Part shown: one piece after another, positions 1 through 64,000 of the stretch
Layout of the letters: every line of letters begins with the position of its first letter
How positions within the stretch are numbered: the stretch's first letter is position 1
Origin: a virus
DNA: 64,000 bases
Direction: 5' to 3' (one strand)
IMG/VR virus record: IMGVR_UViG_3300025108_004223
Span: 1-64,000 of that record
Notes under the pieces: model-generated
Seen by the model: only the letters and a program-made list of their open reading frames with translations
Database searches by the model: none
What the model was told of the DNA's origin: nothing
Made by a program: the position numbers and the translations under genes

Positions 1-52
1 AATACGATTTAATCAAACAGGGCAGAGCACAAGAAGTATGGGATAAGTGGAA

Positions 53-1621
53 ATGAGAATAATTGAAATAACATCATTATTATTTGAAAAATATATAGCA
101 GAAAAACTGCCTACTAAAGATCAAGAATCAGGTGACAAAAAAGAAAAACCCCAAGGTGTTGAAATTGCTACATGGATAGGACCAAATGCAAATACTTGGG
201 ATCCTGCACAAGCACTGTTATTTAGAAAAATGGAGAAGTTAGGATATTCTAAAGAAAAAATATTTAGTCAAACTGGAACAATAAGAATGAATAATGGGAG
301 GTTAGCTCAAGAGATAAATGATAAAGATCAAACATGGAATCCAGAATATTTAAATGACAACGGTGGATTGAATATGTATGTTTATAATAATGACAGCTTT
401 GGCGATCTTAAAGGTGCAGTTAAATTAGGTGATCTATTAGATCATCCAGGATTATTTAATGCATATCCACAATTAAAAGATACTCCTGTAATTCTTGATA
501 AATCAGGTTTAATTGGTGGTGGATCTTATAATTATAACACTGGTCTAATAAAATTAAACGTAGGTGATGGTAACGGTAATGCGATAGGTTTAAACAAAGG
601 TGCTATGGGCGATATATTAGACACATTAACACATGAAATTGGTCATGCTATTCAACATGGTCCAGAAGTGAACCATTTTTCTAAAGGTGGAAATCCAGCA
701 TCAAGCCAAATTCAGAAAATTGGAAAAAATATTGAAAGAACTTGGTCAGAAATAGCTGATAAAGAATATGATATAGGTGATTTAGGATACTATTCATTGG
801 ATGGTGAAGGTGAGGCAGAGAATGCCAATAACAGAAAAGAATACACTGACAAAGAAAGAGCTGAAAGCTACCCATCATTTAATACATTTTCGGAAGTTAT
901 AACAATTCAAGGTAATGAAATTCCACAGCATATTAAAGATAAGTTACCACCTGGCTATAAATCTGTAATAACTAAGGTAGAGAGAACAAAGAGAAATCCC
1001 ACAGGCACATATATATCATTTCCCAATCCTGATTATAAAAGGATCGAAACTAAAATTATAAATGATTACATTAAGGCAAACCCCATACCATCATATGATA
1101 ATAATATTGACCCTTACCAAGATAAGATTAATAAATTGCTAGGAATTGATACAAATGCTATTCCAGACGACCCTGCGCCAATACCAGCGCCACCAGAACC
1201 AATACCAGAACCAACACCAACACCTGCACCTGCACCTGCACCAAAACCTACACCAGCGCCTAAACCTACACCAAAAATAAAAAAACCAACTAACCCAGGT
1301 GATAGAGCAGGAATAAACAAACCAAAAGTTAATCCTAATCCTAATCCAGGAATAGATGCAACTACGCCTATTCAACAACCAGCAAAACTACCACCATCTG
1401 GTAATGCAAATATAAAAACTCCTTCGATACAAACACCACCAGTTGATAGAAATAATCCATTTCAGATGTATCCGGATAATACACAAAGCTCAACAACTAA
1501 ACCAGGAGGACATGGGAAGAATTCAATATCAACCCATCCAGAAAAACCACCAAAAGTAAATAAACAACCACCAAAAGTAAAAAAACAACCACCAGGGAAA
1601 CAAGCTAATGAACGTAAATAA
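53..1621 (+). CDS. Polyvalent-type probable virion protein: LPD23-like domain + zincin (HExxH) metallopeptidase + Pro-rich tail
   Basis: TWIGPNA...IFSQTG...GRLAQEIND then LGDLLDHPGLFNAYPQLKD resembles LPD23. THEIGHAIQH and YYSLDGEGEAEN fit a zincin. The C-terminal third is PE/PT/PA/PK-rich. ATG at 53 overlaps the upstream TGA, so it is preferred over GTG at 47. Confidence 0.65.
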   Translation: MRIIEITSLLFEKYIAEKLPTKDQESGDKKEKPQGVEIATWIGPNANTWDPAQALLFRKMEKLGYSKEKIFSQTGTIRMNNGRLAQEINDKDQTWNPEYLNDNGGLNMYVYNNDSFGDLKGAVKLGDLLDHPGLFNAYPQLKDTPVILDKSGLIGGGSYNYNTGLIKLNVGDGNGNAIGLNKGAMGDILDTLTHEIGHAIQHGPEVNHFSKGGNPASSQIQKIGKNIERTWSEIADKEYDIGDLGYYSLDGEGEAENANNRKEYTDKERAESYPSFNTFSEVITIQGNEIPQHIKDKLPPGYKSVITKVERTKRNPTGTYISFPNPDYKRIETKIINDYIKANPIPSYDNNIDPYQDKINKLLGIDTNAIPDDPAPIPAPPEPIPEPTPTPAPAPAPKPTPAPKPTPKIKKPTNPGDRAGINKPKVNPNPNPGIDATTPIQQPAKLPPSGNANIKTPSIQTPPVDRNNPFQMYPDNTQSSTTKPGGHGKNSISTHPEKPPKVNKQPPKVKKQPPGKQANERK

Positions 1622-1919
1622 AGAAAACATTTGGCATTTTACTTGTGATTACTGTCAAGGTTTTTGGAGTATAGCGACTATGGATGACTGGGAGCCTACA
1701 AACTTATATTGCACTCATTGTGGTGAACAAAATAAAAATGAAGGACATATTAGATTTGGAACCTCATCTTATACTAGAGCAGAAGATAGTTTTCAAAAAG
1801 AAATATGTTCATGTGGTCACAAAGTTATAGATTGCGATTGTGCACCAGGATGTAAATGTGGATGTAACAGACGTTACTTAGATTCCGAAACAAGTTTTGA
1901 TATGGAAAAATATACATGA
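1608..1919 (+). CDS. Small Cys-rich protein (two CxxC pairs and a metallothionein-like C-terminus)
   Basis: CDYC, CTHC, CSCGHKVIDCDCAPGCKCGC. It overlaps both neighbours. Confidence 0.6.
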   Translation: MNVNKENIWHFTCDYCQGFWSIATMDDWEPTNLYCTHCGEQNKNEGHIRFGTSSYTRAEDSFQKEICSCGHKVIDCDCAPGCKCGCNRRYLDSETSFDMEKYT

Positions 1920-3085
1920 CATATTCAACAGCATGTTCAAAGAGTTGGACAGACGTAAATGTAGATTTTAAACGAGGCACAGTAGGTCATTGTTGTAAGT
2001 CAGTGTATTATGACTTACCTAATGAATATACATCTAATTTTTTCACTAATAGTGAGCATATTCAAAAACGTAGACAAGATACTCTCAACGGCATTCAACA
2101 TCCAGATTGTCAAACATGTTGGAAAGATATTAAAAATGGAGTTACTCCGTTTAAGGATTGGATGAACGAATGGAAAAACTTTGACAGCGTTAAAATAGAT
2201 GAACCACAAGTTAATTACATTGAAGTTGATTTAGACAACACTTGCGATTTAAGTTGTTTATATTGCAGTGCTGATGCAAGTAGTAAGATTGCACAAGAAG
2301 AAGGTATTAAAGGCATTGATAAAACAAGACAAAAAGATATTGAAAATTTTACATATTGGTTAAAGAATACAGTTAACAATTCCAAAAGTCATATTGATAT
2401 TGCATTTTTAGGCGGTGAACCTACAGCAAGTAAATTATTTTACGAACTAATTGATTATATTGTAACATTAGATACTAGTAATGTCACAATACAAATAACA
2501 ACAAATTGTAACAGCAAAGCTCACTTATTTAAGAAATTATTAAATGCAATGGATAAATGTCAGTGTGATTGGCAAATTAATATTAGTAATGAAAGTTACA
2601 AAGACGATAGTGCGTTAATTAGATATGGATTAGATTGGGATAGATTCGAACAAAATTTATGTTCTTATGCCTCACATAAAAAAGTTAGATACATTAGTTT
2701 TGATGCTACTATGACTAGTCTTGCAATACCAACATTTACTAGATATATTCAATGGGTATTAGATACAATGGCAAACTATACTAAAAAATTCGGTATAATA
2801 GGAGATGCAGTATTTTGGCCAGGTGAGTTAGATGTAGCAATACTTCCAGAGTCTTTTAAACCCCATATGGACTCAGCAATACAATTAGTAAAAGAAAACA
2901 GATTGTCTAATTATGAAAACAAAAAAACTACTTTAACATTTCTCGAAGGAATAAAAACTCGCATTGGTTCTAACTACAAGGAAGATTATACAAATACAGT
3001 TGCACAGTTTTTAGTGCCAAAACAAAAGTATAAAAAGACAGATAAACTTATGAGATTAGTAGACTCACTAGGAGAAATAAAATGA
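1916..3085 (+). CDS. Radical SAM protein with N-terminal twitch/SPASM-like domain
   Basis: CDLSCLYC, FLGGEP, and N-terminal CSKSW...HCC...CQTCW. Confidence 0.9.
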   Translation: MTYSTACSKSWTDVNVDFKRGTVGHCCKSVYYDLPNEYTSNFFTNSEHIQKRRQDTLNGIQHPDCQTCWKDIKNGVTPFKDWMNEWKNFDSVKIDEPQVNYIEVDLDNTCDLSCLYCSADASSKIAQEEGIKGIDKTRQKDIENFTYWLKNTVNNSKSHIDIAFLGGEPTASKLFYELIDYIVTLDTSNVTIQITTNCNSKAHLFKKLLNAMDKCQCDWQINISNESYKDDSALIRYGLDWDRFEQNLCSYASHKKVRYISFDATMTSLAIPTFTRYIQWVLDTMANYTKKFGIIGDAVFWPGELDVAILPESFKPHMDSAIQLVKENRLSNYENKKTTLTFLEGIKTRIGSNYKEDYTNTVAQFLVPKQKYKKTDKLMRLVDSLGEIK

Positions 3086-3309
3086 CACAAGACGATGTCT
3101 ATAGATTACAATATCTTGCAGGTATTATAGATAAGCAAGGTGATACTATAAAACCAACTGATGAATCCAACCTAAGTATTGTTGGAAGTGCTAAAGGTCA
3201 GTATATGCGTAAGCATAATGTTAAGCCAGGCACTGACGAGTGGTTCAAACTATGGTTCAGTAGACCAAAACTAACAGGTGAAAACCCTACACCAAAGCAA
3301 GGCGGATAA
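3082..3309 (+). CDS. Hypothetical phage protein
   Basis: ATGA overlap with the upstream gene. Contains RLQYLAGI. Confidence 0.6.
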   Translation: MTQDDVYRLQYLAGIIDKQGDTIKPTDESNLSIVGSAKGQYMRKHNVKPGTDEWFKLWFSRPKLTGENPTPKQGG

Positions 3310-3310
3310 C

Positions 3311-4861
3311 ATGTTAATTAATGAGGTAATTATCTTACAAGAAGAAAAGCTAGATATTAACTCTATTGTAACACCTGCGATCAAATACTTAGATAAAGTA
3401 TTCAAAGATAACAACTTTGAGATACGTATTGTTGGAGGTGCAGTGCGTGATATTGCATTAAATAAATTACCTAAAGATATTGACTTTGCCTCAGATGCAA
3501 CACCAGATGAAATGATTGCTATGTTTGATAAAGAAGCAATCAAATACATTCCTACAGGTTTACAACACGGAACAATAACCGCAGTAGTAAACGGAGAAGA
3601 TTTTGAAATCACAACACTAAGAGCAGACAAACAAACAGACGGCAGACATGCTGAAGTAGAGTTTGTTCGTAGTTGGGAAGAAGATGCTAAACGCAGAGAC
3701 TTAACATACAATGCTATGAGCATGGATATCGATGGCGAGCTATACGATTACCACAATGGCATGGACGACCTACAAGACAAAGTAAGTAAATTTGTAGGCG
3801 AACCAGAACAAAGAATTACAGAAGATTATTTACGTATATTACGTTACTTCCGTTTCCAAGGTAGACTATCAGAGCCTACTTGGGATAAAGATACATTACA
3901 AGCAATTAAAACGCATGCCAAAGGACTATCCGGTATTAGTGCCGAGAGAATATGGGCAGAAATGAGCAAAGCACTTTCAGGACAAAATATTGCAAGTATA
4001 TTATCAACTATGCACAAAACAGGTGTAGCACAAGTAATAGGATTAAACGTAAACAATTTAAGTGCAATAAAAGATGGCGGCAACCCAATTATAGCACTAG
4101 CACAACTAGGCAACGATTTAGACATTGCAAAGCGTTGGAAAATGAAAAATACAGAAGCAGAGTTATTGGGCTTTTTAGTTAAGAACAAAAACAATTCACT
4201 TGATCAAAAGAAAGTGGAAGATATGATTGCTGATGGTGTTAAGCGTGAATTGATTACAGCACTAGCATCAATGCAAAACAAAAACGTAAACATAGATGCA
4301 AAAGTTCCAGACTTTCCAGTTACAGGAGCAGACTTAATTGCTAAAGGCATGAAACCAGGCCCAGATTTGGGTAAAAAATTAGCACAGTTAAAGCAACAAT
4401 GGAAGGCTGGTAATTTTACTGCCACAAGAGATGATTTATTAAAAGAAGATCCAGACTTGTCTACCGAACGAGGCAGATTAGAATATTATCTAAAAAAGCC
4501 TATACCAGAAGGAATGTTAGTTAGTTTATATAAGTTAGGAAAGTTCCATCAAGGAGCAGATCCATTAGCAGAAATAGTTCCAGAACGTAATGGAGGATTT
4601 GCATTACATCCTGATAAATGGGAAAGCACATTTTACAGTCTAACAAACAAAGATTTTAAAAAGATAGGTTATTACAAACCTATGATAATAAAAGCACCAG
4701 CAAATACAATAGTTGCTGATATGGCCATTGCAAATCAATTTTATAGGACAGACGATCCTAACGAACGCAATAGACTTGCAAACGCATACAAAGACAGTAT
4801 GGGCAAAGATATTTCCAGTATGAAGATGCCTGAAGTTTTGCTAAATACTAGTAAGGAGTAA
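3311..4861 (+). CDS. cca: Class II tRNA nucleotidyltransferase (CCA-adding type) with extra C-terminal domain
   Basis: GGAVRD, DIDFA, FEITT, RRDLTYNAM, EDYLRILRYFRF and VTGADLIAKGMKPGPDLG. No bacterial poly(A) polymerase G(R/K)RF signature (TGLQHGT instead). Start placed at ATG 3311 (MLINEV). Confidence 0.88.
   Translation: MLINEVIILQEEKLDINSIVTPAIKYLDKVFKDNNFEIRIVGGAVRDIALNKLPKDIDFASDATPDEMIAMFDKEAIKYIPTGLQHGTITAVVNGEDFEITTLRADKQTDGRHAEVEFVRSWEEDAKRRDLTYNAMSMDIDGELYDYHNGMDDLQDKVSKFVGEPEQRITEDYLRILRYFRFQGRLSEPTWDKDTLQAIKTHAKGLSGISAERIWAEMSKALSGQNIASILSTMHKTGVAQVIGLNVNNLSAIKDGGNPIIALAQLGNDLDIAKRWKMKNTEAELLGFLVKNKNNSLDQKKVEDMIADGVKRELITALASMQNKNVNIDAKVPDFPVTGADLIAKGMKPGPDLGKKLAQLKQQWKAGNFTATRDDLLKEDPDLSTERGRLEYYLKKPIPEGMLVSLYKLGKFHQGADPLAEIVPERNGGFALHPDKWESTFYSLTNKDFKKIGYYKPMIIKAPANTIVADMAIANQFYRTDDPNERNRLANAYKDSMGKDISSMKMPEVLLNTSKE
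4842..4853 (+). promoter_or_regulatory. Candidate T4-like late promoter
   Basis: TAAATACTAGTA directly upstream of SD AAGGAG and ORF 4867. The same 12-mer occurs at 10042. Confidence 0.5.
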
Positions 4862-4866
4862 ACATA

Positions 4867-6747
4867 ATGCGTATTAATGAAGTAGACAACCCAGTAACAC
4901 AGGCTGATATTGATCAGTTAGAAGTGTTTGCTGACCGTTTGTTTGCTAAAGTAGGTATTGATGTAGAATTTACTCGACACTTTTTAAATAGAGTCAATGA
5001 CGAACGTAATGTAAAACAAATTACAATGTCAGAACTTACACGACTATTCAAACAAGAATACAAACGTTGGGGCAAGCCAATTGCACAACTAGGCCCAGAT
5101 GCAGAAGCAGTAATGAGAGATATGGCAACAGATATTAATTTGCCATTTGCATTACGTTGGGATCACAAGAATAATGAATTAGATCTTATTGCTAAAACAG
5201 TAATGCGTAAAGCAAACTTCACAACATCCAACCAAGAGTTTGCAGTAGAAGGTTATCGATCTATGTTTAGGCAAAGTGCTTATGAATTAGCTGCAGATAG
5301 ATTACACAGTGTATTACAGCGTAAAGAAAAAGAAAACGGTGGTGTATTTAGACATGCACTAGGTTGGTATGCATCTAAAATTGCAAGTGGATTTAGAGAT
5401 ATTGACAGTGGAGAATTAAAAGCATACTATCAAAAGAATTATGATACAGTATTAAGCGAAAGTGACTTATCATATGCTCCAACCATGCTAATGGAACAAG
5501 CGTTACCAAATATGTGGCCAAGTAATCCACAGCAATTCCAAAGTAAATTAGGCACCCTTCCAGGCCCAGCAAATCAAGTAAGAGGAAACATTATTGAATT
5601 GTTTCCAGAACAGTTAAAAAATAATCCAAGAATAAGAATAAGTGTAGGAAACTACTTTGTAAAGAATCCAGCAATCTTCAAAGAGTTAGTTGCAGCAAAT
5701 GATAACAATGCAAGTAGATTTAGAATTCCAGGTTGGCTTAAAAAAACCGCCCCATTTGCAAAAGTATTTGGTGGAATACTAACTAGTATACTATGGCCAA
5801 CACCATTAGGAGATCCAAACGAAGCACAGACTGTAATATTATATAATATGATAGAAAGTATTATTAGAACTGATCCTGGTGCTGCAATAAACGATATTAA
5901 AGAATGGTATAAGGATCAAGGTAAAGCAGAAGATTATGTTGACGATTGGTATTATCAAAATGCAGTAAGACACCATAACAAACAAATACTAAAACAATTA
6001 GAAGGTGTAGTTGATCCTGCATTAAAAAATGCTGCAAATAAGATAGCTGAAAGAATACGTAAGGCACAAAATCAAAAAGAATTGGATGATTTAATTGGCA
6101 CAATAGATGGACCATTACAGAATGCAATTAATAACCTAGCACCAAATGTAATGACCGAGCTTCCACCCGAGGCATTGTTAAATCCTGAAACTAATACAAC
6201 AGAGTTAGGATTAAACCCACCACCATTAGAATTTGATGATCCAACTGAAATTTTTGATATACCTCCATTGGTAGATCCAGCAAAAGATAATCCACCATTA
6301 GAAATATTTCCACCAGACCCAGTTACGGAACCAAAACTACCTATAGAGCCAGCTCCAAAAGGCCCTGAGGTTGTAACTATTCCACCTAAACAACCAAAGA
6401 ATCCAAAACAAAACCCGGATAATCCAGAGGTGCCGGATAGCCCACCATCTGATCAGCCAGATATTAAAATTCCACAGCCGCTTAACGCACCTCAACAGGA
6501 CATACAGTTTATTCCACCAGCAAATGTAACTGACCCAGAAATAGCATTTCGGGATAAACCAGCTTTACCTCCAGTTCCAGTATCTGCTGCTCCGCCAACT
6601 GGCGGCGGCAATGGTAATGGTAATAAAAATAATAATAAAAAGCGTAGGAAGAAAAATGATTGGGGTAACGGTAATAGTTCAAATTATGATGATCCATTAC
6701 AACGTTGGCAAAAGAAATATGGAACATGGGAGCCTACTGACCGATGA
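4867..6747 (+). CDS. Multidomain probable internal virion protein with Pro-rich C-terminal region
   Basis: MRINEV start, a compact N-terminal domain (FTRHFLNRVNDERN), a hydrophobic helix, a long Pro-rich tract and a basic Asn/Gly tail. Confidence 0.6.
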   Translation: MRINEVDNPVTQADIDQLEVFADRLFAKVGIDVEFTRHFLNRVNDERNVKQITMSELTRLFKQEYKRWGKPIAQLGPDAEAVMRDMATDINLPFALRWDHKNNELDLIAKTVMRKANFTTSNQEFAVEGYRSMFRQSAYELAADRLHSVLQRKEKENGGVFRHALGWYASKIASGFRDIDSGELKAYYQKNYDTVLSESDLSYAPTMLMEQALPNMWPSNPQQFQSKLGTLPGPANQVRGNIIELFPEQLKNNPRIRISVGNYFVKNPAIFKELVAANDNNASRFRIPGWLKKTAPFAKVFGGILTSILWPTPLGDPNEAQTVILYNMIESIIRTDPGAAINDIKEWYKDQGKAEDYVDDWYYQNAVRHHNKQILKQLEGVVDPALKNAANKIAERIRKAQNQKELDDLIGTIDGPLQNAINNLAPNVMTELPPEALLNPETNTTELGLNPPPLEFDDPTEIFDIPPLVDPAKDNPPLEIFPPDPVTEPKLPIEPAPKGPEVVTIPPKQPKNPKQNPDNPEVPDSPPSDQPDIKIPQPLNAPQQDIQFIPPANVTDPEIAFRDKPALPPVPVSAAPPTGGGNGNGNKNNNKKRRKKNDWGNGNSSNYDDPLQRWQKKYGTWEPTDR

Positions 6748-6935
6748 AGATAAAAGACATACTAAAGTTACCCAATATTGAAATCGGAGATGAAATATTA
6801 GTAGGCAAATTTAAAAACCGTAAAGCAGTAGTTACAGGATTTGCAACAGATGAGAATAACCAGCCTGTGTTAAAAACAACCAAAGGCGATCAAAAACTAT
6901 TCAAACCAAGAATAGTTAAATTAATGGACAAGTAA
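6744..6935 (+). CDS. Small hypothetical protein (MKIKDI start)
   Basis: ATGA overlap, shared N-terminal motif. Confidence 0.6.
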   Translation: MKIKDILKLPNIEIGDEILVGKFKNRKAVVTGFATDENNQPVLKTTKGDQKLFKPRIVKLMDK

Positions 6936-6936
6936 A

Positions 6937-7383
6937 ATGAAGATATATGACATCATTTCAGATAATAATTCTTTATTAGAATTAGAACAATGGGCTAAAA
7001 GACAAGTGCCGTTATTTGAAGAAGGTATGTCTACTGAGAAATTGAGCAAGTCAATTCTACAAAGAGCCTTAGATAAATTCAAAAAACAACCAGAACCAAG
7101 TGAAGAAAAAACTAAAGAAATGCAAGATTACATGGAACAGTTAGAAATGAAACTTGGTAATGAAAAAGTAGAAAAAACAACACTACAAAAATTCTTTGGT
7201 TTCTTTCGTAAGCATCCAAAATTGATAGGACTAGGTGTTATCATATTAATGTTATTGTCACCAGTATTACCATCAATTGCAGTAGTAGGATTAACTTTAG
7301 AAAAAGTCTTGTCAGTTATATTAGCAGGATTATATACAATCGACATAGCCTCTCCGGCAGTTAAAACAGCAATGGAATTATAA
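6937..7383 (+). CDS. Hypothetical membrane protein (MKIYDII start)
   Basis: Two hydrophobic C-terminal segments. Confidence 0.6.
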   Translation: MKIYDIISDNNSLLELEQWAKRQVPLFEEGMSTEKLSKSILQRALDKFKKQPEPSEEKTKEMQDYMEQLEMKLGNEKVEKTTLQKFFGFFRKHPKLIGLGVIILMLLSPVLPSIAVVGLTLEKVLSVILAGLYTIDIASPAVKTAMEL

Positions 7384-8138
7384 TGAAAATATTTGAAATT
7401 ATAAATGAATGGGATTCTGGTGTTAAGAGAGTTAACACAGGCATTGATATGAAAGCTGCACTGGCTAAACGAGCTGCACAAATATCTTCACCGGGAACTA
7501 ATCCAACTTTAAGCACTAGAACAAGTGTTACTAGAAATAGTAATTCAGGCACAGGTACCACACATAAAACATTTAGTAAGTATACACAAAAGATGGGAGA
7601 CTTAGGCGGAACATCATTAAGTAAAGTAAACAATATAAAAAAGTCAGCAGATGGAGCCACAGGCACTAGCACAAAACGATTTGTTAGACCAGGCGGAGCT
7701 GGAACACAGAGCGTAACAAACGTTGGCACTGGAAAAACAACTAATACTAAGTTTCAACTAAAAGGTCCACAAAGTTGGGCATATGATAAACCAAAATTAA
7801 ATGCTTCTAAGAAAATAAAAGAAATAACATCAGATGAAAGGCGTGCTAGAAAGAAAGCATACGCACTTAAAACAATGGCAAAATACCGTAAAGCTGCAGA
7901 ACTAGGCATAGATCCGTCCAAAGTTAATCAACGCAGAGATCAACCAACTCCTGTTAAAGAAGATGGCGTAATTGTTCCAGGTGTTAACACTACTGTAGAT
8001 GTTAAGCCAGGCGAAACAGAACGTCAAGCTGCGAAATTTGGTAACGGCAAAATAAAAGAACTAATGCCCAAAGCACGTAAGAACAGCAAGCCTAACACAT
8101 TATACAACATGGGATTAGCTGAAAAGAAATCCAAGTAA
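7383..8138 (+). CDS. Basic Thr/Gly/Lys-rich probable head protein
   Basis: MKIFEIINE start, low complexity, very basic. Confidence 0.55.
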   Translation: MKIFEIINEWDSGVKRVNTGIDMKAALAKRAAQISSPGTNPTLSTRTSVTRNSNSGTGTTHKTFSKYTQKMGDLGGTSLSKVNNIKKSADGATGTSTKRFVRPGGAGTQSVTNVGTGKTTNTKFQLKGPQSWAYDKPKLNASKKIKEITSDERRARKKAYALKTMAKYRKAAELGIDPSKVNQRRDQPTPVKEDGVIVPGVNTTVDVKPGETERQAAKFGNGKIKELMPKARKNSKPNTLYNMGLAEKKSK

Positions 8139-8147
8139 GGATATAAA

Positions 8148-9368
8148 ATGTCCACTCCTAGTGACAACATAGTAAACAGATACAACAAATCGTTCTGTAT
8201 TAAACCTTTCACTGAAATATCAAATTCCGCAGTTGGACACAGGCAACTTTGTTGTAGAAGCGATACATTAATATACACAGGCGATGTTAATAGCTCATCA
8301 CTTACCGAAGACTTTTTTAATCATCCAAAAATGAATGAGGTTAGAAGAAAAATGCTCGCCGGTGAAGAAGTAGAAGAATGTTGGATATGTGCCGACTCAG
8401 AAAAAGCAAGAGGAAAATCACACAGAACATTTGTAATGCAAGAGTTTGAAAGAATGGCTCCTAAACTAACAGATGAAATATTTCAAAATGGCAAAATAGA
8501 ATTAAAGTCACTTGATATACGTTTTGGGACCAAATGTAATCTAGCGTGTGTAATGTGTGGTCCTGGTAGCAGTAGTTTAATTGCAAAAGAAGAAGAAGAC
8601 GATGAGTTTCAATTAGTTGACTTAAACGACTTTTCATTGGATGCTATTAAAAAACATTCTGAAGGTATTGTGTTATTTAAAACAACTGGTGGCGAACCTA
8701 TGTTGTTACCTGCATATAAGAAAACACTTGAGTTTTTTGTAGAAAAGGGTTATGCAAAAGATATAGAGTTCACAACTATTACAAATGGCACAATTGATTA
8801 TAGTGACCTCATGCCACTAATGAATGAATTTAAATATTTTAAAATTAGTCATAGTATAGATGCAGCAGATCAATCATATGATTATGTTAGATGGCCAGGA
8901 ACAATGTCACGTATACAGCGTATACACCAGCGTATTGTAGAGAATTCTAAACAGTATAAAAATATAAGACTTGAATTTGGTGCTACTATACATGTATTAA
9001 ACGTAGATCAAGTAGTAAAGATTAGCAAATACTTATGTGAACTTGGACAGAATACTAAAAATAATTATGCAGTTGATATGGTGCATGAACCAGACTATAT
9101 GCAACCAGGATTAGTTCCAAAAAAAGTAATAGATGAATTAGAAGAAGAATACTATGCATGGGATAAGCCAAAAGGTTATCGCAGCGGACCTGAAATAATT
9201 GATTTTATTAAAGTTTTGCGTTATAATTATGAGAAAATAAATAGTAATAAGGAACATAAACAAGAGTTACTTAATCAGCTAGAAGCCAAAACAATATTTT
9301 GGAAAGCAAAAAGAAAACTTGATGTTCGTGATTATATTCCATACTACAAGGAGATTCGAACACAATGA
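8148..9368 (+). CDS. Radical SAM protein with N-terminal twitch/SPASM-like domain
   Basis: CNLACVMC, TTGGEP, and FCIKPF...LCC...CWIC. Confidence 0.9.
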   Translation: MSTPSDNIVNRYNKSFCIKPFTEISNSAVGHRQLCCRSDTLIYTGDVNSSSLTEDFFNHPKMNEVRRKMLAGEEVEECWICADSEKARGKSHRTFVMQEFERMAPKLTDEIFQNGKIELKSLDIRFGTKCNLACVMCGPGSSSLIAKEEEDDEFQLVDLNDFSLDAIKKHSEGIVLFKTTGGEPMLLPAYKKTLEFFVEKGYAKDIEFTTITNGTIDYSDLMPLMNEFKYFKISHSIDAADQSYDYVRWPGTMSRIQRIHQRIVENSKQYKNIRLEFGATIHVLNVDQVVKISKYLCELGQNTKNNYAVDMVHEPDYMQPGLVPKKVIDELEEEYYAWDKPKGYRSGPEIIDFIKVLRYNYEKINSNKEHKQELLNQLEAKTIFWKAKRKLDVRDYIPYYKEIRTQ

Positions 9369-9778
9369 GAATAGTATTAAAAAGATTAAGCACTAAAGAC
9401 TTATATAAATTAACAAGCATATTAGATTATGATACTGCTACATTGGCAAACATTGCTTGGCCGTTTGACAGAAGTGTCGCAATGCAATTTATTAATGATT
9501 ACAATACCTGGGGCGTTTGGATTAATCAAGATACACTAGTTGGAGCAGTTGAAGTAAAAGAAGATTTAGAAACTGCATATTTTATTAAAAAAGGCTGGCG
9601 TAACACAGGTATAGGCTCAAGAGCTATTGAACTATGTGTAGAAGAATTTGGCGATCAACAGTTATGGTGTGTTATTAATCCAGACAATAAAGCAAGTTTA
9701 AAAGTAGCACAAAAAGGTGGATTACGAGTTAAGTTTATTGATTCAGATAAAACAGACGTAATTACTGTTGTAAAATAG
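9365..9778 (+). CDS. GNAT N-acetyltransferase (RimJ/RimL-like)
   Basis: WRNTGIGSRA acetyl-CoA loop and INPDNKASLKVAQKGG motif. Confidence 0.75.
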   Translation: MRIVLKRLSTKDLYKLTSILDYDTATLANIAWPFDRSVAMQFINDYNTWGVWINQDTLVGAVEVKEDLETAYFIKKGWRNTGIGSRAIELCVEEFGDQQLWCVINPDNKASLKVAQKGGLRVKFIDSDKTDVITVVK

Positions 9779-9786
9779 AGAATGAT

Positions 9787-10023
9787 ATGTCTAACAAAAA
9801 GATTACTCGAGAAGATCTGACTGCTACAGAAGGCCCGATGAACAATGTAGTAGACGAAGATGCAATGGTTTATGCTAAAGCAGACCCAAATAGACCTCTT
9901 GATATACATAAAGAACGTCAAGTTAGAGCTAAAAAACAAAAAATAAAGAAAAGTAGTAAGAAAGCAGACCGTAGAATTACTAAAAGTTTAATTAGGAACA
10001 TTGATAACCTTCCAAAAGATTGA
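9787..10023 (+). CDS. Hypothetical basic protein
   Basis: Co-oriented 78 aa ORF with Lys/Arg-rich C-terminus. Confidence 0.5.
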   Translation: MSNKKITREDLTATEGPMNNVVDEDAMVYAKADPNRPLDIHKERQVRAKKQKIKKSSKKADRRITKSLIRNIDNLPKD

Positions 10024-10041
10024 CAAAAGAAATCAAATAGA

Positions 10042-10053
10042 TAAATACTAGTA
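10042..10053 (+). promoter_or_regulatory. Candidate T4-like late promoter
   Basis: TAAATACTAGTA immediately before the ATG at 10053. Confidence 0.5.
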
Positions 10054-10247
10054 TGAAAATATATGACATCATAACAGAAGATGCTGATGCAGGTTCTACA
10101 ATGGCAGGTAATGTTGCCAGTGTAAGTTTTCCATTGTTTGGGAAAAAGAAGATGATCAGGCGTGCTGTTGATCCAAAAGGATATTTGGGTGACGGTAAAA
10201 TTAAAAAACAATCAACTGGATATAATACAAAGGTTAAGTTAAAATGA
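10053..10247 (+). CDS. Small probable head protein (MKIYDIITE)
   Basis: Shared N-terminal motif, late-promoter motif upstream. Confidence 0.55.
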   Translation: MKIYDIITEDADAGSTMAGNVASVSFPLFGKKKMIRRAVDPKGYLGDGKIKKQSTGYNTKVKLK

Positions 10248-10543
10248 AAATTAACGAAATCAATGAATCAATATACAGTATGAATCCTGAAGAACCTATG
10301 AATCCTGAAGTATTAATACAAGGTTATGGTAGATTAAATTTAAAGCAATTAGAAGATAAAGTAGGTAAGATGTTTGACGAACTTGCTGAAAGAGCCAGAC
10401 GAGGAGATTGGGAAGGTGTGCAATACAACCTAAACAAAGGACTTGTTCAGGAATTTATTAAAACCATCAATGTAGCATATGATGAGTTAGAACAAAAACG
10501 AAGACGCGGCGGCAAGAGTAGTCGTGGCATTGAAAAGAGGTAA
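10244..10543 (+). CDS. Small probable head protein (MKINEINE)
   Basis: Shared N-terminal motif, ATGA overlap. Confidence 0.55.
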   Translation: MKINEINESIYSMNPEEPMNPEVLIQGYGRLNLKQLEDKVGKMFDELAERARRGDWEGVQYNLNKGLVQEFIKTINVAYDELEQKRRRGGKSSRGIEKR

Positions 10544-10548
10544 CGACT

Positions 10549-11718
10549 ATGAGCAAAGAGCAAAAAATTGACAATACTTTTAATAAAGTAATGGACGATA
10601 TAAACCGATTACAAAAGGCATTTCAGCCAAACAAGAATTTAGAAAAGGCTATCGCAGAGGTAGGCGGAGATATTTCTTGGTTAAAAGAAATTAACGAATC
10701 ATTTGATAAACTATACGATATGCTTGAAGAAGGGCATATGGGTGCAGTAGCACATTTACAAATGGACGAAGAATTAAGTAAGAAGAAAAAAATTAAACCA
10801 AACACACCAGTTGGTATGGTAGCAGAAGGCGTATTAGACAGTGATGATGATGACGGATTTATGGCACGTAGCCAACTATATTTCTTAGCCAGAGATGCAA
10901 TTAAATTGCACAGCGTTATAGATGATAGAGATGACTTGGAGCCATGGGTTGCAAGTAAAATTGCTCAAGCTAGTAAAGACATGGATTCAGTTCGTCGTTA
11001 CACTGAATACAATGCCATGAAAGCTGAAGTAGAACCAGAAATGCAGCCAGCACCAGAAGTAGAATCACTAGAAGAAGATCCTGAAGCACGTAAAATGCAA
11101 GTAACTAATGCTGATAGAAATGCAAATACAGAAGCATGGAAACGTTTTAGAGCAGGCGATCCAAGATATGAATATATAAAGCCTAAAGAAATTAACTTAC
11201 CAGTAAAAGAAGGCACTATGATTGGCGGACTAATGAAATATGACGGTCAACCAGAAGGCGAATATGCAGACGCAGTAGCAAAATATAAAGAGTTTATGTC
11301 TAAACCTCGTCCAGCAAGTGAAGAAACAACTGACATGGTGCAAGGTTTTGTATTTGATGATGATTTATTAGATAGCCTAGACGAAGCACAAGATAATAAT
11401 GATGTAGACGTTAGACACATTGTTCAAAGCAGATTAGAAGATTTCTTTGGTCCAGACTTTGAACTTGGGTTAGATGAAGCTATTCGTCCAGTAAGAAGTG
11501 CAGCTTCTAAACTAAACCAAATTGGACAAGGCGTTCGTAATAAAACTAATGACGAAACACCAATGAAAGTTGGCGAACAGAAAAAGAAAAAGAAATACGA
11601 AGCAGTTAAAGAAGAAACAAAATTTGATGATAAAAATGCACACAGTGAATTAAAAACAGTTGCACAGGACATGTTTAAGCATGCACTGGCAAACGCTAAG
11701 AAAAAAGCGAGGAAATAA
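10549..11718 (+). CDS. Acidic mosaic probable head/core protein
   Basis: Short helical modules separated by (V/L/I)xE sites. Confidence 0.55.
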   Translation: MSKEQKIDNTFNKVMDDINRLQKAFQPNKNLEKAIAEVGGDISWLKEINESFDKLYDMLEEGHMGAVAHLQMDEELSKKKKIKPNTPVGMVAEGVLDSDDDDGFMARSQLYFLARDAIKLHSVIDDRDDLEPWVASKIAQASKDMDSVRRYTEYNAMKAEVEPEMQPAPEVESLEEDPEARKMQVTNADRNANTEAWKRFRAGDPRYEYIKPKEINLPVKEGTMIGGLMKYDGQPEGEYADAVAKYKEFMSKPRPASEETTDMVQGFVFDDDLLDSLDEAQDNNDVDVRHIVQSRLEDFFGPDFELGLDEAIRPVRSAASKLNQIGQGVRNKTNDETPMKVGEQKKKKKYEAVKEETKFDDKNAHSELKTVAQDMFKHALANAKKKARK

Positions 11719-11720
11719 CT

Positions 11721-13415
11721 ATGAAAGCTGATCAATTAAACGAATTTAACAAAGCAGATTACGAAGAAAACGAATCAGTAAATCTTCACAGTGAAAATGC
11801 ATTAGAGCTTGCTAAAGAATTTGGAACACCAGAAGAAGTAGAAGCAATGCAAAGAATTATGGATCAGCACATGCGTAGAGGACACATTCTACCGCACGAA
11901 GTAGAAGAGCGTAATGCACTAACATCAAAATATTACAGCATGTTGGAGCATTCAGTTAACCCAACACTTAGATCAAAATTAGAAGGCTACAAAGTTCTTC
12001 CTCCAATGGATAAAGAAAAATATCAAGCACGTAATGGACTCGAAGGTCCATTTACTACATTAAGCGGTAAAGTAGTTTACTACGATCCAAAAGAAGGAAA
12101 GTATTACGATCCAGACACAGACATTTATCTTTCATACGATGAATTCCAACAGTATGATAACGATTACAGTGGCATGGGTGATGAAGAAGCAGATGATTTT
12201 GTTAAAGATATTAAACCAAAAGAAACTGTAAAAGGTCCAAGAGGACATTTAAGTTCTATTGTAGCTGAAGATCTTAATAAAATAGCTAGGTGGGAGAGTA
12301 AATTATCAAAGGGTGAGAAAATAAAAAGGATAACTGTTATCAAAGAAGGCCTAGATAACGATGACACACGTAATATTGCTATTCGTTGTGTTGATGAAAT
12401 GGTTAGAGAAGGCTTAATTGCTAATGACATGGATACAGATGGAGATACTGAATTTCAAATACAAGATATTATTCATGACCAAATAAACAAAGCGTTGAAT
12501 GTATCAGAAGCAGAAGTATCAGTTGACAACGCAGGCAATATAGCAGGCTACTTAAACACAATTGATGAGTATGCTGAACAGGTATCTCTAATAGACGATC
12601 AATCGCGTCCAGAAGATATTAAGGAAATGGCTTACAGAATTCAAAATGCTGTAGACGACATTAGAATGAGAGAACTTGGATTAAAGCCAAGCAATATTAG
12701 ATCTCAATTTGAATCAGTAAAAGAAGCAACACATAGTGACGCTAAACCAATTTATGATTTAGTTGGCTCATTAGGCGCAGGAAAAATTGAATTAGCACAG
12801 AATCCTATATTTCATAAGTTAGTTCGTTTCTTAGATGCTGATACTATTGAAAAGTTTGTTGCAGATTTTAGAAAGAAGTTAGACAATGGCGAATCAATAG
12901 AAGAAGCAAATGAAGGAAAACAATCAGAGAAAGTAAGAAACATTGACAATATTCTAAAGAGTATGGGTGCTGATAATCCAAGCGATATCATTGCTGATAT
13001 TATGCATTGGATTGATGCAAACCCAGATGAAGACTTAGAAAGTTTAATAAGACGAGCTAATGGTTATTACAATAATGAATTAGGTGAAACAGACATTAAT
13101 GAGTTTGGTCCAGATGAACGTTATATGAAGATTGGCAATAATACAATGATTGCAAATAGAAAAACAGGTAGTGTAAGCAGCACTTTAAGTTTAGGTGGTG
13201 ATAAAACAGCAACGGTCAATAATCACTTTAATAAAGATGGTTCACAAGGCCAAATTAGTGCAAGAGGAACAGTAGGTGGTGTAAAGTTTAAAGCCAGTAA
13301 CAACATAAACGGTAATGCACCCAAGGCAACAGCAACTCATAAAGGTGTAACTATTAATAGACAAGGTCAATTGGTTAATGCATCTAAGAAACCAAAAAAG
13401 GCGGAGAAAAAATAA
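11721..13415 (+). CDS. Acidic mosaic probable head/core protein
   Basis: Many (V/I/L)xE junctions and a Gly/Thr-rich beta-type C-terminus. Confidence 0.55.
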   Translation: MKADQLNEFNKADYEENESVNLHSENALELAKEFGTPEEVEAMQRIMDQHMRRGHILPHEVEERNALTSKYYSMLEHSVNPTLRSKLEGYKVLPPMDKEKYQARNGLEGPFTTLSGKVVYYDPKEGKYYDPDTDIYLSYDEFQQYDNDYSGMGDEEADDFVKDIKPKETVKGPRGHLSSIVAEDLNKIARWESKLSKGEKIKRITVIKEGLDNDDTRNIAIRCVDEMVREGLIANDMDTDGDTEFQIQDIIHDQINKALNVSEAEVSVDNAGNIAGYLNTIDEYAEQVSLIDDQSRPEDIKEMAYRIQNAVDDIRMRELGLKPSNIRSQFESVKEATHSDAKPIYDLVGSLGAGKIELAQNPIFHKLVRFLDADTIEKFVADFRKKLDNGESIEEANEGKQSEKVRNIDNILKSMGADNPSDIIADIMHWIDANPDEDLESLIRRANGYYNNELGETDINEFGPDERYMKIGNNTMIANRKTGSVSSTLSLGGDKTATVNNHFNKDGSQGQISARGTVGGVKFKASNNINGNAPKATATHKGVTINRQGQLVNASKKPKKAEKK

Positions 13416-13999
13416 TGGGTATATTAAGCGATACAGTAAACGAATCTAAGAAACATTGTGGATGTGGACAAGATCCATGCGTTACATATGGTAAGCAAAC
13501 AGAAGAAGTTGTAAATGAAATAGATCCAAGTAGATCTCCATGGACACAATCAGGTAAACACCCTGGAGCTATGAATCAAGAAGAATTAGAAAGAGAAATT
13601 GCAGTGTTTAATGAACTTAGAGATAGAGGTGATCATTTATCACCTAGAGAATTAGCACAAGAAGATTCATTATATCATTATCTAGAGCAATTTAATGAAG
13701 ATGAATGTTCTACTTGTAACGGTTCAGGCTGGGACCAAAGTGTAACACCTGATGAAGATGACAGAGGTTGCGACGAATGTGGTGGCACTGGCAAGATTGA
13801 AACTGAATCATATTCTCCAGGTGACGAATACACAGATTCAGAAGGTATGGTAAGTGGATGTTGTGGTGCTCCTATGATGGACTACAACGATGGATTTGGT
13901 AGATGTTCAGATTGTAAAGAAATGGCAAGTGGTGAATCAGAAGAAGCATACTATGAAACTGCTGAAATACAAAGATTAAAAGATCTAATTAGGTATTAA
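13415..13999 (+). CDS. Cys-rich acidic protein with DnaJ-type CxxCxGxG zinc-finger repeats
   Basis: CSTCNGSG and CDECGGTG, plus GCCG...RCSDC. Confidence 0.55.
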   Translation: MGILSDTVNESKKHCGCGQDPCVTYGKQTEEVVNEIDPSRSPWTQSGKHPGAMNQEELEREIAVFNELRDRGDHLSPRELAQEDSLYHYLEQFNEDECSTCNGSGWDQSVTPDEDDRGCDECGGTGKIETESYSPGDEYTDSEGMVSGCCGAPMMDYNDGFGRCSDCKEMASGESEEAYYETAEIQRLKDLIRY

Positions 14000-14010
14000 G
14001 GAATAATAAA

Positions 14011-15045
14011 ATGAGATTACACCATTTATTTGAAGACGAGAATGTCAAAAAAGAAATCATTGCAAAAGTAAGTGGACTAGTTGCTGACAATGAAGAAGAT
14101 GCAAAACTGTTAGATAAAATATACAGAACTTTGCACAATACAGACATTTCAGGTAAGGTTGCACAAGCATTTGCAGTTCCTACTTCAGATGATAATATTA
14201 ATCTTGAACCATTACTTAAACAACTAACACAAATTATTTTCCACGCAGGTGTTGATTATAAAAGCCTTGATGCATTCCTTAACAGATTAGAAAAAGGTAA
14301 CGTTGTAGATGTGCCTGTTCTTACTACTCCTGGAGTAGGAAGTGTAAGAGCGTTCTTTGGCGGTGATGAAACTACTACAAAAATATTTCAAGCAATGGCA
14401 ACACTAGGCGCAGGTAAAAAGCAAAAAGGCCCAGGTGAATATGCACTTGCGATGTTATCAAATCAAATTAAATTAAAACATGCTGATGGCGATATTGATG
14501 TTGCAGGCAAAGGTATAGAAGTAAAAGCAGAAACCACCTCAGGTGGTGGACGTCTTGGAGAAGGCGGTCCTACTAATGCAGTTGCAAAAGAATATTGGAG
14601 CCAAGTTCCAAGTATAGCAAATCACTTTAATCAAGGTTCAAAAGGAATGGGTATTAAAAACTTTGTTCAAGCACTGGCATTAGACTTACCGTTAAATGAT
14701 CCAGAAAAGAAAAAACAAAGACAAGATTTACTTACAAAATGGTATAGTCAGTTGTTTCCAAATGCAGGACCATTTGTTCAAGCATTTATGCAAGACGACG
14801 GAGTAGTTGCAGAAAAAATGTATGGTAAAGCAAACTTTGAATCTTACAAAAACAACTATGGATGGGACGGATTATTAAGTATTAACTTCCCTTCACTAAA
14901 ATATGTGATGGTTGCTACAGGTGATGACTTTGTTAGAATGAAAGAAGCAGGACATTTTGGTAGCTTCTCAATTAGTGTTGTGCCAAGTAGTGCAAGACCA
15001 TCAGAAGTATATTGCCAATTAAGTCTAACTAAAGCAAAAGCATAA
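14011..15045 (+). CDS. Putative PD-(D/E)xK nuclease-fold protein with head-protein-type N-terminus
   Basis: GPGEYAL...GDIDV...IEVK, MRLHHLFE start. Confidence 0.45.
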   Translation: MRLHHLFEDENVKKEIIAKVSGLVADNEEDAKLLDKIYRTLHNTDISGKVAQAFAVPTSDDNINLEPLLKQLTQIIFHAGVDYKSLDAFLNRLEKGNVVDVPVLTTPGVGSVRAFFGGDETTTKIFQAMATLGAGKKQKGPGEYALAMLSNQIKLKHADGDIDVAGKGIEVKAETTSGGGRLGEGGPTNAVAKEYWSQVPSIANHFNQGSKGMGIKNFVQALALDLPLNDPEKKKQRQDLLTKWYSQLFPNAGPFVQAFMQDDGVVAEKMYGKANFESYKNNYGWDGLLSINFPSLKYVMVATGDDFVRMKEAGHFGSFSISVVPSSARPSEVYCQLSLTKAKA

Positions 15046-15320
15046 TGTGGGATATTATTACCCAAATGGCAACCGAAAGGTTGTGGATTTACACAGCATT
15101 AGCAGGAAGTATATTTGGTGCATTATTCATTTACTGGATAAGAGACACATACATTGCCTTTTGGGCAATAAATAAGTGGGAAGCAATACTAGACTTCCTA
15201 GTCAATCGTTGGGGCTGGAGCTGGTTTAAACATAATCCAGACGCATGGAAGGCCGCTAACCCAAAACTTACAAAAAAGATAGAAGAACTAGAAGCTCGTA
15301 TTAAAAAACTAGAGAAGTAA
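15045..15320 (+). CDS. Small membrane protein
   Basis: N-terminal TM segment, Trp-rich middle, C-terminal coiled coil. Confidence 0.6.
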   Translation: MWDIITQMATERLWIYTALAGSIFGALFIYWIRDTYIAFWAINKWEAILDFLVNRWGWSWFKHNPDAWKAANPKLTKKIEELEARIKKLEK

Positions 15321-15321
15321 T

Positions 15322-16101
15322 TTGAAAAAAGTTTTAATAATAGGCTGCAGCTTTTCAGCAGGCTGGTATAAGCTAGTAGACGATGGTATTACAACCCGAG
15401 AAAACGTATATCATGATTATGGATGGTATGATGAATTACCTGACGGCTATCATTATACGGTATATTCTCATCCAGGTGGCGGCTATCTAAACTATGCAGA
15501 GTTATTACATAGACTTGTTAAAACAGGAGAACTTGATCAATACTCAAGTTGCATAATTCAAGAAACGTGGGAACCACGAATTTGTTTATATGAAACCAAC
15601 GAGTATGAATTTAATAGAAAAGAAGAAAAAATACATTTTTATCTTAAACATGGTAAGAAGGATTTTATAAAAAGTATGGCCCTTGTAGAAAAAAGTCCAT
15701 TGACTTCCGAAATAGAAGATAAATTTGATATAGAACTGACTATACCATTTAAAAATTACTTGACAGATATTGGAAGTTCTGTATACTTGGATAAAGCCGT
15801 AGACAGTTCAGCAATAGCAGTAGATTATATTCTAAAACATGCAGGAATTCCTACTTATAGATTCTGTGTTAACCGACATGCTATTGATAGAAACGATTAT
15901 TCCATCAGTAATATTAATTGGCCACACATAAAACATATGAAAACGATAGATATGTGGAATGAAATGAATGAAATATTTGAACATAATTTAGTTTGGCCAA
16001 AAGGTTCAAAATTCCCAGATAGAAGAGCAGGACATTTAACGAAACATGGAACAATGTTACTTGGAAAATTAATAGCAACTAAGTTAAAGGATTTTTTGTG
16101 A
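15322..16101 (+). CDS. SGNH/GDSL hydrolase-like protein
   Basis: IIGCSFSAG block I and late AGHL. TTG start. Confidence 0.5.
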   Translation: MKKVLIIGCSFSAGWYKLVDDGITTRENVYHDYGWYDELPDGYHYTVYSHPGGGYLNYAELLHRLVKTGELDQYSSCIIQETWEPRICLYETNEYEFNRKEEKIHFYLKHGKKDFIKSMALVEKSPLTSEIEDKFDIELTIPFKNYLTDIGSSVYLDKAVDSSAIAVDYILKHAGIPTYRFCVNRHAIDRNDYSISNINWPHIKHMKTIDMWNEMNEIFEHNLVWPKGSKFPDRRAGHLTKHGTMLLGKLIATKLKDFL

Positions 16102-16973
16102 AAGAAATATACCTGGTATGTACCCGTAGTGCGATTACGGCCAGTGCATTAACATATGTAATCAACTCAAGCCCAGACTTTTATAACATGTCACACAATA
16201 ACCTGTGGCTAGAAGAACACAGTGAACATTTTGGCAAAGCACATATTATAAATGATTGGTGGAATGTGCATGATCGTATTTCTAAAGCATACGATCCAGA
16301 CTTTAGAAATAACATAGTGCTATCGGAAGAGAAATTAATTGCAATTGTTGATGCATGGAATGAGTTTCCTAGTAATAAACATTTATGTTTGTTTACACAT
16401 GCTCGTAACACAGCAGACATTATGCATTATGCACAAAAAAACAATTTACCTGTTAAAGTAGTTACAACAATTATGGGTAAAAACTCCCATCATTTTATTA
16501 GTGCATTTTTACGCAGAGAATATAATGATGAAATGAACTCATTTGATGACGTATTTGAAATATGGAAATATATATACTATCAACTATCACACCAAGATGA
16601 CGTATGGCAAGAATCATATGACTATTGTTTTCAAATGTCAGACTGGTTACATAATCCAACAGACTTATACACTACACTTGGTGTAGAAATATGTGCTGAT
16701 ATTGGGCTATGGACTGACCAATACTTAAAATGGAATGATAGTGACTCTCTTGTAAACCCACAAGATGCTAGGTTCAATGATAATATAGTAACACGTATGC
16801 AACTGTTAACTTGGGCGTTTAACACCGCAACAAATCTAAATAATAGTTCTGAAAAGATTAAATTTGCTATTTTATTATACAAAATGTATAACAACAACTA
16901 CACAAAATCCCCACAACAATTTATCAAGGATGCCCAAAAAACATTGGGTATTGACTTGACAAATAACGTTTAA
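16098..16973 (+). CDS. Hypothetical protein, weakly sulfotransferase-like
   Basis: N-terminal LVCTRSA...LTYVINSSPDF resembles a PAPS-binding start. GTG start. Confidence 0.35.
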   Translation: MKEIYLVCTRSAITASALTYVINSSPDFYNMSHNNLWLEEHSEHFGKAHIINDWWNVHDRISKAYDPDFRNNIVLSEEKLIAIVDAWNEFPSNKHLCLFTHARNTADIMHYAQKNNLPVKVVTTIMGKNSHHFISAFLRREYNDEMNSFDDVFEIWKYIYYQLSHQDDVWQESYDYCFQMSDWLHNPTDLYTTLGVEICADIGLWTDQYLKWNDSDSLVNPQDARFNDNIVTRMQLLTWAFNTATNLNNSSEKIKFAILLYKMYNNNYTKSPQQFIKDAQKTLGIDLTNNV

Positions 16974-16984
16974 TACGTTATTAT
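16956..16984 (+). promoter_or_regulatory. Sigma70-type promoter of the dsbA-like/polymerase genes
   Basis: TTGACA-17 bp-TATTAT, overlapped by the inverted repeat AATAACGT-N5-ACGTTATT. Confidence 0.65.
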
Positions 16985-17017
16985 ATATACTAATTCAACG
17001 ATTAACGGAGGTCTAGT

Positions 17018-17272
17018 ATGACAACATTTTCTGAAGCAGACGTAAATAAATTGAAGCATCTTATTAAAGAAGGCATTCAAGTAACCCAAGAAGTAGAAAC
17101 CTTGCGAGAAGGACTTCGCGATACTGTAAAAGCAATTGCAGAAGAAATGGATATTAAGCCATCCATTCTTAATAAAGCAGTGCGTGTAGCATATAAGGCA
17201 GAGTTTGCCAAAGCACGTGATGAGTTTGATGAACTTGAAACAATTCTAACAACAGTAGGCCGCGATACTTAA
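17018..17272 (+). CDS. T4 DsbA-like / GapR-like dsDNA-binding protein
   Basis: LIKEG...EVETLREGLRDTVKAIAEEMDIKPSILNKAVRVAYK helical pattern, located next to the polymerase. Confidence 0.65.
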   Translation: MTTFSEADVNKLKHLIKEGIQVTQEVETLREGLRDTVKAIAEEMDIKPSILNKAVRVAYKAEFAKARDEFDELETILTTVGRDT

Positions 17273-19965
17273 TGAGTTATGTAGACGGTTATTTTAATAG
17301 AGATAAAGATTGTCTACACGTAGTAGAACGTGTTAACGGCGAGCGAGTATACAAAGACTTTCCTGCACGTTATCAGTTCTATTACAAAGACCCACGTGGC
17401 AAATATACAAGTATATTTGGCGATAAACTTGAGCGTGTTGTATGCAGCACAAGTAAAAAGTTTAATACAGAAAAGAAGATTCACGGACATAAAAAGTTAT
17501 TTGAAAGTGATATTAATCCACTTTTTAGATGCTTTTCTGAGAATTACGATTCCACAGAAACTCCAATACTACAAACAGCATTCTTTGATATTGAGACAGA
17601 CTTCCACCAGGAAAAGGGGTTTGCTCCACCAGAAGATCCATTTAATGCCGTAACGGCAGTTAGTGTGCATTTAAGTTGGTTAAGCAGGACTATTTGCCTT
17701 GCTATTAAACCTAATACATTGACCAAAGAACAAGCAACAGAGATATGTAATAAGTTTGATGATACAATGTTGTTTGATACTGAAAAAGAGATGCTTGAAG
17801 CATTTCTTGATTTAATTGATGACGCAGATATTTTAACTGGTTGGAACAGCGAAGGATTTGATATTCCATACATGGTGAATAGAGTTGCACGTGAATTAAG
17901 CAAAAGTCATACACGTAGATTCTGTTTATGGGAGCAGTATCCTAAACGTAGAACATTTGAGCGTTTTGGTGCAGAGAGTGAAACGTTTGATTTGTTTGGC
18001 AGAGTTCATTTGGACTATATGCAATTGTATCGTAAGTATACATATCACGAAATGCACAGTTATAGTTTGGATGCAATTGGCGAATACGAACTTTCAGAGC
18101 GTAAAGTAGATTATGAAGGCACATTGGATCAATTATATAACAATGACTTTGAAACGTTTATTGCATATTCGAGACAAGACGTTGACTTGCTAGTAAGACT
18201 AGATGCTAAACTACAATTTATTGACTTAGCAAACGTGTTAGCACACTCTAACACCGTGTTGCTACAAACAACAATGGGTGCGGTTGCACAAACAGACCAA
18301 GCGATTGTTAACGAAGCACATCAACAGGGCTTTATTGTTCCTGATAAGAAGTTTGACAAAGACACTACACAGGCTGCAGGCGCCTATGTTGCAGATCCTA
18401 AACGTGGGATGCACAAATGGATTGGCAGTATGGATTTAAACTCACTGTATCCTAGTATTATTCGTAGTTGTAACATGAGCACTGAGACTATTATTGGTCA
18501 AGTGCGTCATACATTTACACGTGAATTGCTAGACAAGGCAAAAACAATTCCAGAAGCATGGGAGGGTCGTTTTGCAACACCTGAGTATGAATTAGTTATG
18601 GATAAAGATCAAGCAGAAGTTATGCATATTGACTTTGAAGATGGAACTGGTTTTGAAGCCACTGGTGCAGAGATATATGAGATTATCTTTAACAGTGGAC
18701 AACCTTGGATTATTAGTGCTAATGGCACAATATTTACATATGAGAAAAAAGGTATTATTCCTGGACTACTAGAACGTTGGTATGCTGAACGTAAAATACT
18801 ACAAAAGAATGCCATTGATGCACGTGAAGAAGGTGGAGATAAGTTTGCGTTTTGGGATAAACGACAGTTGGTTAAAAAGATTAACTTAAACAGTTTGTAT
18901 GGTGCGTTACTTAATCCTGGCAGTAGATTCTTTGATAGTAGATTAGGACAAAGCACAACACTAACAGGGCGTAGTATTGCAAAGCATATGGCGGCCAAGT
19001 GTAATGAAATTATGGCAGGCAAATATGATCACGTAGGAGAAAGCATTGTTTATGGTGATACTGACTCCACATACTTTAGTGCATATCCTATTCTTAAGCC
19101 TGAAATAGACAAAGGTGAAATACAGTGGGATAAAGATACTATTACAAGTTACTATGAAGCAGTGTGTGAAGAAGTAAACAAGACATTTCCTAATTTTATG
19201 AACAAAGCATTTCATACAACTGTAGATTTAGGTGCAATTATTGCCGCCGGTAGAGAAATATCAGCACAGTCAGGTATCTTTATTACTAAGAAACGTTATG
19301 CAGCATTGGTATATGATAACGAAGGCAAGCGTGAAGACAAAGATGGTAAGCCAGGCAAAGTAAAAGCAATGGGCTTAGACTTGAAGCGTAGTGATACGCC
19401 AGCATTTATGCAAGACTTCTTAAGCGAATTGCTAATGACAACACTTACAGATGGTGGCGAAGAAGCAGTTATCAAACGTATTATTGAATTCCGTAAAGAG
19501 TTTCGTAGTATGGACAGTTGGAAGAAAGGCACACCAAAGCGTGTTAACAATCTAACAAAATTCCGTGGTATTGTTGCAAATTATGACAAAGTAAAGAACA
19601 AGGCTATTAGAGATGGACGTAGTGCTAAAGATATTAAGAAGCCTGCTTTACCAGGTCACGTAAGAGCAGCACTAAACTGGAATCAGTTACGTGAAATTAA
19701 TGACGACAAATACAGTATTGAGATTACAGATGGCATGAAAACCGTTGTATGCAAGCTCAAAGACAATCCTATGGGATACACAAGTGTTGGTTATCCTACA
19801 GATGAAACACGTTTACCAGAATGGTTTACTGAATTACCATTTGATGACGATTTAATGGAACATACTATTATTACTAAGAAGTTAGAAAACTTATTGGGTG
19901 TGTTAAAGTGGGATTTGGACGCAGGATCGGCTCGTAATACATTTGCTGACTTATTTGATTTTTAA
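17272..19965 (+). CDS. Family B DNA polymerase with 3'-5' exonuclease
   Basis: ExoI FFDIETD, ExoII GWNSEGFDIPY, motif A SMDLNSLYPS, motif B KKINLNSLYG, motif C YGDTDS. Confidence 0.97.
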   Translation: MSYVDGYFNRDKDCLHVVERVNGERVYKDFPARYQFYYKDPRGKYTSIFGDKLERVVCSTSKKFNTEKKIHGHKKLFESDINPLFRCFSENYDSTETPILQTAFFDIETDFHQEKGFAPPEDPFNAVTAVSVHLSWLSRTICLAIKPNTLTKEQATEICNKFDDTMLFDTEKEMLEAFLDLIDDADILTGWNSEGFDIPYMVNRVARELSKSHTRRFCLWEQYPKRRTFERFGAESETFDLFGRVHLDYMQLYRKYTYHEMHSYSLDAIGEYELSERKVDYEGTLDQLYNNDFETFIAYSRQDVDLLVRLDAKLQFIDLANVLAHSNTVLLQTTMGAVAQTDQAIVNEAHQQGFIVPDKKFDKDTTQAAGAYVADPKRGMHKWIGSMDLNSLYPSIIRSCNMSTETIIGQVRHTFTRELLDKAKTIPEAWEGRFATPEYELVMDKDQAEVMHIDFEDGTGFEATGAEIYEIIFNSGQPWIISANGTIFTYEKKGIIPGLLERWYAERKILQKNAIDAREEGGDKFAFWDKRQLVKKINLNSLYGALLNPGSRFFDSRLGQSTTLTGRSIAKHMAAKCNEIMAGKYDHVGESIVYGDTDSTYFSAYPILKPEIDKGEIQWDKDTITSYYEAVCEEVNKTFPNFMNKAFHTTVDLGAIIAAGREISAQSGIFITKKRYAALVYDNEGKREDKDGKPGKVKAMGLDLKRSDTPAFMQDFLSELLMTTLTDGGEEAVIKRIIEFRKEFRSMDSWKKGTPKRVNNLTKFRGIVANYDKVKNKAIRDGRSAKDIKKPALPGHVRAALNWNQLREINDDKYSIEITDGMKTVVCKLKDNPMGYTSVGYPTDETRLPEWFTELPFDDDLMEHTIITKKLENLLGVLKWDLDAGSARNTFADLFDF

Positions 19966-19976
19966 TAAATAATATT

Positions 19977-20186
19977 ATGGAATATATTGGAATAATCACA
20001 ACCACAGTTTTTGTATCTATTATATGGTTCTTTATAGTTCTATTACTGGCAAAAAGAATTGGCATCAAGAAAGACGCACCCTTTTCTAAGATTATGTGTT
20101 GTCTTATTGTAATGGGTCCTATTGGCTGGGCCCTTATTTTAGTAGCAATTGCTTACGAATTAGTGGATAAATTAACTAAAAAGTAG
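19977..20186 (+). CDS. Small two-TM membrane protein
   Basis: Two hydrophobic segments. Confidence 0.55.
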   Translation: MEYIGIITTTVFVSIIWFFIVLLLAKRIGIKKDAPFSKIMCCLIVMGPIGWALILVAIAYELVDKLTKK

Positions 20187-20218
20187 TAAAATTGCATTAA
20201 AATAATTAAAAAACTTAT

Positions 20219-20245
20219 AAACCCTTGATCTACAAGGGTTTTTTT
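20219..20245 (+). terminator. Rho-independent terminator
   Basis: AAACCCTTG-atcta-CAAGGGTTT followed by T run. Confidence 0.75.
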
Positions 20246-20258
20246 GTCTTTCTAAAGG

Positions 20259-20287
20259 TTGACAAGCAAGACGTCTTACTGTATACT
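20259..20287 (+). promoter_or_regulatory. Sigma70-type early promoter with palindromic spacer
   Basis: TTGACA-17 bp-TATACT. The spacer contains AAGACGTCTT. Confidence 0.8.
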
Positions 20288-20315
20288 GTATATATAGGTT
20301 AGAAAAGAGGGTTAA

Positions 20316-20789
20316 ATGACGGTTATTAACATCAAAGGTGGAACTAGAACACAAAAGAAACATACTAGAACAATGGTAGAATTTTGTTGTAAGATGTTGA
20401 TGCCTAAGATGAAAGCACTGGAAATTAATGTGCATCTTAAAGACTTTAAAGACGATAGTTCTTATGGATATGCAATAGCAAGTGATGGTGCTGACGAACA
20501 ACGTCCAAGAGAATTTGATTTAGAAATTGCTACTAACGATGTTCGTTTACGTAGGCTACTTGAAACAGTAGCACACGAAATGGTGCATGTAAAACAGTTT
20601 GCACGTGGCGATTTATATGAAAGTTCTAGAACAAACAAGCATCGTTGGAAGGGTAAATGGCAGCGTAGCCAGAAAGTATATTGGGATTTGCCTTGGGAAA
20701 TAGAAGCACATGGTAGAGAATGTGGACTATTTTGTAGATGGGCAGAACAATATGGTCATGCCAATAGAGCATGGACATACGACGACTAA
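20316..20789 (+). CDS. SprT-like/zincin HExxH putative metallopeptidase
   Basis: AHEMVHVKQ and PWEIEAH. Confidence 0.7.
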   Translation: MTVINIKGGTRTQKKHTRTMVEFCCKMLMPKMKALEINVHLKDFKDDSSYGYAIASDGADEQRPREFDLEIATNDVRLRRLLETVAHEMVHVKQFARGDLYESSRTNKHRWKGKWQRSQKVYWDLPWEIEAHGRECGLFCRWAEQYGHANRAWTYDD

Positions 20790-20812
20790 ACTTAACAAGA
20801 GCAGGAGATAAT

Positions 20813-21334
20813 ATGATGAAACTTATTACTTTTTTGGTCCTAATAATTGGATTGTCAACTACAACACAAGCAGATAGCAAAACATATCGTTTTGGTGCAG
20901 ATGAATTCCCACAAGTGCATTGTTTAGCACTTAATATCTATTATGAAGCACGTGGTAGCAACTTTGCAGACCAAGTAGGTGTAGCAGATGTTGTATTGAA
21001 TCGTGTGCAAGACTCACGTTATCCGGATACAGTATGTGACGTTGTTCATCAAGGTAAGCAAAAGCCTAGTTGGCAAGACGAAACAGTTATGGTAATGGTT
21101 CGTAACAAGTGTCAGTTCAGTTGGTATTGTGATGGTAAAGCAGATTCTCCACATCAAGGAGATGCATGGGTTAATGCACAAACAGTTGCATGGAGAATTA
21201 TGCAGTTTTCAGAATATAGAGGTATCACAGAAGGTGCAACACATTATCATGCAAACTATGTTGAACCAAATTGGGCAGGATCTTTACAGTTAATAGGAAC
21301 AATAGGTAAACATGTATTCTACAGATGGAATTAA
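20813..21334 (+). CDS. SleB-like cell wall hydrolase
   Basis: CLALNIYYEARG, VVLNRV, CQFSW, GATHYHANYVEPNWA, IGKHVFY, N-terminal signal. SD GGAGA supports start 20813. Confidence 0.85.
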   Translation: MMKLITFLVLIIGLSTTTQADSKTYRFGADEFPQVHCLALNIYYEARGSNFADQVGVADVVLNRVQDSRYPDTVCDVVHQGKQKPSWQDETVMVMVRNKCQFSWYCDGKADSPHQGDAWVNAQTVAWRIMQFSEYRGITEGATHYHANYVEPNWAGSLQLIGTIGKHVFYRWN

Positions 21335-22011
21335 ATATGGATCATAATAATTTCAAAGAAGCCAAATATCTAAAGAGTAAATTTTTCAAAGAATTTACAT
21401 TAGGATCAGATAAGCCAGGAAAGAAAAATTGGGTAGATAACTACGAAAAGGAATTAGGGTGTGCATTAGGCTATACTAAACACAGTATTGAATACTTTAT
21501 TAATGATTGGAGATATAGAGGAAAACTAGTTCCAGAAATGGGAGCACCAGCGGCGTTTGGTTGTAGTTATACATTTGGTTATGGAAGTAATCTTCATTGG
21601 CCAGGAATGTTAGGTGTTGCTAATCTTGGGCAAAATGGTGCAAGCAATGATCAAATAACAAGACTAGCTATTACATATTGTAAAACATTTAATCCTGAAA
21701 ACATATATGTAATGTGGACGTATGGAGGCAGACGAGAACATGCAAATGGAACAGGAGTAGAAAAGTCTCTAAATACTGAACCTGGTAATGAAATTTTTGA
21801 TGCATATACAGTCCTATCAAATGATGCATCTGATCTATATAACACACAGAAGAATCAGTTACTACTAGAAAGCTTCTGTAAAGCAAATAACATTAAGTTA
21901 CATCAACTAAGTGTTGATTATTTTAACAAAGATGATTATCCATTAGCTAGAGATAATATGCATCCAGGAGCAGATTGGCATTTAAATGTTAGTGCATCAC
22001 TCTCAACTTAA
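21325..22011 (+). CDS. SGNH/GDSL hydrolase-like protein
   Basis: FGCSYTFG, NLGQNGASND, DNMHPG. Confidence 0.65.
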   Translation: MELNMDHNNFKEAKYLKSKFFKEFTLGSDKPGKKNWVDNYEKELGCALGYTKHSIEYFINDWRYRGKLVPEMGAPAAFGCSYTFGYGSNLHWPGMLGVANLGQNGASNDQITRLAITYCKTFNPENIYVMWTYGGRREHANGTGVEKSLNTEPGNEIFDAYTVLSNDASDLYNTQKNQLLLESFCKANNIKLHQLSVDYFNKDDYPLARDNMHPGADWHLNVSASLST

Positions 22012-22789
22012 AGATTGGTTTGATAATCATACCGAACTTGGTGGATATGTTGCTAGTTGTTATGTTGACTGGAATATAGTTGCCAGTCCTATTCACGAAT
22101 TTATAAAGTTATTAGAAGCATATAAAAAAATTGAATATCTTGATATAGAAGTATTTGCACAATCTGAGGTAATGGATAATACTATGCCTGATAGATGGAT
22201 AATGGAAGATATCAGTAAAATTAAATACCTCACTGAAGAAATAATGGCAGATGCATTATTATTTCATCCACAAATTATACACGAACCATGGTTTGATAGG
22301 TATAGAGTTCATCCAGGCAGTGGCAGAGCAATAGCATTATGGTTATGTGGGTTCCAACAGTTTAAAACAATATACACACATTTCAATGAACCAGGTTTTG
22401 CTCCGCCAGGACATACCATAAAACTAGACAGGTGGGAACAATTAGCAAATGAGATTATAGTGCATGGACAATCAAATAGTTTTAGAAGCTCATACGATGT
22501 AGAAACTTTTAGAGCTTTTCCAAAATTACACAAAGATATAAAACACACAGAAGATAAAGATATTGAATGGGCTCCGAATTTTACTAGTAGTAAACCTTGG
22601 GAATTTTTAATATATAGTGAAGGTAAGCAGTTTTTAAACTTTAAAAAGGAATGGCGTTCACACAGTTATGATATGTATACAGATTTACAACATAGCATTA
22701 CACAAATTGGTAGAACTATTTTTGAATTTAAAAAGGATAAAGTAGTTAAGGTAGTTAGAGGCGATGAGGTATATAATATTGTTGACTAA
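21986..22789 (+). CDS. Hypothetical protein, possibly ParB/Srx-like
   Basis: PQI...RVHPGSGRAIAL resembles a degenerate ParB G-x-x-R motif. Confidence 0.35.
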   Translation: MLVHHSQLKDWFDNHTELGGYVASCYVDWNIVASPIHEFIKLLEAYKKIEYLDIEVFAQSEVMDNTMPDRWIMEDISKIKYLTEEIMADALLFHPQIIHEPWFDRYRVHPGSGRAIALWLCGFQQFKTIYTHFNEPGFAPPGHTIKLDRWEQLANEIIVHGQSNSFRSSYDVETFRAFPKLHKDIKHTEDKDIEWAPNFTSSKPWEFLIYSEGKQFLNFKKEWRSHSYDMYTDLQHSITQIGRTIFEFKKDKVVKVVRGDEVYNIVD

Positions 22790-22810
22790 TTTCATCTTTT
22801 CGTGTATAAT
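22782..22810 (+). promoter_or_regulatory. Sigma70-type promoter upstream of queD
   Basis: TTGACT-17 bp-TATAAT with TG before the -10. Confidence 0.65.
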
Positions 22811-22901
22811 AATTACAATTATAATAAATACTATGAGGACTTAATATGGATCGACCCTCTCTAAATACTCCGCTCCTAGTAAACACAAAAGGAGAATTCA
22901 A

Positions 22902-23390
22902 ATGAATTACAAATACGTAAGCACAAAAGAATACGTGGATCAATTTCCAGTAGCATATCGTCAGTGGAGAGCTGACAGCCATTGCAACATCATTCACGGT
23001 TATAGTTTTAGCATGAAGTTTTATTTTGGTGCTAATAGTTTAGATGCCCGCAATTGGGTAGCAGACTATGGTGGACTAAAAGAACTAAAAGGCATGTTGC
23101 AAGATCAATTTGATCATACATTATTAGTTGCTGAAGACGATCCAGAATTAGAAACATATAAATTGTTGCAAGAAAAGAATATGGCAAAGCTAACTATTCT
23201 ACCACGCTTAGGCTGTGAAGGACTTGCTGATCAATTATATAAATACGTTAACGGAATATATATTCCAGACATGTGGGGTCAATCAGAAGCAGAACGTCTA
23301 TGGTGCTTTAGAGTAGAAGTTCGTGAAACACAGACAAACATGGCATACCGTGAAGGTCACCGAGAAGATAACGAAGACCTTTTTGCATAA
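22902..23390 (+). CDS. queD: 6-carboxy-5,6,7,8-tetrahydropterin synthase (QueD/PTPS family)
   Basis: SHCNIIHGYS, DYGGLKELK...QFDHTLL, VEVRET. Confidence 0.8.
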   Translation: MNYKYVSTKEYVDQFPVAYRQWRADSHCNIIHGYSFSMKFYFGANSLDARNWVADYGGLKELKGMLQDQFDHTLLVAEDDPELETYKLLQEKNMAKLTILPRLGCEGLADQLYKYVNGIYIPDMWGQSEAERLWCFRVEVRETQTNMAYREGHREDNEDLFA

Positions 23391-23408
23391 ACAGGATAGT
23401 AAATCAAT

Positions 23409-25238
23409 ATGAAAATAGCAGTAATTGGATGCGGCTTTGTTGGCGGCACTGTAGCAGACTTTCTTGAAGAACATACAGCCAAAGATGGTGTAGAAGTTAT
23501 TAGGATAGATCCTAAGTATAGTGATGCAATAACATTGGAAGATGTAACTGAACTAGATGCTGCTATTTTGTGTCTAAATGCACCTACTGATCCATCAGAT
23601 AATACAGTAGATATTAAACCTACGTATAGTTATGTAACTCAATTGAATAATAAATTTCCTGATGTGCATATTATGATTAAAAGCACAATGCCAATGTTTA
23701 CTGGTATGCATCCACAAATACAATTTGATTTAAATTGGACAGAAAATGTAGTGTTTAGTCCTGAATTCTTAAGAGCCAATCATGCCGCAGAAGATTTTAA
23801 AAATCAACAATTATTTATTTTAGGAATTTCACCATCTGTTATAACACATGATGAGCCGGCAGAAGAGAATATTGAATCAATTTTTTGGACAAATATATTT
23901 GCACCAAGTTTGCCTAACACAGAGTTCGTTTATACTGATCGAGAAACAGCAGTAATGGTCAAGTATACACATAATGCCTGGTTGGCTACAAAGGTTACAT
24001 TTTTTCACAGTCTAAGTCTAGTTATGCCTGGGCTTTCTAACTATGAAGAAATGACTAATATATTAGCTAAGTTTCCTAATATAGGACCTAGCCATATGAA
24101 AGTTCCTAATGCATTAGGTGAGCTAGGATATGAAGGTTTTTGCTTCCCTAAAGATATGAGAGCATTTAGTCAAATAACACATTCCGAGCATTCCGATCTT
24201 ATAGAAAATATTATACGAACAAACGAAATAATAAAAAAAAAGACTACCCACCCTCAAGCATTAGATAGCCGTATTTTACCCGAATTAATACCACAAGAAG
24301 ATTTTATTATATGCATTGGCACAAGCCACACTGCAGGTGAATGTGAGGGTAACCGTGTTGATTCTTATGCAATATGGGTTGAAAAGATATTAGGAATTAA
24401 GGTAATAGAAATAGGATATTCTGGAGCAAGAAATATAGATTTATTAGCATGCTTAACTGAACTAAACGATTGGGGATTTTTAAATGATCGTTGTAAGTTA
24501 GTTACTTTAGAGCCACGTGTTACTGATAGCACTATGCAAAATTCTATAGATTCTGTTATAGGTGTAGATAAAGCAATACAATATTTAACTAAAGACACAT
24601 TACAAGATTCTCATCTATGTAGAAGTTCTCTGTTAAGGCCACATGATACAGATAAAAACCAATTTAGCTGGGTATCATCAATGAGAGAGGGTATGACACA
24701 AAGGATAGGACCTACAAATATTGCAAAGGCGGCAGAGGGGTTAAAACAAAAAGTAAATAGATATGAAGATGGTAAAAAGAAAGTTGAGATAGACATTAAT
24801 TCTGAACTAATAGAAAATGTAAAACCTTGGATGAACTATATGACATATAACTTAGCATACAATAAATCTACTTTGTTAGCCGCACGTAACGATTTACAAT
24901 TAATTCAAAGTATGGCAATTATGGTTAAAAATGCAGGTATTCCATTTAGATGGTTCTTAATGGATGACAGAGAAGGACATATACATACATTAAGACATCA
25001 AATTGAAAAATCTTCCAGTATTTTTAAAGAAATGCTTTTAACTAAATCAATTCAACATTTAGTAACTGGCGGAGATAAAAGACGACCGTGGCATAAGTAT
25101 TGTGATCGAGAATTAGTATGTGAATGCTGTCATTTTTCTGCAAAAGGAAATGAGTATATTGCAAAAGAGTTTATAGCACCTGCTATAAAAAGAACATTAA
25201 ATAAAGTTTCAGGGAATGAAAATGACATACATAGTTAA
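23409..25238 (+). CDS. Fusion of UDP-glucose/GDP-mannose dehydrogenase-like N-terminal half and SGNH-like C-terminal half
   Basis: [35 protein letters not shown]; then [21 protein letters not shown]. Confidence 0.7.
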
Positions 25239-25584
25239 GGATGATTGTATTAAATGTAAGTATACAGATTGTGTAGCCGTTTGTCCGGTTGATTGTTTTT
25301 ATGAAGGCGAAAACTTTCTGGTAATTAATCCAGACGAATGCATTGATTGTGGCGTGTGTGAGCCCGAATGTCCAGCAGGTGCTATTTTGCCTGATACAGA
25401 GTTAGACCCCAATGATCCAATAGATTGGGTAGAGGTAAATCGTAAGTATAGTCAAATTTGGCCAGTAATAACAGAACAAATTGATCCAATGCCGGATGCT
25501 GATAAATTCAATCCAAAAGAGGGTTATGATGGGCCAAATAAATTTAGTGAATTAAGTGAAAAACCAGGAGAAGGAGATGGGTAA
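25222..25584 (+). CDS. fdxA: FdxA-type ferredoxin
   Basis: [27 protein letters not shown]...[13 protein letters not shown]. Confidence 0.92.
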
Positions 25585-25711
25585 AAGGAACATACCGTTT
25601 ATTATAAGCAAACGTGGAGTGCCACAAATGAAGAAGAATATGAGCCATGGAACGTTTAGAGTAAAACGTAAACCAAACAGTAAAAGAGTTACTAACGGCT
25701 CAGAGAAATAA
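25577..25711 (+). CDS. Small basic protein (44 aa), not in the ORF track
   Basis: [21 protein letters not shown]...[10 protein letters not shown]. It fills the gap between fdxA and the NifU-like gene. Confidence 0.4.
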
Positions 25712-25722
25712 AGGAACAACAA

Positions 25723-26046
25723 ATGAGAACTACTAAAGAAATACTAAAACATGTAGACGAAGTTATGGAAAAATATGTCAACCCTAATGTAGCGATGCAT
25801 GGCGGACAAATAAACGTATTAAAGTTTGACGAAGATACCGGATTTTTACATACTCAAATGAGTGGTAGTTGCAGTGGATGTGCCAGTAGCACAGAAACAC
25901 TTAAAATGGGTGTAGAAAATACACTTATGCATTTTATTGAAGAAATCAAAGGTGTAACAAGCGAAGACGATCCAATGTTTAACGATCCATACTATGTAGC
26001 AGACCATGGAATGTTAGACGATTTCCCGCCAATGGAAAATGATTAA
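25723..26046 (+). CDS. NifU C-terminal/NfuA-like Fe-S carrier
   Basis: VNPNVAMHGG...MSGSCSGCASS..TLKMGVE. Confidence 0.88.
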   Translation: MRTTKEILKHVDEVMEKYVNPNVAMHGGQINVLKFDEDTGFLHTQMSGSCSGCASSTETLKMGVENTLMHFIEEIKGVTSEDDPMFNDPYYVADHGMLDDFPPMEND

Positions 26047-27018
26047 ATGAAACCAAAGATAGCACTTTGTTTTAGTGGGCAAACCAGGCATATAAATGAA
26101 CATCCTATGTTCTTGGAACAGTATAAAGAAGTTATAAGTCTATTCAGTGACTTCGACATAGACTTTTTTGGCCATACGTGGTCTGACCAGCCCAAACCAC
26201 ACCCTGATTTTTTACATGGGTATGACAAATTTATTCAAACAAATCAAGAAGAAATATGGAAGGCAGTAACCACTTTCAACCGTGGTGCGCCTTCAAGAAT
26301 GTTCTGGAACTATCTTCCTAATAGACCAGCCTGGTATGAGAACGGTGAATTTGAAGCTATGTTAAACGGTCATGGAGATTTCATGCAATGGGCAAAGGAC
26401 GTAATAAAAGGAACCCTTGGTCAAATATGGTCAGCTCATGAATGTTTTAAACTAGTGGAACAATCGGGTAAAGATTATCGTTATGTGGTTAGATTAAGAT
26501 GGGATAGCATGATACAATTACGTAAGCACATTTCTGACGAAAATAAAAGAGGTATTGAATATATATACAATCCAGAAAAGCGAAAGCATGATAAAGATTT
26601 AATAGAACTTATGGAAGTTTTTAGAACTACATTAAGAGAAATAACTTATAATAATAGACTGCCAGATACCAGAAGCCAAAAAATGTGCCTACCTGATGAT
26701 TGGGATGTTTTAGCAACAGAATGTAATTTTATTCCAAACAACAACGGAATAGTATTTGTAAACGATCACTTATTTGTAATAAAAGGAGAATCATTTATGA
26801 GATCTGGTATTGGACTTAAAGACCCTATAGAATTATTTGATAGGATAATGATGAAGAAAGACGTTACTACTCATTTTCAACCAGGGTTTAGTTCATCTCA
26901 TACCTTATGGATGGAATGGATGTTTACTTGCGGTTTTAATGTGATGCCAGCTTTACTAGACATAACAACCGCAAGTGGACTTACTAGTGCCAAACCAAAT
27001 AAAAAATGGTTCATATAA
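26047..27018 (+). CDS. Hypothetical protein, glycosyltransferase-like
   Basis: IALCFSGQTR, FFGHTW, VVRLRWD, NDHLF pattern seen in viral glycan-related proteins. Confidence 0.4.
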   Translation: MKPKIALCFSGQTRHINEHPMFLEQYKEVISLFSDFDIDFFGHTWSDQPKPHPDFLHGYDKFIQTNQEEIWKAVTTFNRGAPSRMFWNYLPNRPAWYENGEFEAMLNGHGDFMQWAKDVIKGTLGQIWSAHECFKLVEQSGKDYRYVVRLRWDSMIQLRKHISDENKRGIEYIYNPEKRKHDKDLIELMEVFRTTLREITYNNRLPDTRSQKMCLPDDWDVLATECNFIPNNNGIVFVNDHLFVIKGESFMRSGIGLKDPIELFDRIMMKKDVTTHFQPGFSSSHTLWMEWMFTCGFNVMPALLDITTASGLTSAKPNKKWFI

Positions 27019-27534
27019 ATGAATATAAAAGAATACATAAGAACAGTTCCAGATTACCCTATTAAAGGCGTAAACTTTTATGATGTAAACAGTTTGTTTG
27101 CAAGTGATTTATGGACAAGCGAAGTAAAAGATATGGCACAAACAATCAAACAAAGCATTGAGTATATGCCAACACACATTATTGGTATTGAAAGTAGAGG
27201 TTTTGTATTCGGTGCAGCATTATCACAAGAATTAGATATACCTTTTGTTATGATACGTAAAAAAGGTGCTAAATACCCAGGTAAGCTGCTAGAAGAAAGC
27301 TACGAGCTTGAGTATGGAACAGACACACTTACACTACAAGAGGGTATATTGGGTCATACAAGCAGAGTTCTTATAGCTGACGACTTAGTTGCTACAGGCG
27401 GAAGTATGAACGCCAGTAAACGCTTATGTGAGCAAACTGGCGCAATAGTATTAGGTGGAGTTACTATAGTTAACTTAAAATACCTAAACGGACAAGATAT
27501 GGAACTTTTGTCCTCAGTGGAGATAACACAATGA
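27019..27534 (+). CDS. apt: Adenine phosphoribosyltransferase
   Basis: IRTVPDYPIKGVNFYD, GIESRGF, RKKG, LIADDLVATGGS. Confidence 0.9.
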   Translation: MNIKEYIRTVPDYPIKGVNFYDVNSLFASDLWTSEVKDMAQTIKQSIEYMPTHIIGIESRGFVFGAALSQELDIPFVMIRKKGAKYPGKLLEESYELEYGTDTLTLQEGILGHTSRVLIADDLVATGGSMNASKRLCEQTGAIVLGGVTIVNLKYLNGQDMELLSSVEITQ

Positions 27535-27917
27535 TAGATATCAGCGAAAAGGCCAAAGAATATATGAAAGGTATTGCAGATGCAGAACCAGGCAAAGTAG
27601 TATTTCTTGGAATTAAAGGTGGCGGTTGTGCTGGATTCAGTTACGACTGGTCACTAAAAGCAGAATCAGAACTTGATGAATATTCAGATGAAGTTATTGA
27701 TTTAGAAAACGGCACTAAACTTGCTATTGATGGGACAAGTTTAATGTATCTATATGGTAGTCAAATTAATCTAAAGCAAGATTTGTTCGGCACTGTATTA
27801 GAAATATCATCACCATCAGCACAAAGCTCTTGTGGATGTGGCGAAAGCATTAACTTCGATATGGAAAAAGTCGAGACTAACATGAGCAAAGTAAAAGAAC
27901 TTAAAATACCAGAATAA
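27531..27917 (+). CDS. IscA/HesB A-type Fe-S carrier
   Basis: GGGCAGFSY and SSCGCGESIN. Confidence 0.9.
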   Translation: MIDISEKAKEYMKGIADAEPGKVVFLGIKGGGCAGFSYDWSLKAESELDEYSDEVIDLENGTKLAIDGTSLMYLYGSQINLKQDLFGTVLEISSPSAQSSCGCGESINFDMEKVETNMSKVKELKIPE

Positions 27918-27928
27918 CGGAGATTAAA

Positions 27929-28342
27929 TTGAGTAAGAAAGTAGATCTAAACGCATACAATAATTTTGTAAAAGAAGTAACAAGTGATGCTTCAATGTCA
28001 AGTAAAGCAATGCACGAACGTATTGTAGAAATAGAAGAAACAAGTGGAGTTAACATGGCCTCGCTATTAACCGGCGGAATTGGACTAGCAAGCGAAGGAG
28101 GTGAGTTTGATGAGATTGTTAAAAAGTGCGTATTTCAAGGTAAACCAATGGATAGTGAAACTATCTTTCATGCTAAACGAGAACTTGGCGATATTATGTG
28201 GTATTGGATTACTAGTTGTAGGGCACTTAATCTTGACCCTAATGACGTAATTGCTGAGAACGTTGAAAAATTAAAAGCAAGATATCCAGGTGGTGAATTT
28301 GATGTTCACTACAGCGAAAACAGAAAAGACGGTGATTTATGA
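27929..28342 (+). CDS. MazG-like NTP pyrophosphohydrolase
   Basis: GLASEGGEF..IVKK, RELGDIMWY, ENVEKLKARYP. TTG start. Confidence 0.85.
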   Translation: MSKKVDLNAYNNFVKEVTSDASMSSKAMHERIVEIEETSGVNMASLLTGGIGLASEGGEFDEIVKKCVFQGKPMDSETIFHAKRELGDIMWYWITSCRALNLDPNDVIAENVEKLKARYPGGEFDVHYSENRKDGDL

Positions 28343-28512
28343 CAGACAAAGAATACTCAGAATATGGGTATAGAGGATTAGGAGAAATAAAAGCCAAAGA
28401 CGCTGAAATCAAAAAACTTAAAGAAGAGATTTCAGAACTAAAGATTAGACTGCAACAGCAAGAAAATCAAACTAGCGTTTATATGGCAAAGGCTAACCTT
28501 CCTAACTACTAA
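28339..28512 (+). CDS. Small coiled-coil protein (57 aa), not in the ORF track
   Basis: ATGA overlap. EIKKLKEEISELKIRL heptads. Confidence 0.45.
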   Translation: MTDKEYSEYGYRGLGEIKAKDAEIKKLKEEISELKIRLQQQENQTSVYMAKANLPNY

Positions 28513-28513
28513 T

Positions 28514-28921
28514 ATGATCCAATATAAAGGCAAAGACTACACAGAATTAAACTTCAGTGAATGCGTGGAGTTTGAAAAAGAACTATTGCAGAAGGTTCTT
28601 ATTGCCAGCCGTGCTGGCATGGGTGATGCTATGATTGATCAATTGAATGTTTTTATTGGATTACTTAGAGATCAAAAAGCAGAATCTATTAGAAAAGAAT
28701 TTACTAAAAAAGGTGATGAAAAAGAAGATGGCATCGTGTTAGATACTGCACCACCTGAAATAGAAATAATACAACAACAACCAGAGTATCCAAGAATAAA
28801 AAAGACACAAGTAGAATTAACTAAATCTGATAAAGTAAAAATAGCCAATATGTATAAACCTAAACCTACTAGAAATCCAGAAGCGGTTAAATTAGCAGAG
28901 ATGTATAAAAATGAAAAATGA
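28514..28921 (+). CDS. Hypothetical protein
   Basis: Co-oriented, tightly packed ORF. Confidence 0.55.
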   Translation: MIQYKGKDYTELNFSECVEFEKELLQKVLIASRAGMGDAMIDQLNVFIGLLRDQKAESIRKEFTKKGDEKEDGIVLDTAPPEIEIIQQQPEYPRIKKTQVELTKSDKVKIANMYKPKPTRNPEAVKLAEMYKNEK

Positions 28922-29615
28922 TATATTTGGCTGTTGGTATGAACCAGGTGATTCAGGAACGTGGTTAACATGGTTCATTAACCAACACGAAGGATTTCCA
29001 AAATATTATAAAGAAATATGCTACCAACAAGAAGGAAAAGAATTTGGTTACATACCAACTGACTACAGTTGTATGCCGGCTGATTGGGATGTTACTACTC
29101 CATTTCATAAAGTATATTTTAATCTATGCTATAAAATACTTCCGTGGCACAATCCATTTCAAACAGAAGAATGGGAATTAGATAACGAAACACCTACTGA
29201 GTTATGTATTAGATTACTAGATGAGAGTAATACTAAAGCAATAATTGTTCCTCAAGTAGAAGATAATTATGAATTATTTGCCAAAAGACTTGCATTTATT
29301 AGATCAAGATTTACAGTTGAAACTGCTTCAGAAATTTATGAAAATAGACAAAATCGCATGTATGAGTCTACAAAAATGAAAATGCAAGAGTTTGCAACAG
29401 TTCATACCATAGCAATAGATAAATTAATTTTACACAATGATAAAACTGAATACCATAAATTAATAGAAATACTTAACGTGCCTGAACTAGAAAATTGGAC
29501 TACTCATACAACCAAATATTACGATAAAATATTTTCTCCATGGAAAAATATTAGTGCTGAAAAATTAGACAGTAGAATTGAAACTATTAATGCTGTTAAA
29601 GAAAATCCATATTAA
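28911..29615 (+). CDS. Sulfotransferase-like protein (paralog 1)
   Basis: GDSGTWLTWFINQH.GFP, resembling a PAPS-binding loop. Confidence 0.4.
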   Translation: MKNDIFGCWYEPGDSGTWLTWFINQHEGFPKYYKEICYQQEGKEFGYIPTDYSCMPADWDVTTPFHKVYFNLCYKILPWHNPFQTEEWELDNETPTELCIRLLDESNTKAIIVPQVEDNYELFAKRLAFIRSRFTVETASEIYENRQNRMYESTKMKMQEFATVHTIAIDKLILHNDKTEYHKLIEILNVPELENWTTHTTKYYDKIFSPWKNISAEKLDSRIETINAVKENPY

Positions 29616-30289
29616 TGAATACTTATTGTATATTATTCAGTAACGGCCTAAGCGGCACTTGGCTAACATGGTTTATTAATCAACACAAAGGATTTCCAGA
29701 TAGACTGGAACTTGATGTGGAATACAGTGATCCCAAACATCCAGAACGTATAACAGATTATAGCACACAGCCTAACTGGTGGTATGATAATCAGAGTTGG
29801 GAAGATTTTATAATATATTGTGAGAGACAAGATCATCCAAACGATATGGAAAATGAGCCTGATATTAGATGGGGATTTGATAAAATAGCATTTAAGGTTC
29901 AGCCATATCATGAGTTTTTCGCTCCAGATATGAATTTTGAACAATCTAAAGTAGCATGTAAACATGTGCTAGATAAGAGTAATTGTAATCAAGTAATAGT
30001 TCCTATATGCGATAAAGTATTGTATACAGAAATATATAACAGATTAATTGCAATTAGACCCTATTATACAGTTGACAAAGACCCAAAAAAGTGGTATAAT
30101 AGTGTATTGTATGAATATATTCAGCATGAACTAAAAGTGCCTTTATTATATTTAGATATAGGAAAAATACTAACCGGACATAATAATACGTATTCAGAAT
30201 TAATAAAAGCACTTGATGTTCCAGAACTAGATAATTGGAAAGATCTTGTAAATGAATGTAGAGAACAAATATATGATAATTACAAATGA
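29615..30289 (+). CDS. Sulfotransferase-like protein (paralog 2)
   Basis: GLSGTWLTWFINQH.GFP, KxxPxH, L.VPEL.NW shared with the upstream gene. Confidence 0.4.
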   Translation: MNTYCILFSNGLSGTWLTWFINQHKGFPDRLELDVEYSDPKHPERITDYSTQPNWWYDNQSWEDFIIYCERQDHPNDMENEPDIRWGFDKIAFKVQPYHEFFAPDMNFEQSKVACKHVLDKSNCNQVIVPICDKVLYTEIYNRLIAIRPYYTVDKDPKKWYNSVLYEYIQHELKVPLLYLDIGKILTGHNNTYSELIKALDVPELDNWKDLVNECREQIYDNYK

Positions 30290-30807
30290 AGTATAGTGTT
30301 ATGAAACAAAATCAACATGGACAATCAGTAATTGATGAACTAGATATAGTTAACGGCTGGCTAAGTGGTCATAATGTAACTGATGCTATTGTTGATGAAA
30401 TTGAGCCGATAAATATATATAATGCTTGGTGTGATACATATGAGAGCAAAGACAAGATAACGGCTAAGTCGGAATATGAGAAAGATGATTACATTGAAAA
30501 ATGTATGAGTAATTGGGCTATGCCCGAGCATTACAAAGAACTAGATATAGTTAGATTCATTAATAATAGAGAGTTAACATATCAAGAACGTGATAGGGTG
30601 CATTTAGAAATTGAAATGTATCGTGAACGTGGCATGATTCCAGTGCTAAGATTTTTAGCATACTTAGTGGATTTGTGCAAAGAAAATAACATTGTATTAG
30701 GTGTTGGTCGTGGATCAAGTGTAGCAAGTTATGTATTATACTTGTTAGGTGTTCACAGAGTTAACAGCATTAAATACAATTTAGACATAAAGGAGTTTTT
30801 GAAATGA
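30286..30807 (+). CDS. DNA polymerase III alpha (DnaE) fragment
   Basis: RVHLEIEM...GVGRGSSVASYVLYLLGVHRVNSIKYNLDIKEFL matches the DnaE GPGRGS region and ends before the catalytic Asp motif. Confidence 0.8.
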   Translation: MKYSVMKQNQHGQSVIDELDIVNGWLSGHNVTDAIVDEIEPINIYNAWCDTYESKDKITAKSEYEKDDYIEKCMSNWAMPEHYKELDIVRFINNRELTYQERDRVHLEIEMYRERGMIPVLRFLAYLVDLCKENNIVLGVGRGSSVASYVLYLLGVHRVNSIKYNLDIKEFLK

Positions 30808-31241
30808 AAACAGTTAAAACAGCAAGAGGCAAAATATTAAATATGGGCGCCTTAGCAGCTCAGAATGAGGAAACTCGTGCTATTAGTAATATGCCTATAA
30901 ACGCAAGAGGTGACATTATTGATAATCGTGGCAAAGTAAAAATTGCTCGCGAAGATATTTCTAAAGAATTTTATAAAGATAATGTTCCAGGCTCAGACGA
31001 AAAAGAAATAGGCATTAAGGAAGAAATCGAAGCAAAGGAAGAAGAAGCTACATCAATTCCAGAACCTAAACCAGAACCTAAACCAGCACCAAAGAAAGCA
31101 CAACCAGTTAAAGAAGATAAACCGGTTGAAATATCACGTAATGAACGTGAACGTGCTGATGGTAGCAAATACTTTGAAGTAGAGTATATGGACGGAAGCA
31201 TGGAGGAAATTGAAATTCCTCAAAATAAAGATGAAAAATAG
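30804..31241 (+). CDS. Hypothetical protein with PEPK repeats
   Basis: ATGA overlap, PEPKPEPKPAPKK. Confidence 0.55.
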   Translation: MKTVKTARGKILNMGALAAQNEETRAISNMPINARGDIIDNRGKVKIAREDISKEFYKDNVPGSDEKEIGIKEEIEAKEEEATSIPEPKPEPKPAPKKAQPVKEDKPVEISRNERERADGSKYFEVEYMDGSMEEIEIPQNKDEK

Positions 31242-31249
31242 GATATAAA

Positions 31250-31624
31250 ATGACTAAAGTAAAAGCAATGCGTAATAAGATCTTAGCAGAAATGATTGAT
31301 GATCCAGGTGAAGAAATAACAACTGCTGGTGGCATTATATTACTTTCTAAAGATGGCACAGAAGAAGCAGTTAGACCACGCTGGTTTAAAGTTTATAGCC
31401 TAGGCAAAGATATTAATTGGTTAACAGAAGGAGCATACGTGCTTGTTGATCATGGACGTTGGAGTAACGGAATAAAAGTAGATGAAGAATTAAAAGTCTA
31501 CTTGTTAGACAACAAAGATTGTTTAATGGTTTCAGAAGAGAATCCAATGGACAACAATAATATTATGGTTGGCAGTAAGCCAATTCGACAAAGACCCTCA
31601 GATGACGTAACTCGTCAGATATAA
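31250..31624 (+). CDS. GroES/Cpn10-like co-chaperonin
   Basis: VKAMRNKIL...TTAGGIILL...VYSLG...GAYVLV. Confidence 0.75.
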   Translation: MTKVKAMRNKILAEMIDDPGEEITTAGGIILLSKDGTEEAVRPRWFKVYSLGKDINWLTEGAYVLVDHGRWSNGIKVDEELKVYLLDNKDCLMVSEENPMDNNNIMVGSKPIRQRPSDDVTRQI

Positions 31625-31627
31625 TCA

Positions 31628-32185
31628 ATGTATAATCCAGACTGGGTAGCTGATAGACCTACACCCATAGAAAGATTAACTTGGTTGAAACGTCGTATAA
31701 ACTTTGACGTAGTTATTGATATTGGAAGCGGTGATGATACATGGTTTTTAACCAAAGTATTTCCTGAGCTACCAACTTACAAATACGACAAAGACCCAAA
31801 ATTTAATAAAAACTCAAATATTGTAGAACTAGGAGTTGATTGCTCCTTAGATGACTTACTAAAAAATGAAACATTTGAAAGTGCGTTTTATAAAATAGAC
31901 GTAGACGGTCCTGAACTAGATATATTAGACGGTTCAACTAACACTTTACAGAAAACCAGTGCAGTAATGATAGAGTGCGTATTAGATGACAATAAATTTT
32001 TAGATAGATGTCATTGGATGCGTGAAAAAGAATGGCAGCTTATTGATGTGATAGAACCAGTCTATAGAAAAAGTAATATATTGATACAGGTAGATCTTGT
32101 TTTTGTAAGACAAGATACATTTAAAATCGTAGAACGTGAGTGTTGGTTTGAAACACCTGATACTGACTATAGAATAAATACGTAA
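31628..32185 (+). CDS. FkbM-like methyltransferase
   Basis: VIDIGSG, YKIDVDGPELDILDG, MIEC, QVDLVFVR. Confidence 0.7.
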   Translation: MYNPDWVADRPTPIERLTWLKRRINFDVVIDIGSGDDTWFLTKVFPELPTYKYDKDPKFNKNSNIVELGVDCSLDDLLKNETFESAFYKIDVDGPELDILDGSTNTLQKTSAVMIECVLDDNKFLDRCHWMREKEWQLIDVIEPVYRKSNILIQVDLVFVRQDTFKIVERECWFETPDTDYRINT

Positions 32186-32201
32186 TATAAGAGGAAAATA
32201 A

Positions 32202-32840
32202 ATGAAAAATGTAAAAGGTGTAATACCAGAACCAAAAGAACAACCGGCACTACCACCTCCACCACCTATGCCTACTCCGCCAATTCCACCTAAACAACCA
32301 GGTGACTATTTGCGTGAGAATGGTGTATTGCATATGGAAGATGAATTCAATCAAAAAAATTGTATGCCTTTAGTTAAGATGATTATGGAATATAATTTAA
32401 TGCCTGCAGATAAGGCACCTAGTATTATTCATTTATACATCAATAGTCCAGGCGGACTTATTGATAGTTGTATGCATCTTATTGATGTTGTAAAACAGTC
32501 ACGCATTCCAGTTTATACATACGGAATGGGCTCAATTGCATCGTGTGGCGTTATGCTTATGATGGCAGGCGCAAAAGGACATAGATATCTCACACAAAAT
32601 ACCGCAGTTATGAGTCATGAGTTCAGTAGCGGCACACGTGGACAATATCACAGTATGGTTGAAAGCCGTAAGCATATGGATTGGACTAATGAGAAATTGT
32701 TGGAACACTACATTAAATGCACAGGTAAAAAAGAACCATACATTCGTAAACACTTACTTAAACCAAAAACAGACCATTGGCTGACTCCAGAGGAAGCAGT
32801 TAAGCATGGTATTGCTGATGAAGTTATAGAGTCTTACTAA
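32202..32840 (+). CDS. clpP: ClpP-like protease with Pro-rich N-terminus
   Basis: LYINSPGG, GSIASCG, MSHEF, DHWLTPEEAVKHGIADEV. Confidence 0.88.
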   Translation: MKNVKGVIPEPKEQPALPPPPPMPTPPIPPKQPGDYLRENGVLHMEDEFNQKNCMPLVKMIMEYNLMPADKAPSIIHLYINSPGGLIDSCMHLIDVVKQSRIPVYTYGMGSIASCGVMLMMAGAKGHRYLTQNTAVMSHEFSSGTRGQYHSMVESRKHMDWTNEKLLEHYIKCTGKKEPYIRKHLLKPKTDHWLTPEEAVKHGIADEVIESY

Positions 32841-32841
32841 A

Positions 32842-34221
32842 GTGGGCCAACTGAGAAATCCAAATCTCGAAGAAATGAAACGAGAACTCGATAATATGGG
32901 ATTCAACTCAGAGACCTTTTGCACAGCTCCATACATCAGTATTGACTTAGATCAAGATGGTGCAGTATACACTTGTTACCGAGGTAAACAAAACTTAGGT
33001 GGTTGGAAAAAGACTAGTCTTAAAGATAGTTTCAATAGTCCACAAATGCAAAAGATCCGCAGAGACTTATATGATGGCAGACAAAACAAAAACTGTCGTA
33101 GTTGTTGGGCCGCAGAGAAAAAAGGTAGCAACAGTCCAAGAGTGCATTTTTATTATGATTTCATGGATAGATACTATGAAGATAATCCTGAAGGTGCAAA
33201 AGAGTTTCTAGACAAGATTAAAGCAGATCACATTGAAGCAGATATAAGTGGATTAAAACGTGGCGAACTACGTCCAAGTAGTTTATGTAATTTACGTTGT
33301 ATGCATTGTGGCCCACACAGTAGCACTAAGTGGGTAGAAACATTATCTAAAGGTGATAATGCAAAAACCTATATGGAAAACGAAGGCTTAATGGAAAATG
33401 GCAACGGTATTATTGACAATAATATTGTAGAAACAGGACTAACAACATACTACAAAAACACATTAACAAGTGATACAGACTACGAAGAAGATTTACTAGA
33501 AGTTTTAGATTCACTTGAACATTTAAGTTTCACAGGCGGCGAGCCATTACTTACACCAGAGCATCCACGTTACTTACAGCACTTTATTGACAGTGGTAGT
33601 GCAAAAGAAATGTATTTAGAATACAACACAAATCTCAATATTAAGAATATAGAAAGGTTCTTTCCATTATGGGAACACTTTAAGCACTTACATATTAGAG
33701 CAAGTATTGATGCTAGTTTTGATACATATGAATATTTTCGCACATACGGTAAAATTGATTTACTCAAAGAATGTCTACAAAAAATACAAAAGTTTCGTTT
33801 AGATAAAATGGGTGGAAAAAGACGTATGAAAATTAATGCTACAGTAACACATAATATGTTTAGTGCATTGCGTTGGAAAGATCTTACAAAAGATTGGACA
33901 TCACATGATGTAGCATTTCACGTAAGTTTAATTATTGATCATCCTGTAAGTGTTATATACATGCCAAAAGAATTACGTGAAAAAGCAGTTGCAGAAATGC
34001 AATGGTGCTATGACAATATAGAACAATACACAGATGATGAAGACTATGTAGAAATATATAGACATCACACTGAGCAGTGTATCAAATATACAGCAGAACA
34101 AGATTACGATGGTGATAAGTTTCCTGAGCAAACTATAAAATACATCGACTTCTGTGATAAAGCCAGTGGTAAAAGCTACAAGGATTATTTTCCAGAATTA
34201 GTAAAGTATATAGATGGATAA
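32842..34221 (+). CDS. Radical SAM protein with N-terminal twitch/SPASM-like domain
   Basis: CNLRCMHC, FTGGEPLL, FCTAPY...CRSCW. GTG start. Confidence 0.9.
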   Translation: MGQLRNPNLEEMKRELDNMGFNSETFCTAPYISIDLDQDGAVYTCYRGKQNLGGWKKTSLKDSFNSPQMQKIRRDLYDGRQNKNCRSCWAAEKKGSNSPRVHFYYDFMDRYYEDNPEGAKEFLDKIKADHIEADISGLKRGELRPSSLCNLRCMHCGPHSSTKWVETLSKGDNAKTYMENEGLMENGNGIIDNNIVETGLTTYYKNTLTSDTDYEEDLLEVLDSLEHLSFTGGEPLLTPEHPRYLQHFIDSGSAKEMYLEYNTNLNIKNIERFFPLWEHFKHLHIRASIDASFDTYEYFRTYGKIDLLKECLQKIQKFRLDKMGGKRRMKINATVTHNMFSALRWKDLTKDWTSHDVAFHVSLIIDHPVSVIYMPKELREKAVAEMQWCYDNIEQYTDDEDYVEIYRHHTEQCIKYTAEQDYDGDKFPEQTIKYIDFCDKASGKSYKDYFPELVKYIDG

Positions 34222-34603
34222 AAGTTTAATACAAGAAATGCCTATTGTGATGTTAAAGCAATGGGCAAATCCATATTACAGTCCAAACGACGACTTGGCT
34301 CTTATGCAAGATATAATGGAAAATGGAATACAAGATCCTATTATATTAAGTATAGGTGTGTGGAGTAGGAAAGTTAGACTAGATACTGGCAATCATAGAA
34401 TATACTTAGCACCACGTTTAGGAATGACACACTTACCAGTAATGTGTAAAGTATGGAACTATTGTGCGTTTAGTAACAGCAATGGCGACCACAGTTTTGA
34501 CTGCGAACATATAACTGCTAAAAAAGAATGGATAGAAGAAGGATACTTTGCTAAGCCAAGCGAAGTATTAGATATAATGACACTACTAACAAACACACTA
34601 TAA
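34214..34603 (+). CDS. Stand-alone ParB/Srx-like domain protein
   Basis: DIMENGIQDPI...LDTGNHRI.LAPRLGMTHLPV. Confidence 0.65.
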   Translation: MDKSLIQEMPIVMLKQWANPYYSPNDDLALMQDIMENGIQDPIILSIGVWSRKVRLDTGNHRIYLAPRLGMTHLPVMCKVWNYCAFSNSNGDHSFDCEHITAKKEWIEEGYFAKPSEVLDIMTLLTNTL

Positions 34604-35106
34604 TGGAGATAAAGTTGAAATCAATTAAAGACACATATGCAGATTTTTTCAAATGGGTTAAAGGCACAGAGCTTGTAGAACTAGAAAATATTAATGTAGA
34701 TGAAGATCCAGTAAGACCGGAATTAAGTCTTGAATGGCGTAAAACAAATGGGCGTAAAATCTATGGATTAAAATATCAAGATACAATAGAAGGTATTGTT
34801 TGTGTAGCATTTACCAATGATATACCTACTACCGTTAAAGAGCTAGAACTCATGAGCGAAAATGCTAGTTTAAAAAATGATTTTAATACCGCAGTTGCAT
34901 ATACTGTATGGTCACGCAAACGAGGTGCAGGCAAAGAAATAATTCACAAACTATTAAATCATGTAAAATCAAACGAAGAGATTAAAACAGTAGTTACATT
35001 GTCACCTTTAACACCAATGGCAACACACTTTCATATTAAAAACGGTGCTAAACTAAAACAAATTAGTGCTGAAACACAAAACTTTGAATATAAGATTAAC
35101 ACTTGA
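34603..35106 (+). CDS. Hypothetical protein, GNAT-like
   Basis: YTVWSRKRGAGKEII resembles an acyl-CoA loop. Confidence 0.4.
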   Translation: MEIKLKSIKDTYADFFKWVKGTELVELENINVDEDPVRPELSLEWRKTNGRKIYGLKYQDTIEGIVCVAFTNDIPTTVKELELMSENASLKNDFNTAVAYTVWSRKRGAGKEIIHKLLNHVKSNEEIKTVVTLSPLTPMATHFHIKNGAKLKQISAETQNFEYKINT

Positions 35107-35130
35107 CAAATGGGTAAAATCATATATAAT
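35103..35130 (+). promoter_or_regulatory. Sigma70-type promoter of the clamp loader gene
   Basis: TTGACA-16 bp-TATAAT. Confidence 0.6.
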
Positions 35131-35162
35131 AGTAAGATAAAGACAGAAATACGGAGAACAAC

Positions 35163-36086
35163 TTGAAAGACTTATGGGTAGAAAAGTATCGACCGACTAA
35201 TGTTGGCGAGTATGTATTTAAAGATGATTCACAGCGTAAGCAAGTGCAAAACTGGATTGACGATGGTGGCATTCCACACTTGTTGTTTAGTGGTAGTCCA
35301 GGCACAGGTAAAACAACATTAGCAAAAGTTCTTATTGCAGAACTAAATGTAGAGAAAGCAGATGTGCTATACATTAACGCCAGTAGAGATAACGGCGTTG
35401 AAATGATTCGTAAACGTATTAGTGCGTTTAGTGAAACTATGCCTTGGGGTGAATTTAAAGTAATCCTACTTGATGAGGCAGACCATATTAGTCCTGAGGG
35501 ACAAGCGGCATTGCGTGGAGTAATGGAACAGTATCATGCAAGTGTTCGCTTTATACTAACATGTAATTATCCTAACATGATTATTCCTGCTTTACACAGC
35601 AGATGTCAAGGCTTCCATATTGAAGAACTTGACCATACCGATTTCACAGTGCGTGTAGGAGAGATCCTGGCACAAAATGCAGTTCAATTTGATATTGAGA
35701 CCTTAGACGCAATGGTCCGTGCAAATTATCCTGACTTACGTAAAACTATTAACACAGTGCAAATGAGTATTGTGGATAATAAACTCGTGATGCCCGATGA
35801 TGGTGGTAGCACAAGCGAGTGGCGATTAGCTATGGTTGAGCTATTTCGCAGTGGTAAGATTCAAGATGCACGTAAACTCATAATTAAATCTGCACGTGCT
35901 GATGAGTATACCGATATATTTACTTGGCTTTACAAGAATTTAGATCTTTATACAAAGAATGACTTTCAATACGATAGTTGTGTGTTAGCAATTCGAGAAG
36001 GTATGATTAAGCACACTCAAGTAGCAGATCCAGAGATCAATCTAAGTGCTACAATGATCGAGTTGGCTAGAACGCTAAATGAGTAG
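35163..36086 (+). CDS. Sliding clamp loader AAA+ subunit (gp44/RFC-like)
   Basis: LWVEKYRP, GSPGTGKT, INASRDNG, LLDEAD, ALHSRC. TTG start with SD GGAG. Confidence 0.93.
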   Translation: MKDLWVEKYRPTNVGEYVFKDDSQRKQVQNWIDDGGIPHLLFSGSPGTGKTTLAKVLIAELNVEKADVLYINASRDNGVEMIRKRISAFSETMPWGEFKVILLDEADHISPEGQAALRGVMEQYHASVRFILTCNYPNMIIPALHSRCQGFHIEELDHTDFTVRVGEILAQNAVQFDIETLDAMVRANYPDLRKTINTVQMSIVDNKLVMPDDGGSTSEWRLAMVELFRSGKIQDARKLIIKSARADEYTDIFTWLYKNLDLYTKNDFQYDSCVLAIREGMIKHTQVADPEINLSATMIELARTLNE

Positions 36087-37134
36087 TTTAGAAAACCTCA
36101 TATTACCTGTAACATTTAATAATTGGAATACATACTCATATAGTCCAAGAGTCAATAAGGTAATAGGTCTTAGTTCAAACATGGGTGCAATGCCTACTAG
36201 TCCTTTAAGCCAATTACATCCACAATATTTTTATGATAGCAATGGTAACCCTATTGATTTACTTGATCGTTGCAAAGAAATTGACGGCAGTGCTGACTTA
36301 GAATCAGACTTAATCAAAATGCTCGAAGATGTAAAAGATATAGAAAATGAACCCATTCTCGATAGTCAATTTAATTTTACATTACCTCATGCTTTTCAAT
36401 ATGCACAAGCAAAAGATATTTCAGTAAGAAAATTTAGTATACACTATGCAGATAGTTTATGGATGGGATTACTTGACTACAAAACAAATACAAGATTTGA
36501 TCCAGATGTTACAAACTTTACATATAAAAGCAATATAAATGATATTGACTTGCTACTCAACGAGCACTTAGATCAACACATAAATTTAATAGGCACCGAC
36601 AACTATTTGTTAGCTATTATAGATGAACTAGCATTACGAAGAAATGAACAAGTTAACGAAGGTGATGCATGTGATTATTTCCTAAACAAGCCTTTTAGAA
36701 TGTTAATATTAGCTGCAGAACATGGCATAAATTATATTATGGAAAATGGATTAGAAGTTTATAAAGATCAATTATATACAGGATACATAGTAGAACGTCC
36801 AAGTAGACAAGAAGTTCCATACATTTATACAACTAGATTGTTTGATAATAGATATGCTGAGAAGTCAGCAATGGCATATGAAAAAATGTGTGAACGCATA
36901 GATATAAAACCTAACTGGAACTTGTTTGAAGAATGGCATCATCACAATTTTAAAGACTGTAATACCCATGAAGATAATCTAGTAAATACTATCAGTAGGA
37001 TATCAACCGGATATGATTTTACTAAAGCAAATTGGAATTACTTCCAACAAGCAGTATTTGAATTAGGATGCAAACAACATACAGATGAAGCCAGCAGTAG
37101 CGTTTTTAAGAAATGGATCAACAATAGAAGGTAG
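36079..37134 (+). CDS. Hypothetical protein
   Basis: 351 aa co-oriented ORF overlapping the clamp loader stop. Confidence 0.6.
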   Translation: MSSLENLILPVTFNNWNTYSYSPRVNKVIGLSSNMGAMPTSPLSQLHPQYFYDSNGNPIDLLDRCKEIDGSADLESDLIKMLEDVKDIENEPILDSQFNFTLPHAFQYAQAKDISVRKFSIHYADSLWMGLLDYKTNTRFDPDVTNFTYKSNINDIDLLLNEHLDQHINLIGTDNYLLAIIDELALRRNEQVNEGDACDYFLNKPFRMLILAAEHGINYIMENGLEVYKDQLYTGYIVERPSRQEVPYIYTTRLFDNRYAEKSAMAYEKMCERIDIKPNWNLFEEWHHHNFKDCNTHEDNLVNTISRISTGYDFTKANWNYFQQAVFELGCKQHTDEASSSVFKKWINNRR

Positions 37135-37327
37135 AGAAGTATTCCTAGTAACAATGCTAGGCAAAAACTTTATTGATTTAGATCTAGACACAGCAACAAT
37201 TGTTCCACGTGGTAATATATCTACCAGCACCGAACAATATCTTTCAGAAAAAATAAACCAGATGGTATCGGCTTATATATTTCTCGACTCAAAAGAAGCA
37301 ATGTTATTTAGAATTAAGTATACTTAA
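37085..37327 (+). CDS. Hypothetical protein
   Basis: 80 aa co-oriented ORF. Confidence 0.45.
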   Translation: MKPAVAFLRNGSTIEGREVFLVTMLGKNFIDLDLDTATIVPRGNISTSTEQYLSEKINQMVSAYIFLDSKEAMLFRIKYT

Positions 37328-37430
37328 CACCTGCACCAGTAACGATAAATACTTGTAGCAATACAAAAGAATAATACTAGGGGTATTTGTTAAGTTTTGA
37401 GTTGCACATATTAAAAAAGGAAACATTAGG

Positions 37431-37874
37431 ATGAATACTCGGTTTATGATATGGTGGCTTGCTGCCGTGATACAGATTATTGGTGTAGGAGTTGCAATAG
37501 GTTTTGGCGCAGTAGATTTTTTACTAGAAGCTGATCAGACTTATTTAAGTTTTGTAACTACAACATTATGGATTATTGGAACAATAGCAATTGGCTATAC
37601 TTCGTGGCGCAAAGATAACAATTACGACTCACCCTGGTTTATAGCAGAAAGTTGTATTAGTGTCGGAATGATCGGAACACTAATTGGATTTATGTTGATG
37701 TTAAGTAGCAGTCTTGGTAATGTAGATCCAAGCAATATGGATTCAATGAAACAAGTAATTAGTGATATGGCAAGTGGTATGAGCACAGCACTTGTAACAA
37801 CGCTTTCGGGATTAGTGTTTAGCTTATTCCTTAAGATACAGATTACAATTCAAGAACACAATATGGTAGATTAA
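37431..37874 (+). CDS. MotA/TolQ/ExbB proton-channel family membrane protein
   Basis: SVGMIGTLIGFMLML...ASGMSTALVTTLSGL, the family's TM signature. Confidence 0.78.
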   Translation: MNTRFMIWWLAAVIQIIGVGVAIGFGAVDFLLEADQTYLSFVTTTLWIIGTIAIGYTSWRKDNNYDSPWFIAESCISVGMIGTLIGFMLMLSSSLGNVDPSNMDSMKQVISDMASGMSTALVTTLSGLVFSLFLKIQITIQEHNMVD

Positions 37875-37877
37875 AAC

Positions 37878-38531
37878 ATGTCAAGAAGAAGAAGTGGCAA
37901 CCAGCTTGCATTTAACGACATGCTTTTTAACGTATTACTAGGATTTGTAGTCCTTTTCGTTATTGCATTTTTGTTAATTAACCCGATCACTAAAAAACAA
38001 GATGTGCCATCAAAAGCAGAAACTATGATCATAATGGAATGGGATGATCAAAGTTATACCGATATGGATTTATGGATTCAACGTGATGATAATAGTCCTG
38101 TAGGATTTAACAATAAATCAGGCCAAGGTATGAATTTAGAACGTGACGACTTGGGATCTACAAATGATAGATTTTATGTTGATGGACAAGTTCAAACTAT
38201 TAAAACAAACAGAGAAGTTGTAAATGTTAGAGGTATCGTTCCAGGTGATTATTATCCAAACATACACGCTTATAATTGGTCTGACCAACAACCTTTAGAA
38301 ATTACAGTAACAGTAATTGATGTTAATCCAGTTTATAGAGAAGTATATTCTGTGAAAGTGATGGTAAGTAAACGCGGTGATGTTGTAAGATTACCAGGAT
38401 TTACAATTGATGACAAAGGTCGTATTAGTAAAGTCTTTAATCATACAAAAACTGTAGTTCCAAATAGAGGTAGAACAAGCGATGCACAAGGCACAACATG
38501 GGGACAAAATAGCGGTCAAAGTAGTGAGTAG
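37878..38531 (+). CDS. MotB/ExbD-like single-TM protein with beta-sandwich domain
   Basis: AFNDMLFNVLLGFVVLF with TM Asp; DMDLWI...LERDD...EVVNV. Confidence 0.62.
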   Translation: MSRRRSGNQLAFNDMLFNVLLGFVVLFVIAFLLINPITKKQDVPSKAETMIIMEWDDQSYTDMDLWIQRDDNSPVGFNNKSGQGMNLERDDLGSTNDRFYVDGQVQTIKTNREVVNVRGIVPGDYYPNIHAYNWSDQQPLEITVTVIDVNPVYREVYSVKVMVSKRGDVVRLPGFTIDDKGRISKVFNHTKTVVPNRGRTSDAQGTTWGQNSGQSSE

Positions 38532-38532
38532 C

Positions 38533-39789
38533 ATGCAATATATTATTGATAATATAAAAAATGCAGACTCTAAAATTGTAAACGATGTAACTATACTAGA
38601 GTTTGAAAATTTTTTCCCTCCAGAACACTTAGAACAATTAATATGGGCAACAAAGCAAACACACTTAATTGATGATGCAGAACCAGTATCCGGTTTTAAA
38701 CCTAGTGCATACGGCTTTGATAAATTACTTGATAAAGAATTATTTAGAAATATCAGCAAACAGTTTAAAAGCGAAGAATTTAAAACAACATTATTAAATA
38801 AATTTCAACTACATGATGTAGAATATTGCCAAAAGCATTTAGATGTTGATATAAGCATACACACAGATCAAGGACATCAATTTGATGATGCACACTCTGA
38901 TCAAAAGAACAATTTATTTTCATTAACCTTACAAGTATATCTACCCGAAACAGATGCAGATGCTGAATACGGAACTATATTCTACGACAACAAAGGCAAT
39001 GAACTATATCTAAGAGAATTTAAAAACAATACAGGTTATTGTTTCTTATCACACAACAACAGTTGGCATGCAGGAAAGCCTGGAATTAAACGTAATAGTT
39101 TTTTTGTAAGAATGGATATAAAGCCACACTATGAATTTAGTTCAACTGTATTCAATTACGACTCTACTATAGATACATGTTATCTTATATGGGATAAAGA
39201 CATGGAAGTTCCACGTCATTACACAGACTATTTGCTACAAGTATCTATGCTAAATGCACAAGAGCTTGGCATTGAAAACGTTGTAGTTTCACAAGATCCA
39301 TGGAAAAACAAGTGTGCATTGTTACACAAACTAAAACAACTTGGCTTTAAAAAGGCGTTTGTAGTGCTAGGTGGTGTGCATTGGGATAAAACACACGCAA
39401 TAGATTTTGCACAAGAATTAGACTTAAATGTCAGTGTATGCGGTAGAACAAACTCAGACGATGCTACACACCTGCTTAGACAGTATGCAGTAATCAATAT
39501 AAATAGTGTTATAGAATTTGAAACTGAACATCCTACACACTTTCCAAATACATCAAGATACTTTGGAGAATGCGTAGACAACAAAGACTATATTGAGATA
39601 GATGATTCACTGGCAGATATACAACATTTCTATCACATGGAAGAAGATATAGATGAATGTGACACATGGACAAGTTGGATTAGATGGTCAGATACATACG
39701 AACACGCAGATATAGATTATTTACGTAGATATAAAGAAAACAATAAGTCATTGGTAGCACTGACAAAATCAATGCACAAAGGATTATAA
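38533..39789 (+). CDS. 2OG-Fe(II) oxygenase fused to an unknown C-terminal domain
   Basis: AHSD, LQVYL, GTIFY, SWHAG, RNSF. Start placed at ATG 38533. Confidence 0.65.
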   Translation: MQYIIDNIKNADSKIVNDVTILEFENFFPPEHLEQLIWATKQTHLIDDAEPVSGFKPSAYGFDKLLDKELFRNISKQFKSEEFKTTLLNKFQLHDVEYCQKHLDVDISIHTDQGHQFDDAHSDQKNNLFSLTLQVYLPETDADAEYGTIFYDNKGNELYLREFKNNTGYCFLSHNNSWHAGKPGIKRNSFFVRMDIKPHYEFSSTVFNYDSTIDTCYLIWDKDMEVPRHYTDYLLQVSMLNAQELGIENVVVSQDPWKNKCALLHKLKQLGFKKAFVVLGGVHWDKTHAIDFAQELDLNVSVCGRTNSDDATHLLRQYAVININSVIEFETEHPTHFPNTSRYFGECVDNKDYIEIDDSLADIQHFYHMEEDIDECDTWTSWIRWSDTYEHADIDYLRRYKENNKSLVALTKSMHKGL

Positions 39790-39790
39790 T

Positions 39791-40330
39791 ATGGTTTACT
39801 TAGCCGCAACATTAATTTTTATAACAAGTGTAATTACACTCTATGCTCTTATTTTAAATAAGAAGAACCCTATAGTTATGTTGTTCTTAATTCCAGCATT
39901 ACTGACATCAAGTATATATACTGGTTACTCGATTTATGTATTACAAGGAACACCTATTTCAACAGGATTGCCAACTGATACACAAGTTGAAATTGTATGG
40001 ATTGAACCTGCTAAACCAGTTATACGTTTATTACTAAGAATAGAAGGCGAGGAAACTCCTACATATTATAGTATAGATTATACAGAAAAGAATATGGAAG
40101 AATTAAACAGGGCAATGGCACAAGCAGCCGCATTAGGCAAAGAAGGTCCAGATGGTGAATTCAAAAAAAGCAACGGTGGTGAAGAATCTAATGGTGAATT
40201 CTTCTTTGTGCAAAAACCAAAATCATTTGGTCCAGCAAAAAAACAAGAAGACAATGATGATGATCCATATTCTGAAGAAAACACACTAGAACGTAATGGC
40301 ATGAGCACTGGTCATTCCGGTCAATACTAA
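39791..40330 (+). CDS. Two-TM anchored protein, likely third component of the MotAB-like module
   Basis: N-terminal TM hairpin followed by a soluble domain. Confidence 0.55.
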   Translation: MVYLAATLIFITSVITLYALILNKKNPIVMLFLIPALLTSSIYTGYSIYVLQGTPISTGLPTDTQVEIVWIEPAKPVIRLLLRIEGEETPTYYSIDYTEKNMEELNRAMAQAAALGKEGPDGEFKKSNGGEESNGEFFFVQKPKSFGPAKKQEDNDDDPYSEENTLERNGMSTGHSGQY

Positions 40331-40345
40331 AATGAAATAATACCA

Positions 40346-40373
40346 TTGACAAATATAGCAGATCTGCTATAAT
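40346..40373 (+). promoter_or_regulatory. Sigma70-type promoter with 18 bp perfect palindrome
   Basis: TTGACA-16 bp-TATAAT with TG-N extended -10. TATAGCAGATCTGCTATA at 40354-40371. Confidence 0.72.
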
Positions 40374-40402
40374 ATAAGTAATAAGCTCTGAATAGGTAAA
40401 AC

Positions 40403-40678
40403 ATGAAAAACGTAATTAATTTTTTTAAGAAAAGCTATGCCAACGACCGCATGGCCTTTTATGCAGAAATAGTAGAAACAACGGTTCTTATTATAGCAAG
40501 TGCAGTATTAAGTTTCACAATATTAGATCCTGCTACAACAATATTCGTTCCACTTTATTTAATAGGCAGTATGTTAGCAGTTTTTAGCACATATAGACGT
40601 GGCAGCAGTGCTATTGTCTTATGTAGTTGGTTTACTGTTATGAACAGTTGGGCATTTATACAATTGTTTGTGCTATGA
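40403..40678 (+). CDS. Small three-TM membrane protein
   Basis: Three hydrophobic segments. Confidence 0.6.
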   Translation: MKNVINFFKKSYANDRMAFYAEIVETTVLIIASAVLSFTILDPATTIFVPLYLIGSMLAVFSTYRRGSSAIVLCSWFTVMNSWAFIQLFVL

Positions 40679-41151
40679 TTAAAGCAATATTGGCATGTGA
40701 TGATGCGTGGGGCATAGGTAAAGATGGAACGCTACCTTGGCCGCATAATGCCGCAGATCAAAAATGGTTTGCAGATACAACAAAAGGTGATGTTGTTGTA
40801 ATGGGTAGCACAACATGGAAAGACCCTGACATGCCCAAGCCACTACCAGGTAGATATAATGTAGTGGTAACACGTGGTGTAGCCGATGAGGCGCATTGTG
40901 TGGTTCCAATAGATAAAGCTGAAAAACTATTGGTAGAAGATTTAGAGCAAGAAGATGTTTGGATTATTGGCGGGGCTAAACTCGTAAAAGCATTGATGCC
41001 AATAATTGATGAACTATGGTTAAGTAGAATAGTAGGTGTATACGATTGTGATACACACTTACCAGAAGATGATATATTAAAAAACTACAAACTAGTTGAT
41101 GTTGATACTAGTATTAATACGTTAAGTATTGAAAAATGGAGTAAATTATGA
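40675..41151 (+). CDS. folA: Dihydrofolate reductase
   Basis: WGIGKDGTLPW, VVMGSTTW, PLPGRYNVV, WIIGGA, CDT. Confidence 0.92.
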   Translation: MIKAILACDDAWGIGKDGTLPWPHNAADQKWFADTTKGDVVVMGSTTWKDPDMPKPLPGRYNVVVTRGVADEAHCVVPIDKAEKLLVEDLEQEDVWIIGGAKLVKALMPIIDELWLSRIVGVYDCDTHLPEDDILKNYKLVDVDTSINTLSIEKWSKL

Positions 41152-42002
41152 AAACATATTTAAATGCCCTAGGACATATCCTAGCAAATGGTAAAGGCAA
41201 ACAAGACAGAACTGGAACAGGCACAAAAGGTGTGTTTGGATACCAAATGCACTTTGATTTAGAAAAAGGATTTCCTGCCGTAACAACCAAAACACTTGCA
41301 TGGAAAAGTGTTGTAAGTGAACTGTTATGGTTGTTAGAAGGTAGCACAGACGAACGTAGGCTTGCTGAGATACGCTACGGCTTACCACGTGAAGAACTAA
41401 TAGGTAAGACTACTATTTGGACGGCTAATGCAGATCAACAAGGTGTAGCACTTGGATATGAAAACACAGATACTGTTAAAGAACTAGGACCTGTATACGG
41501 CAAGCAATGGCGTGACTGTAATGGTGTAGATCAAATAGCAGAAATCATTGCACAAATTAAAGCTGACCCAGACAGCAGACGCATTATATTAGATTCATGG
41601 AACGTAAACGAAATAGACAAAATGTCACTTCCACCATGTCACACACTTGCACAATTTTATGTAGCAGATGGCAAACTAAGTTGTCAACTGTATCAACGTA
41701 GTGCAGATATGTTCTTAGGCGTTCCATTTAACATTGCAAGTTATAGTTTGCTTACACATATACTTGCAAGTATCACAGGACTAAAAGTAGGCGAGTTTGT
41801 ATGGACAGGAGGCGACTGCCATATTTACAATAACCATTTGTCACAAGTGTTACAACAGATGTCACGTAAGCCTGCTAAAGCACCTATACTAACTATGCCT
41901 GAGTTTAGTTCGTTAGAAGATGTGTTAAATAGTGGCATAGAGGATTATGCATTGGGAAACTACGCACCTCTTCCTACAATTAAAGCAGAAATGGCGGTAT
42001 AA
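41148..42002 (+). CDS. thyA: Thymidylate synthase
   Basis: LGPVYGKQWR, SRRIILDSWN, LPPCH, QRSADMFLGVPFNIASY. Confidence 0.97.
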   Translation: MKTYLNALGHILANGKGKQDRTGTGTKGVFGYQMHFDLEKGFPAVTTKTLAWKSVVSELLWLLEGSTDERRLAEIRYGLPREELIGKTTIWTANADQQGVALGYENTDTVKELGPVYGKQWRDCNGVDQIAEIIAQIKADPDSRRIILDSWNVNEIDKMSLPPCHTLAQFYVADGKLSCQLYQRSADMFLGVPFNIASYSLLTHILASITGLKVGEFVWTGGDCHIYNNHLSQVLQQMSRKPAKAPILTMPEFSSLEDVLNSGIEDYALGNYAPLPTIKAEMAV

Positions 42003-42003
42003 T

Positions 42004-42519
42004 ATGGCAGACACTTATATAACATGGGACAAATATATGTCCGATATAGAAAAATTAGCAATAAAAGTTGCCGACGATGGATATCAATTTAATCAAATAG
42101 TTTGTATAGCCAAAGGTGGATTACGTGTAGGAGATGTAATACAACGTATATCAGATATGCCTTTAGCAATCATGAGTGTTGAAAGTTATCATGGTGATGG
42201 AGTCAAAGATGAACAAGGACAAATTGTATTTGGAAACTCATTAGCAAAAACAACACCTAACCTAGGCAACAAAGTTTTATTAGTAGACGATTTATGTGAC
42301 TCAGGTGTTACAATGGAAAAATGTGTTAAGTGGTTACAGCATTATCACGGATTCTTTATTGACGATATTAAAACTGGTTGCTTATGGGTTAAAGGTGTTT
42401 CACGTTTTACTCCAGATTATTATATAGATTATTATAAAGATAGTCCATGGATACACCAGCCGATGGAAGAATACGAAAATATGGATATTAATGCATTAAG
42501 AAATAAGATAAATGGATAA
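42004..42519 (+). CDS. Type I phosphoribosyltransferase (Gpt/Hpt-like)
   Basis: CIAKGGL, VLLVDDLCDSGVT, WIHQP.E. Confidence 0.8.
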   Translation: MADTYITWDKYMSDIEKLAIKVADDGYQFNQIVCIAKGGLRVGDVIQRISDMPLAIMSVESYHGDGVKDEQGQIVFGNSLAKTTPNLGNKVLLVDDLCDSGVTMEKCVKWLQHYHGFFIDDIKTGCLWVKGVSRFTPDYYIDYYKDSPWIHQPMEEYENMDINALRNKING

Positions 42520-43042
42520 AGCAATCAGAGACAAATACTTTGGTGATAATTGGCAACCCAATTGGGATCATTATGATTATAGTGGTTGGGCTCTAGTTGA
42601 TAAAATAGATCCAGATGAAACAATATTAGACGTTGGATGTGGATTCAATTTATTTAAAGATGTCTTTGGTGACAGAGTATACGGCATAGATCCTGCAAAC
42701 AAAAAAGCAGACGAACTTGTGGGCATTATAGAATTTGAAACTGATAAGCAATGGGACGTAGCATTTGCTTTAGGTAGTTTAAACTTTGGCACAGCAAAAG
42801 ATGTTGAACCTCAAGTAGAAAAAACAATAAGTTTAGTTAAACCAGGCGGTCGTATTTACTGGAGGCAAAATCCAGGACTAGGTGATCATCCATGGAAAGG
42901 TGTAGAAGAAATACAGTTTTTTCCTTGGAGTATGCAACTTAACTACGAATGGGCAGACAAATATAAGTGTATAGTAGTTGAATGTAAATGGGATGCAAAT
43001 AGTGATAGAATCTATGCTGAATGGAAGAAATCAAGTGTATGA
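42512..43042 (+). CDS. Class I SAM-dependent methyltransferase
   Basis: ILDVGCGFN, VYGIDP, LVKPGGRIY. Confidence 0.75.
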   Translation: MDKAIRDKYFGDNWQPNWDHYDYSGWALVDKIDPDETILDVGCGFNLFKDVFGDRVYGIDPANKKADELVGIIEFETDKQWDVAFALGSLNFGTAKDVEPQVEKTISLVKPGGRIYWRQNPGLGDHPWKGVEEIQFFPWSMQLNYEWADKYKCIVVECKWDANSDRIYAEWKKSSV

Positions 43043-44031
43043 ACTGGCTAGATAAATTCGACAAGCTAAAAGTAGAAATAACCTCTCATTGTAATGCAAA
43101 ATGTCCTGGATGCACTCGAAACATAACAGGCGGCAAAAATCAACCTGATTTAAAACTAAAACATATGCCATTTGAACTATGGGAACGTATCATGCACGAA
43201 GATACAAAGGGCATGAACATAGTTGAGGTATTGTTTGATGGCACAGTTGGTGATTTTTGTATGAATCCTAAAGCTATTGATTTTATTAAAACGGCACATG
43301 ACGCACACCCTGATATGTTTTTACAAATTAATACAAACGGTGGTGCCAGAACAGAAAAATGGTGGGCAGAACTCGGCGAGGTTATTGCTGAAATTCCACA
43401 TAGAGTAAACTTTGCAATTGATGGATTAGAAGATACACATCATATACACAGACGTAATACATCATATGATATAGTTGTGCGTAACATGAAAGCATTTATT
43501 TCAACTGGTGGGAATGCTAATTGGATATTCACATACTTTGATCATAATTTACATCAATACAAAGAAGCAGAAAAACGTGCAATAGATATGGGGTGCTATT
43601 GGTTCCAAACTAGATGGAGTTGTATTCCTGGCGAAGATTTAGATACAAAAACAGATACAGAAGAATATAAAATTGGAACAGAACATATTTACGAACACAA
43701 AGAATATATGAAGCATACAAGAATTCTGAAACATATGCAACCAGAATATGATGAAGAGTCGCATATATGCCCTGCATATGCTACTTCACAGATTACCATT
43801 GACTTTCGTGGTATACTTTGGCCGTGTAGTTACATATATTCAACCGAAGTTAGAACTAGAGAATGGGCAAGTCCGTTTCGTAACGAAATGCAACACCCAG
43901 GTGAAACAATAAGTTTACATAAATATACATTATCTAATATACTCACTAATACATTTTTTAAAGACCAATTACCAGATGTTATTGCTAATAAAAAGCTAAG
44001 TATATGCAATATGTGGTGTTTTAACGACTAA
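43039..44031 (+). CDS. Radical SAM protein with C-terminal SPASM/twitch
   Basis: CNAKCPGC; CPAY...IDFRGILWPC...CNMWC. Confidence 0.88.
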   Translation: MNWLDKFDKLKVEITSHCNAKCPGCTRNITGGKNQPDLKLKHMPFELWERIMHEDTKGMNIVEVLFDGTVGDFCMNPKAIDFIKTAHDAHPDMFLQINTNGGARTEKWWAELGEVIAEIPHRVNFAIDGLEDTHHIHRRNTSYDIVVRNMKAFISTGGNANWIFTYFDHNLHQYKEAEKRAIDMGCYWFQTRWSCIPGEDLDTKTDTEEYKIGTEHIYEHKEYMKHTRILKHMQPEYDEESHICPAYATSQITIDFRGILWPCSYIYSTEVRTREWASPFRNEMQHPGETISLHKYTLSNILTNTFFKDQLPDVIANKKLSICNMWCFND

Positions 44032-44093
44032 TAACTAACGTTAAATCCATCAAGTTATAGGTAAATACTTATAACGTATAGAATGGAATACTA

Positions 44094-45359
44094 ATGATAA
44101 AGTTAAGAACCCCATTGTTGCTTATGCTTGCAACGGTAATAGTCAGTGTCATGGTTAATGCACACTACAGAAGCATACAAGAAACATTACATGAAGGCAT
44201 TAGTTGGGTTTGGCAGAAACACAAACCAACCGGGCAGGCTATTTACGACGTAAATGCTTTTCTTTTCAACGGTAATGCGTTTGATCACGAACGTAGAATA
44301 AAAGATTACATTTACAGCACATATCCTAGTGTTGTAATGGTAAGCGTTTTCCCAAAAGAATCATCACAAAGTAATCCACTAGTTCAGCGTAAGTCTGGAC
44401 GAGGAACTGGATTCTTTGTAGCAACTGATGATACGTCAGCAACAATAATGACTAATTATCATGTTATTGATGGATACTTGGGTTCTGAAGATCTACTAGA
44501 ACTAAAAATCAATACAGCAATGGATATGTGGATGTATGATGCTGAAATTATTGGTTACGACCAGGTGGCAGACATTGCTATATTAAAAATTACTAAGCAA
44601 GATAACGAAGAATGGGAAGCATTAGAATTTGCAGATTACAAAGATATAAGCGAAGGTGATCCTGTTGTAGTTGTTGGACACGGTATGAGTATGCCATGGA
44701 CCAGCACACAAGGTATTGTTACATATGATGGAAGATTTGGACAGCGTCCTTATTCATTAATGCTACAAGTTGATGCAGTTATTAACCAAGGTAACAGCGG
44801 CGGACCTATTATAGGAGATGACGCTTTGGTTATTGGTGTGGCACAAAGTATACTAAGTCCTTCTAGACAGATTCCTGGTTGGGATGGAGTAGGATTAGCA
44901 GTTGGAATTAGACAGGCAAAACGTAGCATGGACTATATTTTATCTGATGCATATGCAGAAAAAGGATATGTTCCATATGTAGATTTATTGTTTAATAGTA
45001 AAAACTTTGAAATAGGAGATGTAGTAGATACTAAACGTAAAGACAGGCACATGTCTTATTTTATTAATCCTGAGCCTGCAGGTGTTCAAGCACCAGACAT
45101 GGAAGCACCACCAGTAAAACTAAATGCCGGACAAATAGCCGGAATGCAAGAAGGTGACATTATACTAGAGTATAACGGTGAAAATGTCTATACAGCATTT
45201 AAAATATTCGTAGAAACTATGTATGCATTACCAGGTGATACAGTAGTTATTAAAGTATTACGTGGTGAAGAAGAATTAGAATTTACACTTACTTACATAG
45301 AAACTGATTTTGATAAACTAATAGAATTAGTTAACAGTCGTCAACAAGCGTATCGCTAA
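44094..45359 (+). CDS. HtrA/DegP-like serine protease with PDZ domain
   Basis: MTNYHV, DIAILKI, GNSGGP, AG.QEGDIILEYNG, N-terminal TM. Confidence 0.88.
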   Translation: MIKLRTPLLLMLATVIVSVMVNAHYRSIQETLHEGISWVWQKHKPTGQAIYDVNAFLFNGNAFDHERRIKDYIYSTYPSVVMVSVFPKESSQSNPLVQRKSGRGTGFFVATDDTSATIMTNYHVIDGYLGSEDLLELKINTAMDMWMYDAEIIGYDQVADIAILKITKQDNEEWEALEFADYKDISEGDPVVVVGHGMSMPWTSTQGIVTYDGRFGQRPYSLMLQVDAVINQGNSGGPIIGDDALVIGVAQSILSPSRQIPGWDGVGLAVGIRQAKRSMDYILSDAYAEKGYVPYVDLLFNSKNFEIGDVVDTKRKDRHMSYFINPEPAGVQAPDMEAPPVKLNAGQIAGMQEGDIILEYNGENVYTAFKIFVETMYALPGDTVVIKVLRGEEELEFTLTYIETDFDKLIELVNSRQQAYR

Positions 45360-45366
45360 TAATAGG

Positions 45367-45395
45367 TTGACAAAACCACCAAGATATCTTATAAT
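45367..45395 (+). promoter_or_regulatory. Sigma70-type early promoter
   Basis: TTGACA-17 bp-TATAAT. AAGATATCTT overlaps the -10. Confidence 0.8.
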
Positions 45396-45430
45396 ATAGT
45401 TATATTTAAATTATAACTATGGAGAATAAG

Positions 45431-46822
45431 ATGAAAAAACTGTTAGTTTTACTACTATTTGCCACATCTGCATGTGTGCAAGCAACGGATAGTATCAACG
45501 CTAAATCTTGTGCAGATGGCACTATTCCTGTAAAATCTGTATCTGCTGATGGAAGCTACTATGTCTATCAATGTCCATCATTTCAAGAACCATTAATGGA
45601 CTCAATAGATAATATTGACTATTCTTATTACGCAAAATCAGATTTTGTAAATTTAAAAATTCCCGAAGATTTCCAATATATTAATACAACAAAACTTAAA
45701 TATTTGATGTCTAATAATGCATTTAGAAGGCATGCAGAAACATGGTGGTGGCCAGCCGGCGCCGCAACTTCTTGTTTTGATGCTATGAAACACTTCAAAG
45801 TAACTACAAGTGGACACGGCTTTGATCAGGTTAATGGGTGTGCTAAGGGCACAGGAGGATTTTTACAACTAGATTATCCATATGTATTAAAAAACATGTC
45901 AGATGTTATATTACACCATGCAACGCACAGAAACGTTAAAGCTCAATTCAAACCCGGAGATTCTCCCAATCATCAACACTATGCAAAGTATATGGTAATG
46001 GCCAAAACTGCTGAAATATACGCTGTATTCAAGGATTTGATGCCTTTAACCCCAGAAGAACATGAGATTATTACTGCATATTTTGATGAAATATTTATGG
46101 GTAATTTATTCCATACACAATTAAATAAGCCACAATGTAATATTAATAACCCTGAACTTGATGCGCCAATACCCTTTAAATATAGTCCTATGGGTGGATG
46201 TGGCAGTTATTCATGGCGCTTAGTTTATTCCAGTATTGCCTATTCATTATCTACAAACAACGATAAATTGTTTGAGCGAGCAAAAATGAATTTAACACAT
46301 TTACTTGGATCATTTGATAACGAAGGAATACATGTGAACCAGGCATCACGTGGCGGTAAAGCAATGGGATACCATAATGCAGTTACAGTGAGTCTAGGAA
46401 ACATATCAGAACAATTTTATGCAATAGGATATGACTTCTTAGAACATAGAATGCCAAGAAGTAATATTAAAGTAAAAGATGTATTAGATAAGCATTGGGA
46501 TTTAATGCACGACCATACATTATTAGGAAAATATGCAAAATATAGTAAAGGCATACAAGGCAGCGAACCCAATACAGATTGGCACTATGTTTCACATCTG
46601 TCAACTCCTAAAGCAATAGCAATAATGCCAAGTAGTTTGAAATGGTGGCAAGTTGCACATGCTAATACACGTTATGTCAAAGAATATAGGACACAACCTA
46701 GTATGATGCACACTAAAGAAATAGATTGGCAAGAATTGATTAACAAAAATAATGTTGGTAATTTATGGATAACTTCAGTGTTCCCATCAAAATTAATGTA
46801 TACAGTTAATGAATCTAGGTAG
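45431..46822 (+). CDS. Exported protein with alginate-lyase-like alpha-helical C-terminal domain
   Basis: Signal peptide MKKLLVLLLF; FDNEG...ASRGGKAMGYHN resembles the G-E-x-x-R-G...YH motif of alginate lyase-like proteins. Confidence 0.45.
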   Translation: MKKLLVLLLFATSACVQATDSINAKSCADGTIPVKSVSADGSYYVYQCPSFQEPLMDSIDNIDYSYYAKSDFVNLKIPEDFQYINTTKLKYLMSNNAFRRHAETWWWPAGAATSCFDAMKHFKVTTSGHGFDQVNGCAKGTGGFLQLDYPYVLKNMSDVILHHATHRNVKAQFKPGDSPNHQHYAKYMVMAKTAEIYAVFKDLMPLTPEEHEIITAYFDEIFMGNLFHTQLNKPQCNINNPELDAPIPFKYSPMGGCGSYSWRLVYSSIAYSLSTNNDKLFERAKMNLTHLLGSFDNEGIHVNQASRGGKAMGYHNAVTVSLGNISEQFYAIGYDFLEHRMPRSNIKVKDVLDKHWDLMHDHTLLGKYAKYSKGIQGSEPNTDWHYVSHLSTPKAIAIMPSSLKWWQVAHANTRYVKEYRTQPSMMHTKEIDWQELINKNNVGNLWITSVFPSKLMYTVNESR

Positions 46823-46834
46823 TTAACATACACT

Positions 46835-46882
46835 ATATAGTGCCATTAAACGCTAAGTAATCGGTTGATGGCACTATATTTT
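46835..46882 (+). terminator. Long-stem hairpin, probable terminator
   Basis: ATATAGTGCCAT ... ATGGCACTATAT (12 bp stem, 21 nt loop) followed by TTT. Confidence 0.6.
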
Positions 46883-46891
46883 GTGAAAAGG

Positions 46892-46920
46892 TTGACAAGA
46901 TCGCATAAATATCATATAAT
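46892..46920 (+). promoter_or_regulatory. Sigma70-type promoter
   Basis: TTGACA-17 bp-TATAAT. Confidence 0.8.
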
Positions 46921-47035
46921 AGTGTATATTTAATAAAGATTTAGTAGAGTTGATTTAAAGGAGTGGGCTCAGTTGTGACCGCTGAAGCTCGGATCAACCG
47001 TCATAAAATCGGTCACGTTAATATAGGAGAAATCT

Positions 47036-47257
47036 ATGTTAGACAAAATCTTAAGCGGCGTTAGAGGCGCGACAGAGGCTGGTGTATCGTTGATTGGTCT
47101 TGCTATCGTTTTACAAGTTGTATTCGGTGGTTCAGTTCCTTTCTTAGGCGGTGATGTCATTGGCACTATCATCGGCATCGTATCACAACTAGGTGGTGCT
47201 GGTTTAGTAGGTCTTATTTCTGCAGTTGTTTTGTGGAAACTATTTACACGTGACTAA
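47036..47257 (+). CDS. Small Gly-rich membrane protein
   Basis: 73 aa, almost entirely hydrophobic, SD GGAGA. Confidence 0.7.
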   Translation: MLDKILSGVRGATEAGVSLIGLAIVLQVVFGGSVPFLGGDVIGTIIGIVSQLGGAGLVGLISAVVLWKLFTRD

Positions 47258-47277
47258 TATTAATATATATTAATGTT

Positions 47278-47305
47278 AAAAAACCCAGCAAATGTTGGGT
47301 TTTTT
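47278..47305 (+). terminator. Rho-independent terminator
   Basis: AAAAAACCCAGC-aaat-GTTGGGTTTTTT. Confidence 0.75.
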
Positions 47306-47310
47306 AATGG

Positions 47311-47339
47311 TTGACAAATCCTATACTTTAGTATATATT
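47311..47339 (+). promoter_or_regulatory. Sigma70-type promoter
   Basis: TTGACA-17 bp-TATATT. Confidence 0.65.
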
Positions 47340-47372
47340 ATATATAAACAACAATAATAGAAAGGACATAAA

Positions 47373-47642
47373 ATGTCAAAATCTAAAAAAGCAGTAGGAA
47401 CTAAGTTCTTTAAAGAAGGAACTCAAAACCAAAAAATCCTAGCTAAATTTTGGGGCACAGGTAAAACTTTTACTATGGATACTCTAAGAGAAAAAATGGA
47501 TATCCAATCACCTGGTGCTAGACTTTCAGAATTGAAAGACGAAGGCTTTAATGTAAAAGCTAAAGCAACTGCAAATACTTCAGGTTTACAAGGTAGACCA
47601 ACTATGGAATATTCAATTCCTAGAAGAAGAACATTTGCCTAA
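47373..47642 (+). CDS. Winged helix-turn-helix DNA-binding protein
   Basis: QKIL...FT...L....IQSPGARLSELKDEGFNVK, followed by a beta-wing ending MEYSI. Confidence 0.65.
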   Translation: MSKSKKAVGTKFFKEGTQNQKILAKFWGTGKTFTMDTLREKMDIQSPGARLSELKDEGFNVKAKATANTSGLQGRPTMEYSIPRRRTFA

Positions 47643-48216
47643 TATAATTAAGCACATTATAACTTTAAATAAGCAGGGCCTTGCCCTGCTTATTTTGACT
47701 GTATTGTTAACTTTCTCACTTCCGTCAAAAGCCGATATGACAAACGAACAGTTTGCATATGAAATAAAAGGTTGTGTAGATGAGTTATATTACGATACAA
47801 ACAAATATCCAATTTCTAAACAAATTCCAATAGAACTTATTATTGCTCAAGCGGCACATGAAAGTGCATGGGGTAATAGTAGATTTGCAGTAGAAGGAAA
47901 TAATCTATTTGGTGTTAGAACCTGGAATGAAAACGATTTACAACTAAAAGCAAAAGGGGCTCCTGATGCTCCTTGGGGTTTAAAAGTATATAATAATTGG
48001 TGCGAAAGCATTGAACATTATTTTCATATACTAGATACACTTCCAATGTATGCTCAATTTAGAGAAGAACTAGAGTTTCAAAATACAATAGCTAAACAAT
48101 CAGATCCAATAAATCTTACATTATATCTCGCTCCGTGGAGTGAACAAGGACCTAAGTATGTTAGGTTGTTACAAGATATAATGGCATGTCTATACCGGAA
48201 AAACTTCTATTCATAA
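47635..48216 (+). CDS. Glucosaminidase (FlgJ/Bax-like peptidoglycan hydrolase)
   Basis: IIAQAAHESAWGNSRFAVEGNNLFG, N-terminal signal. Confidence 0.82.
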   Translation: MPNIIKHIITLNKQGLALLILTVLLTFSLPSKADMTNEQFAYEIKGCVDELYYDTNKYPISKQIPIELIIAQAAHESAWGNSRFAVEGNNLFGVRTWNENDLQLKAKGAPDAPWGLKVYNNWCESIEHYFHILDTLPMYAQFREELEFQNTIAKQSDPINLTLYLAPWSEQGPKYVRLLQDIMACLYRKNFYS

Positions 48217-48250
48217 CGGGTTTTTTCTTCAAAATAATTCAAAATAAAGG

Positions 48251-48279
48251 TTGACAACCAAGACATCTTGCTGTATAAT
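48251..48279 (+). promoter_or_regulatory. Sigma70-type early promoter with palindromic spacer
   Basis: TTGACA-17 bp-TATAAT, spacer CAAGACATCTTG. Confidence 0.82.
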
Positions 48280-48308
48280 ATAGTTATATTACACAATAAA
48301 GGAAGGAT

Positions 48309-48602
48309 ATGAAAAACTCAAAAGCATTTTTAAACAGTTTTAAAACAAAATATATGGTTGGAATTCGTCCTAGAGAGGCGAATTGTTCACATGTTGATAA
48401 TGTTTATGTAAAAGCATTTGGTATACAAGACGCTATGAACAGAGTTGATGCCGCTATTGATCATTTAGACTGGAGAGTTAAAGATGTTATATCAGCAGGT
48501 GATGAGTTATTTGGTGATGATGAGGTATGTTGTTCTGATGGTAGAACACCAGTTAAAGAACTAGGTATTGCTACTGAATTTTTTGGAATTACTTTTTCAT
48601 AA
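48309..48602 (+). CDS. Hypothetical early protein
   Basis: Own promoter and SD AAGGA. Confidence 0.6.
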   Translation: MKNSKAFLNSFKTKYMVGIRPREANCSHVDNVYVKAFGIQDAMNRVDAAIDHLDWRVKDVISAGDELFGDDEVCCSDGRTPVKELGIATEFFGITFS

Positions 48603-48607
48603 AAAGG

Positions 48608-48636
48608 TTGACAAGTAAGACATCTTACTGTATACT
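48608..48636 (+). promoter_or_regulatory. Sigma70-type early promoter with palindromic spacer
   Basis: TTGACA-17 bp-TATACT, spacer AGTAAGACATCTTACT. Confidence 0.82.
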
Positions 48637-48681
48637 GTAAGTATAAAGAATAAAATTTTAACTACAAAGCGAGGAAATAAC

Positions 48682-49041
48682 ATGGAATACACAGTAACTG
48701 AAATGGAAGATATTGGAGTTAAGGCAACACAGGCTGCAAGAAATGCCGCAGGTGATTACCTTGTTGAGAAACTAGGTGGTAAAGATAATTATCCTTGTGG
48801 GTTTGCATGGGTTACTGTTTATCCTGAAAATAAGGGTAATACTAAACTAGGTAAAGCCGAAAGAGGATTACTTGAAAGTATTGGTTTCGAGAAAGATTGG
48901 ACTGGTAAAGCATATCAAATTTGGAATCCAAGTAAGGTTAATGTTCAAAATGTTGACGTTAAAGAAGCAGGTGCTCAAGCATATGCAGACATAATGAAAG
49001 CGGCTGGGTTTAAAGCATATGCTGGTTCAAGGTTAGACTAA
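48682..49041 (+). CDS. Hypothetical early protein
   Basis: CGFAWV motif, own promoter, SD GAGG. Confidence 0.65.
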   Translation: MEYTVTEMEDIGVKATQAARNAAGDYLVEKLGGKDNYPCGFAWVTVYPENKGNTKLGKAERGLLESIGFEKDWTGKAYQIWNPSKVNVQNVDVKEAGAQAYADIMKAAGFKAYAGSRLD

Positions 49042-49056
49042 TTAGGAGAATAATAA

Positions 49057-49188
49057 ATGGATTACAAGGAAAGTAAAGATATAACTAAAATAGTAGGTGT
49101 GTGTGCTGGTATTATGGCTATTATGTTTCTCACAGTTTATATTGGAAACATAGCAATACTCAGTTATTTACCTGCTGATTTCGGATAA
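49057..49188 (+). CDS. Small single-TM protein (43 aa), not in the ORF track
   Basis: SD AGGAG, MDYKESKDITKIVGVCAGIMAIMFLTV. Confidence 0.45.
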   Translation: MDYKESKDITKIVGVCAGIMAIMFLTVYIGNIAILSYLPADFG

Positions 49189-49197
49189 GGAGATAAT

Positions 49198-49335
49198 ATG
49201 GAAACCTGGGAAAAAGATTTAAATGAAAACATGAAATCAATTAGAAGCTCATATGAAAGCATTATGAGAATTGGTTACTCTATCATGGGTGTTATGATTC
49301 TTTGGATTGGCATTGAAATAGGAAAAATGTTATGA
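49198..49335 (+). CDS. Small single-TM protein (45 aa), not in the ORF track
   Basis: SD AGGAG, ATGA overlap with the next gene. Confidence 0.45.
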   Translation: METWEKDLNENMKSIRSSYESIMRIGYSIMGVMILWIGIEIGKML

Positions 49336-49784
49336 AAAAGTTTACAATTTTAATGTGTTTAGTTTTAGCGACAGTTATTACAGGTTCTGCGTTCGCACAA
49401 TCAGTAACACTTACTGCTGAACAAGTTGAAAAGATTGAAGCACATATTATTGGACTTGATAAACAAATATCTGAGTTAACCAGAATTAAAGAGATTCAGG
49501 CTAATGCTATTAAAGAGTTAACTAAAAAGAATTTAGATCAGGCAAAACTTCTTAAACAGAAGATGTCTACTGAAGTTGAAGTTTTAAAAGTTAATTGTAA
49601 ACTTTATGAAGAACTAGTTAATGGCAAATGTAAAAGAAAAATAATTAGTTCGCCGGTGAAAATGAGTAATAGTGGTATTTGTCATACGCCAGGTAGCACT
49701 TATTATTCCAGAACTCATAATTATAAATCATACACAAGTCTTTCTGCATGTTTAAATGCAGGTGGACGTAGACCTAAAAACTAA
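49332..49784 (+). CDS. Exported coiled-coil protein with C-terminal Cys/His mini-domain
   Basis: Signal peptide; VKMSNSGICH.PGSTYY...CLNAGGRRP. Confidence 0.55.
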   Translation: MKKFTILMCLVLATVITGSAFAQSVTLTAEQVEKIEAHIIGLDKQISELTRIKEIQANAIKELTKKNLDQAKLLKQKMSTEVEVLKVNCKLYEELVNGKCKRKIISSPVKMSNSGICHTPGSTYYSRTHNYKSYTSLSACLNAGGRRPKN

Positions 49785-49794
49785 AGGAGACAAT

Positions 49795-49983
49795 ATGAAA
49801 AATACAATCATAGCAATAGCAATAACATTTGCAATTATTTTTGCATTCATTAGTAGTGTTGAAGCAAAAAGGGTTCACAAGTTGGAAGATCAACTAGAAG
49901 CACATAAAATGGCTATAACATTTGCCAACAGTGCAATACATACATTTGCAGATCCTCATTTCAAAGTAGTAAGCGAAAGGTAA
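49795..49983 (+). CDS. Small membrane-anchored protein
   Basis: SD AGGAG, MKNTIIAIAITFAIIF. Confidence 0.5.
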   Translation: MKNTIIAIAITFAIIFAFISSVEAKRVHKLEDQLEAHKMAITFANSAIHTFADPHFKVVSER

Positions 49984-49989
49984 ATAGAA

Positions 49990-50163
49990 ATGGTAGATAT
50001 TTTAAAAGATATTGAAGTGCTAGAAAATGCACTTATTCAAATCCAAGAAGGTGCAAGCGATGAAGTATACGGTGCACTATGGAGCTTGGAAAAACTGTTA
50101 TTAGAAAAGAAGGACATAGTTGCTGAATTTGAAGCAACTGCTCCTAACACTATAGGAGGTTAG
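49990..50163 (+). CDS. Small acidic protein, not in the ORF track
   Basis: MVDILKDIEVLENALIQIQEGASDE... fills the gap in the co-oriented series. Confidence 0.45.
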   Translation: MVDILKDIEVLENALIQIQEGASDEVYGALWSLEKLLLEKKDIVAEFEATAPNTIGG

Positions 50164-50166
50164 ACT

Positions 50167-50625
50167 ATGAGAAACATTGGTAGAGGATTAATTGTTATAG
50201 CCATTTTAATTGTTGGCTTTATAATTGCAAATCCAATATTTGCAAAAGAAGTAGAGATGGTAGAATATGATTTTCCTATCACAAGAATTATTGATGGTGA
50301 TACTGTAGCCTTTGAGGCAAACTTTTTACCTGATCCACTTAAACAAGAATTAAGTATTCGTGTATATGGTGTTGATACTCCCGAAAAGAGTTGGAGAGCA
50401 GAATGTGATGAAGAAGCATTATGGGGCGAGGAAGCCTCACAGTTTACTAAAGATATGATAAATTCAGCCACTACAATACAAGTAGCCATTTACAAATGGG
50501 ATAAATTTGGTGGGCGAGTATTAGGTGATATTATTATCGATGGAAATAGCCTAAGACATATGCTTATTGAAAACGGATTCGCACGTGAATACTATGGAGA
50601 TAAAAAGGAGAGCTGGTGCGATTAG
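50167..50625 (+). CDS. Thermonuclease (SNase-like) with signal/TM anchor
   Basis: IIDGDTV, IRVYGVDTPE, DKFGGRVLG, LIENGFAREY. Confidence 0.88.
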   Translation: MRNIGRGLIVIAILIVGFIIANPIFAKEVEMVEYDFPITRIIDGDTVAFEANFLPDPLKQELSIRVYGVDTPEKSWRAECDEEALWGEEASQFTKDMINSATTIQVAIYKWDKFGGRVLGDIIIDGNSLRHMLIENGFAREYYGDKKESWCD

Positions 50626-50647
50626 CACTAGTTAAAAGGGAGACAGG

Positions 50648-50672
50648 AAAACGCCTTAACTGGCGTTTTTTT
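50648..50672. terminator. Probably bidirectional terminator between convergent blocks
   Basis: AAAACGCC-ttaact-GGCGTTTTTTT between stops at 50625 (+) and 50677 (-). Confidence 0.75.
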
Positions 50673-50676
50673 GTGA

Positions 50677-51033
50677 CTAATTATTGCTACAGTTGTTGAC
50701 ACATACCTGAGGCGGCTTGTCACTTTTCCACCCATCATAGTATATGTAAGTTTGAAATATTTCATGTGCAATAATTTCATCAAGACTATGATATTCCAAA
50801 TTATTCCAGTTAGGATCATTATTCATTAGGTCCATAATCCTTTCATCTTCAACAAATGCAATAGAGTCGTATTCTTTAACACGACCTTCGTTATTGTAAA
50901 CGTCTCGTAGAGTCCATGCATTACTGAAAAAGCAACAAGGCCATACTTTATTATCTGGAGTTACTTCCCAACGTCTTATATTTTGGATATGATCCATTGC
51001 CTTGCATTTGATATTACATTTAGACATAATCAA
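50677..51033 (-). CDS. Stand-alone SPASM/twitch-like Fe-S domain protein
   Basis: CNIKCK...VTPDNKVWPCC...CVNNC, with no CxxxCxxC. Confidence 0.65.
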   Translation of the reverse strand: MIMSKCNIKCKAMDHIQNIRRWEVTPDNKVWPCCFFSNAWTLRDVYNNEGRVKEYDSIAFVEDERIMDLMNNDPNWNNLEYHSLDEIIAHEIFQTYIYYDGWKSDKPPQVCVNNCSNN

Positions 51034-51674
51034 TATCCTATATTAATTCCATTGTCGTCACATAATTTATTACATGCCTGCATATTTTCATCAGTTATTA
51101 ATCCATATGATCTATTATTGTAACGGAATATAATTCCAATATTCATATTGTCTGCTATTTGTTTAGCCAGTGTAACCTGTTGCCAATTCCAATCAAATAT
51201 TATATACAACCATTGTGCATATCCACCATTGTCAGCAAATGCTTTCATGTTGTTTATTGCACGTTCAAAATCAACACCTTCTCTATACAACCAATTAACA
51301 TCATGTGTAGCGCCATCTATTGCAAAATCTATCTTTAATCTTTTTTTATACTTTTTTGCAATCGACTCATACCAACCAGGTGCTCGTAACCCACCATTTG
51401 TTGATATAGTAACCATTGGTGCATAATTTAATGCGGTTTCGATAAAGTTATCAACTTGAGGATGCATCATAGGATCGCCAAACTCACCACAAAATTCAAT
51501 ATCATCAAGCTCTACATTTTTAAGATTAGCAAGTCTTTTTTCAAACACATTTAAGTCCATGTGCTTTAATTCAAGCCATGATTCTTTCTCACCTGTGTCC
51601 TCGTTTGTTCTAGCACAACTTCTACACTTAGCTTGGCAATAAGTGGTTAATGCAAAGTCAAAAGAATGTTTCAT
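51030..51674 (-). CDS. Short radical SAM protein lacking a SPASM domain
   Basis: CQAKCRSC, FCGEFGDP, STNGG, AIDG. Confidence 0.85.
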   Translation of the reverse strand: MKHSFDFALTTYCQAKCRSCARTNEDTGEKESWLELKHMDLNVFEKRLANLKNVELDDIEFCGEFGDPMMHPQVDNFIETALNYAPMVTISTNGGLRAPGWYESIAKKYKKRLKIDFAIDGATHDVNWLYREGVDFERAINNMKAFADNGGYAQWLYIIFDWNWQQVTLAKQIADNMNIGIIFRYNNRSYGLITDENMQACNKLCDDNGINIGY

Positions 51675-52306
51675 CTTTCACTCAGATGATCCCTTATAAA
51701 CAAATAGCTATCATCTGTTAACTTGGCATTGACTACTAACCAAATACTATCATAATTAGTGCTACAATTAAATAATGTGTGTGCTTTTGTAGTATTCACT
51801 ACGTAACATTGTCCAATCTCAAAGTTAAGTGTTGTATCTTCTAACATAAATCTACAATGAGGCGCATTACAATTTTCTATACCCCATATAAGTCTAAAAC
51901 TAGTTTGCTCACCAAACACATGATCTCTGTGTGGCGGGAAGTATCCGCCTGGTGGCAGTTTTAGGAAGTGCGATCTAACACTCCAATCTAACATAGGACC
52001 CATTACTCGTTGTAGCTCAGAGCTGGTATTATATAATTCTGTAGGAACATTAAAATCATCTTCATGCCATGTTGTTCCATGTTCACGGTTATATTGTCTT
52101 AAACTATCTAATGCAGGACCTGGTCCACATTTGCCACGTTCGTTGAGAACACATAAGCCGTCACGTTTAATCCAATCTTTGTGTGGATTATATTGAGACC
52201 ATTTGTCGTTGTGTGGTGTAACTTCATGTAGTAATTGATCTACATCAAATTCAGCATCGATTTGATAAAAATCACCCCACTGCGTAATTTTTGAAATGTC
52301 ATTCAT
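51671..52306 (-). CDS. Asp/Asn beta-hydroxylase-like 2OG-Fe(II) oxygenase
   Basis: LPPGGYFPPHRD ... NTTKAHTLFN. Confidence 0.78.
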   Translation of the reverse strand: MNDISKITQWGDFYQIDAEFDVDQLLHEVTPHNDKWSQYNPHKDWIKRDGLCVLNERGKCGPGPALDSLRQYNREHGTTWHEDDFNVPTELYNTSSELQRVMGPMLDWSVRSHFLKLPPGGYFPPHRDHVFGEQTSFRLIWGIENCNAPHCRFMLEDTTLNFEIGQCYVVNTTKAHTLFNCSTNYDSIWLVVNAKLTDDSYLFIRDHLSER

Positions 52307-52315
52307 TTTGATTTC

Positions 52316-53152
52316 CTACTTGTCGTGTGTGTTGACATAGTTCTGCTTGAACGATGTCTGTGGATTCTCTCCGCCTTTTACACGTTTGTCTAGATGTTTT
52401 ACATATTGAATCATGCCATGATCAGAAAATGAATCTAACCTGCCTTTAAACAATCCTCTGATAATACCACGCCATACGTCTTTGATACGTTGCCAGCCTG
52501 TTAGGTTTCTTAAGTTTCCATAGTGATTAAAGTATTGACAATGTCCATGATGAACATAACCAAATATTAAGAATGGAACTCTAGTTACTATATCTGCATT
52601 ATTAACCCAACGATAATGAGTGAATGGAAAGTTTTCAATATACGTTCTCCACCCAACTCTAGGTGAGCCAAATGTATGTAGTTCTTTTGGATTATTTAAA
52701 GCACTGTCACCTCTACAACGGCTTGCTACTATAGTTGACATAGCTGCACCAAGTGAATGTCCACAGAACCAAATACTACGTTTTGATTGCTCTCTAATTA
52801 GGTCTTCTTTAATTAAATCCCATAATTTATCTACTTCGCCTTTAAATCCACCATGCACTCTGCCTATTGTTTCTGCAACAACTGGAAATGCTCTAGCGTC
52901 TGCTTTAATATCATTGTATTGTGTTGGCTGTGTGCCTCTACATGCAATCACTAAATCATGTTTATTCATAAAGCGATATGCTTCTGCGCCATCTATATTA
53001 TAAAACTCAACAGTAGTGAATCCTAATTTCCTTGCTAGTTTTTTAACCTCAGTTACTTTATAATAAGCAATCTGGGCCAGTTCTGCAAATAATAAGGCTC
53101 TTTTGTTACCTGACAGTAATTCTATTTTATTTGTTAGTTTTATGCTAAACAT
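52316..53152 (-). CDS. Class 3 lipase
   Basis: IACRGT, CGHSLGAA, TFGSPRVG, VNNADIVTRVP. Confidence 0.88.
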   Translation of the reverse strand: MFSIKLTNKIELLSGNKRALLFAELAQIAYYKVTEVKKLARKLGFTTVEFYNIDGAEAYRFMNKHDLVIACRGTQPTQYNDIKADARAFPVVAETIGRVHGGFKGEVDKLWDLIKEDLIREQSKRSIWFCGHSLGAAMSTIVASRCRGDSALNNPKELHTFGSPRVGWRTYIENFPFTHYRWVNNADIVTRVPFLIFGYVHHGHCQYFNHYGNLRNLTGWQRIKDVWRGIIRGLFKGRLDSFSDHGMIQYVKHLDKRVKGGENPQTSFKQNYVNTHDK

Positions 53153-53156
53153 ATAT

Positions 53157-53165
53157 GTATTTATA
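53157..53165 (-). promoter_or_regulatory. T4-like late promoter consensus upstream of the lipase
   Basis: Minus strand TATAAATAC immediately before the ATG at 53152. Confidence 0.55.
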
Positions 53166-54282
53166 CTCTACGCTTAGGTATCTTGCTATCAGCACTACTA
53201 ACACATGCTTTTGTTGTGCATAATGTAGGTTTATCAAACAATTTAAAGCCGGTTTCAATATTACCTAACGGTTGATCACCACAACTATAACTACGTTTTA
53301 TACTTCCATCTGGCTCTCTAATAATGATACCTTGGTATCCACTGTTACACATCCAGCCTTTGAAATTGTTAAAATCAAATGCATTAAAACGTTCTGCTTG
53401 GTCCATATACCATTTCTTGCCTTGTGAGTCTGTAAACTCTACTTGCATGTGCCATGGAACACTTGCATCATTTCTGCCTATTGTATAATCTGGAATTTCA
53501 AATTTAGGTTTAGGACGTTTAACTACCCTTGCTTCTGCAGCCTTTTGCTCTGTATAACTACGCTGTGGCATTCCATTGTGTAATTTTGCTTTCATTTCAT
53601 CTGTGTAACCCTCAACAACTTTACTTGCTGTTGGATCACTTTGTGGTTTGAGTGTTACGTTAATACCTTGCTTGTGAAAGAACAATGCATTATCATAATA
53701 CAAGTCAAATACTTCTGGAACCATAACCATGTTAATAGTTACCTGCACATCATGTTGTTGACATAATACTAATTTGTCTGCAAGGTCTTGCATCTTCTCT
53801 GGAGTATCAACATGCTCTACGTGTAAACTACATGTGATACTTGCTCTGTGAAAATGACTTGCATAGTCAACATATGTTTTAAACCATTTTATAGGTCTAC
53901 TACAATTGCTTGTCATGTGTATACTTGTATAGTTTGTGTTATGCACATCATCTGCTAAATGTTTTAGCATGTCTAAATAACCCGGATGGAACGTAGGCTC
54001 ACCTCCACTTAAACTAAAGTGAAAACTATTGAATCCATTCTGTCTTGCTTGGCGTTTTATCTCGTCTATTGTTTTGAGATTGAGTTCGGTAGGACGGTGG
54101 TCTTTACGGTCGCTACGGGCATAAGGCCAACAATAGCTGCATCTGTAGTTGCAGAATCTTCCCAATAGCCAACTAACTGTAAACAAATCACGATACAACA
54201 AAGTCCGCTGACCAACTTGAACCAAGTCGTCAAAAGGTATTTTTGTGAAATCATAATTACTCCAATTCAGTTCTTCACTCAT
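53161..54282 (-). CDS. Radical SAM protein with C-terminal twitch-like Cys motif
   Basis: CNYRCSYC, LSGGEPT, CNSG...C...C....C. Confidence 0.9.
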   Translation of the reverse strand: MSEELNWSNYDFTKIPFDDLVQVGQRTLLYRDLFTVSWLLGRFCNYRCSYCWPYARSDRKDHRPTELNLKTIDEIKRQARQNGFNSFHFSLSGGEPTFHPGYLDMLKHLADDVHNTNYTSIHMTSNCSRPIKWFKTYVDYASHFHRASITCSLHVEHVDTPEKMQDLADKLVLCQQHDVQVTINMVMVPEVFDLYYDNALFFHKQGINVTLKPQSDPTASKVVEGYTDEMKAKLHNGMPQRSYTEQKAAEARVVKRPKPKFEIPDYTIGRNDASVPWHMQVEFTDSQGKKWYMDQAERFNAFDFNNFKGWMCNSGYQGIIIREPDGSIKRSYSCGDQPLGNIETGFKLFDKPTLCTTKACVSSADSKIPKRRV

Positions 54283-54294
54283 TTAAAATATTTC

Positions 54295-54855
54295 CTAATC
54301 ATGCTGTAATGGATCTACGCTCAGTTCATTAACTGATAAGTGTTCGGGCATATCAATTACATATTCTATTAAATCTACTGCTTCGTCTAGTGTCATTGTT
54401 TTACGTCCTGGGTGTTTATGTGCATGGTTCTCTAATGTGCCAAATGTAACATAACTTACCTTAGGACCACCTTGCCAAATGCTTTTTAAACCCATTGCAT
54501 TGCTTGTGCTACGCAAGGCCTTTTTTTCTTGTTGATAAAGCCAATCGCTACCCTTTGTAGCTCTGTCAGTTGTAGAGCTTAAATTGACTATATGTAGTCG
54601 TTTAAGGTGTCTTAAACTGGTTTTATAGACTACATCTAGTAGCAAGGTTTGATTGAAGTGCCATAATGCACTACAGTTAATAAAAACGTCAAAGTTAAGA
54701 GCCTTTTCTGCGAGCTTAGATCTATAGCCATTTTCAGTTAAATCGTAACCCCATGTGGTTCTACTAACAAATGTTGCATTAGGCCAGCGTTTAGCAATAG
54801 CACTTGCTACACCTTCTTCTGGATTGCCTGTGCATAGTATTGTTTTAGACATCAA
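54295..54855 (-). CDS. Short-chain dehydrogenase/reductase-like protein
   Basis: ILCTG...GVASAIA, FINCSA, IVNLSS, YQQEK (YxxxK). Confidence 0.7.
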   Translation of the reverse strand: MMSKTILCTGNPEEGVASAIAKRWPNATFVSRTTWGYDLTENGYRSKLAEKALNFDVFINCSALWHFNQTLLLDVVYKTSLRHLKRLHIVNLSSTTDRATKGSDWLYQQEKKALRSTSNAMGLKSIWQGGPKVSYVTFGTLENHAHKHPGRKTMTLDEAVDLIEYVIDMPEHLSVNELSVDPLQHD

Positions 54856-56071
54856 TGTATCCTTTAAACTCAGGACATGCTACAAGTAGTTCACCACGTT
54901 GTAATGTATCCATTTTTAAATTATAGTCTATAAACTGTTGCCATAGTTTGTCATGCCAATCTTCGGCTCTCATATACTTTAATGTGTCCATTACTTTGGG
55001 CCATTTCTGATAAGGCAGTAAACTTAGTATTGCTTTCTCTTTTAGTGCATTAGGTAGCACTCGTATATTCATGCAATCTGGGTGGTTAAGAATATTGAGA
55101 TAAACTTGGTCACCTTCTAACCCACGTGACTCTGCAAAATCTAACAGTTCATGTAACGCACATATGTTAAGGACTTGAACTGTGCAATGTATTTGAATAT
55201 CTACATTATCAAACGTGTTTAGCTCGTCGAAGTTTTTCTCTACTTTTTCCCAACTACTTGGATAACGGATGTATCTATCTCGGTCCCCTACTGCATCAAT
55301 ACTACAGTTAAGTTGGACCCGTTTAAACTTGCTCCAATATTCAATCATCTTAGGTGGAATGTTAGTTAGGTTAGTATTGTATTTTAATTTAATTCCACTC
55401 GCTAAATCGTTTTCAATACAGTAGTCTAGTAATTTATATTGTGATGTAGCAAGTGTAGGTTCACCACCCGTTAAATATATTTCTTGAACTGTATGTGCAA
55501 TGTCTTGAAAGTTTAGCCCAGTTTTCTTAAAGTCTGGCCATTCTGTCATTACATTCATAAATTTTAAAGTCTCACCTGTAAGCTCTACTGGTGGGTCTAA
55601 TTTTGCTGTTGGAATAACTTCGTTCCAATCTTTAATCCACATGCTACTTGCCCAAGGATTACACATTCTACATTTTAAATTACACAAGTTACCCAAACGT
55701 AAATCTACATAACGCACATCTACTGGAATCTCAGTATCTACCTTAACATCATCTGTCCACCATTTTTCATTAAAGCCTGCACGTGGACTGCGTATACCTG
55801 CATCTTCTTCACGGAAACATCTTACACACATTTCTGGTTTCTCACCATCAATAAGCTGTTGTCGTATTTTTGTGTATGTAGGACTGTTCCATACTTCTTC
55901 CAAATCGTTCTTATAAATTTTGTATGGTTTGTCTGTTTCAGGGTTTATAATTTGGTTTGTGTTAGGATTACTATTACAGCATACTCTAAACGAACCAGCG
56001 GCATTTGTTGCCACATGCATAAATGGTAATACGCAAAATGTTTTACTTGGTAATGGTTTATCTGTTTTCAT
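54845..56071 (-). CDS. Radical SAM protein with N-terminal twitch/SPASM-like domain
   Basis: FCVLPF...VCC...CVRCF; CNLKCRMC; LTGGEP. Confidence 0.9.
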   Translation of the reverse strand: MKTDKPLPSKTFCVLPFMHVATNAAGSFRVCCNSNPNTNQIINPETDKPYKIYKNDLEEVWNSPTYTKIRQQLIDGEKPEMCVRCFREEDAGIRSPRAGFNEKWWTDDVKVDTEIPVDVRYVDLRLGNLCNLKCRMCNPWASSMWIKDWNEVIPTAKLDPPVELTGETLKFMNVMTEWPDFKKTGLNFQDIAHTVQEIYLTGGEPTLATSQYKLLDYCIENDLASGIKLKYNTNLTNIPPKMIEYWSKFKRVQLNCSIDAVGDRDRYIRYPSSWEKVEKNFDELNTFDNVDIQIHCTVQVLNICALHELLDFAESRGLEGDQVYLNILNHPDCMNIRVLPNALKEKAILSLLPYQKWPKVMDTLKYMRAEDWHDKLWQQFIDYNLKMDTLQRGELLVACPEFKGYIDV

Positions 56072-56191
56072 TATTTTTAGTTTTTTGACCTTTTCCCGAT
56101 AGGTATTTTACAGTAGTTGGTTGACCAAATACTTTTATATATAATCGTGTAAAAAAAGCTTCTATCTTGCTCATAACATTATTATTTATTT

Positions 56192-57163
56192 TTAAATAAA
56201 ATCCTGATAGTTTGTTCCATGTATTTTATCCATAATTTTACTTTGTTCTATCAATGTCTTTCTTAGTATTCCATCTTGCATAGCATCTGGCGACATAAAT
56301 GCTGGGCTAATTACTGGTGTTGATTTATACCAGTTAATTTTATTATCCTGGCACCAAGTTATTATCTCATCTAAATTGTTACGGTTAAAAACCATTGGTA
56401 ATACTGTAACTGTTAGATTTGTATTCTTAGGTTTGTGCTTATTAAATATAACAGTGTTATTGCTTGTTGTCAACCAACTTGAACCAGGTCGTATATATTC
56501 ATATCTGTCACCTACTGCTTCTATGCTTATGTTAATATAGACTTGCTTAAATTTCTCAAAGTAATGATTCCATGCAGTCATGTCATGGCTTCCATTTGTT
56601 ATTAGATGTAATTCAATTGCTGGTGCTACATCTTCATCTATTAGTCGTTGTATAATCTTTTTTACTTGTGGTATCATAAATGGTTCACCACCTGTAAACT
56701 TTACAATTTTTGCATCTAACATAAGATGACTAAACTCTAATGATTGTTTAACCCAACCTGTATCTTTTAATTTGTCAAATTGAGGGTGCCAATTCTCTTG
56801 TTGATTTTCTTTAATTATTTTTGCCCATGTGCTACTGCTTGTTTGATTACACATTCTGCATGCAAAGTTGCAAGTGTTGTTTATTTTTAGGTCCCAATGC
56901 TTAATCCCTACTTCGTTCTCAAACTGCTCGTTATATTTCGTGCGTAAACTTTGTCCTGTTAGTTCTTCGCTTAATTTACATTCAGCACATTCGTTTAGCC
57001 ATTCTGTTTCGCTACGCTTACTCCATTCAGCATGACGTGTTTCCCAATCGTCATCCCAATATAAATTCTTTGTTCCTCTTTTTACCTGAAATGCACAACA
57101 AGGTCGCACTGCTCCAGTAGGTCCTATTGTTACACCGTTTTTAAATATCGAACATCTTGGCAT
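56192..57163 (-). CDS. Radical SAM protein with N-terminal twitch/SPASM-like domain
   Basis: CSIF...PCC...CAEC; CNFACRMC; FTGGEP. Confidence 0.9.
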   Translation of the reverse strand: MPRCSIFKNGVTIGPTGAVRPCCAFQVKRGTKNLYWDDDWETRHAEWSKRSETEWLNECAECKLSEELTGQSLRTKYNEQFENEVGIKHWDLKINNTCNFACRMCNQTSSSTWAKIIKENQQENWHPQFDKLKDTGWVKQSLEFSHLMLDAKIVKFTGGEPFMIPQVKKIIQRLIDEDVAPAIELHLITNGSHDMTAWNHYFEKFKQVYINISIEAVGDRYEYIRPGSSWLTTSNNTVIFNKHKPKNTNLTVTVLPMVFNRNNLDEIITWCQDNKINWYKSTPVISPAFMSPDAMQDGILRKTLIEQSKIMDKIHGTNYQDFI

Positions 57164-57890
57164 AATTTTTGTTTACTATTTTCTTAAATTCATATGATGG
57201 TCCACCATCGAATATCATATGTATACGTGGTTCGTCACTGCGATTCCATACTGCATGATAATGACCAGTGTTTATTTTTATTGCACGACCTGGAGCATAT
57301 GGCATAGCGCCGTAATCTTGTATGACTAGTTTACACCCATCTGGATTATTAATAGCAACGTTAGTTGCTCCTAGCCCTGTTATTCGATCTCTGTCTGTAT
57401 GCGGCCTAATCCATCCGTTTGGTAGCAGGGCCATAAATCTAACACGACTAAAGTTTTCGTATAGCATTTCATCTTGCATCCACTCTTTAGTAATTGGTGT
57501 ATATCTGCTAATATCTGTCCAGTCACTTAATTCATGTTCTGCTTCGTCTGGCATTCCATAATCTTCTGGACAATTAGTATGCACACTACTCATACCATGC
57601 ACACATAAACTTAACCAGCCGCCGCCACTGTTTGCTCTGTGTAAACTAAAGCATTCAGTTTCTAGCAAGTGTATTGCTTCTGCATGTATTTCTTTCCATG
57701 GCACATTAATATCTGGTAATGTTACCCAAGGAACACGTGTGTTGTCCATTATGTCGTTAATTTCATCTGCTATAATTTGTTGTTTATCAGCATCAGCAGG
57801 ATTAGTATTTTTATTTTCGTGTTCGTAGAACCAATCTTTTGCCTCTTCGTCAATTTCTTCCCAATATGCTAATCGTTTATAAGTTTCCAT
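57141..57890 (-). CDS. Asp/Asn beta-hydroxylase-like 2OG-Fe(II) oxygenase
   Basis: LLPNGWIRPHTD ... NTGHYHAVWNRSDEPRIHMIFD. Confidence 0.82.
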   Translation of the reverse strand: METYKRLAYWEEIDEEAKDWFYEHENKNTNPADADKQQIIADEINDIMDNTRVPWVTLPDINVPWKEIHAEAIHLLETECFSLHRANSGGGWLSLCVHGMSSVHTNCPEDYGMPDEAEHELSDWTDISRYTPITKEWMQDEMLYENFSRVRFMALLPNGWIRPHTDRDRITGLGATNVAINNPDGCKLVIQDYGAMPYAPGRAIKINTGHYHAVWNRSDEPRIHMIFDGGPSYEFKKIVNKNYAKMFDI

Positions 57891-59372
57891 TTAAAATATC
57901 CCCGGTAATGTTCTCATATTTTTATACTCGTAATATTCACCGCCCGGTGTATCACCTGAAAAATATATAGTTTTGTTATTTTGCAATAACTCATTGAATA
58001 GATCAATGAATGCCACTTGAGCATCAAAGTCTGGTGAGTTAATATAGTTAATCTCATATTGCCATATATTACTTAGTTGCAATAATGCTTTACAATCTTT
58101 GCCTATTAACTCGCTTAAACGTTTCCATTCTTTTACTATATCAATTTTAATAAACTGATGATCAAGTGTTTTAATAAAGTCCCAATGCTCTAGCCATTCT
58201 TCTTCATTCTTATAACTTCTAATAAAGTCTAATGCATTTTCTTCATCATACCAAATAAATTCGTCACTTGGTAATCCTAGATCTGTAATAACATGGAAGT
58301 TATCTTTATAAAATTTTGGAAAGTCTTTACCATCCCAATTTTCTAATAGGTGTTTTGTCCACCCAATTCCAAATGGGCTAAAGTCTGTCCATAATATACG
58401 TTTTATTGTATCACGTTGATGGCTAATATGTTTAAATTGATGTAGCCCGCTACAAGGAGCAACAAGTGTGTCAATTCCTAATGGGTCACCTTGTGGCACC
58501 ATTTCTGTATTAGTAACATACATGATGTGTGTATCCATGACCTTGTATTGAAATAATTCACGCTTGTCATTATTTACTAAATTATATCCATAACTACGAC
58601 TCTCGTCAAGACTAAGTCTTGTGTTAAAGTCATAATCAAAAAACCATTCTTTTGTAAATTCTAAATCATCTTCTACATAACAACATATCTTATGTTTACG
58701 TATATCATAATCTAAGTTATGTATTGTTAACCCATTTAAAAATGCTAACGGAAATAATGTATTAAAAAAGTCATCATTAAAATCTTCTGGCTTATCAACT
58801 AGTTTCCATTGGTGGCCGGCCAACACTGCATCTTTGGCAGATACCCACATTGGAGTATAATCGTCATGCATGTGTTCAGCTGATGATCTATAACTTGGAT
58901 GTTGTTGCAATTGATCGCCAATGTTCTCTAAACTTTCAAAATGTGCTAACAAAGGTTCGAATGTTTTAAGGTTAAGAACAATACATTGCTCGTGCCATTG
59001 TGGAGCATCTGTGCCACGTTGTAATATATGTCCTGCAGCTAACCAATTAGTTTCGTTCCATTTGTTATCTATTGCATTTATTACTTCTTCGTCAAACTCT
59101 GTTTCACCTGGCCAATTTCCATCAAACCAAATCACAGCATTTTGATATCCGAGAATACATAGATGTCTGATAACATCTCCAAAAAATCCTTGACTATATC
59201 TATCACAATGCAAGAAAGAATATTCTGTGCTATTGTTAATATTGATTTGCATAAGTTTTTTCAGTTTGCCTGCATAAGCATCTTCATCTTTTAAAGCAGG
59301 ATGTAATACTTCATTGAAGAACACATGAACTATCTTATTATCTTTTAACTCTGGTTTTAATTTTAAATACAC
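57891..59372 (-). CDS. Two-domain unknown protein (paralog A)
   Basis: Shares ordered blocks with 59372-60826: GY..A..WF.G.WP, W..AG, Y..NTE, W.DF, W.G.DFP, SNI..Y. Confidence 0.6.
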   Translation of the reverse strand: MYLKLKPELKDNKIVHVFFNEVLHPALKDEDAYAGKLKKLMQININNSTEYSFLHCDRYSQGFFGDVIRHLCILGYQNAVIWFDGNWPGETEFDEEVINAIDNKWNETNWLAAGHILQRGTDAPQWHEQCIVLNLKTFEPLLAHFESLENIGDQLQQHPSYRSSAEHMHDDYTPMWVSAKDAVLAGHQWKLVDKPEDFNDDFFNTLFPLAFLNGLTIHNLDYDIRKHKICCYVEDDLEFTKEWFFDYDFNTRLSLDESRSYGYNLVNNDKRELFQYKVMDTHIMYVTNTEMVPQGDPLGIDTLVAPCSGLHQFKHISHQRDTIKRILWTDFSPFGIGWTKHLLENWDGKDFPKFYKDNFHVITDLGLPSDEFIWYDEENALDFIRSYKNEEEWLEHWDFIKTLDHQFIKIDIVKEWKRLSELIGKDCKALLQLSNIWQYEINYINSPDFDAQVAFIDLFNELLQNNKTIYFSGDTPGGEYYEYKNMRTLPGIF

Positions 59373-60826
59373 TATTCTAATCCTATTCCTCTATTATCTG
59401 TTGCACTAAGAACAACATTTGCTGGACACATTAAATCATTATCGTTTATATCAGTTCCACTGAACCAACTATCTTCGTGTGTGCTACACACTTTTTCTAT
59501 CATTTCTATAAAACTTTTTTCTAATGCAAAAGGTTTTGCCATTAGCTTTGGTGTGATATAACTATAAATATTACTACTCCAAAATAAAGTCTTTTTATTT
59601 TTTATTTGCTTAAACATTTCAGTATGTTTGTAAATTAAATCTACATTGAAATATTGATGTTCGCATTGTTTTACTTTGTTCCAAAATTCTAACCATTTAA
59701 CTGGTCCGTCAAAATAATCAATTACTGTTGACCAACGCTCGTGTGCCATTGAACGCAATCTATCATTACAACCAGGATGTGCATGAACCCACTTATCTAC
59801 CCATGCAGGAAAATCTTCTCCATTCCAATGCGTAATAGTATCACGTTTAAATTGCACACTATCTGCATCAAAATCAAACCATACAAAACTTGTATTCTCT
59901 GTCATTCCATACTTGTAAGCATAGTATAGAAGCTTAAATCCCGCCGTGCAGCCTACATATTGATCAAACTTAGTATCTAGTGCTTGCGGAGAAATACTTG
60001 GACTGCTAGGCTCTGTATTAACAAAATATATAGGACTAGTAGGTCCGTGTATCCTATTTATTAATCTGTTACCGGTATTAGAAACAACACTAGTGTCGTA
60101 ATTTTGTCCCATAATACCTTTTTCAAATTCAACAGAACCTATATGTGCTTTTGACATAAACACATGATCCATAAGTTTGTTTGATAATCCCCATACTGTA
60201 AGATTATGTATAAAACTCCACTGCACCCAATTTGCACTAAAATTATGTTGATTTATGAATTGTTTTTCGGTTGGTGTATCTGTCCAATCCCAATCTGGAT
60301 CAATATTAAGTCTATATTTGCTATCTTCATAATCTTTGTTTGAATCATAATTTACCCAGTCTGGATGATTTTCCGATACATAAAATGGACTTAGACTTTT
60401 ATTGTCATTCCACTTTGTTATGTTTATAATGATAAATGTTCTTGTAAAATATGGGTATACATTATCATCTGCTTGTAGTTGTCCTGCTAGTATCCATTCT
60501 GGATCTTCTTTATTGTATCTATCTATTTCATCCAGTAATGATAAATTAAATTCTTCGTCGTCTGGCCAAACTCCTTCAAACCATAAACATGCATACTTAT
60601 ATCCTAACTTACCCATTGCAGTTATCCATGTTGAATCATATTGATTGTATACATTTACAATACCGCCACGTAAATGATTATTACATTCAACGTCTTGTAT
60701 GATTCCTAGTTTTTGTTTTAATATAGGTGTGTTGTTAAGTTCTTTATCTAAAGGTAAAAATGCATGAACAATAGGCCATGCTATATCTACATGGCTATAT
60801 TCCCAACTTTGTTGACCTTGTTTCAT
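59372..60826 (-). CDS. Two-domain unknown protein (paralog B)
   Basis: Same blocks as paralog A; 1 nt stop/start overlap. Confidence 0.6.
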   Translation of the reverse strand: MKQGQQSWEYSHVDIAWPIVHAFLPLDKELNNTPILKQKLGIIQDVECNNHLRGGIVNVYNQYDSTWITAMGKLGYKYACLWFEGVWPDDEEFNLSLLDEIDRYNKEDPEWILAGQLQADDNVYPYFTRTFIIINITKWNDNKSLSPFYVSENHPDWVNYDSNKDYEDSKYRLNIDPDWDWTDTPTEKQFINQHNFSANWVQWSFIHNLTVWGLSNKLMDHVFMSKAHIGSVEFEKGIMGQNYDTSVVSNTGNRLINRIHGPTSPIYFVNTEPSSPSISPQALDTKFDQYVGCTAGFKLLYYAYKYGMTENTSFVWFDFDADSVQFKRDTITHWNGEDFPAWVDKWVHAHPGCNDRLRSMAHERWSTVIDYFDGPVKWLEFWNKVKQCEHQYFNVDLIYKHTEMFKQIKNKKTLFWSSNIYSYITPKLMAKPFALEKSFIEMIEKVCSTHEDSWFSGTDINDNDLMCPANVVLSATDNRGIGLE

Positions 60827-60947
60827 TTGATTGTCCTGTCTACTTCATATTCATCAATATACATAATTGCAAGTCCACCTGCATTACCTACTACTATCCC
60901 TAATAACAACGCAAGGAGCATAACAGAAAAAAATTGTAATGCACCTT

Positions 60948-62183
60948 TCATTTACTTTGTCTTTCGTTTTCTTTTGCTACTACATCCATACCCTCAAGTG
61001 GCATGTCCATATAATTTCTAATCATTTGTTTTAGGCTAGTATCTTGTTTATATCGTTCTTCTATATCACGTGTATACTTTCGCATACGAGCATAAATCAT
61101 ATAATCACTTTTATTGTTTTCCATGTATGTTGCAAACCTATTCATTTCAGGATGTTCTACTTCGTGGTGTCTTAACTTTTCAATAATAGCTTGCCTGTAT
61201 TCATTTTGCCACACTGCTGGTGACAAATACTTAGGTGTTTGCAATATGTTAGCAGTAATAAACTTTAGGTCAACTGGGCTATCTTTCCAAAACTGAAAGA
61301 ACTCTGGCATTTGATATATGTTGTGTGCTTGCACTGTAATACCAGCAGCAACATCAATTCCAGGTTCGTTGTTTAGTGCCATCATGTTGGCGTAAACTGT
61401 ATCCCAATCGCCGTCTTGTCTAATGTAGTTGTATACATCTCCAATACCATCCATGCTTACTTTTATATTTACGTGTTTAAATTCGTTCCATATTTTAATC
61501 AAGTCATATTTCTTAAATTTAATATAACTTAGGTTACTTGCATAACGCAAACGTATACGCTTCTTTGCTTCTGCAGGAATACCTTCCAACAAGTCGTAAT
61601 GTTCTTTGTTGATAATAGGTTCACCACCTGTAAACTGTAGTGTATGCACATGGTCCCATAGTTCAGGCCATTCATTTAAACTTGCAAACAAATCTGTTGG
61701 TCTTAGCAGTCTAGTTTCGTATCCATCTGCTTGATATTTTTTAAGTATGTCTAAGTCAGCTACACGCTTATAAGAACTATGTGTGCTACACATAATGCAT
61801 TTTAAGTTACAGAAGTTACTTACTTTAAGTTCTACCCAATAAGGCGCATTGTTAACGCTGTAATCGTTGTTTACGCTTATCTTATCTGCAAATGTATTCC
61901 AGTTGTCATGTTCCCATTGTTGACGGTTGCTAACGATTCCACTGTCCTCATTGTGCCAGCACACTGCACAGCGTTCCGGTCTTTCGTCATTTGCTAAGGC
62001 CCTTCTTAGCTCTTTATAGTTGTCGTTATTCCAGCTCTCAATTGCTGACTCGCCTGGGTTGTTCAATGGGATCTCTTGTGCTTCGCAACATGGAACCATG
62101 TCACCACCAGCACTGCCATAGATATGCATATACGGTAACATGCAAAAACTTTTGCTATTTTTGAGATCTTCTTTGTTAATCAT
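60948..62183 (-). CDS. Radical SAM protein with N-terminal twitch/SPASM-like domain
   Basis: FCMLPY...PCC...CAVCW; CNLKCIMC; FTGGEP. Confidence 0.9.
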   Translation of the reverse strand: MINKEDLKNSKSFCMLPYMHIYGSAGGDMVPCCEAQEIPLNNPGESAIESWNNDNYKELRRALANDERPERCAVCWHNEDSGIVSNRQQWEHDNWNTFADKISVNNDYSVNNAPYWVELKVSNFCNLKCIMCSTHSSYKRVADLDILKKYQADGYETRLLRPTDLFASLNEWPELWDHVHTLQFTGGEPIINKEHYDLLEGIPAEAKKRIRLRYASNLSYIKFKKYDLIKIWNEFKHVNIKVSMDGIGDVYNYIRQDGDWDTVYANMMALNNEPGIDVAAGITVQAHNIYQMPEFFQFWKDSPVDLKFITANILQTPKYLSPAVWQNEYRQAIIEKLRHHEVEHPEMNRFATYMENNKSDYMIYARMRKYTRDIEERYKQDTSLKQMIRNYMDMPLEGMDVVAKENERQSK

Positions 62184-63400
62184 TAGTAAGGTATATACTC
62201 TATTCTATCTTTATACTCTGCTTCACACAAAGTTTTTAATCTGCGTATGCATGGCTCGTTAAAATCAAAGCCACGTATTTTCCAAATGTGTTTTAGGTTA
62301 GCCAAGTAAGCCGCACTAAAATCTTCTACACCATTTGGCTTGCACAAGTCTTCTACTAGCTTCTTCATCTTGTTAACACGGTTGGGATTGATAACAGTTT
62401 CGTTATACTGATAACGAAATGCGTCTAGTAGTTTTTCTTTAAACCAATCAGGCCAGTGTGTAACACTAAGATTGTTTGGTTCGTATACTGTTTGTAGTAT
62501 AACATTATTTACTTTCTTTACATTGCGGGCCCAAACAACAAAGTCATATAGATATAGTATATTCATAACACTAATTGTGCATGCTATATTAACTTTAACC
62601 TTGTCTGGATACTGTTGCTTGAATGCTAACCATTTGTCTAATGTATCTTCTGTCTTTTCCCATGTGCTAGGATAACGTATCATGGAATTAAGTTCACCAT
62701 GTGCATCCATACTCATGCTAAGTGTAAGTTCCTTGAATTGGAACAATGCATCGTATTCTGCTTTCTTGGGCCACCATGTGCAATTACTAAATATTTCCAT
62801 TTGTATCTGTGGAGCCAATCCTGCGTCTGCTAATCTTACAACAAACTTCATAAACTGTGGATGTAGGAATGGTTCGCCACCTGTTACTTTCATATGCTTT
62901 AGATGTTTTAACGCATCTAAGTCAATCTCATCAAAGTTTACAACTTGATTCTTTTTTAGTTTAGCTATTAAATCAATTGCCGCTTGTGAGTTTTTGTTAA
63001 ACTTCAAGTAGTCGTCATCCCACTTGTGACTCCACTCTGGTCCACATGTTTGACAGGTCAAGTTGCATAGTCTACCCACTGTAATTTCTAAATACTCTAA
63101 ACGCACCTCATCAGTAAAGTCATTAAAGAACTCGTCTGCTTCAGTTCGCATGCTACTACCTTTGGTTTCCTCGTCTGCTTTACATTTATAACAACCTTCA
63201 TGCCATTCATTACGCATCATAGTTTCACGTATATCAGTGAACATCTCACCATACACGTTAACATGTTCCTTGTCGCTTTCTTCTAAAAATCTATCATGAA
63301 ATCTACAACATGGAGTTGTTGGAACTCCATGCATAATCATGCCTGCTTTAAAAGGATACGCACATGCGTTTTTAGGTAGTTTTTTTGACATTAGAGCCAA
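62183..63400 (-). CDS. Radical SAM protein with N-terminal twitch/SPASM-like domain
   Basis: CAYPF...PCC...CYKC; CNLTCQTC; VTGGEP. Confidence 0.9.
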   Translation of the reverse strand: MALMSKKLPKNACAYPFKAGMIMHGVPTTPCCRFHDRFLEESDKEHVNVYGEMFTDIRETMMRNEWHEGCYKCKADEETKGSSMRTEADEFFNDFTDEVRLEYLEITVGRLCNLTCQTCGPEWSHKWDDDYLKFNKNSQAAIDLIAKLKKNQVVNFDEIDLDALKHLKHMKVTGGEPFLHPQFMKFVVRLADAGLAPQIQMEIFSNCTWWPKKAEYDALFQFKELTLSMSMDAHGELNSMIRYPSTWEKTEDTLDKWLAFKQQYPDKVKVNIACTISVMNILYLYDFVVWARNVKKVNNVILQTVYEPNNLSVTHWPDWFKEKLLDAFRYQYNETVINPNRVNKMKKLVEDLCKPNGVEDFSAAYLANLKHIWKIRGFDFNEPCIRRLKTLCEAEYKDRIEYIPY

Positions 63401-64000
63401 GTGCCTTTTTGTTTATAGTTTTTAAGTGCATGTCTAATATTCACTCTATTATACACACCGTCTTTTTTAAATCGTTTCCACTGCTCTGCCTCTGGTGCTT
63501 GTGCAATGTGAATTGTATTAGTTGGTTGTAGTCCATAATGCTCACAGAGCAGTATATGTTCTTTCATATACTTCTTGGGCATAGTGTCAGGACTAAAGTT
63601 TTTCATAAGCTCGTTTGCAATGCATACATTTAAATGAATGCCATGTTTCCATTCTGTTTGCACTGCTAATGCACCTTCGTTAAGTTTGCTGAATACAATA
63701 CCTGCACGCCAGTTGCCACAGCTAAGACCTTTTGTAGTGCTGAACGCAACCATCTTAATACAATCTCTAGCCAAGTTAATCTCAATTCCATGACAAGTTC
63801 CAAACCACGCCATGTCTACAAATACAGGAATGTTATTAGCATCACAAAAGTCTAGTGTTTCTTCCATTTTGCTATGCTTTGCACCTGTGCCACTAAATGG
63901 TAAACTAATAAGCAATGCATCTCCTGTGCTTAATGGTGTGTCGTCTACATATCGCTGACCTATCCATTCTTCACCAAGTATAGCATCTCTGTTGTATGGG
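63391..64000 (-). CDS. Fold-type I PLP-dependent enzyme, 5' end outside the window
   Basis: FVDMAWFG and FSTTKG (PLP Lys). The frame stays open from 63915 to the window edge. Confidence 0.65.
   Translation of the reverse strand, partial: PYNRDAILGEEWIGQRYVDDTPLSTGDALLISLPFSGTGAKHSKMEETLDFCDANNIPVFVDMAWFGTCHGIEINLARDCIKMVAFSTTKGLSCGNWRAGIVFSKLNEGALAVQTEWKHGIHLNVCIANELMKNFSPDTMPKKYMKEHILLCEHYGLQPTNTIHIAQAPEAEQWKRFKKDGVYNRVNIRHALKNYKQKGTWL

Follow-up and report, generated by a model that had tools for sequence, protein, structure and literature searches.

The uncultured giant-phage record IMGVR_UViG_3300025108_004223 raises the question of why a virus should keep ten intact radical SAM (rSAM) genes within 64 kb, the whole stretch of DNA that was analysed and that we refer to as the window. 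These genes account for 17.5% of the window as coding sequence, and the full 127-kb record, a fragment corresponding to ~35% of the genome, has 17 rSAM genes (16 NF033640-type matches and one QueE-like gene). Our preferred answer, to which we assign a probability of roughly 55%, is that they represent intact, old rSAM subfamilies, shared within a phage clade and with Bdellovibrionota, that would perform successive tailoring steps on what is probably a sugar-type substrate.

Inventory, integrity and architecture of the rSAM genes

A sequence-only reading of the window had listed ten mutually divergent CxxxCxxC enzymes. All are present where it placed them (Table 1), the start given for r04 (43039) lying inside ORF 43021-44031 (+), and pairwise identity among the paralogues is 18-36%. 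Every one of the ten ORFs has exactly one CxxxCxxC and matches PF04055; eight pass the PF04055 gathering score (29.5 bits), and the two below it, r03 (19.5 bits) and r10 (27.2 bits), are both well over the NF033640 cut-off of 170 bits. Because only three further ORFs of at least 60 aa on the whole record have the motif (lengths 61-122 aa, two of them overlapping larger opposite-strand ORFs), its occurrence in the ten genes is not attributable to chance. It had been considered that copies might have lost GGE or other motifs or be decaying; we found no decayed copy (0 of 10) and the motifs are intact, such that the identity and integrity of the genes are directly supported. The proposed placement among head, replication and nucleotide genes holds for r03, which is situated between a ClpP-like gene and a clamp loader gene downstream, and for r04, which comes after genes for DHFR, ThyA, a phosphoribosyltransferase and a methyltransferase-like protein, but no head gene was identifiable among the neighbours of r01 or r02. 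A search of the 64-kb window for tRNA genes gave none.

Table 1. Positions of the rSAM genes and of other genes discussed in the text.
Feature	Coordinates	Strand	Length (aa)	Matches and remarks	dN/dS
r01, N-terminal-twitch rSAM	1916..3085	+	389	NF033640 177 bits; PF04055 31.4 bits; most divergent copy
r02, N-terminal-twitch rSAM	8148..9368	+	406	NF033640 242 bits	0.17
GNAT acetyltransferase	9365..9778			overlapped by r02 by 4 nt
UDP-glucose-dehydrogenase-like	23409..25238
ClpP-like	32202..32840			directly before r03
r03, N-terminal-twitch rSAM	32842..34221	+	459	NF033640 252.6 bits; SPASM PF13186 at residues 27-89	0.07
r04, class-B rSAM	43021..44031	+	336	PF04055 42.4 bits; NF033640 34 bits; CxxxCxxC at residue 24, C-terminal Cys-rich domain	0.12
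r05 partner, detached C-terminal Cys-rich (twitch/SPASM-like) domain	50677..51033	-	118	weak SPASM match
r05, class-B rSAM, core only	51030..51674	-	214	PF04055 33.3 bits; NF033640 29 bits	0.12
Asp/Arg-hydroxylase-like 2OG oxygenase	51671..52306	-	211	PF05118 22.7 bits, at threshold
Class-3 lipase-like hydrolase	52316..53152	-	278	PF01764 69.6 bits
r06, singleton rSAM with GGE	53161..54282	-	373	PF04055 51.8 bits; NF033640 51 bits	0.07
Protein accompanying r07	54295..54855	-	186	37% identity to Bdellovibrionales gene
r07, N-terminal-twitch rSAM	54845..56071	-	408	NF033640 373.4 bits	0.05
r08, short N-terminal-twitch rSAM	56192..57163	-	323	NF033640 181.8 bits	0.12
Asp/Arg-hydroxylase-family 2OG oxygenase	57141..57890	-	249	PF05118 43.6 bits; syntenic in Tara relative and Bdellovibrionia
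Two paralogous proteins, conserved core	57891..60826	-	493 and 484	mutual identity 21%, E 6e-20
r09, N-terminal-twitch rSAM	60948..62183	-	411	NF033640 319.5 bits	0.13
r10, N-terminal-twitch rSAM	62183..63400	-	405	NF033640 228.7 bits	0.08
PLP-aminotransferase-like, C-terminal part of 328-aa product	63391..64000	-	328	PF00155 23.3 bits; 43% identity to Bdellovibrionia cluster gene

Three architectures can be distinguished: seven genes exceed the cut-off of NF033640 (N_Twi_rSAM), two (class B, r04 and r05) have a C-terminal Cys-rich domain and r06 is a singleton. In the N-terminal-twitch (N-twitch) order the auxiliary Cys-rich domain precedes the CxxxCxxC core; C13, C82 and C85 are invariant in the N-twitch alignment, C31 is almost invariant, and all four precede C130/C134/C137 (r07 numbering); Pfam SPASM matches are located at residues 13-89 in three of the copies. 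CxxxCxxC, GGE and the N-terminal Cys are kept in all seven window copies; GGE is likewise invariant in three more N-twitch copies on the record and occurs in r06, and in the class-B copies its alignment position is taken by a conserved G-D-P. The class-B enzyme r05 is naturally split over two ORFs that overlap by 4 nt, and its detached domain has a Cx3C..CC..Cx3C pattern and aligns to the C-termini of r16, r15 and r12. This split form is kept in three related phages (G006, G007 and G009) and in Bdellovibrionia.

Families with assigned functions were rejected as follows: equivalog models for peptide maturases (anSME, PapB, SCIFF and PqqE type) gave at best 22-38 bits against cut-offs of 265-520, the prokaryotic viperin model NF038283 gave its best score with r06 (41.8 bits, cut-off 180), and the QueE models TIGR03365 and TIGR03963 gave the ten genes at most 22 bits (cut-offs 206-260).

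Paralogy and selection

Many copies in a single genome might be recent in-phage duplicates that diversify under host-receptor or defence pressure, as proposed from the sequence alone, and r01 is present here and absent from a 93%-identical relative (G006). However, the tree has no sister pair among the ten N-twitch copies of the record (seven in the window), the AU test rejects a single clade for them (delta lnL 2460, p 5.7e-5), and orthologues in related phages are far closer (35-93% identity) than the paralogues, with r01 and r13 as exceptions (best matches merely 24-31%). Moreover, dN/dS is 0.05-0.23 for all copies with an orthologue in G006, and we therefore see no diversifying selection. 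We regard recent duplication as scarcely credible; by these comparisons it is refuted for the copies with orthologues, and r01, which has a long tree branch, is the sole remaining candidate.

The seven window N-twitch subfamilies are 21-33% identical to one another (the paralogues diverge so far that an alignment of all ten could not be used as a seed for scanning genomes), and several rSAMs are nearer to Bdellovibrionota chromosomal genes (35-64% identity) than to any paralogue; for r09, the sister group consists of Bdellovibrionota genes (support 100). The phage-cell trees, being unrooted, do not show the direction of transfer. Ancient paralogy and purifying selection are directly supported, and the copies are old, separately conserved subfamilies and not recent copies. 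That every copy is a conserved subfamily of its own under purifying selection is in keeping with the earlier suggestion of a different target site or substrate for each enzyme.

Distribution in phages and Bdellovibrionota

Nine of ten related uncultured jumbo-phage records have 11-21 rSAM-type matches and the tenth has 7, compared with 16 in the present record by the same count method. In eight of the ten the DNA polymerase is 58-93% identical to that of the present phage, the other two being fragments without a match. Five cultured phages, three chosen by polymerase likeness and two by rSAM match, have 0-6 rSAM matches, and the number in the present phage is thus not ordinary relative to these. 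Clade-wide presence, which applies to most of the ten genes, is directly supported, and a high rSAM count is a trait of the whole uncultured jumbo-phage clade, with genomes of roughly 330-360 kb. Hence, what had been called a lineage-level expansion stands as clade-wide enrichment (7-21 versus 0-6), but not as duplication within the phage, for which monophyly was rejected.

The divergence of r07 tracks that of the polymerase (polymerase/r07 identities in %: 93/93, 67/75, 77/65, 59/52, 58/48 and 59/47), which suggests that at least r07 has been inherited vertically in the clade. This gene has more than 100 orthologue clusters in metagenomes (50-95% identity) and is 45% identical to a Bdellovibrionia gene. 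The r02 orthologue in the complete phage G001 is 35% identical, that of r03 in G009 is within the rSAM array of G009 itself, and the r08 orthologues in G007 and G005 are likewise short. Against cultured phages, a 24-kb megablast query gave no match, and tblastn with r07 matched only 4 of 50,697 phage records. In public data, 8,044 representative clusters match NF033640 at E 1e-30 or better.

One Bdellovibrionia locus, adjoining rpsU-dnaG-rpoD, has counterparts of eight families from the phage cluster, i.e. three twitch rSAMs, the split rSAM pair, an oxygenase and the 362-, 328- and 186-aa proteins, and a weak match to a ninth (the 484/493-aa pair); in Bdellovibrionia a 187-aa gene comes right after the r07 orthologue. 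Furthermore, r06 is 59% identical to a Halobacteriovoraceae gene adjoining r14- and r15-like genes and GT2 glycosyltransferase genes. Among sampled Bdellovibrionota genomes, 45 of 201 have N_Twi_rSAM above the cut-off, often with at least eight copies, versus 3 of 301 genomes; this profile sampling is independent of the two peptide patterns used in the genome-contig scan, which is biased. Homology to Bdellovibrionota is directly supported, and the phage rSAM set corresponds, partly gene for gene, to the chromosomal clusters. This link may reflect an exchange of genes between giant phages and predatory bacteria, or may even indicate the phage hosts.

The minus-strand cluster, its proposed substrate and known systems

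Six of the ten rSAM genes belong to one tightly coupled minus-strand operon with intergenic gaps of -23 to +17 nt, and four are dispersed. Past the window, the cluster continues up to record position ~76.3 kb, and its further members include an amidinotransferase-like protein (15 bits, weak), SGNH/GDSL hydrolases and a nucleosidase. The 493-/484-aa pair is kept in the Tara relative; it has no Pfam, PHROG or PDB relatives, and the protein atlas returned viral hypothetical clusters only. For the genes downstream of the cluster, matches to an HNH-type protein, an ATPase, an exonuclease, QueE (outside the window) and PRPP synthetase ruled out a tail-fibre identity. A GT2 glycosyltransferase, SufE and IscU were not found in the 127-kb fragment (~35% of the genome).

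In the mechanism that we propose, the CxxxCxxC [4Fe-4S] cluster of each enzyme would cleave SAM, leading to hydrogen atom abstraction, and the auxiliary domain, with its four Cys, would bind a second one. The different enzymes may perform successive, distinct tailoring steps on one substrate class during infection, together with the operon partners (2OG oxygenases, a PLP-type enzyme, the amidinotransferase-like protein, and SGNH and lipase-type hydrolases) and possibly with the four dispersed copies, and the nucleosidase could clear inhibitory 5'-deoxyadenosine. The substrate is probably a sugar-type molecule or surface glycan. In favour of this, the phage itself has a UDP-glucose-dehydrogenase-like gene (23409-25238). 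Neighbours of the cellular arrays are genes for GT2 glycosyltransferases, a UDP-sugar dehydrogenase, an ArnT/PMT-like protein and an Asn-synthase-like protein; because the 127-kb fragment is without GT2, the glycan reading draws mainly on these neighbours and on weak Pfam matches (PLP 23 bits, amidinotransferase 15 bits).

Other substrates have to be weighed against the same genes. Modification of peptides or proteins (a ribosomally made peptide, or phage or host structural proteins), with the oxygenases acting on the same target, would agree with characterised SPASM/twitch enzymes being mostly peptide maturases, with SuiB, SkfB, CteB and anSME among the top structural matches, with the two PF05118 (Asp/Asn-hydroxylase-type) oxygenases in the operon and with short ORFs of 38 and 42 aa between rSAM genes. 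We consider it unlikely, since scores against the NCBIfam peptide-maturase models all stay far from the cut-offs, the N-terminus is a Cys-rich domain and not a peptide-recognition element, the short ORFs are unconserved beyond the closest relative (the 38-aa ORF alone matches, at 48%, in G006 only), and the Bdellovibrionota arrays are packed, leaving no space for precursor genes, and flanked by glycan genes. No conserved precursor ORF was found beside the rSAM genes.

PF05118 also includes the lipid A hydroxylase LpxO, and together with the class-3 lipase and the SGNH/GDSL hydrolases, an ArnT/PMT-like gene adjoining one Bdellovibrionales array and weak matches to a tetraether lipid synthase model and structure this could point to tailoring of a lipid or lipid-linked molecule, e.g. 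lipid-A-type or membrane lipid remodelling, and not of a free sugar. All these matches are weak or generic, however, and the cluster showed no gene for an acyl carrier or for lipid synthesis, which makes this alternative improbable. A role in building or decorating a modified DNA base or the nucleotide pool appears very improbable: the position of r04 after nucleotide genes, the QueE-like gene and the weak viperin and MoaA matches of r06 speak for it, but r06 is far below the viperin cut-off, the ten genes do not reach the QueE and MoaA models, and the homologous cellular clusters adjoin glycosyltransferases and not DNA-modification genes.

Returning to the sugar-type substrate, a wider and rather doubtful proposal is that the N-twitch family represents at least ten distinct, undescribed radical reactions, that jumbo phages carry these as a complete multi-step pathway, shared with predatory Bdellovibrionota, for building or remodelling an unusual surface- or virion-associated sugar-type molecule, and that the split pair may be a surviving intermediate stage in the domain permutation from which the family arose. 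About one sixth of the window is spent on oxygen-sensitive iron-sulfur enzymes, a large viral investment, and its maintenance under purifying selection implies an important infection step. The conserved phage operon offers a compact, well-defined entry point to new radical chemistry.

With respect to solved structures, the AF2 model of r07 (pLDDT 89; the r06 model was poor, pLDDT 58) gave a tie of generic rSAM folds (Foldseek, VIA), with SkfB, anSME, BlsE, viperin and PFL-AE all at Z ~12, and therefore no function or substrate can be transferred. The matches have Z about 11-12.6 over roughly 200-220 residues at 14-19% identity. BtrN, a twitch dehydrogenase of aminoglycoside pathways, is absent from the structural matches listed, and BlsE, DesII and AprD4 are generic core matches; as to a 2-deoxystreptamine pathway, no inosose synthase was seen. 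Like anSME, SkfB, SuiB and CteB (and BlsE, viperin and MoaA for the core), the phage enzymes have the partial TIM-barrel core and a Cys-ligated auxiliary cluster domain; unlike the solved twitch/SPASM enzymes, the auxiliary domain is N-terminal and not C-terminal, and there is no peptide-recognition domain. NF033640 is a catalogued sequence model with no member of tested function; seven genes match it over nearly its full length with the Cys-rich domain first, and the window adds seven deeply diverged subfamilies of the model and three rSAMs that are not members.

Our search of the literature on rSAM in jumbo phages and Bdellovibrio yielded no study of these arrays and one passing mention (Nishimura et al. 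2017, PMC5332604), of an environmental T4-like virus whose genome has 12 rSAM genes. That virus is similarly a marine uncultured large phage with an unusual rSAM number, but its rSAMs were only counted in the context of Fe-S cluster supply and were neither assigned to a family nor placed in a phylogeny or connected to Bdellovibrionota. The Bdellovibrionota chromosomal arrays differ from the phage in having recent tandem duplicates (13 copies of one clade in one genome) and in adjoining GT2, UDP-sugar dehydrogenase and ArnT-like genes, an arrangement not seen in the 127-kb phage fragment, and they resemble it in the eight common families (plus the weak one), in genes that are 35-64% identical and in the same split rSAM pair.

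Radical SAM genes of the window

The sequence-only reading listed ten radical SAM (rSAM) genes, and all ten ORFs (r01-r10, see the table) are present and open, each with a single CxxxCxxC motif and a match to the Pfam Radical_SAM model; together they sum to 3,724 residues, or 17.5% of the window. On the basis of NCBIfam they were sorted into three groups: seven exceed the curated cut-off for NF033640 (N_Twi_rSAM), a family with a Cys-rich auxiliary (twitch) domain in front of the rSAM core (N-twitch), and the other three are two members of a second class (class-B) and one singleton. The whole record has 16 such matches (r01-r16; r11 and r14, for example, lie outside the window) as well as one QueE-like gene beyond the window, a 17th rSAM that neither the NF033640 search nor the CxxxCxxC pattern picked up. 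CxxxCxxC and GGE are invariant in an alignment of the record's ten N-twitch copies, as are three N-terminal Cys, with a fourth nearly invariant, and this set is predicted to be enough for one auxiliary [4Fe-4S] cluster. In the class-B copies a conserved G-D-P occupies the GGE position.

Coordinates of rSAM genes and associated features (window positions unless stated)
Feature	Position	Strand	Description
r01	1916		NF033640 above cut-off
r02	8148		NF033640 above cut-off
609-aa protein	23409-25238	+	UDP-glucose/GDP-mannose dehydrogenase N-terminal half; C-terminal ~330 aa without assignment
r03	32842		NF033640 above cut-off
r04	43021		second class: cluster motif near N-terminus, C-terminal Cys-rich domain
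Operon	50677 to at least 69099 (record; whole operon taken as 50677-76317)	-	21 abutting genes, gaps -23 to +17 nt
Split class-B rSAM	50677-51674	-	214-aa core (r05) and 118-aa Cys-rich domain ORF
r05	51030		second class, as r04
r06	53161		singleton rSAM
r07	54845		NF033640 above cut-off
r08	56192		NF033640 above cut-off
Paralogous pair	57891-60826	-	493 and 484 aa, 21% identity, E 6e-20
r09	60948		NF033640 above cut-off
r10	62183		NF033640 above cut-off
QueE-like 17th rSAM	L002:10356-11252 (record 88356-89252)	-	phrog_2076, E 7e-50
Fused rSAM ORF of record G004	L109:7555-10107	-	851 aa, two fused N-twitch rSAM units

The short r05 might be taken for a decayed gene. However, the adjoining ORF (50677-51033) overlaps it by 4 nt and supplies the missing Cx3C..CC..Cx3C domain, and the identical split is kept in related phages and in one Bdellovibrionia chromosome; decay is therefore ruled out and the pair represents a natural two-gene enzyme. 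A weak similarity between the 118-aa ORF and the N-terminal twitch of r14 and r08 hints that permutation via a split intermediate may have given rise to the N-twitch family.

Descent of the copies

The window covers the first 64 kb of a record of 126,762 bp, for which CheckV gives a completeness of about 35%, and hence the whole genome would be roughly 360 kb. It encodes both a T4-type DNA polymerase and a clamp loader; the polymerase shares 50% identity with that of Sinorhizobium phage Phosso, 48% with that of Atu_ph07 and about 44% with those of GAP32/Rak2-like jumbo phages, while megablast with 24 kb of sequence as query gave no DNA-level match to cultured phages.

The copies had been described as mutually divergent, which agrees with the 18-36% identity among paralogues within the record. 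The accompanying notion of an expansion, understood as duplication within the phage, is not supported. For every copy the top match among other phages or Bdellovibrionota genomes is at least as good as the best paralogue, and usually far better, with the exceptions of r01 (24-26% outside, 25% best paralogue) and r13 (27-31% and 28%, respectively), neither of which has a clear orthologue in the compared set. In a tree of 135 sequences no two of the record's ten N-twitch copies are sisters and each groups with its orthologues of other phage records in a separate subfamily. The sister group consists of Bdellovibrionota genes for r07, r09, r11 and r14 (support 93 or more), a placement that is weaker for r10 and r13. 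An IQ-TREE analysis of 47 sequences agrees, and the AU test rejects the record's N-twitch copies as a single clade (delta lnL 2460, p 5.7e-5). Metagenomes, mostly marine, contain more than 100 orthologue clusters of r07 (50-95% identity), and one Tara Oceans contig (66% identity) is syntenic with the r07 neighbourhood.

Relative to the close relative G006 (r07 93% identical), dN/dS ranges between 0.05 and 0.23 for each of the 13 rSAM genes that have an orthologue there, equal to or below that of most neighbour genes. The sole copy missing from G006, and thus the only one varying between these two phages, is r01: other genes take up the stretch syntenic with window 1916-3085 (L217).

Cellular relatives, gene neighbourhoods and possible role

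When one genome was scanned for each prokaryotic species, 140 relatives emerged, nearly all in MAGs of Bdellovibrionota, where their contigs reach up to 3 Mb, and five such genomes each have tandem arrays of 10-20 copies. Profile sampling, which is independent of the peptide patterns used in that scan, found the family over cut-off in 45/201 Bdellovibrionota, 3/301 Pseudomonadota and 0/14 control genomes. An array of seven tandem N-twitch genes (835-846 kb) outside Bdellovibrionota is present on a 1.27-Mb contig (L135) of a MAG with a CPR label (Candidatus Parcubacteria). Three other MAGs (1.2-3.2 Mb), labelled Crocinitomicaceae, Gammaproteobacteria MED685 and Rickettsiales MED657, have 7-14 N-twitch copies each, distributed over several contigs; on L119, L120 and L137 (33, 108 and 47 kb) the copy is 52%, 50% and 32% identical to r07, respectively, and these contigs look like misbinned jumbo-phage DNA.

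The non-rSAM genes of the operon include those for two PF05118 oxygenases, a class-3 lipase, PLP-aminotransferase-like and amidinotransferase-like proteins, a GDSL hydrolase and an MTA/SAH-type nucleosidase, which might remove 5'-deoxyadenosine. The pair of adjacent genes for 493 and 484 aa, also in the operon, has no Pfam, PHROG or PDB relatives; it is kept in the cluster core of distant relatives and weakly matches a 678-aa Bdellovibrionia protein encoded between two Asp/Arg-hydroxylase genes. Among the dispersed copies, r02 adjoins a GNAT gene, r03 a ClpP-like gene and the clamp loader, and r04 DHFR-ThyA-PRTase. Since the r03 orthologue lies inside the main array of another phage, the four dispersed copies (r01-r04) are probably part of the same system as the operon.

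One Bdellovibrionia locus, next to rpsU-dnaG-rpoD, carries orthologues of r07, r09, r11, the split rSAM pair and further products of the phage operon, namely the Asp/Arg-hydroxylase-type oxygenase and three proteins of 362, 328 and 186 aa. At a Halobacteriovoraceae locus, r15-, r14- and r06-like genes (43%, 64% and 59% identical, respectively) are adjacent and flanked by GT2 glycosyltransferases, and after another cellular array come genes for an Asn-synthase-like protein, a GT2, a UDP-sugar dehydrogenase and an ArnT/PMT-like protein. These neighbourhoods and the UDP-glucose-dehydrogenase-like gene of the phage suggest that the role is probably sugar tailoring; peptide, lipid and nucleotide substrates are possible alternatives. 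No GT2 glycosyltransferase was detected in the 127-kb fragment (~35% of the genome), and none of the ten window rSAMs corresponded to an equivalog model in the NCBIfam search. The predicted r07 model (pLDDT 89) matches the generic rSAM core only, with SkfB, anSME, BlsE, viperin and PFL-AE tied at Z about 12.

Known family and copy number among phages

NF033640 is already catalogued as a family, with no tested member. At E 1e-30 or better, a profile built from the ten paralogues retrieves 8,044 representative clusters, and many of these fuse two or three domains; fused units also occur in records G004 (see the table) and G008. In the searched literature, the only paper found to note phage rSAM arrays mentions in passing that a T4-like environmental genome carries 12 of these genes (PMC5332604).

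That the high number belongs to the lineage, as first proposed, is borne out: ten related IMG/VR records, picked via r07 homologues, carry 7-21 rSAM-type matches each. One of them, a 328-kb genome that is complete and has terminal repeats, accounts for 21 matches, of which 14 exceed the family cut-off. In eight of the ten records the polymerase is 58-93% identical to that of the window, closer than in any cultured phage, and the remaining two are fragments without a polymerase match. Identity of r07 tracks that of the polymerase, which suggests vertical inheritance. In contrast, the five cultured phages compared, three chosen by polymerase likeness and two by an rSAM hit, have 0-6 (Vibrio phage 2.275.O, 0; Phosso, 1; Atu_ph07, 1; RsoM2USA, 2; Vibrio phage K566, 6). 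The rSAM number is typical for the uncultured clade and far above that of the cultured phages checked.

What the first reader, a model, noticed from the sequence alone, without database searches (positions are those of the whole stretch)
37431..40330. Phage-encoded MotA/MotB (TolQR/ExbBD/ZorAB-like) membrane module
Seen: a MotA/ExbB-family channel subunit, a single-TM partner with the conserved TM Asp but a beta-sandwich instead of an OmpA domain, and a third TM-anchored protein. A TAAATAC motif lies upstream at 37346. Known: such 5:2 complexes are ion-driven rotary motors in flagella, Ton/Tol and Zorya defence. Inference: the phage uses one to alter the proton-motive force, jam host Ton/Tol or Zorya, exclude superinfection, or energise an envelope step.
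Basis: partly seen in the sequence, partly recalled or inferred. Interest (0 to 1): 0.7.

Follow-up and report, generated by a model that had tools for sequence, protein, structure and literature searches.

The report
Phage copy of unnamed mini ion-motor cassette
A marine jumbo phage carries a stripped-down, three-protein relative of the proton-driven motors behind flagella and the Ton/Tol systems; the same unnamed cassette sits in hundreds of phages and about one in eight Alphaproteobacteria sampled, and its job is unknown.

Summary
Window 37431-40330 is a tightly packed four-gene unit.

- **A** (147 aa) is a 4-TM MotA/ExbB-family protein with no cytoplasmic domain.
- **B** (217 aa) has one TM helix with an invariant Asp, then a TerD-like beta-sandwich.
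- **D** (179 aa) is a 2-TM hairpin plus a small periplasmic domain.

A-B-D is a conserved cassette, not a phage oddity. It occurs in that order in 78-80 of 80 viral loci examined, and 465 IMG/VR stretches encode B relatives. It is in four Rhizobium/Sinorhizobium phage lineages and in ordinary chromosomal settings of Alphaproteobacteria (54 of 401 sampled genomes). No other gene is consistently linked to it.

Many bacterial copies of A carry a roughly 90-aa cytoplasmic insert. All phage copies examined lack it. In one phage lineage D is fused to a GH24 lysozyme, which puts its output end in the periplasm beside peptidoglycan.

It is not an ordinary exbBD, motAB or zorAB: B and D match no Pfam, NCBIfam, PADLOC or PHROGs model. 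The most likely reading is a proton-driven 5:2-type motor working in the periplasm. What it acts on is not established. The TAAATAC motif is present but not enriched. This scan has already met the cassette on other DNA; I found no paper describing it.

The parts
37346..37352 (+). It lies inside a weak sigma-70-like match at 37324-37353 (TTAACA-18-AATACT, 9 of 12).
   Evidence: Present but not enriched: 20 copies in the window against 23 expected. There is no evidence that it is a promoter.
37431..37874 (+). Gene A: a minimal MotA/ExbB/TolQ-family channel subunit, 147 aa. It has four predicted TM helices, a roughly 10-residue cytoplasmic loop and no cytoplasmic domain.
   Evidence: Pfam PF01618 at E 1.1e-7, above the cut-off. 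PADLOC ZorA2 at 2.2e-9. NCBIfam ZorA_2 and PomA match locally, far below their cut-offs. hhalign puts T83 and T124 on ExbB T148/T181 and TolQ T145/T178. T83 is kept in 135 of 135 distinct sequences and T124 in 134 of 135. Hydropathy suggests four TM helices.
37878..38531 (+). Gene B: the Asp-bearing 'axle' subunit, 217 aa. It has an N-in TM helix with Asp14 and then a periplasmic TerD-like beta-sandwich with an invariant acidic cluster.
   Evidence: It starts 3 nt after the stop of A. Asp14 is kept in 123 of 123 distinct sequences; D62 and D64 in 123; D90 and D91 in 121; D97 in 120; E113 in 122; W55 in 123. The AlphaFold model has mean pLDDT 77, with the sandwich at about 90. VIA-align gives Z 9.0 and 8.5 to the TerD structures 2qz7 and 2kxt, with the next hit at 6.7. 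No family model matches.
38533..39789 (+). Gene C: an orphan 418-aa ORF inserted between B and D. The start at 38533 is preferred by comparison with L005; an alternative ATG at 38482 overlaps B. It is weakly oxygenase-like.
   Evidence: Only the close relative L005 shares it, at 76% identity. Pfam 2OG-FeII_Oxy_3 gives E 0.023, below the cut-off, and only for the long form. The 418-aa form has no hit. There is no match in the PDB or in isolated phages. dN/dS is 0.23. It is not part of the conserved cassette.
39791..40330 (+). Gene D: the third cassette subunit, 179 aa. It has a 2-TM helical hairpin, a small periplasmic beta-beta-beta-alpha-beta domain and a disordered acidic tail.
   Evidence: It starts 1 nt after the stop of C. 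Homologues follow B directly in nearly all loci. The model shows helices 2-23 and 27-51, strands and a helix at 64-124, and a tail below pLDDT 55. G53 and P55 are near-invariant. In L151/L152 it is fused to Pfam Phage_lysozyme (E 3e-49).
40346..40373 (+). Perfect sigma-70 consensus promoter (TTGACA-16-TATAAT with an upstream TG). It marks the start of the next transcription unit, so it sets the 3' boundary of the module.
   Evidence: 12 of 12 consensus matches. It lies 16 nt after the stop of D and upstream of the 91-aa ORF, DHFR and ThyA.

Best explanation
The locus is this phage's copy of an unnamed three-component member of the MotA/ExbB '5:2' ion-motor superfamily.

Shown:
- A keeps the two-helix channel core with the conserved Thr pair.
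- B keeps an invariant Asp in its single TM helix and sits directly downstream of A.
- D always follows B.
- All four genes, including the insert C, are under purifying selection.
- Phages and alphaproteobacterial chromosomes share the trio.

Inferred:
- Five A subunits surround two B helices. Proton flow through B Asp14 and the A Thr83/Thr124 ring turns or ratchets B against A.
- The phage form of A has no cytoplasmic domain, so the work can only go outward.
- The routes outward are B's TerD-like, probably Ca2+-binding, beta-sandwich and D. D would ride on the motor by its TM hairpin, much as TonB and TolA do.
- The most likely working site is the peptidoglycan and periplasmic layer, because one phage lineage has a GH24 muramidase fused to the periplasmic end of D.
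- The phage probably supplies the infected cell with this envelope-working motor from an early or middle transcription unit. Whether that serves wall remodelling, release of progeny or keeping rivals out is not established.

Gene C is a lineage-specific passenger at the B|D junction.
For: Family membership of A:
- Pfam MotA_ExbB above the cut-off.
- Thr83 and Thr124 align to ExbB T148/T181 and TolQ T145/T178. They are kept in 135 of 135 and 134 of 135 distinct sequences.

B as the axle:
- Its start is 3 nt after the stop of A.
- It has a single N-terminal helix with positive charges before it.
- Asp14 is kept in 123 of 123 distinct sequences.

The trio:
- A-B-D is in that order in Rhizobium phages, marine viral contigs and bacterial chromosomes.
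- Only these three genes are universally linked.

Output faces the periplasm:
- The cytoplasmic loop of A is about 10 residues. Many bacterial copies have a roughly 90-aa insert there.
- D is fused at its C-terminus to Phage_lysozyme in L151/L152.

B's ectodomain:
- It is a TerD-like sandwich, Z 9.0 and 8.5.
- Its acidic cluster is near-invariant.

Functional and old in phages:
- dN/dS is 0.09-0.34.
- 465 viral stretches encode B relatives.
- Phage rows fall in at least 4 places in the B tree.

Precedent: B-type subunits with other periplasmic domains (transpore helix plus vWA) have been described (PMC12204202).
Against:
- B shows no detectable sequence similarity to ExbD, TolR or MotB beyond the Asp-bearing helix.
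- The TerD match is fold-level only. Pfam TerD finds nothing in the record, and Z of about 9 is only modestly above background.
- The lysozyme fusion was seen in just 2 near-identical loci of 80, and in no isolated phage. The peptidoglycan link is therefore thin.
- In the marine viral loci examined here, the cassette's commonest neighbours were replication and auxiliary genes, not lysis genes.
- D's soluble domain has no informative fold match.
Confidence: 0.55

Rival explanations
1. Defence or superinfection-exclusion device. In bacteria the A-B-D cassette would be an anti-phage system, a Zorya-like envelope sensor. Phages would carry it to keep competing phages out of the infected or lysogenised cell.
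For: - The best local matches of A in curated libraries are ZorA models (PADLOC ZorA2 at 2.2e-9; NCBIfam ZorA_2 at 7.7e-6).
- The distribution is patchy: 30 of 101 genomes in one order and 54 of 401 in the class.
- Soil genomes carry 3-4 paralogues.
- Phage and host lineages have exchanged it repeatedly.
- It is carried by the temperate phage 16-3.
- It lies in an early-type region of this phage.
Against: - There is no ZorA tail, and no ZorC/D/E-type or other effector. Only three small membrane proteins are conserved.
- B and D match nothing in PADLOC.
- The bacterial copies examined lie among ordinary metabolic genes, not in defence islands.
- A cassette with no nuclease, protease or other cytoplasmic effector would need an envelope-level mechanism.
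Confidence: 0.2
2. Controlled proton leak or proton-motive-force sensor. The stripped-down A/B channel would mainly conduct protons. That would tune membrane potential for host takeover or set lysis timing. In some phages D would act as a membrane tether for a SAR-like lysozyme, released when the potential falls.
For: - A is reduced to the bare channel core with no output domain in the cytoplasm.
- The D-lysozyme fusion resembles a membrane-tethered endolysin. Its lysozyme half is 55-60% identical to real endolysins.
Against: - The large periplasmic domain of B has many near-invariant residues. D is retained in nearly all loci examined. Both are hard to explain for a mere leak.
- The chromosomal copies in free-living bacteria have no lysis context.
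- The marine viral loci examined here showed no holin or spanin genes among the commonest neighbours.
Confidence: 0.1
3. Jammer of host motors. The mini-A or B subunits would mix into host TolQR, ExbBD, MotAB or ZorAB complexes and poison them. This covers the first reader's 'jam Ton/Tol or Zorya' option.
For: - A shares the conserved channel helices with all of these families.
- A truncated subunit is the classic form of a dominant-negative.
Against: - The same short or long cassette is a stable chromosomal operon in bacteria. That is not expected of a poison.
- B and D co-evolve with A as a self-contained trio.
- Identity to host-type ExbB/TolQ is confined to about 47 aligned residues.
Confidence: 0.05
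4. Passenger. The cassette would be a host operon picked up by the phage with no role in infection.
For: - Homologues exist in likely host-type bacteria, the marine Alphaproteobacteria.
- The B|D junction tolerates inserted genes.
Against: - Purifying selection acts in the phage lineage (dN/dS 0.09-0.34).
- 465 viral stretches encode B relatives.
- All phage copies examined share the derived short-A form.
- The window's clade sits on a long branch of its own rather than inside a host clade.
Confidence: 0.05

Closest known systems
ExbB-ExbD-TonB and TolQ-TolR-TolA (Ton and Tol-Pal proton-driven transducers, 5:2 motors plus a third membrane-anchored protein)
   Same: - Three-gene logic: a channel subunit, an Asp-bearing single-TM subunit encoded directly downstream, and a third inner-membrane-anchored protein that reaches into the periplasm.
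- The channel helices of A align to ExbB 143-189 and TolQ 140-186, including both ring threonines.
- Output goes to the periplasm rather than the cytoplasm.
   Different: - A has four TM helices and, in phages, no cytoplasmic domain. ExbB and TolQ have three TM helices and a large cytoplasmic domain.
- B has no ExbD/TolR domain. It has a TerD-like beta-sandwich instead.
- D has two TM helices, no His-bearing SHLS-type helix, no proline-rich spacer and no TonB_C/TolA domain.
MotAB / PomAB flagellar stator units (PDB 8gqy, 6ykm)
   Same: - Four-TM topology of the A subunit.
- The best, though weak, PDB sequence match of the A profile is MotA 8gqy (E 0.16).
- There is an Asp near the cytoplasmic end of the B helix.
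   Different: - There is no cytoplasmic torque-generating domain in A.
- B has no plug or OmpA-like peptidoglycan-binding domain.
- A third obligatory subunit, D, is present.
ZorAB of Zorya anti-phage systems
   Same: - The best local hits of A in PADLOC and NCBIfam are ZorA models.
- The N-terminal TM core is compact, with TM2-TM4 close together.
   Different: - There is no long ZorA C-terminal tail. A is 147 aa against 400-700 aa.
- Scores are far below the family cut-offs (25 bits against 100-700).
- B has no peptidoglycan-binding domain, and there are no ZorC/D/E/F/G partners.
Transpore-helix vWA proteins paired with TolQ-like pentamers (Williams-Jones et al. 2025, PMC12204202)
   Same: This is a precedent for a TolQ/MotA-like channel whose Asp-bearing axle subunit carries an unrelated periplasmic domain in place of the TolR/ExbD/OmpA module.
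   Different: - The periplasmic domain there is a vWA fold. Here it is a TerD/DUF2135-like beta-sandwich.
- That system has no D-type 2-TM partner and was not reported from phages.
Viral motA/motB 'auxiliary metabolic genes' (Zhong et al. 2021, PMC8290583)
   Same: MotA-family genes were reported on viral contigs, including 70 Global Ocean Virome contigs. Some of those Pfam-level hits may be this cassette.
   Different: - That paper describes a canonical MotA/MotB pair with the peptidoglycan-binding motif and reads it as flagellar.
- It does not describe the minimal A, the beta-sandwich B or the third subunit.

Membership tests
MotA/TolQ/ExbB proton channel family (Pfam PF01618), gene A | Profile match above the curated cut-off | tested here: met
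   E 1.1e-7, 32.1 bits against a cut-off of 22.9, residues 72-134. The same holds in the whole-record scan.
MotA/TolQ/ExbB proton channel family (Pfam PF01618), gene A | Conserved polar (Thr) ring residues on the last two TM helices, facing the B-subunit Asp | tested here: met
   hhalign places T83 on ExbB T148 and TolQ T145, and T124 on ExbB T181 and TolQ T178. They are kept in 135 of 135 and 134 of 135 distinct sequences. Whether they face the Asp was not tested.
MotA/TolQ/ExbB proton channel family (Pfam PF01618), gene A | Cytoplasmic domain between the N-terminal TM helix or helices and the channel hairpin | tested here: not met
   The loop is about 10 residues in the window and in all 78 phage copies found in 80 viral loci. 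A roughly 90-aa insert is present in many bacterial copies of the same cassette.
5:2 ion-driven rotary motors (as a mechanism) | A5B2 assembly with ion-dependent rotation | not testable with these tools
   No multimer prediction or experiment was available. It is inferred from homology of A, gene order and the invariant Asp.
ExbD/TolR (Pfam PF02472), gene B | ExbD/TolR profile match and periplasmic alpha/beta domain | tested here: not met
   There is no Pfam hit at E up to 10 for 22 family members. The six-frame scan of the record finds none. hhalign to E. coli TolR and ExbD gives probabilities of 0.1-0.2%. The predicted ectodomain is an all-beta sandwich.
ExbD/TolR/MotB-type axle subunit (functional class), gene B | Single N-in TM helix with a conserved Asp near its cytoplasmic end, encoded directly after the A gene | tested here: met
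   The helix spans residues 8-34 and is preceded by RRR. Asp14 is kept in 123 of 123 sequences. The gap between A and B is 3 nt.
MotB/ZorB/PomB | C-terminal OmpA-like peptidoglycan-binding domain | tested here: not met
   Pfam OmpA is not found in B or anywhere in the held 126.8 kb of the record.
Zorya (ZorAB plus ZorC/D/E/F/G) | ZorA with a long C-terminal tail; dedicated cytoplasmic effector genes next to zorAB | tested here: not met
   A ends 11 residues after TM4. PADLOC matches cover only the TM core. NCBIfam scores are 11-25 bits against cut-offs of 100-700. No further conserved neighbour exists.
TonB/TolA force transducers, gene D | Single TM helix with an SHLS/His motif, a proline-rich or helical spacer, and a TonB_C/TolA C-terminal domain | tested here: not met
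   D has two TM helices, with no His in either in the window copy. It then has a small beta-beta-beta-alpha-beta domain and a disordered acidic tail. There is no Pfam hit. It may still play an analogous role.
TerD domain (Pfam PF02342), ectodomain of B | TerD profile match; Ca2+-binding beta-sandwich | tested here: inconclusive
   There is no profile match in the record. The two TerD structures are nevertheless the top fold matches: Z 9.0 (134 residues aligned, rmsd 4.2) and Z 8.5, with the next hit at 6.7. Foldseek also ranks 2qz7 first (E 3e-3). The near-invariant acidic cluster fits metal binding, but metal binding was not tested.
DUF2135 / YfaP (Pfam PF09906), ectodomain of B | Profile similarity to the YfaP beta module | tested here: inconclusive
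   hhalign of the B profile against E. coli YfaP gives probability 23% and E 8.7e-4 over 85 columns, with a shared W..D.DL pattern and a G.Y pattern. Atlas neighbours are automatically named YfaP-like. There is no direct Pfam hit.

The most novel reading that the evidence does not exclude
A-B-D would be a further functional class of 5:2 ion motors, alongside Mot/Pom, Ton/Tol, Gld/Agl and Zor. Its phage form would be the smallest natural version: a bare membrane rotor with no cytoplasmic part. It would couple proton flow to a metal-binding periplasmic beta-sandwich and to a 2-TM partner that works on the cell wall. Phages would have taken it repeatedly from Alphaproteobacteria and trimmed it, to control the host wall or envelope during infection.
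Probability: 0.35. Interest if true: 0.8.

Novelty: new variant of a known kind. Interest (0 to 1): 0.66.

Why it matters
Only a few output types of the 5:2 ion-motor superfamily are understood: flagellar torque, Ton/Tol force transduction, gliding and type IX secretion, and Zorya defence.

This cassette is abundant:
- 2,062 clusters of B at 50% identity.
- About 13% of sampled Alphaproteobacteria.
- At least 465 viral contigs.

It has two subunit families absent from the four family libraries searched (Pfam, NCBIfam, PADLOC, PHROGs), and I found no paper on it.

The phage form lacks every cytoplasmic element. That makes it a natural minimal system for asking what the membrane core of such a motor can do alone. 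It is small enough (147 + 217 + 179 aa) for structure determination and reconstitution.

For phage biology, it would be a membrane machine that phages bring in and that acts on the host envelope from inside. Genetically tractable models already exist: Sinorhizobium phage 16-3 and the Rhizobium phages.

Tried and rejected
Searches that found nothing:
- DNA-level search of the region against isolated phages: no match.
- tblastn of A against isolated phages: no match. B does hit 29 Rhizobium/Sinorhizobium phages.
- PHROGs: no family for any of seven local proteins.
- PDB profile search with B: nothing at E up to 10.
- Fold searches with D: only generic helical hairpins and small barrels, nothing usable.
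- Pfam TerD, ExbD and OmpA scans of the phage record: no match.
- Search for longer, fused relatives of D: none among 379-2000-aa proteins. This is weak evidence, because fusions of 300-378 aa fall outside that range. The lysozyme fusion was instead found by scanning viral loci.
- Gene C: no PDB, isolated-phage or convincing Pfam relative. Atlas scores were below 0.8.
- Literature: five completed full-text searches found no description of this cassette.

Ideas rejected:
- TAAATAC as a promoter signal. It is not enriched.
- Lysis cassette. The neighbours in 80 viral loci are an SbmA/BacA-like gene, IscA, clamp loader, ClpP and RNase H.
- 'Ordinary exbBD capture' (see the membership tests).

- Taxon names were withheld for genomes reached through loci. 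'Alphaproteobacteria' rests on the record titles and on the class of the genome that holds L064.


Full report
**What is there**

The window comes from an IMG/VR virus record of 126.8 kb that CheckV rates 35% complete, so it is probably a jumbo phage. Between 37431 and 40330 lie four co-oriented genes separated by gaps of 1-3 nt:
- A, 37431-37874, 147 aa.
- B, 37878-38531, 217 aa.
- C, 418 aa from the ATG at 38533. This start matches the relative L005. An upstream ATG at 38482 would overlap B.
- D, 39791-40330, 179 aa.

A 103-nt spacer precedes A. A perfect sigma-70 consensus promoter (TTGACA-16-TATAAT with TG) at 40346-40373 follows D and opens the next unit: a 91-aa membrane ORF, then DHFR and ThyA. 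Upstream lie a clamp-loader-like gene and two unknown genes.

It is no commoner in the window than in shuffled sequence (20 copies against 23 expected).

**The three cassette proteins**

*A.* It matches Pfam MotA_ExbB above the curated cut-off (E 1.1e-7). It also matches ZorA and PomA models locally, far below their cut-offs.
- It has four hydrophobic segments, and only about 10 residues separate the second from the third. It is therefore the membrane core of a MotA-type subunit with no cytoplasmic domain.
- Profile comparison aligns its last two helices with ExbB 143-189 and TolQ 140-186. Thr83 and Thr124 fall on the ring threonines (ExbB T148/T181).
- Over 135 distinct family members, Thr83 is invariant and Thr124 is kept in 134.

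*B.* It has RRR, then a helix at residues 8-34 bearing Asp14, then a beta-sandwich at residues 47-187.
- Asp14 is present in 123 of 123 distinct sequences.
- B matches no model in Pfam, NCBIfam, PADLOC or PHROGs. It does not align to E. coli TolR or ExbD.
- Its sandwich is closest to the two TerD structures (VIA-align Z 9.0 and 8.5, next hit 6.7). Foldseek also ranks 2qz7 first.
- A weak profile link to the YfaP/DUF2135 module exists (probability 23%; Atlas naming).
- A cluster of acidic residues is near-invariant: D62, D64, D90, D91, D97 and E113. That fits a metal site of the TerD type. This last point is inference.

*D.* It is a two-helix hairpin, followed by a small beta-beta-beta-alpha-beta domain and a disordered acidic tail. 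It has no informative fold match.

**The cassette is conserved and not confined to phages**

- B hits 29 Rhizobium and Sinorhizobium phages of four kinds. In RHph_N3_19 and RHph_N34 the gene upstream of B is a mini MotA_ExbB protein and the gene downstream is a D homologue. In phage 16-3, A was recognised only by tblastn and the local profile search, and small ORFs separate the three genes.
- A scan of IMG/VR with the B profile found 465 stretches. In the 80 loci kept, B was found in 80 and A and D in 78 each, in the order A-B-D. A was always short, 143-178 aa.
- A scan of one genome per prokaryote species found 57 bacterial loci. One is the complete chromosome of a SAR116-type 'Candidatus Levibacter'. 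There the trio sits between a TctABC transporter, gamma-glutamyltranspeptidase, a luciferase-like oxygenase and aminobenzoate or anthranilate synthase genes, so it is not in a prophage.
- B is found in 30 of 101 sampled genomes of that order and in 54 of 401 of its class. Large soil genomes hold 3-4 paralogues.
- In an exhaustive profile search, B has 2,062 clusters at 50% identity with E up to 1e-3. Nearly all of the 150 listed are about 200 aa.
- All-against-all comparison of neighbours shows that only A, B and D travel together, in bacteria and in phages alike.

**Phage copies are trimmed versions**

Many bacterial copies of A are 250-290 aa. They carry a roughly 90-residue cytoplasmic insert between TM2 and TM3 and a C-terminal tail. 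All phage copies examined lack these, as do the SAR116 copies.

In a maximum-likelihood tree of B, phage sequences fall in at least four places that well-supported branches force apart:
- The window and L005 form their own long branch.
- Marine phages form a second clade.
- Two Rhizobium phages sit next to long-A bacterial clades.
- Phage 16-3 sits inside the most divergent long-A clade.

The cassette has therefore moved between phages and Alphaproteobacteria several times. The loss of the cytoplasmic insert goes with phage carriage. The tree is unrooted, so I do not assert directions of transfer.

**Evidence about function**

- Against L005, dN/dS is 0.09 for A, 0.13 for B, 0.23 for C and 0.34 for D. 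All four genes are maintained.
- A has nothing in the cytoplasm. B (positive-inside N-terminus) and D (Lys/Arg in the hairpin loop) both put their soluble parts in the periplasm.
- Earlier notes of this scan mentioned a lysozyme fusion, and I tested that lead. In viral loci L151/L152 the D homologue continues into a full Pfam Phage_lysozyme domain (E 3e-49, residues 166-289). Its closest relatives are bona fide endolysins.
- That fusion supports the periplasmic placement of D's C-terminus and ties D to the peptidoglycan layer. It was found in only 2 near-identical loci of 80, and in no isolated phage.
- The commonest neighbours in marine viral loci are an SbmA/BacA-like transporter, IscA, a clamp loader, ClpP and RNase H. 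The cassette does not sit in lysis modules there.

**Most likely mechanism**

By homology and anatomy this is a proton-driven 5:2-type motor. Its work is delivered in the periplasm through B's sandwich and D, and D plays a TonB/TolA-like third-partner role.

This much is shown:
- A belongs to the family.
- The catalytic-type residues are invariant.
- The three genes are linked.
- The output topology is supported indirectly.

This much is inferred:
- The stoichiometry.
- Ion flow and rotation.
- Docking of D on the motor.
- The target.

I put 0.55 on this general reading and much less on any particular target. Peptidoglycan or wall work is the leading guess.

The rivals are a defence or exclusion device (0.2), a proton leak or sensor tied to lysis (0.1), a jammer of host motors (0.05) and a passenger (0.05).

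**Gene C**

C is shared only with L005 and has no convincing relatives. Another phage lineage (L121) has a different gene inserted at the same B|D junction. That gene is Ring_hydroxyl_A-like (E 9e-5, below the cut-off). The junction therefore accepts cargo, and C is not part of the motor.

**Comparison with what is known**

- The trio works like Ton/Tol in logic. It fails their membership tests for B and D, and it lacks the cytoplasmic domain of ExbB/TolQ.
- It has the four-TM topology of MotA/PomA/ZorA, but no torque domain, no ZorA tail, no OmpA domain and no Zorya partners.
- The nearest published idea is the TolQ-like motors whose Asp-bearing helix carries a vWA domain (PMC12204202).
- Viral 'motA/motB' genes have been reported as flagellar auxiliary genes (PMC8290583). 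That paper does not describe this architecture.
- Five completed full-text searches found nothing on the cassette itself.
- This scan has met the cassette repeatedly on other DNA, and earlier follow-ups reached the same general reading. My evidence here was gathered independently, apart from the lysozyme lead, which I then tested.

**Verdict**

This is a new variant of a known kind of machine. It is abundant and unnamed, and genetically tractable phage models exist for testing it. Interest 0.66.

Noticed in passing
window 38533-39789; L121:4641-5723: The junction between genes B and D holds an inserted cargo gene in two separate phage lineages. Here it is the orphan, weakly 2OG-oxygenase-like ORF C. 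In L121 it is a 360-aa Ring_hydroxyl_A-like protein (E 9e-5, below the cut-off). Both inserts look oxygenase-like.
   Followed up: partly
window 40346-40373: A perfect sigma-70 consensus promoter (TTGACA, 16 nt, TG, TATAAT) lies directly after gene D. It heads a unit with a 91-aa two-TM ORF (40403-40678), DHFR (40627-41151) and ThyA (41148-42002). This suggests host-polymerase early transcription of the nucleotide-metabolism block.
   Followed up: no
viral loci, e.g. L128:6424-7509: An SbmA/BacA-like inner-membrane transporter gene (Pfam SbmA_BacA, E 3e-76) lies 1-2 kb downstream of the cassette in 19 of the 80 marine viral loci examined. It is not in this window.
   Followed up: partly
L001:6668-7390 (RHph_N3_19) and L003:1588-2583 (phage 16-3 p036): A membrane-anchored or periplasmic trypsin-like serine protease is annotated within about 2.5 kb of the cassette in two unrelated Rhizobium/Sinorhizobium phage lineages. 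It is on opposite sides of the cassette in the two.
   Followed up: no
L035, L039, L041-L045, L047-L050, L053, L054, L056, L057, L060, L062, L063, L065, L067, L069: In many SAR116 single-cell and metagenome assemblies the contig ends roughly 50-150 bp upstream of gene A. That suggests a repeat or a hypervariable stretch beside the cassette in that clade. In the complete genome (L064) a DUF1127 gene and a ChrR-cupin gene lie there.
   Followed up: no
L030, L032, L036, L038, L068: Nearly identical B sequences occur in metagenome bins labelled Cryomorphaceae, Rhodobacterales, Planktomarina, Marisalimonas and SAR116. Either the bins are mislabelled or this version of the cassette moved very recently.
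   Followed up: no
L016, L017: Two contigs filed under bacterial metagenome bins (Methylophilaceae, Legionellales) fall inside the marine phage clade of the B tree. L016 also has large downstream ORFs that looked phage-structural by eye, which was not checked. Both look like mis-binned phage DNA.
   Followed up: partly

Follow-up and report, generated by a model that had tools for sequence, protein, structure and literature searches.

Gene content and extent of the operon

The stretch of DNA analyzed here, hereafter the window, comprises 64,000 nt of an IMG/VR virus record of 126,762 bases (127-kb), and its positions 50677 to 64000 carry a minus-strand run of enzyme genes. The source is a marine Rak2-like jumbo phage; the phage origin assumed in an earlier note is borne out by the IMG/VR virus record and by a T4-type DNA polymerase closest to those of Rak2/Atu_ph07-like jumbo phages. 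The record covers only about 35% of the genome, so further partner genes may fall outside it. That note had listed six radical SAM (rSAM) ORFs, two AspH-like oxygenases, a lipase, two paralogs of ~490 aa and a PLP enzyme within the run, and all were recovered, with the junctions as it had read them: neighboring ORFs overlap by 4 nt at 51030/51033 and 51671/51674, abut at 57890/57891, and share a single nucleotide at 59372 and at 62183. In the order of transcription, the features are as follows:

63391-64000 in the window (full gene 63391-64377, 328 aa), minus strand: PLP enzyme, fold-type I aminotransferase-like (Pfam Aminotran_1_2, 23.3 bits; cut-off 19.7)
62183-63400, minus strand: N-twitch rSAM paralog A405 (NF033640, 228.7 bits; CxxxCxxC at residue 112; orthogroup with phage and Bdellovibrionota members)
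60948-62183, minus strand: N-twitch rSAM paralog A411 (NF033640, 319.5 bits; orthogroup SH-aLRT 99)
60823-60951, minus strand: unannotated 42-aa hydrophobic small ORF, read from the sequence, overlapping both neighbors by ATGA
59372-60826, minus strand: GM484, two-domain paralog of GM493 (blastp against GM493, E 5e-18; GM-family profile, 4e-110)
57891-59372, minus strand: GM493, N-terminal GT-A-like and C-terminal class I methyltransferase-like (AF2 model, pLDDT 91)
57141-57890, minus strand: AspH1, AspH-like Fe(II)/2OG oxygenase (PF05118, 43.6 bits)
56192-57163, minus strand: N-twitch rSAM paralog A323, short form (NF033640, 181.8 bits; orthogroup phage-only in the sample)
54845-56071, minus strand: N-twitch rSAM paralog A408 (NF033640, 373.4 bits; AF2 model, pLDDT 94)
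54295-54855, minus strand: 186-aa protein, SDR-like by motif alone (Gly-rich N-terminus and YxxxK; 72-87% identity in syntenic loci)
53161-54282, minus strand: rS373, rSAM whose core is N-terminal and whose C-terminal domain is Cys-rich (PF04055, 51.8 bits)
52316-53152, minus strand: class-3 lipase-like hydrolase of the variable tail (Lipase_3 PF01764, 69.6 bits)
51671-52306, minus strand: AspH2, second AspH-like oxygenase, variable tail (PF05118, 22.7 bits; cut-off 22.6)
50677-51674, minus strand: split Family-B rSAM, with an N-half at 51030-51674 (214 aa) and a Cys-rich C-half at 50677-51033 (118 aa) overlapping by 4 nt

The unit of 13 kb originally proposed proved too short. The operon extends over ~18 kb, the end of the window cuts through it, and the window holds its downstream two-thirds. 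The conserved part runs from 69099, where the first gene, an amidinotransferase, starts, to ~53161, followed by a variable tail down to 50677. The amidinotransferase is succeeded by a Family-B rSAM, an N-twitch rSAM, a 205-aa protein of unknown function and the PLP enzyme; then come two N-twitch rSAMs, the two GT-A-like/methyltransferase-like proteins, an AspH-like 2OG oxygenase, two further N-twitch rSAMs, the SDR-like protein, rS373 and the tail. Immediately adjacent to the cluster, at 50167-50625, lies a gene for a staphylococcal-nuclease homolog.

Among 22 related loci, the lipase gene occurs only in the closest relative, L017, and AspH2, in which HxD and a distal His are readable, is found among related loci only in L017 and L019. 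For the ORF at 54295-54855, which the earlier note called an SDR, only a glycine-rich N-terminus and a YxxxK motif are readable, and no Pfam or NCBIfam model matched its 186 aa.

Enzyme families of the operon

Pfam identifies 16 Radical_SAM matches in the whole 126,762-base record, with CxxxCxxC kept in 16/16 of these ORFs. Six matching ORFs lie in the run at 50677-64000; among them, A405 stays below the Pfam cut-off with 27.2 bits but reaches 228.7 bits on NF033640, the N-terminal twitch rSAM family (N_Twi_rSAM). Ten ORFs of the record match this family at 176-422 bits, above its cut-off of 170, compared with none in 14 control genomes, and like the family they carry a Cys-rich domain N-terminal to the CxxxCxxC core; in A411, for instance, SPASM (residues 14-76) precedes Radical_SAM (120-273) in Pfam. 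NF033640 is a naming family only, with no assigned reaction; our literature search turned up no publication on the family, and no close homolog with a solved structure was identified. No rSAM of the record scores above the cut-off for QueE, NrdG, MoaA, anSME or any other characterized equivalog, as the earlier note had anticipated for the first three and in keeping with the multi-step tailoring pathway it envisaged.

Homologs of A408 form 2777 clusters, for the most part marine. In its AF2 model, the rSAM core has anSME, SkfB, BlsE and viperin tied at Z 12.6-13.4, and as these neighbors mix peptide modifiers (anSME, SkfB, SuiB) with sugar or nucleotide enzymes (BlsE, viperin, MoaA), they do not indicate a substrate class. 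The rSAM rS373, which reaches no NCBIfam equivalog cut-off, is very highly conserved (75-92% identity in phage relatives, 58-63% in bacterial MAG loci) and has homologs in 4819 clusters at E<=1e-10.

The 118-aa ORF at the downstream end, previously taken for a free SPASM protein, is instead the C-terminal half of a split rSAM gene of a second family, Family B: its SPASM score of 18.3 bits is below the cut-off, and when joined to the upstream 214-aa rSAM it aligns end to end with four complete paralogs, WPCC and C-terminal Cys motifs included. The same split occurs in relatives L017, L024 and L026. Elsewhere in the record, a Family-B rSAM is flanked on one side by a NodU-like carbamoyltransferase and on the other by a sugar-1-phosphate nucleotidylyltransferase-like protein, the latter scoring under every NCBIfam cut-off.

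GM493 and GM484 (493 and 484 aa) have no Pfam family, and we model them as carrying GT-A-like and methyltransferase-like domains. In the predicted structure of GM493, residues 8-275 resemble GT-A glycosyltransferases (Z 10.5) and residues 265-488 resemble NNMT/PNMT (Z 9.8), a modest margin over the background of 7-8 of the structure-search tool. GM493, with a PxSGL motif and an invariant D330, belongs to a rare family (168 representatives in 1.84 billion proteins) and always lies directly downstream of GM484 in syntenic loci. Seven of ten tested long GM relatives are fused to Asp_Arg_Hydrox; here, the direct neighbor, downstream of GM493, is AspH1, whose H164, D166 and H212 do not vary across 12 orthologs. 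The GT-A-fold domains of human LH3/PLOD3, COLGALT1 and mimivirus R699 match the GM N-domain at Z 9-10, and the 2OG-oxygenase fusion or adjacency recalls their hydroxylate-then-glycosylate logic. However, identity to these proteins is just 6-8%, the C-terminal methyltransferase-like domain is absent from LH3-type enzymes, and the oxygenase is of the AspH (PF05118) rather than the lysyl hydroxylase type.

The first gene of the operon encodes what its sequence indicates is a genuine amidinotransferase, with a readable C-terminal GG-x-HC catalytic Cys motif and with HsvA (2e-26 over the full length), StrB1 (7e-22) and SxtG (5e-17) as solved relatives, all of which, to our knowledge, act on small amines. 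The PLP enzyme retains its position in all syntenic loci; 17 orthologs all keep D188, K216 and R224, and a profile search weakly matched an aminotransferase chain across the Asp and Lys motifs.

Conservation and related modules

The gene-order conservation that the earlier note had put forward as a check was observed: no fewer than 13 different viral contigs share the operon order (32-94% identity). A 916-kb Bdellovibrionia contig carries a cluster of these families beside rpoD, and chromosomes of Bdellovibrionota, which are predatory bacteria, hold the same gene set with 7-20 N-twitch rSAMs per genome. In Pseudobdellovibrionaceae, N-twitch rSAM pairs come after two GT2 genes. A405, A416, A411, A408 and A488 each fall in an orthogroup with phage and bacterial members (SH-aLRT 95-100), which indicates that the paralogs have distinct, conserved roles.

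The amidinotransferase StrB1, the aminotransferases StsC/BtrS and the twitch rSAM dehydrogenase BtrN are enzymes of aminocyclitol/aminoglycoside pathways. The operon shares with them an amidinotransferase, of which StrB1 is the second-best solved relative, a PLP aminotransferase and rSAMs with auxiliary clusters. This likeness is one of pathway logic only: neither a cyclitol synthase nor an aminoglycoside glycosyltransferase turned up, and BtrN is not in the best 50 structural matches listed for the N-twitch model.

The description of the system as undescribed was only partly true. Phage rSAM expansions or rSAM and amidinotransferase modules were reported in 2010, 2017 and 2025 without function, and an NCBIfam name already exists for the main rSAM family. 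The T4-superfamily Campylobacter phages CP220/CPt10 carry 11-12 rSAM genes with no function assigned (Timms et al. 2010, PMC2853527), such genes were grouped under Fe-S-related AMGs by Nishimura et al. 2017, and analogous genes of the marine T4-like cyanophage S-SCSM2R were named “antibiotic synthesis genes,” with no function shown (BMC Biol 2025, PMC12801897). Uncharacterized modules combining rSAM, amidinotransferase and glycosyltransferase genes occur in CP220 and S-SCSM2R. The CP220 cluster contains five rSAMs resembling Family B (E ~1e-15), an amidinotransferase matching at 2e-21, two GT-A-fold nucleotide-diphospho-sugar transferase proteins and a PAP2 phosphatase. It differs in being a smaller module from a chicken gut Campylobacter setting, with no GM-family protein and no NF033640-type rSAMs; Campylobacter phages were absent from the tblastn matches of A408. 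In S-SCSM2R, too, an amidinotransferase and a PLP enzyme share an operon with 2OG oxygenases and a Family-B-like rSAM, but this operon has a single rSAM, five canonical glycosyltransferases surrounding these genes in place of GM proteins, a PLP enzyme of the AHBA_syn/DegT type and an amidinotransferase just 23% identical.

A candidate tailoring pathway and its alternatives

We tentatively propose that the operon genes act together in a multi-step pathway whose product is a tailored amino/guanidino sugar-like glycoconjugate; its substrate, step order and destination are inferred. A sugar-like small substrate (a sugar-nucleotide, cyclitol or similar) that would bear amino and guanidino groups is favored by the amidinotransferase, by the GT-A-like proteins and by the neighboring glycosyltransferases of the analogues. 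The GT2 genes ahead of N-twitch rSAM pairs in Pseudobdellovibrionaceae and the two genes flanking the Family-B rSAM elsewhere in the record add to this sugar context. A carbon would be oxidized to a ketone by a dehydrogenase-type rSAM or the SDR-like protein, the ketone transaminated by the PLP enzyme, and an amidino group moved from arginine to the new amine by the amidinotransferase. The 2OG oxygenases would then hydroxylate the product and the GT-A/methyltransferase proteins transfer and/or methylate it, with each N-twitch rSAM paralog contributing one radical tailoring step (epimerization, deoxygenation or C-C/C-methyl chemistry). SAM would be supplied by the MetK of the phage (422.7 bits; cut-off 309.4), and 5'-deoxyadenosine and SAH would be removed by the MTA/SAH-type nucleosidase of the record (PF01048). 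The product would most likely be a surface glycoconjugate of the virion or the host envelope. Counting against a sugar are the lack of Pfam GT2 and of a DegT sugar aminotransferase in the 127-kb record and the Aminotran_1_2 type of the PLP enzyme, unlike the usual sugar-aminotransferase family; AspH-family enzymes, moreover, frequently act on proteins.

The same enzymes could instead release a diffusible guanidino-bearing secondary metabolite (aminoglycoside-, aminocyclitol- or guanidine-toxin-like) directed against host or competitors. The nearest solved amidinotransferase relatives belong to natural-product or polyamine pathways, the record also encodes, outside the operon, a NodU/CmcH-type carbamoyltransferase, the top structural neighbors include twitch-type rSAMs such as BlsE, predatory bacteria also have the module, and the S-SCSM2R label points the same way (PMC12801897). 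We nevertheless consider this unlikely: genes for export, resistance or regulation are absent from the operon, both the GT-A-like proteins and the glycosyltransferase-rich analogues point to acceptor transfer, and a lytic phage would presumably have little time to gain from a diffusible antibiotic.

Somewhat less likely still is post-translational modification of a ribosomal peptide or of virion/tail-fiber or host proteins, in which rSAMs would introduce cross-links or epimerizations and AspH-like residue hydroxylation would precede GM glycosylation/methylation, as in LH3. Consistent with this, anSME, SkfB, SuiB and CteB are among the top fold matches for the rSAM core, PF05118 is named after protein Asp/Asn hydroxylases, GM-AspH fusions exist and the GM N-domain matches LH3, COLGALT1 and mimivirus R699. 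In addition, a pelagimyophage “host recognition cluster” holds rSAM cassettes, and S-SCSM2R virion preparations contained an amidinotransferase and a prolyl-hydroxylase-like protein (PMC12801897). The RiPP version suggested earlier loses ground at the A411/GM484 junction, the only one compared across loci, where inserts are variable or absent in the 15 loci compared, the 42-aa ORF is not conserved and no conserved precursor ORF occurs; the remaining operon gaps are 120 and 51 bp. Pfam also found no RRE/PqqD domain, protease or transporter, and the record encodes no collagen-like or repeat protein. We know of no amidinotransferase that acts on proteins, which further counts against protein modification.

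Hypermodification of phage DNA bases after replication, or synthesis of the donor, appears very unlikely. rSAM and PLP enzymes do take part in thymidine hypermodification pathways, and the abutting staphylococcal-nuclease homolog would fit such a role. Against this, the same multi-paralog module resides in Bdellovibrionota chromosomes at 7-20 copies per genome, Pfam detected no DNA glycosylase/transglycosylase, kinase or DNA-binding domain in the operon, and 16 rSAMs are far above any known DNA-modification pathway.

Least credible of all is a set of loosely related auxiliary metabolic genes boosting oxygen-independent host metabolism with no single pathway, as suggested for CP220/CPt10 (Timms et al. 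2010, PMC2853527) and in line with the grouping by Nishimura et al. 2017, since no rSAM matches a housekeeping equivalog, neighboring families are linked by domain fusions, and the strict gene order and tight translational coupling across at least 13 contigs, together with orthogroup-for-orthogroup conservation between phage and bacteria, argue for one coordinated pathway.

Extent and conservation of the cluster

The radical SAM (rSAM) cluster proved to be real and conserved, and both larger and more widely distributed than the earlier note could see. From 50677 to the window end, every sizeable open reading frame (ORF) lies on the minus strand with the gene overlaps already described, and Pfam searches recovered the six Radical_SAM ORFs, two Asp_Arg_Hydrox proteins, a Lipase_3 protein and a PLP enzyme cut by the window end. 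All-against-all BLAST likewise identified the 493-aa and 484-aa unknowns, here GM493 (57891-59372) and GM484 (59372-60826), as paralogs. Two calls required revision. The 118-aa ORF read as a free SPASM domain belongs to a split rSAM, of which it forms the C-terminal half: when it is concatenated with the 214-aa ORF upstream, the product matches four full-length paralogs over the entire length. The supposed SDR at 54295-54855 has no Pfam or NCBIfam match, and only a Gly-rich N-terminus and a YxxxK motif can be read in it. Beyond the window, the operon continues upstream with the following genes.

Upstream part of the operon (record coordinates)
to 64377, minus strand: remainder of the PLP gene
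between the PLP gene and the amidinotransferase, minus strand: GDSL-like protein
upstream continuation beyond the window, minus strand: 205-aa unknown
65694-66944, minus strand: rSAM with an N-terminal twitch domain (N-twitch)
66934-68007, minus strand: Family-B rSAM
68011-69099, minus strand: amidinotransferase, by homology to solved members

A second block, at record 71103-76317, contains two further N-twitch rSAMs, an MTA/SAH-type nucleosidase and another GDSL-like protein. Just beyond it, record 77877-79091 (minus strand) encodes a putative metallopeptidase of DUF2201 that has a VWA-like domain (E 6e-35). At the other end of the operon, a staphylococcal-nuclease homolog (window 50167-50625, plus strand; PF00565, E 1.4e-11) is convergent with its 3' end. 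Promoter motif counts were at chance level, and neither promoter nor terminator scans gave usable operon boundaries. The palindrome AAGAYRTCTT has five copies in the window (20268, 42657, 45381, 48260 and 48617), where chance would predict 0.49; all five fall in its plus-strand part and none inside the rSAM operon.

The window forms the first 64 kb of the record, which has 126,762 bp and is classed as linear and approximately 35% complete. The family-B DNA polymerase shares 43-50% identity with its counterparts in Rak2/Atu_ph07/GAP32-like jumbo myoviruses. Near-identical DNA is contained in marine metagenome runs of several studies, and megablast of the 13-kb stretch against a phage collection gave no match. 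In three studies, metatranscriptome contigs match cluster genes, for the most part at 90-99% identity, and give a weak hint of expression at best, because most come from relatives and they may contain DNA.

Comparison of loci around homologs of A408 and GM493 confirmed that gene order is kept in relatives, a check the earlier note had proposed. At least 13 distinct viral contigs share the order amidinotransferase, Family-B rSAM, A416, PLP, A405, A411, GM484, GM493, AspH1, A323, A408, (SDR-like), rS373, where the A-numbers denote N-twitch rSAM paralogs, AspH1 the AspH-like oxygenase at 57141-57890 and rS373 the rSAM at 53161-54282. A variable tail follows rS373: across the 22 related loci compared, the lipase is confined to the closest relative, two loci have the second AspH gene and three have the split Family-B gene. 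The A411/GM484 junction behaves as an insertion hot spot. In our record it holds a hydrophobic small ORF of 42 aa (60823-60951, minus strand) with ATGA overlaps to both neighbours; in relatives it is empty or holds unrelated small genes, for instance a conserved 57-59-aa protein, a 93-94-aa protein or a 44-47-aa coiled-coil peptide.

Radical SAM families and their partner enzymes

The record contains 16 Radical_SAM (PF04055) matches, all of which keep the CxxxCxxC motif. By BLAST they are of three kinds: Family A (11 members, including rS373), rS373 itself as the divergent member of that group, and Family B (five members). Ten ORFs score 176-422 bits against NF033640 (N_Twi_rSAM), whose curated whole-protein cut-off is 170 bits; five of them lie within 50677-64000, and none of 14 control genomes contained a protein over the cut-off. 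In the Family A N-twitch layout, the Pfam SPASM match (residues 13-85) precedes Radical_SAM (126-285), and the alignment shows an invariant GGE motif, invariant C13, C82 and C85 and a nearly invariant C31. The NF033640 members carry a Cys-rich twitch/SPASM-like domain N-terminal to the rSAM core. The eleventh member, rS373, has an N-terminal core and a Cys-rich C-terminus, and public sequences of its family form over 4800 clusters at 90% identity, most of marine metagenomic origin. Family B has the usual order, with the core followed by a Cys-rich C-terminal domain.

In agreement with the earlier reading that QueE, NrdG and MoaA hallmarks are missing, NCBIfam scoring placed the rSAMs under the cut-off of every characterised equivalog tested. 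Scores for anSME, MoaA, QueE, NrdG, PqqE, viperin, BlsE and the sactipeptide/ranthipeptide maturases were all 18-56 bits, against cut-offs of 131-850. In a fold search, the N-twitch model matched generic SPASM/twitch-type rSAMs, with ties at Z 12-13, and such neighbours of the modelled core cannot tell the substrate class or separate the rival explanations. No solved close homolog of the N-twitch rSAMs was found, nor any paper on them in the literature searched. Far from the operon, four further rSAMs, three N-twitch and one Family-B, are scattered among other genes on the plus strand of the window (1916-3085, 8148-9368, 32842-34221 and 43021-44031).

The GM family, to which GM484 and GM493 belong, is virus-dominated and numbers 168 representatives among 1.84 billion proteins. 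The AlphaFold model of GM493 (pLDDT 91) has two domains. Residues 8-275 resemble GT-A glycosyltransferases (CHSY3, LARGE1, majastridin, R699, LH3 and COLGALT1), with Z up to 10.5 and an rmsd of 3.4-4.1 over 154-172 residues; this domain matches no Pfam GT model, and a DxD motif could not be placed in it, E234 and D235 being conserved in closer relatives only. Residues 265-488 resemble the class I methyltransferases NNMT/PNMT (Z 9.8, ~180 residues), and no sequence model matched them. In the model, a PxSGL motif follows strand 302-306 and an invariant D330 follows the second strand (325-330), which is compatible with predicted SAM binding.

Directly downstream of the GM pair lies an AspH-like gene, and in seven of ten longer GM relatives tested an Asp_Arg_Hydrox domain is fused to the GM protein, at either end; the fusion links both families to one substrate. 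AspH1 scores 43.6 bits against PF05118 and AspH2 (51671-52306) 22.7 bits against a cut-off of 22.6; the HxD...H iron triad (H164, D166, H212) is invariant in 12 AspH1 orthologs. A second locus type, on nine viral contigs (L020-L023, L025, L029, L036-L038), has one isolated GM493-like gene (38-44% identity), a few genes away from a homolog (73-79% identity) of the Family-B rSAM at record 108177-109268, and the remainder of the operon is absent there.

The amidinotransferase aligns with solved members, including HsvA (2e-26, residues 6-356), StrB1 (7e-22), SxtG (5e-17) and AGAT (1e-12), and a GG-I-H-C motif is readable near its C-terminus; this full-length homology argues that it is a genuine amidinotransferase. 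For the PLP enzyme, a profile search against solved structures gave a single weak aminotransferase match (E 0.02). Together, the two enzymes would convert a ketone of a small substrate into an amine and then into a guanidine.

The record also encodes its own true methionine adenosyltransferase, MetK (85596-86684, minus strand; TIGR01034, 422.7 bits against a cut-off of 309.4; PF02773, E 2e-59). The nucleosidase of the second block (72958-73506) exceeds the PF01048 gathering score with 50.3 bits, its best NCBIfam equivalog scoring 112 bits against a cut-off of 129. Both enzymes are compatible with a SAM-hungry programme. On a relative's contig (L013), an S-AdoMet lyase lies near the cluster. 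Neither SufE nor flavodoxin, sought as Fe-S and reductant helpers, turned up in the 127-kb fragment, which says little because the record represents ~35% of the genome.

Occurrence of the module in Bdellovibrionota

The entire module, paralog for paralog, is also found in Bdellovibrionota chromosomes. When one genome of each prokaryotic species was scanned by pattern, relatives of A408 lay overwhelmingly in metagenome-assembled genomes (MAGs) of this phylum. N-twitch rSAMs number 7-20 in each of five Bdellovibrionota genomes, where they often lie in tandem, and at least one occurs in 27 of 121 genomes sampled evenly from the phylum. For instance, a 916-kb Bdellovibrionia contig contains 13 N-twitch copies in ~30 kb, together with GM-like, AspH-like, amidinotransferase-like (43% identity), PLP (43%), Family-B and rS373-like genes, and this array adjoins rpoD and a Ser/Thr kinase gene. 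In Pseudobdellovibrionaceae, the genes ahead of N-twitch rSAM pairs are two GT2 glycosyltransferases and a class II aminoacyl-tRNA-synthetase-like gene.

In a maximum-likelihood tree (quick search, midpoint root, chosen subset of loci), A405, A416, A411, A408 and A488 each form an orthogroup with phage and bacterial members (SH-aLRT 95-100). The mixed orthogroups indicate that the paralogs had diversified before the module was shared, which is compatible with one enzyme per step. The Bdellovibrionota link and the GM-AspH fusions appear to be new.

Homologs of B363 (a Family-B rSAM), A488 and rS373 occur together on six MAG contigs (L039, L040, L053, L055, L062, L085). They are unusually conserved between phages and bacterial MAGs (rS373, 58-80% identity; A488, 54-65%), which suggests a conserved three-rSAM sub-module. 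Two of these contigs, L039 and L040, may derive from phages and have been binned into MAGs.

Candidate products and earlier phage modules

Phage genomes with at least ten rSAM genes have been noted since 2010 without explanation. Timms et al. 2010 (PMC2853527) described 11-12 rSAM genes in Campylobacter phages CP220 and CPt10, with a module of five rSAMs and an amidinotransferase; the CP220 annotation also includes two nucleotide-diphospho-sugar-transferase proteins and a PAP2 phosphatase. Similarly, Nishimura et al. 2017 reported a marine T4-like genome with 12 rSAM genes, and Zaragoza-Solas et al. 2020 found rSAM cassettes in the host-recognition cluster of pelagimyophages. The operon of cyanophage S-SCSM2R (2025, PMC12801897) encodes an rSAM, a PLP enzyme and an amidinotransferase alongside 2OG oxygenases and five glycosyltransferases. 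For none of these modules is the product known, and our locus is a much-expanded form of this class, noticed before and never explained. It offers a defined, conserved operon, a named dominant enzyme family (NF033640, with no known reaction) and a fusion link to AspH-like oxygenases.

We favour, at somewhat less than even confidence, a carbohydrate-like substrate and a glycoconjugate product, because the GT-A-like/methyltransferase-like proteins are fused or adjacent to hydroxylases, analogous modules are glycosyltransferase-rich, GT2 genes neighbour the rSAMs in Bdellovibrionota, and sugar-nucleotide genes adjoin another Family-B rSAM. The last of these, at record 122479-126207 (minus strand), comprise in a row a NodU-like carbamoyltransferase, a Family-B rSAM, a 148-aa unknown and a sugar-1-phosphate nucleotidylyltransferase-like protein that is under every NCBIfam cut-off; they may represent a second unit for tailoring sugar nucleotides. 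A gene resembling methyltransferases is present at record 120435-121109. Models for the canonical sugar genes GT2 and DegT found no match in the 127-kb fragment.

Among the alternatives, a diffusible guanidino metabolite as the operon's product would use the same PLP and amidinotransferase steps, and we consider it unlikely beside a glycoconjugate. Modification of a protein or peptide seems a decidedly doubtful reading. A conserved precursor peptide gene, as for a RiPP, was not found: the sole small ORF of the operon, of 42 aa, is unconserved, because its junction (A411/GM484, the one compared across loci) holds different inserts or none in relatives. Pfam at E<=0.01 detected no RRE/PqqD-like domain, protease or exporter, and divergent RREs can escape these models. 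DNA hypermodification, to which the rSAM fold neighbours are equally silent, is highly improbable in our judgement, and a collection of unconnected auxiliary metabolic genes, set beside the shared gene order, is hardly credible.

Beyond the glycoconjugate reading, we propose, as a possible but distinctly speculative model, an ancient system inherited en bloc, common to marine jumbo phages and predatory Bdellovibrionota and built on massively expanded N-twitch rSAMs. Its product would be a guanidino-bearing glycan or natural product of a new class, used on the prey or host envelope or on the maker's own surface, each paralog performing a distinct, undescribed radical reaction on carbohydrate-like substrates. 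If resolved, the chemistry could add several new rSAM reactions and reveal a new surface or effector molecule of phages or predators. Campylobacter phage CP220 and cyanophage S-SCSM2R are cultured handles, and cultivable Bdellovibrionota may also serve; all genome matches here are MAGs.

Two genes at record 69240-71085 (plus strand) are divergent from the amidinotransferase. One of them encodes a 278-aa protein (69240-70076) with invariant HxD...H residues and keeps its place next to the operon in phages as well as in two Bdellovibrionota loci. A KdoO-like (Kdo hydroxylase) identity was indicated by language-model features only (score 0.97); Pfam Kdo_hydroxy gave no match even at E 10, and a 17-sequence profile found no solved relative, so we treat it as a lead. 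Close homologs of this oxygenase-like gene (P0452 and P0458) lie on contigs of ~322 kb, which are probably near-complete genomes of related jumbo phages.
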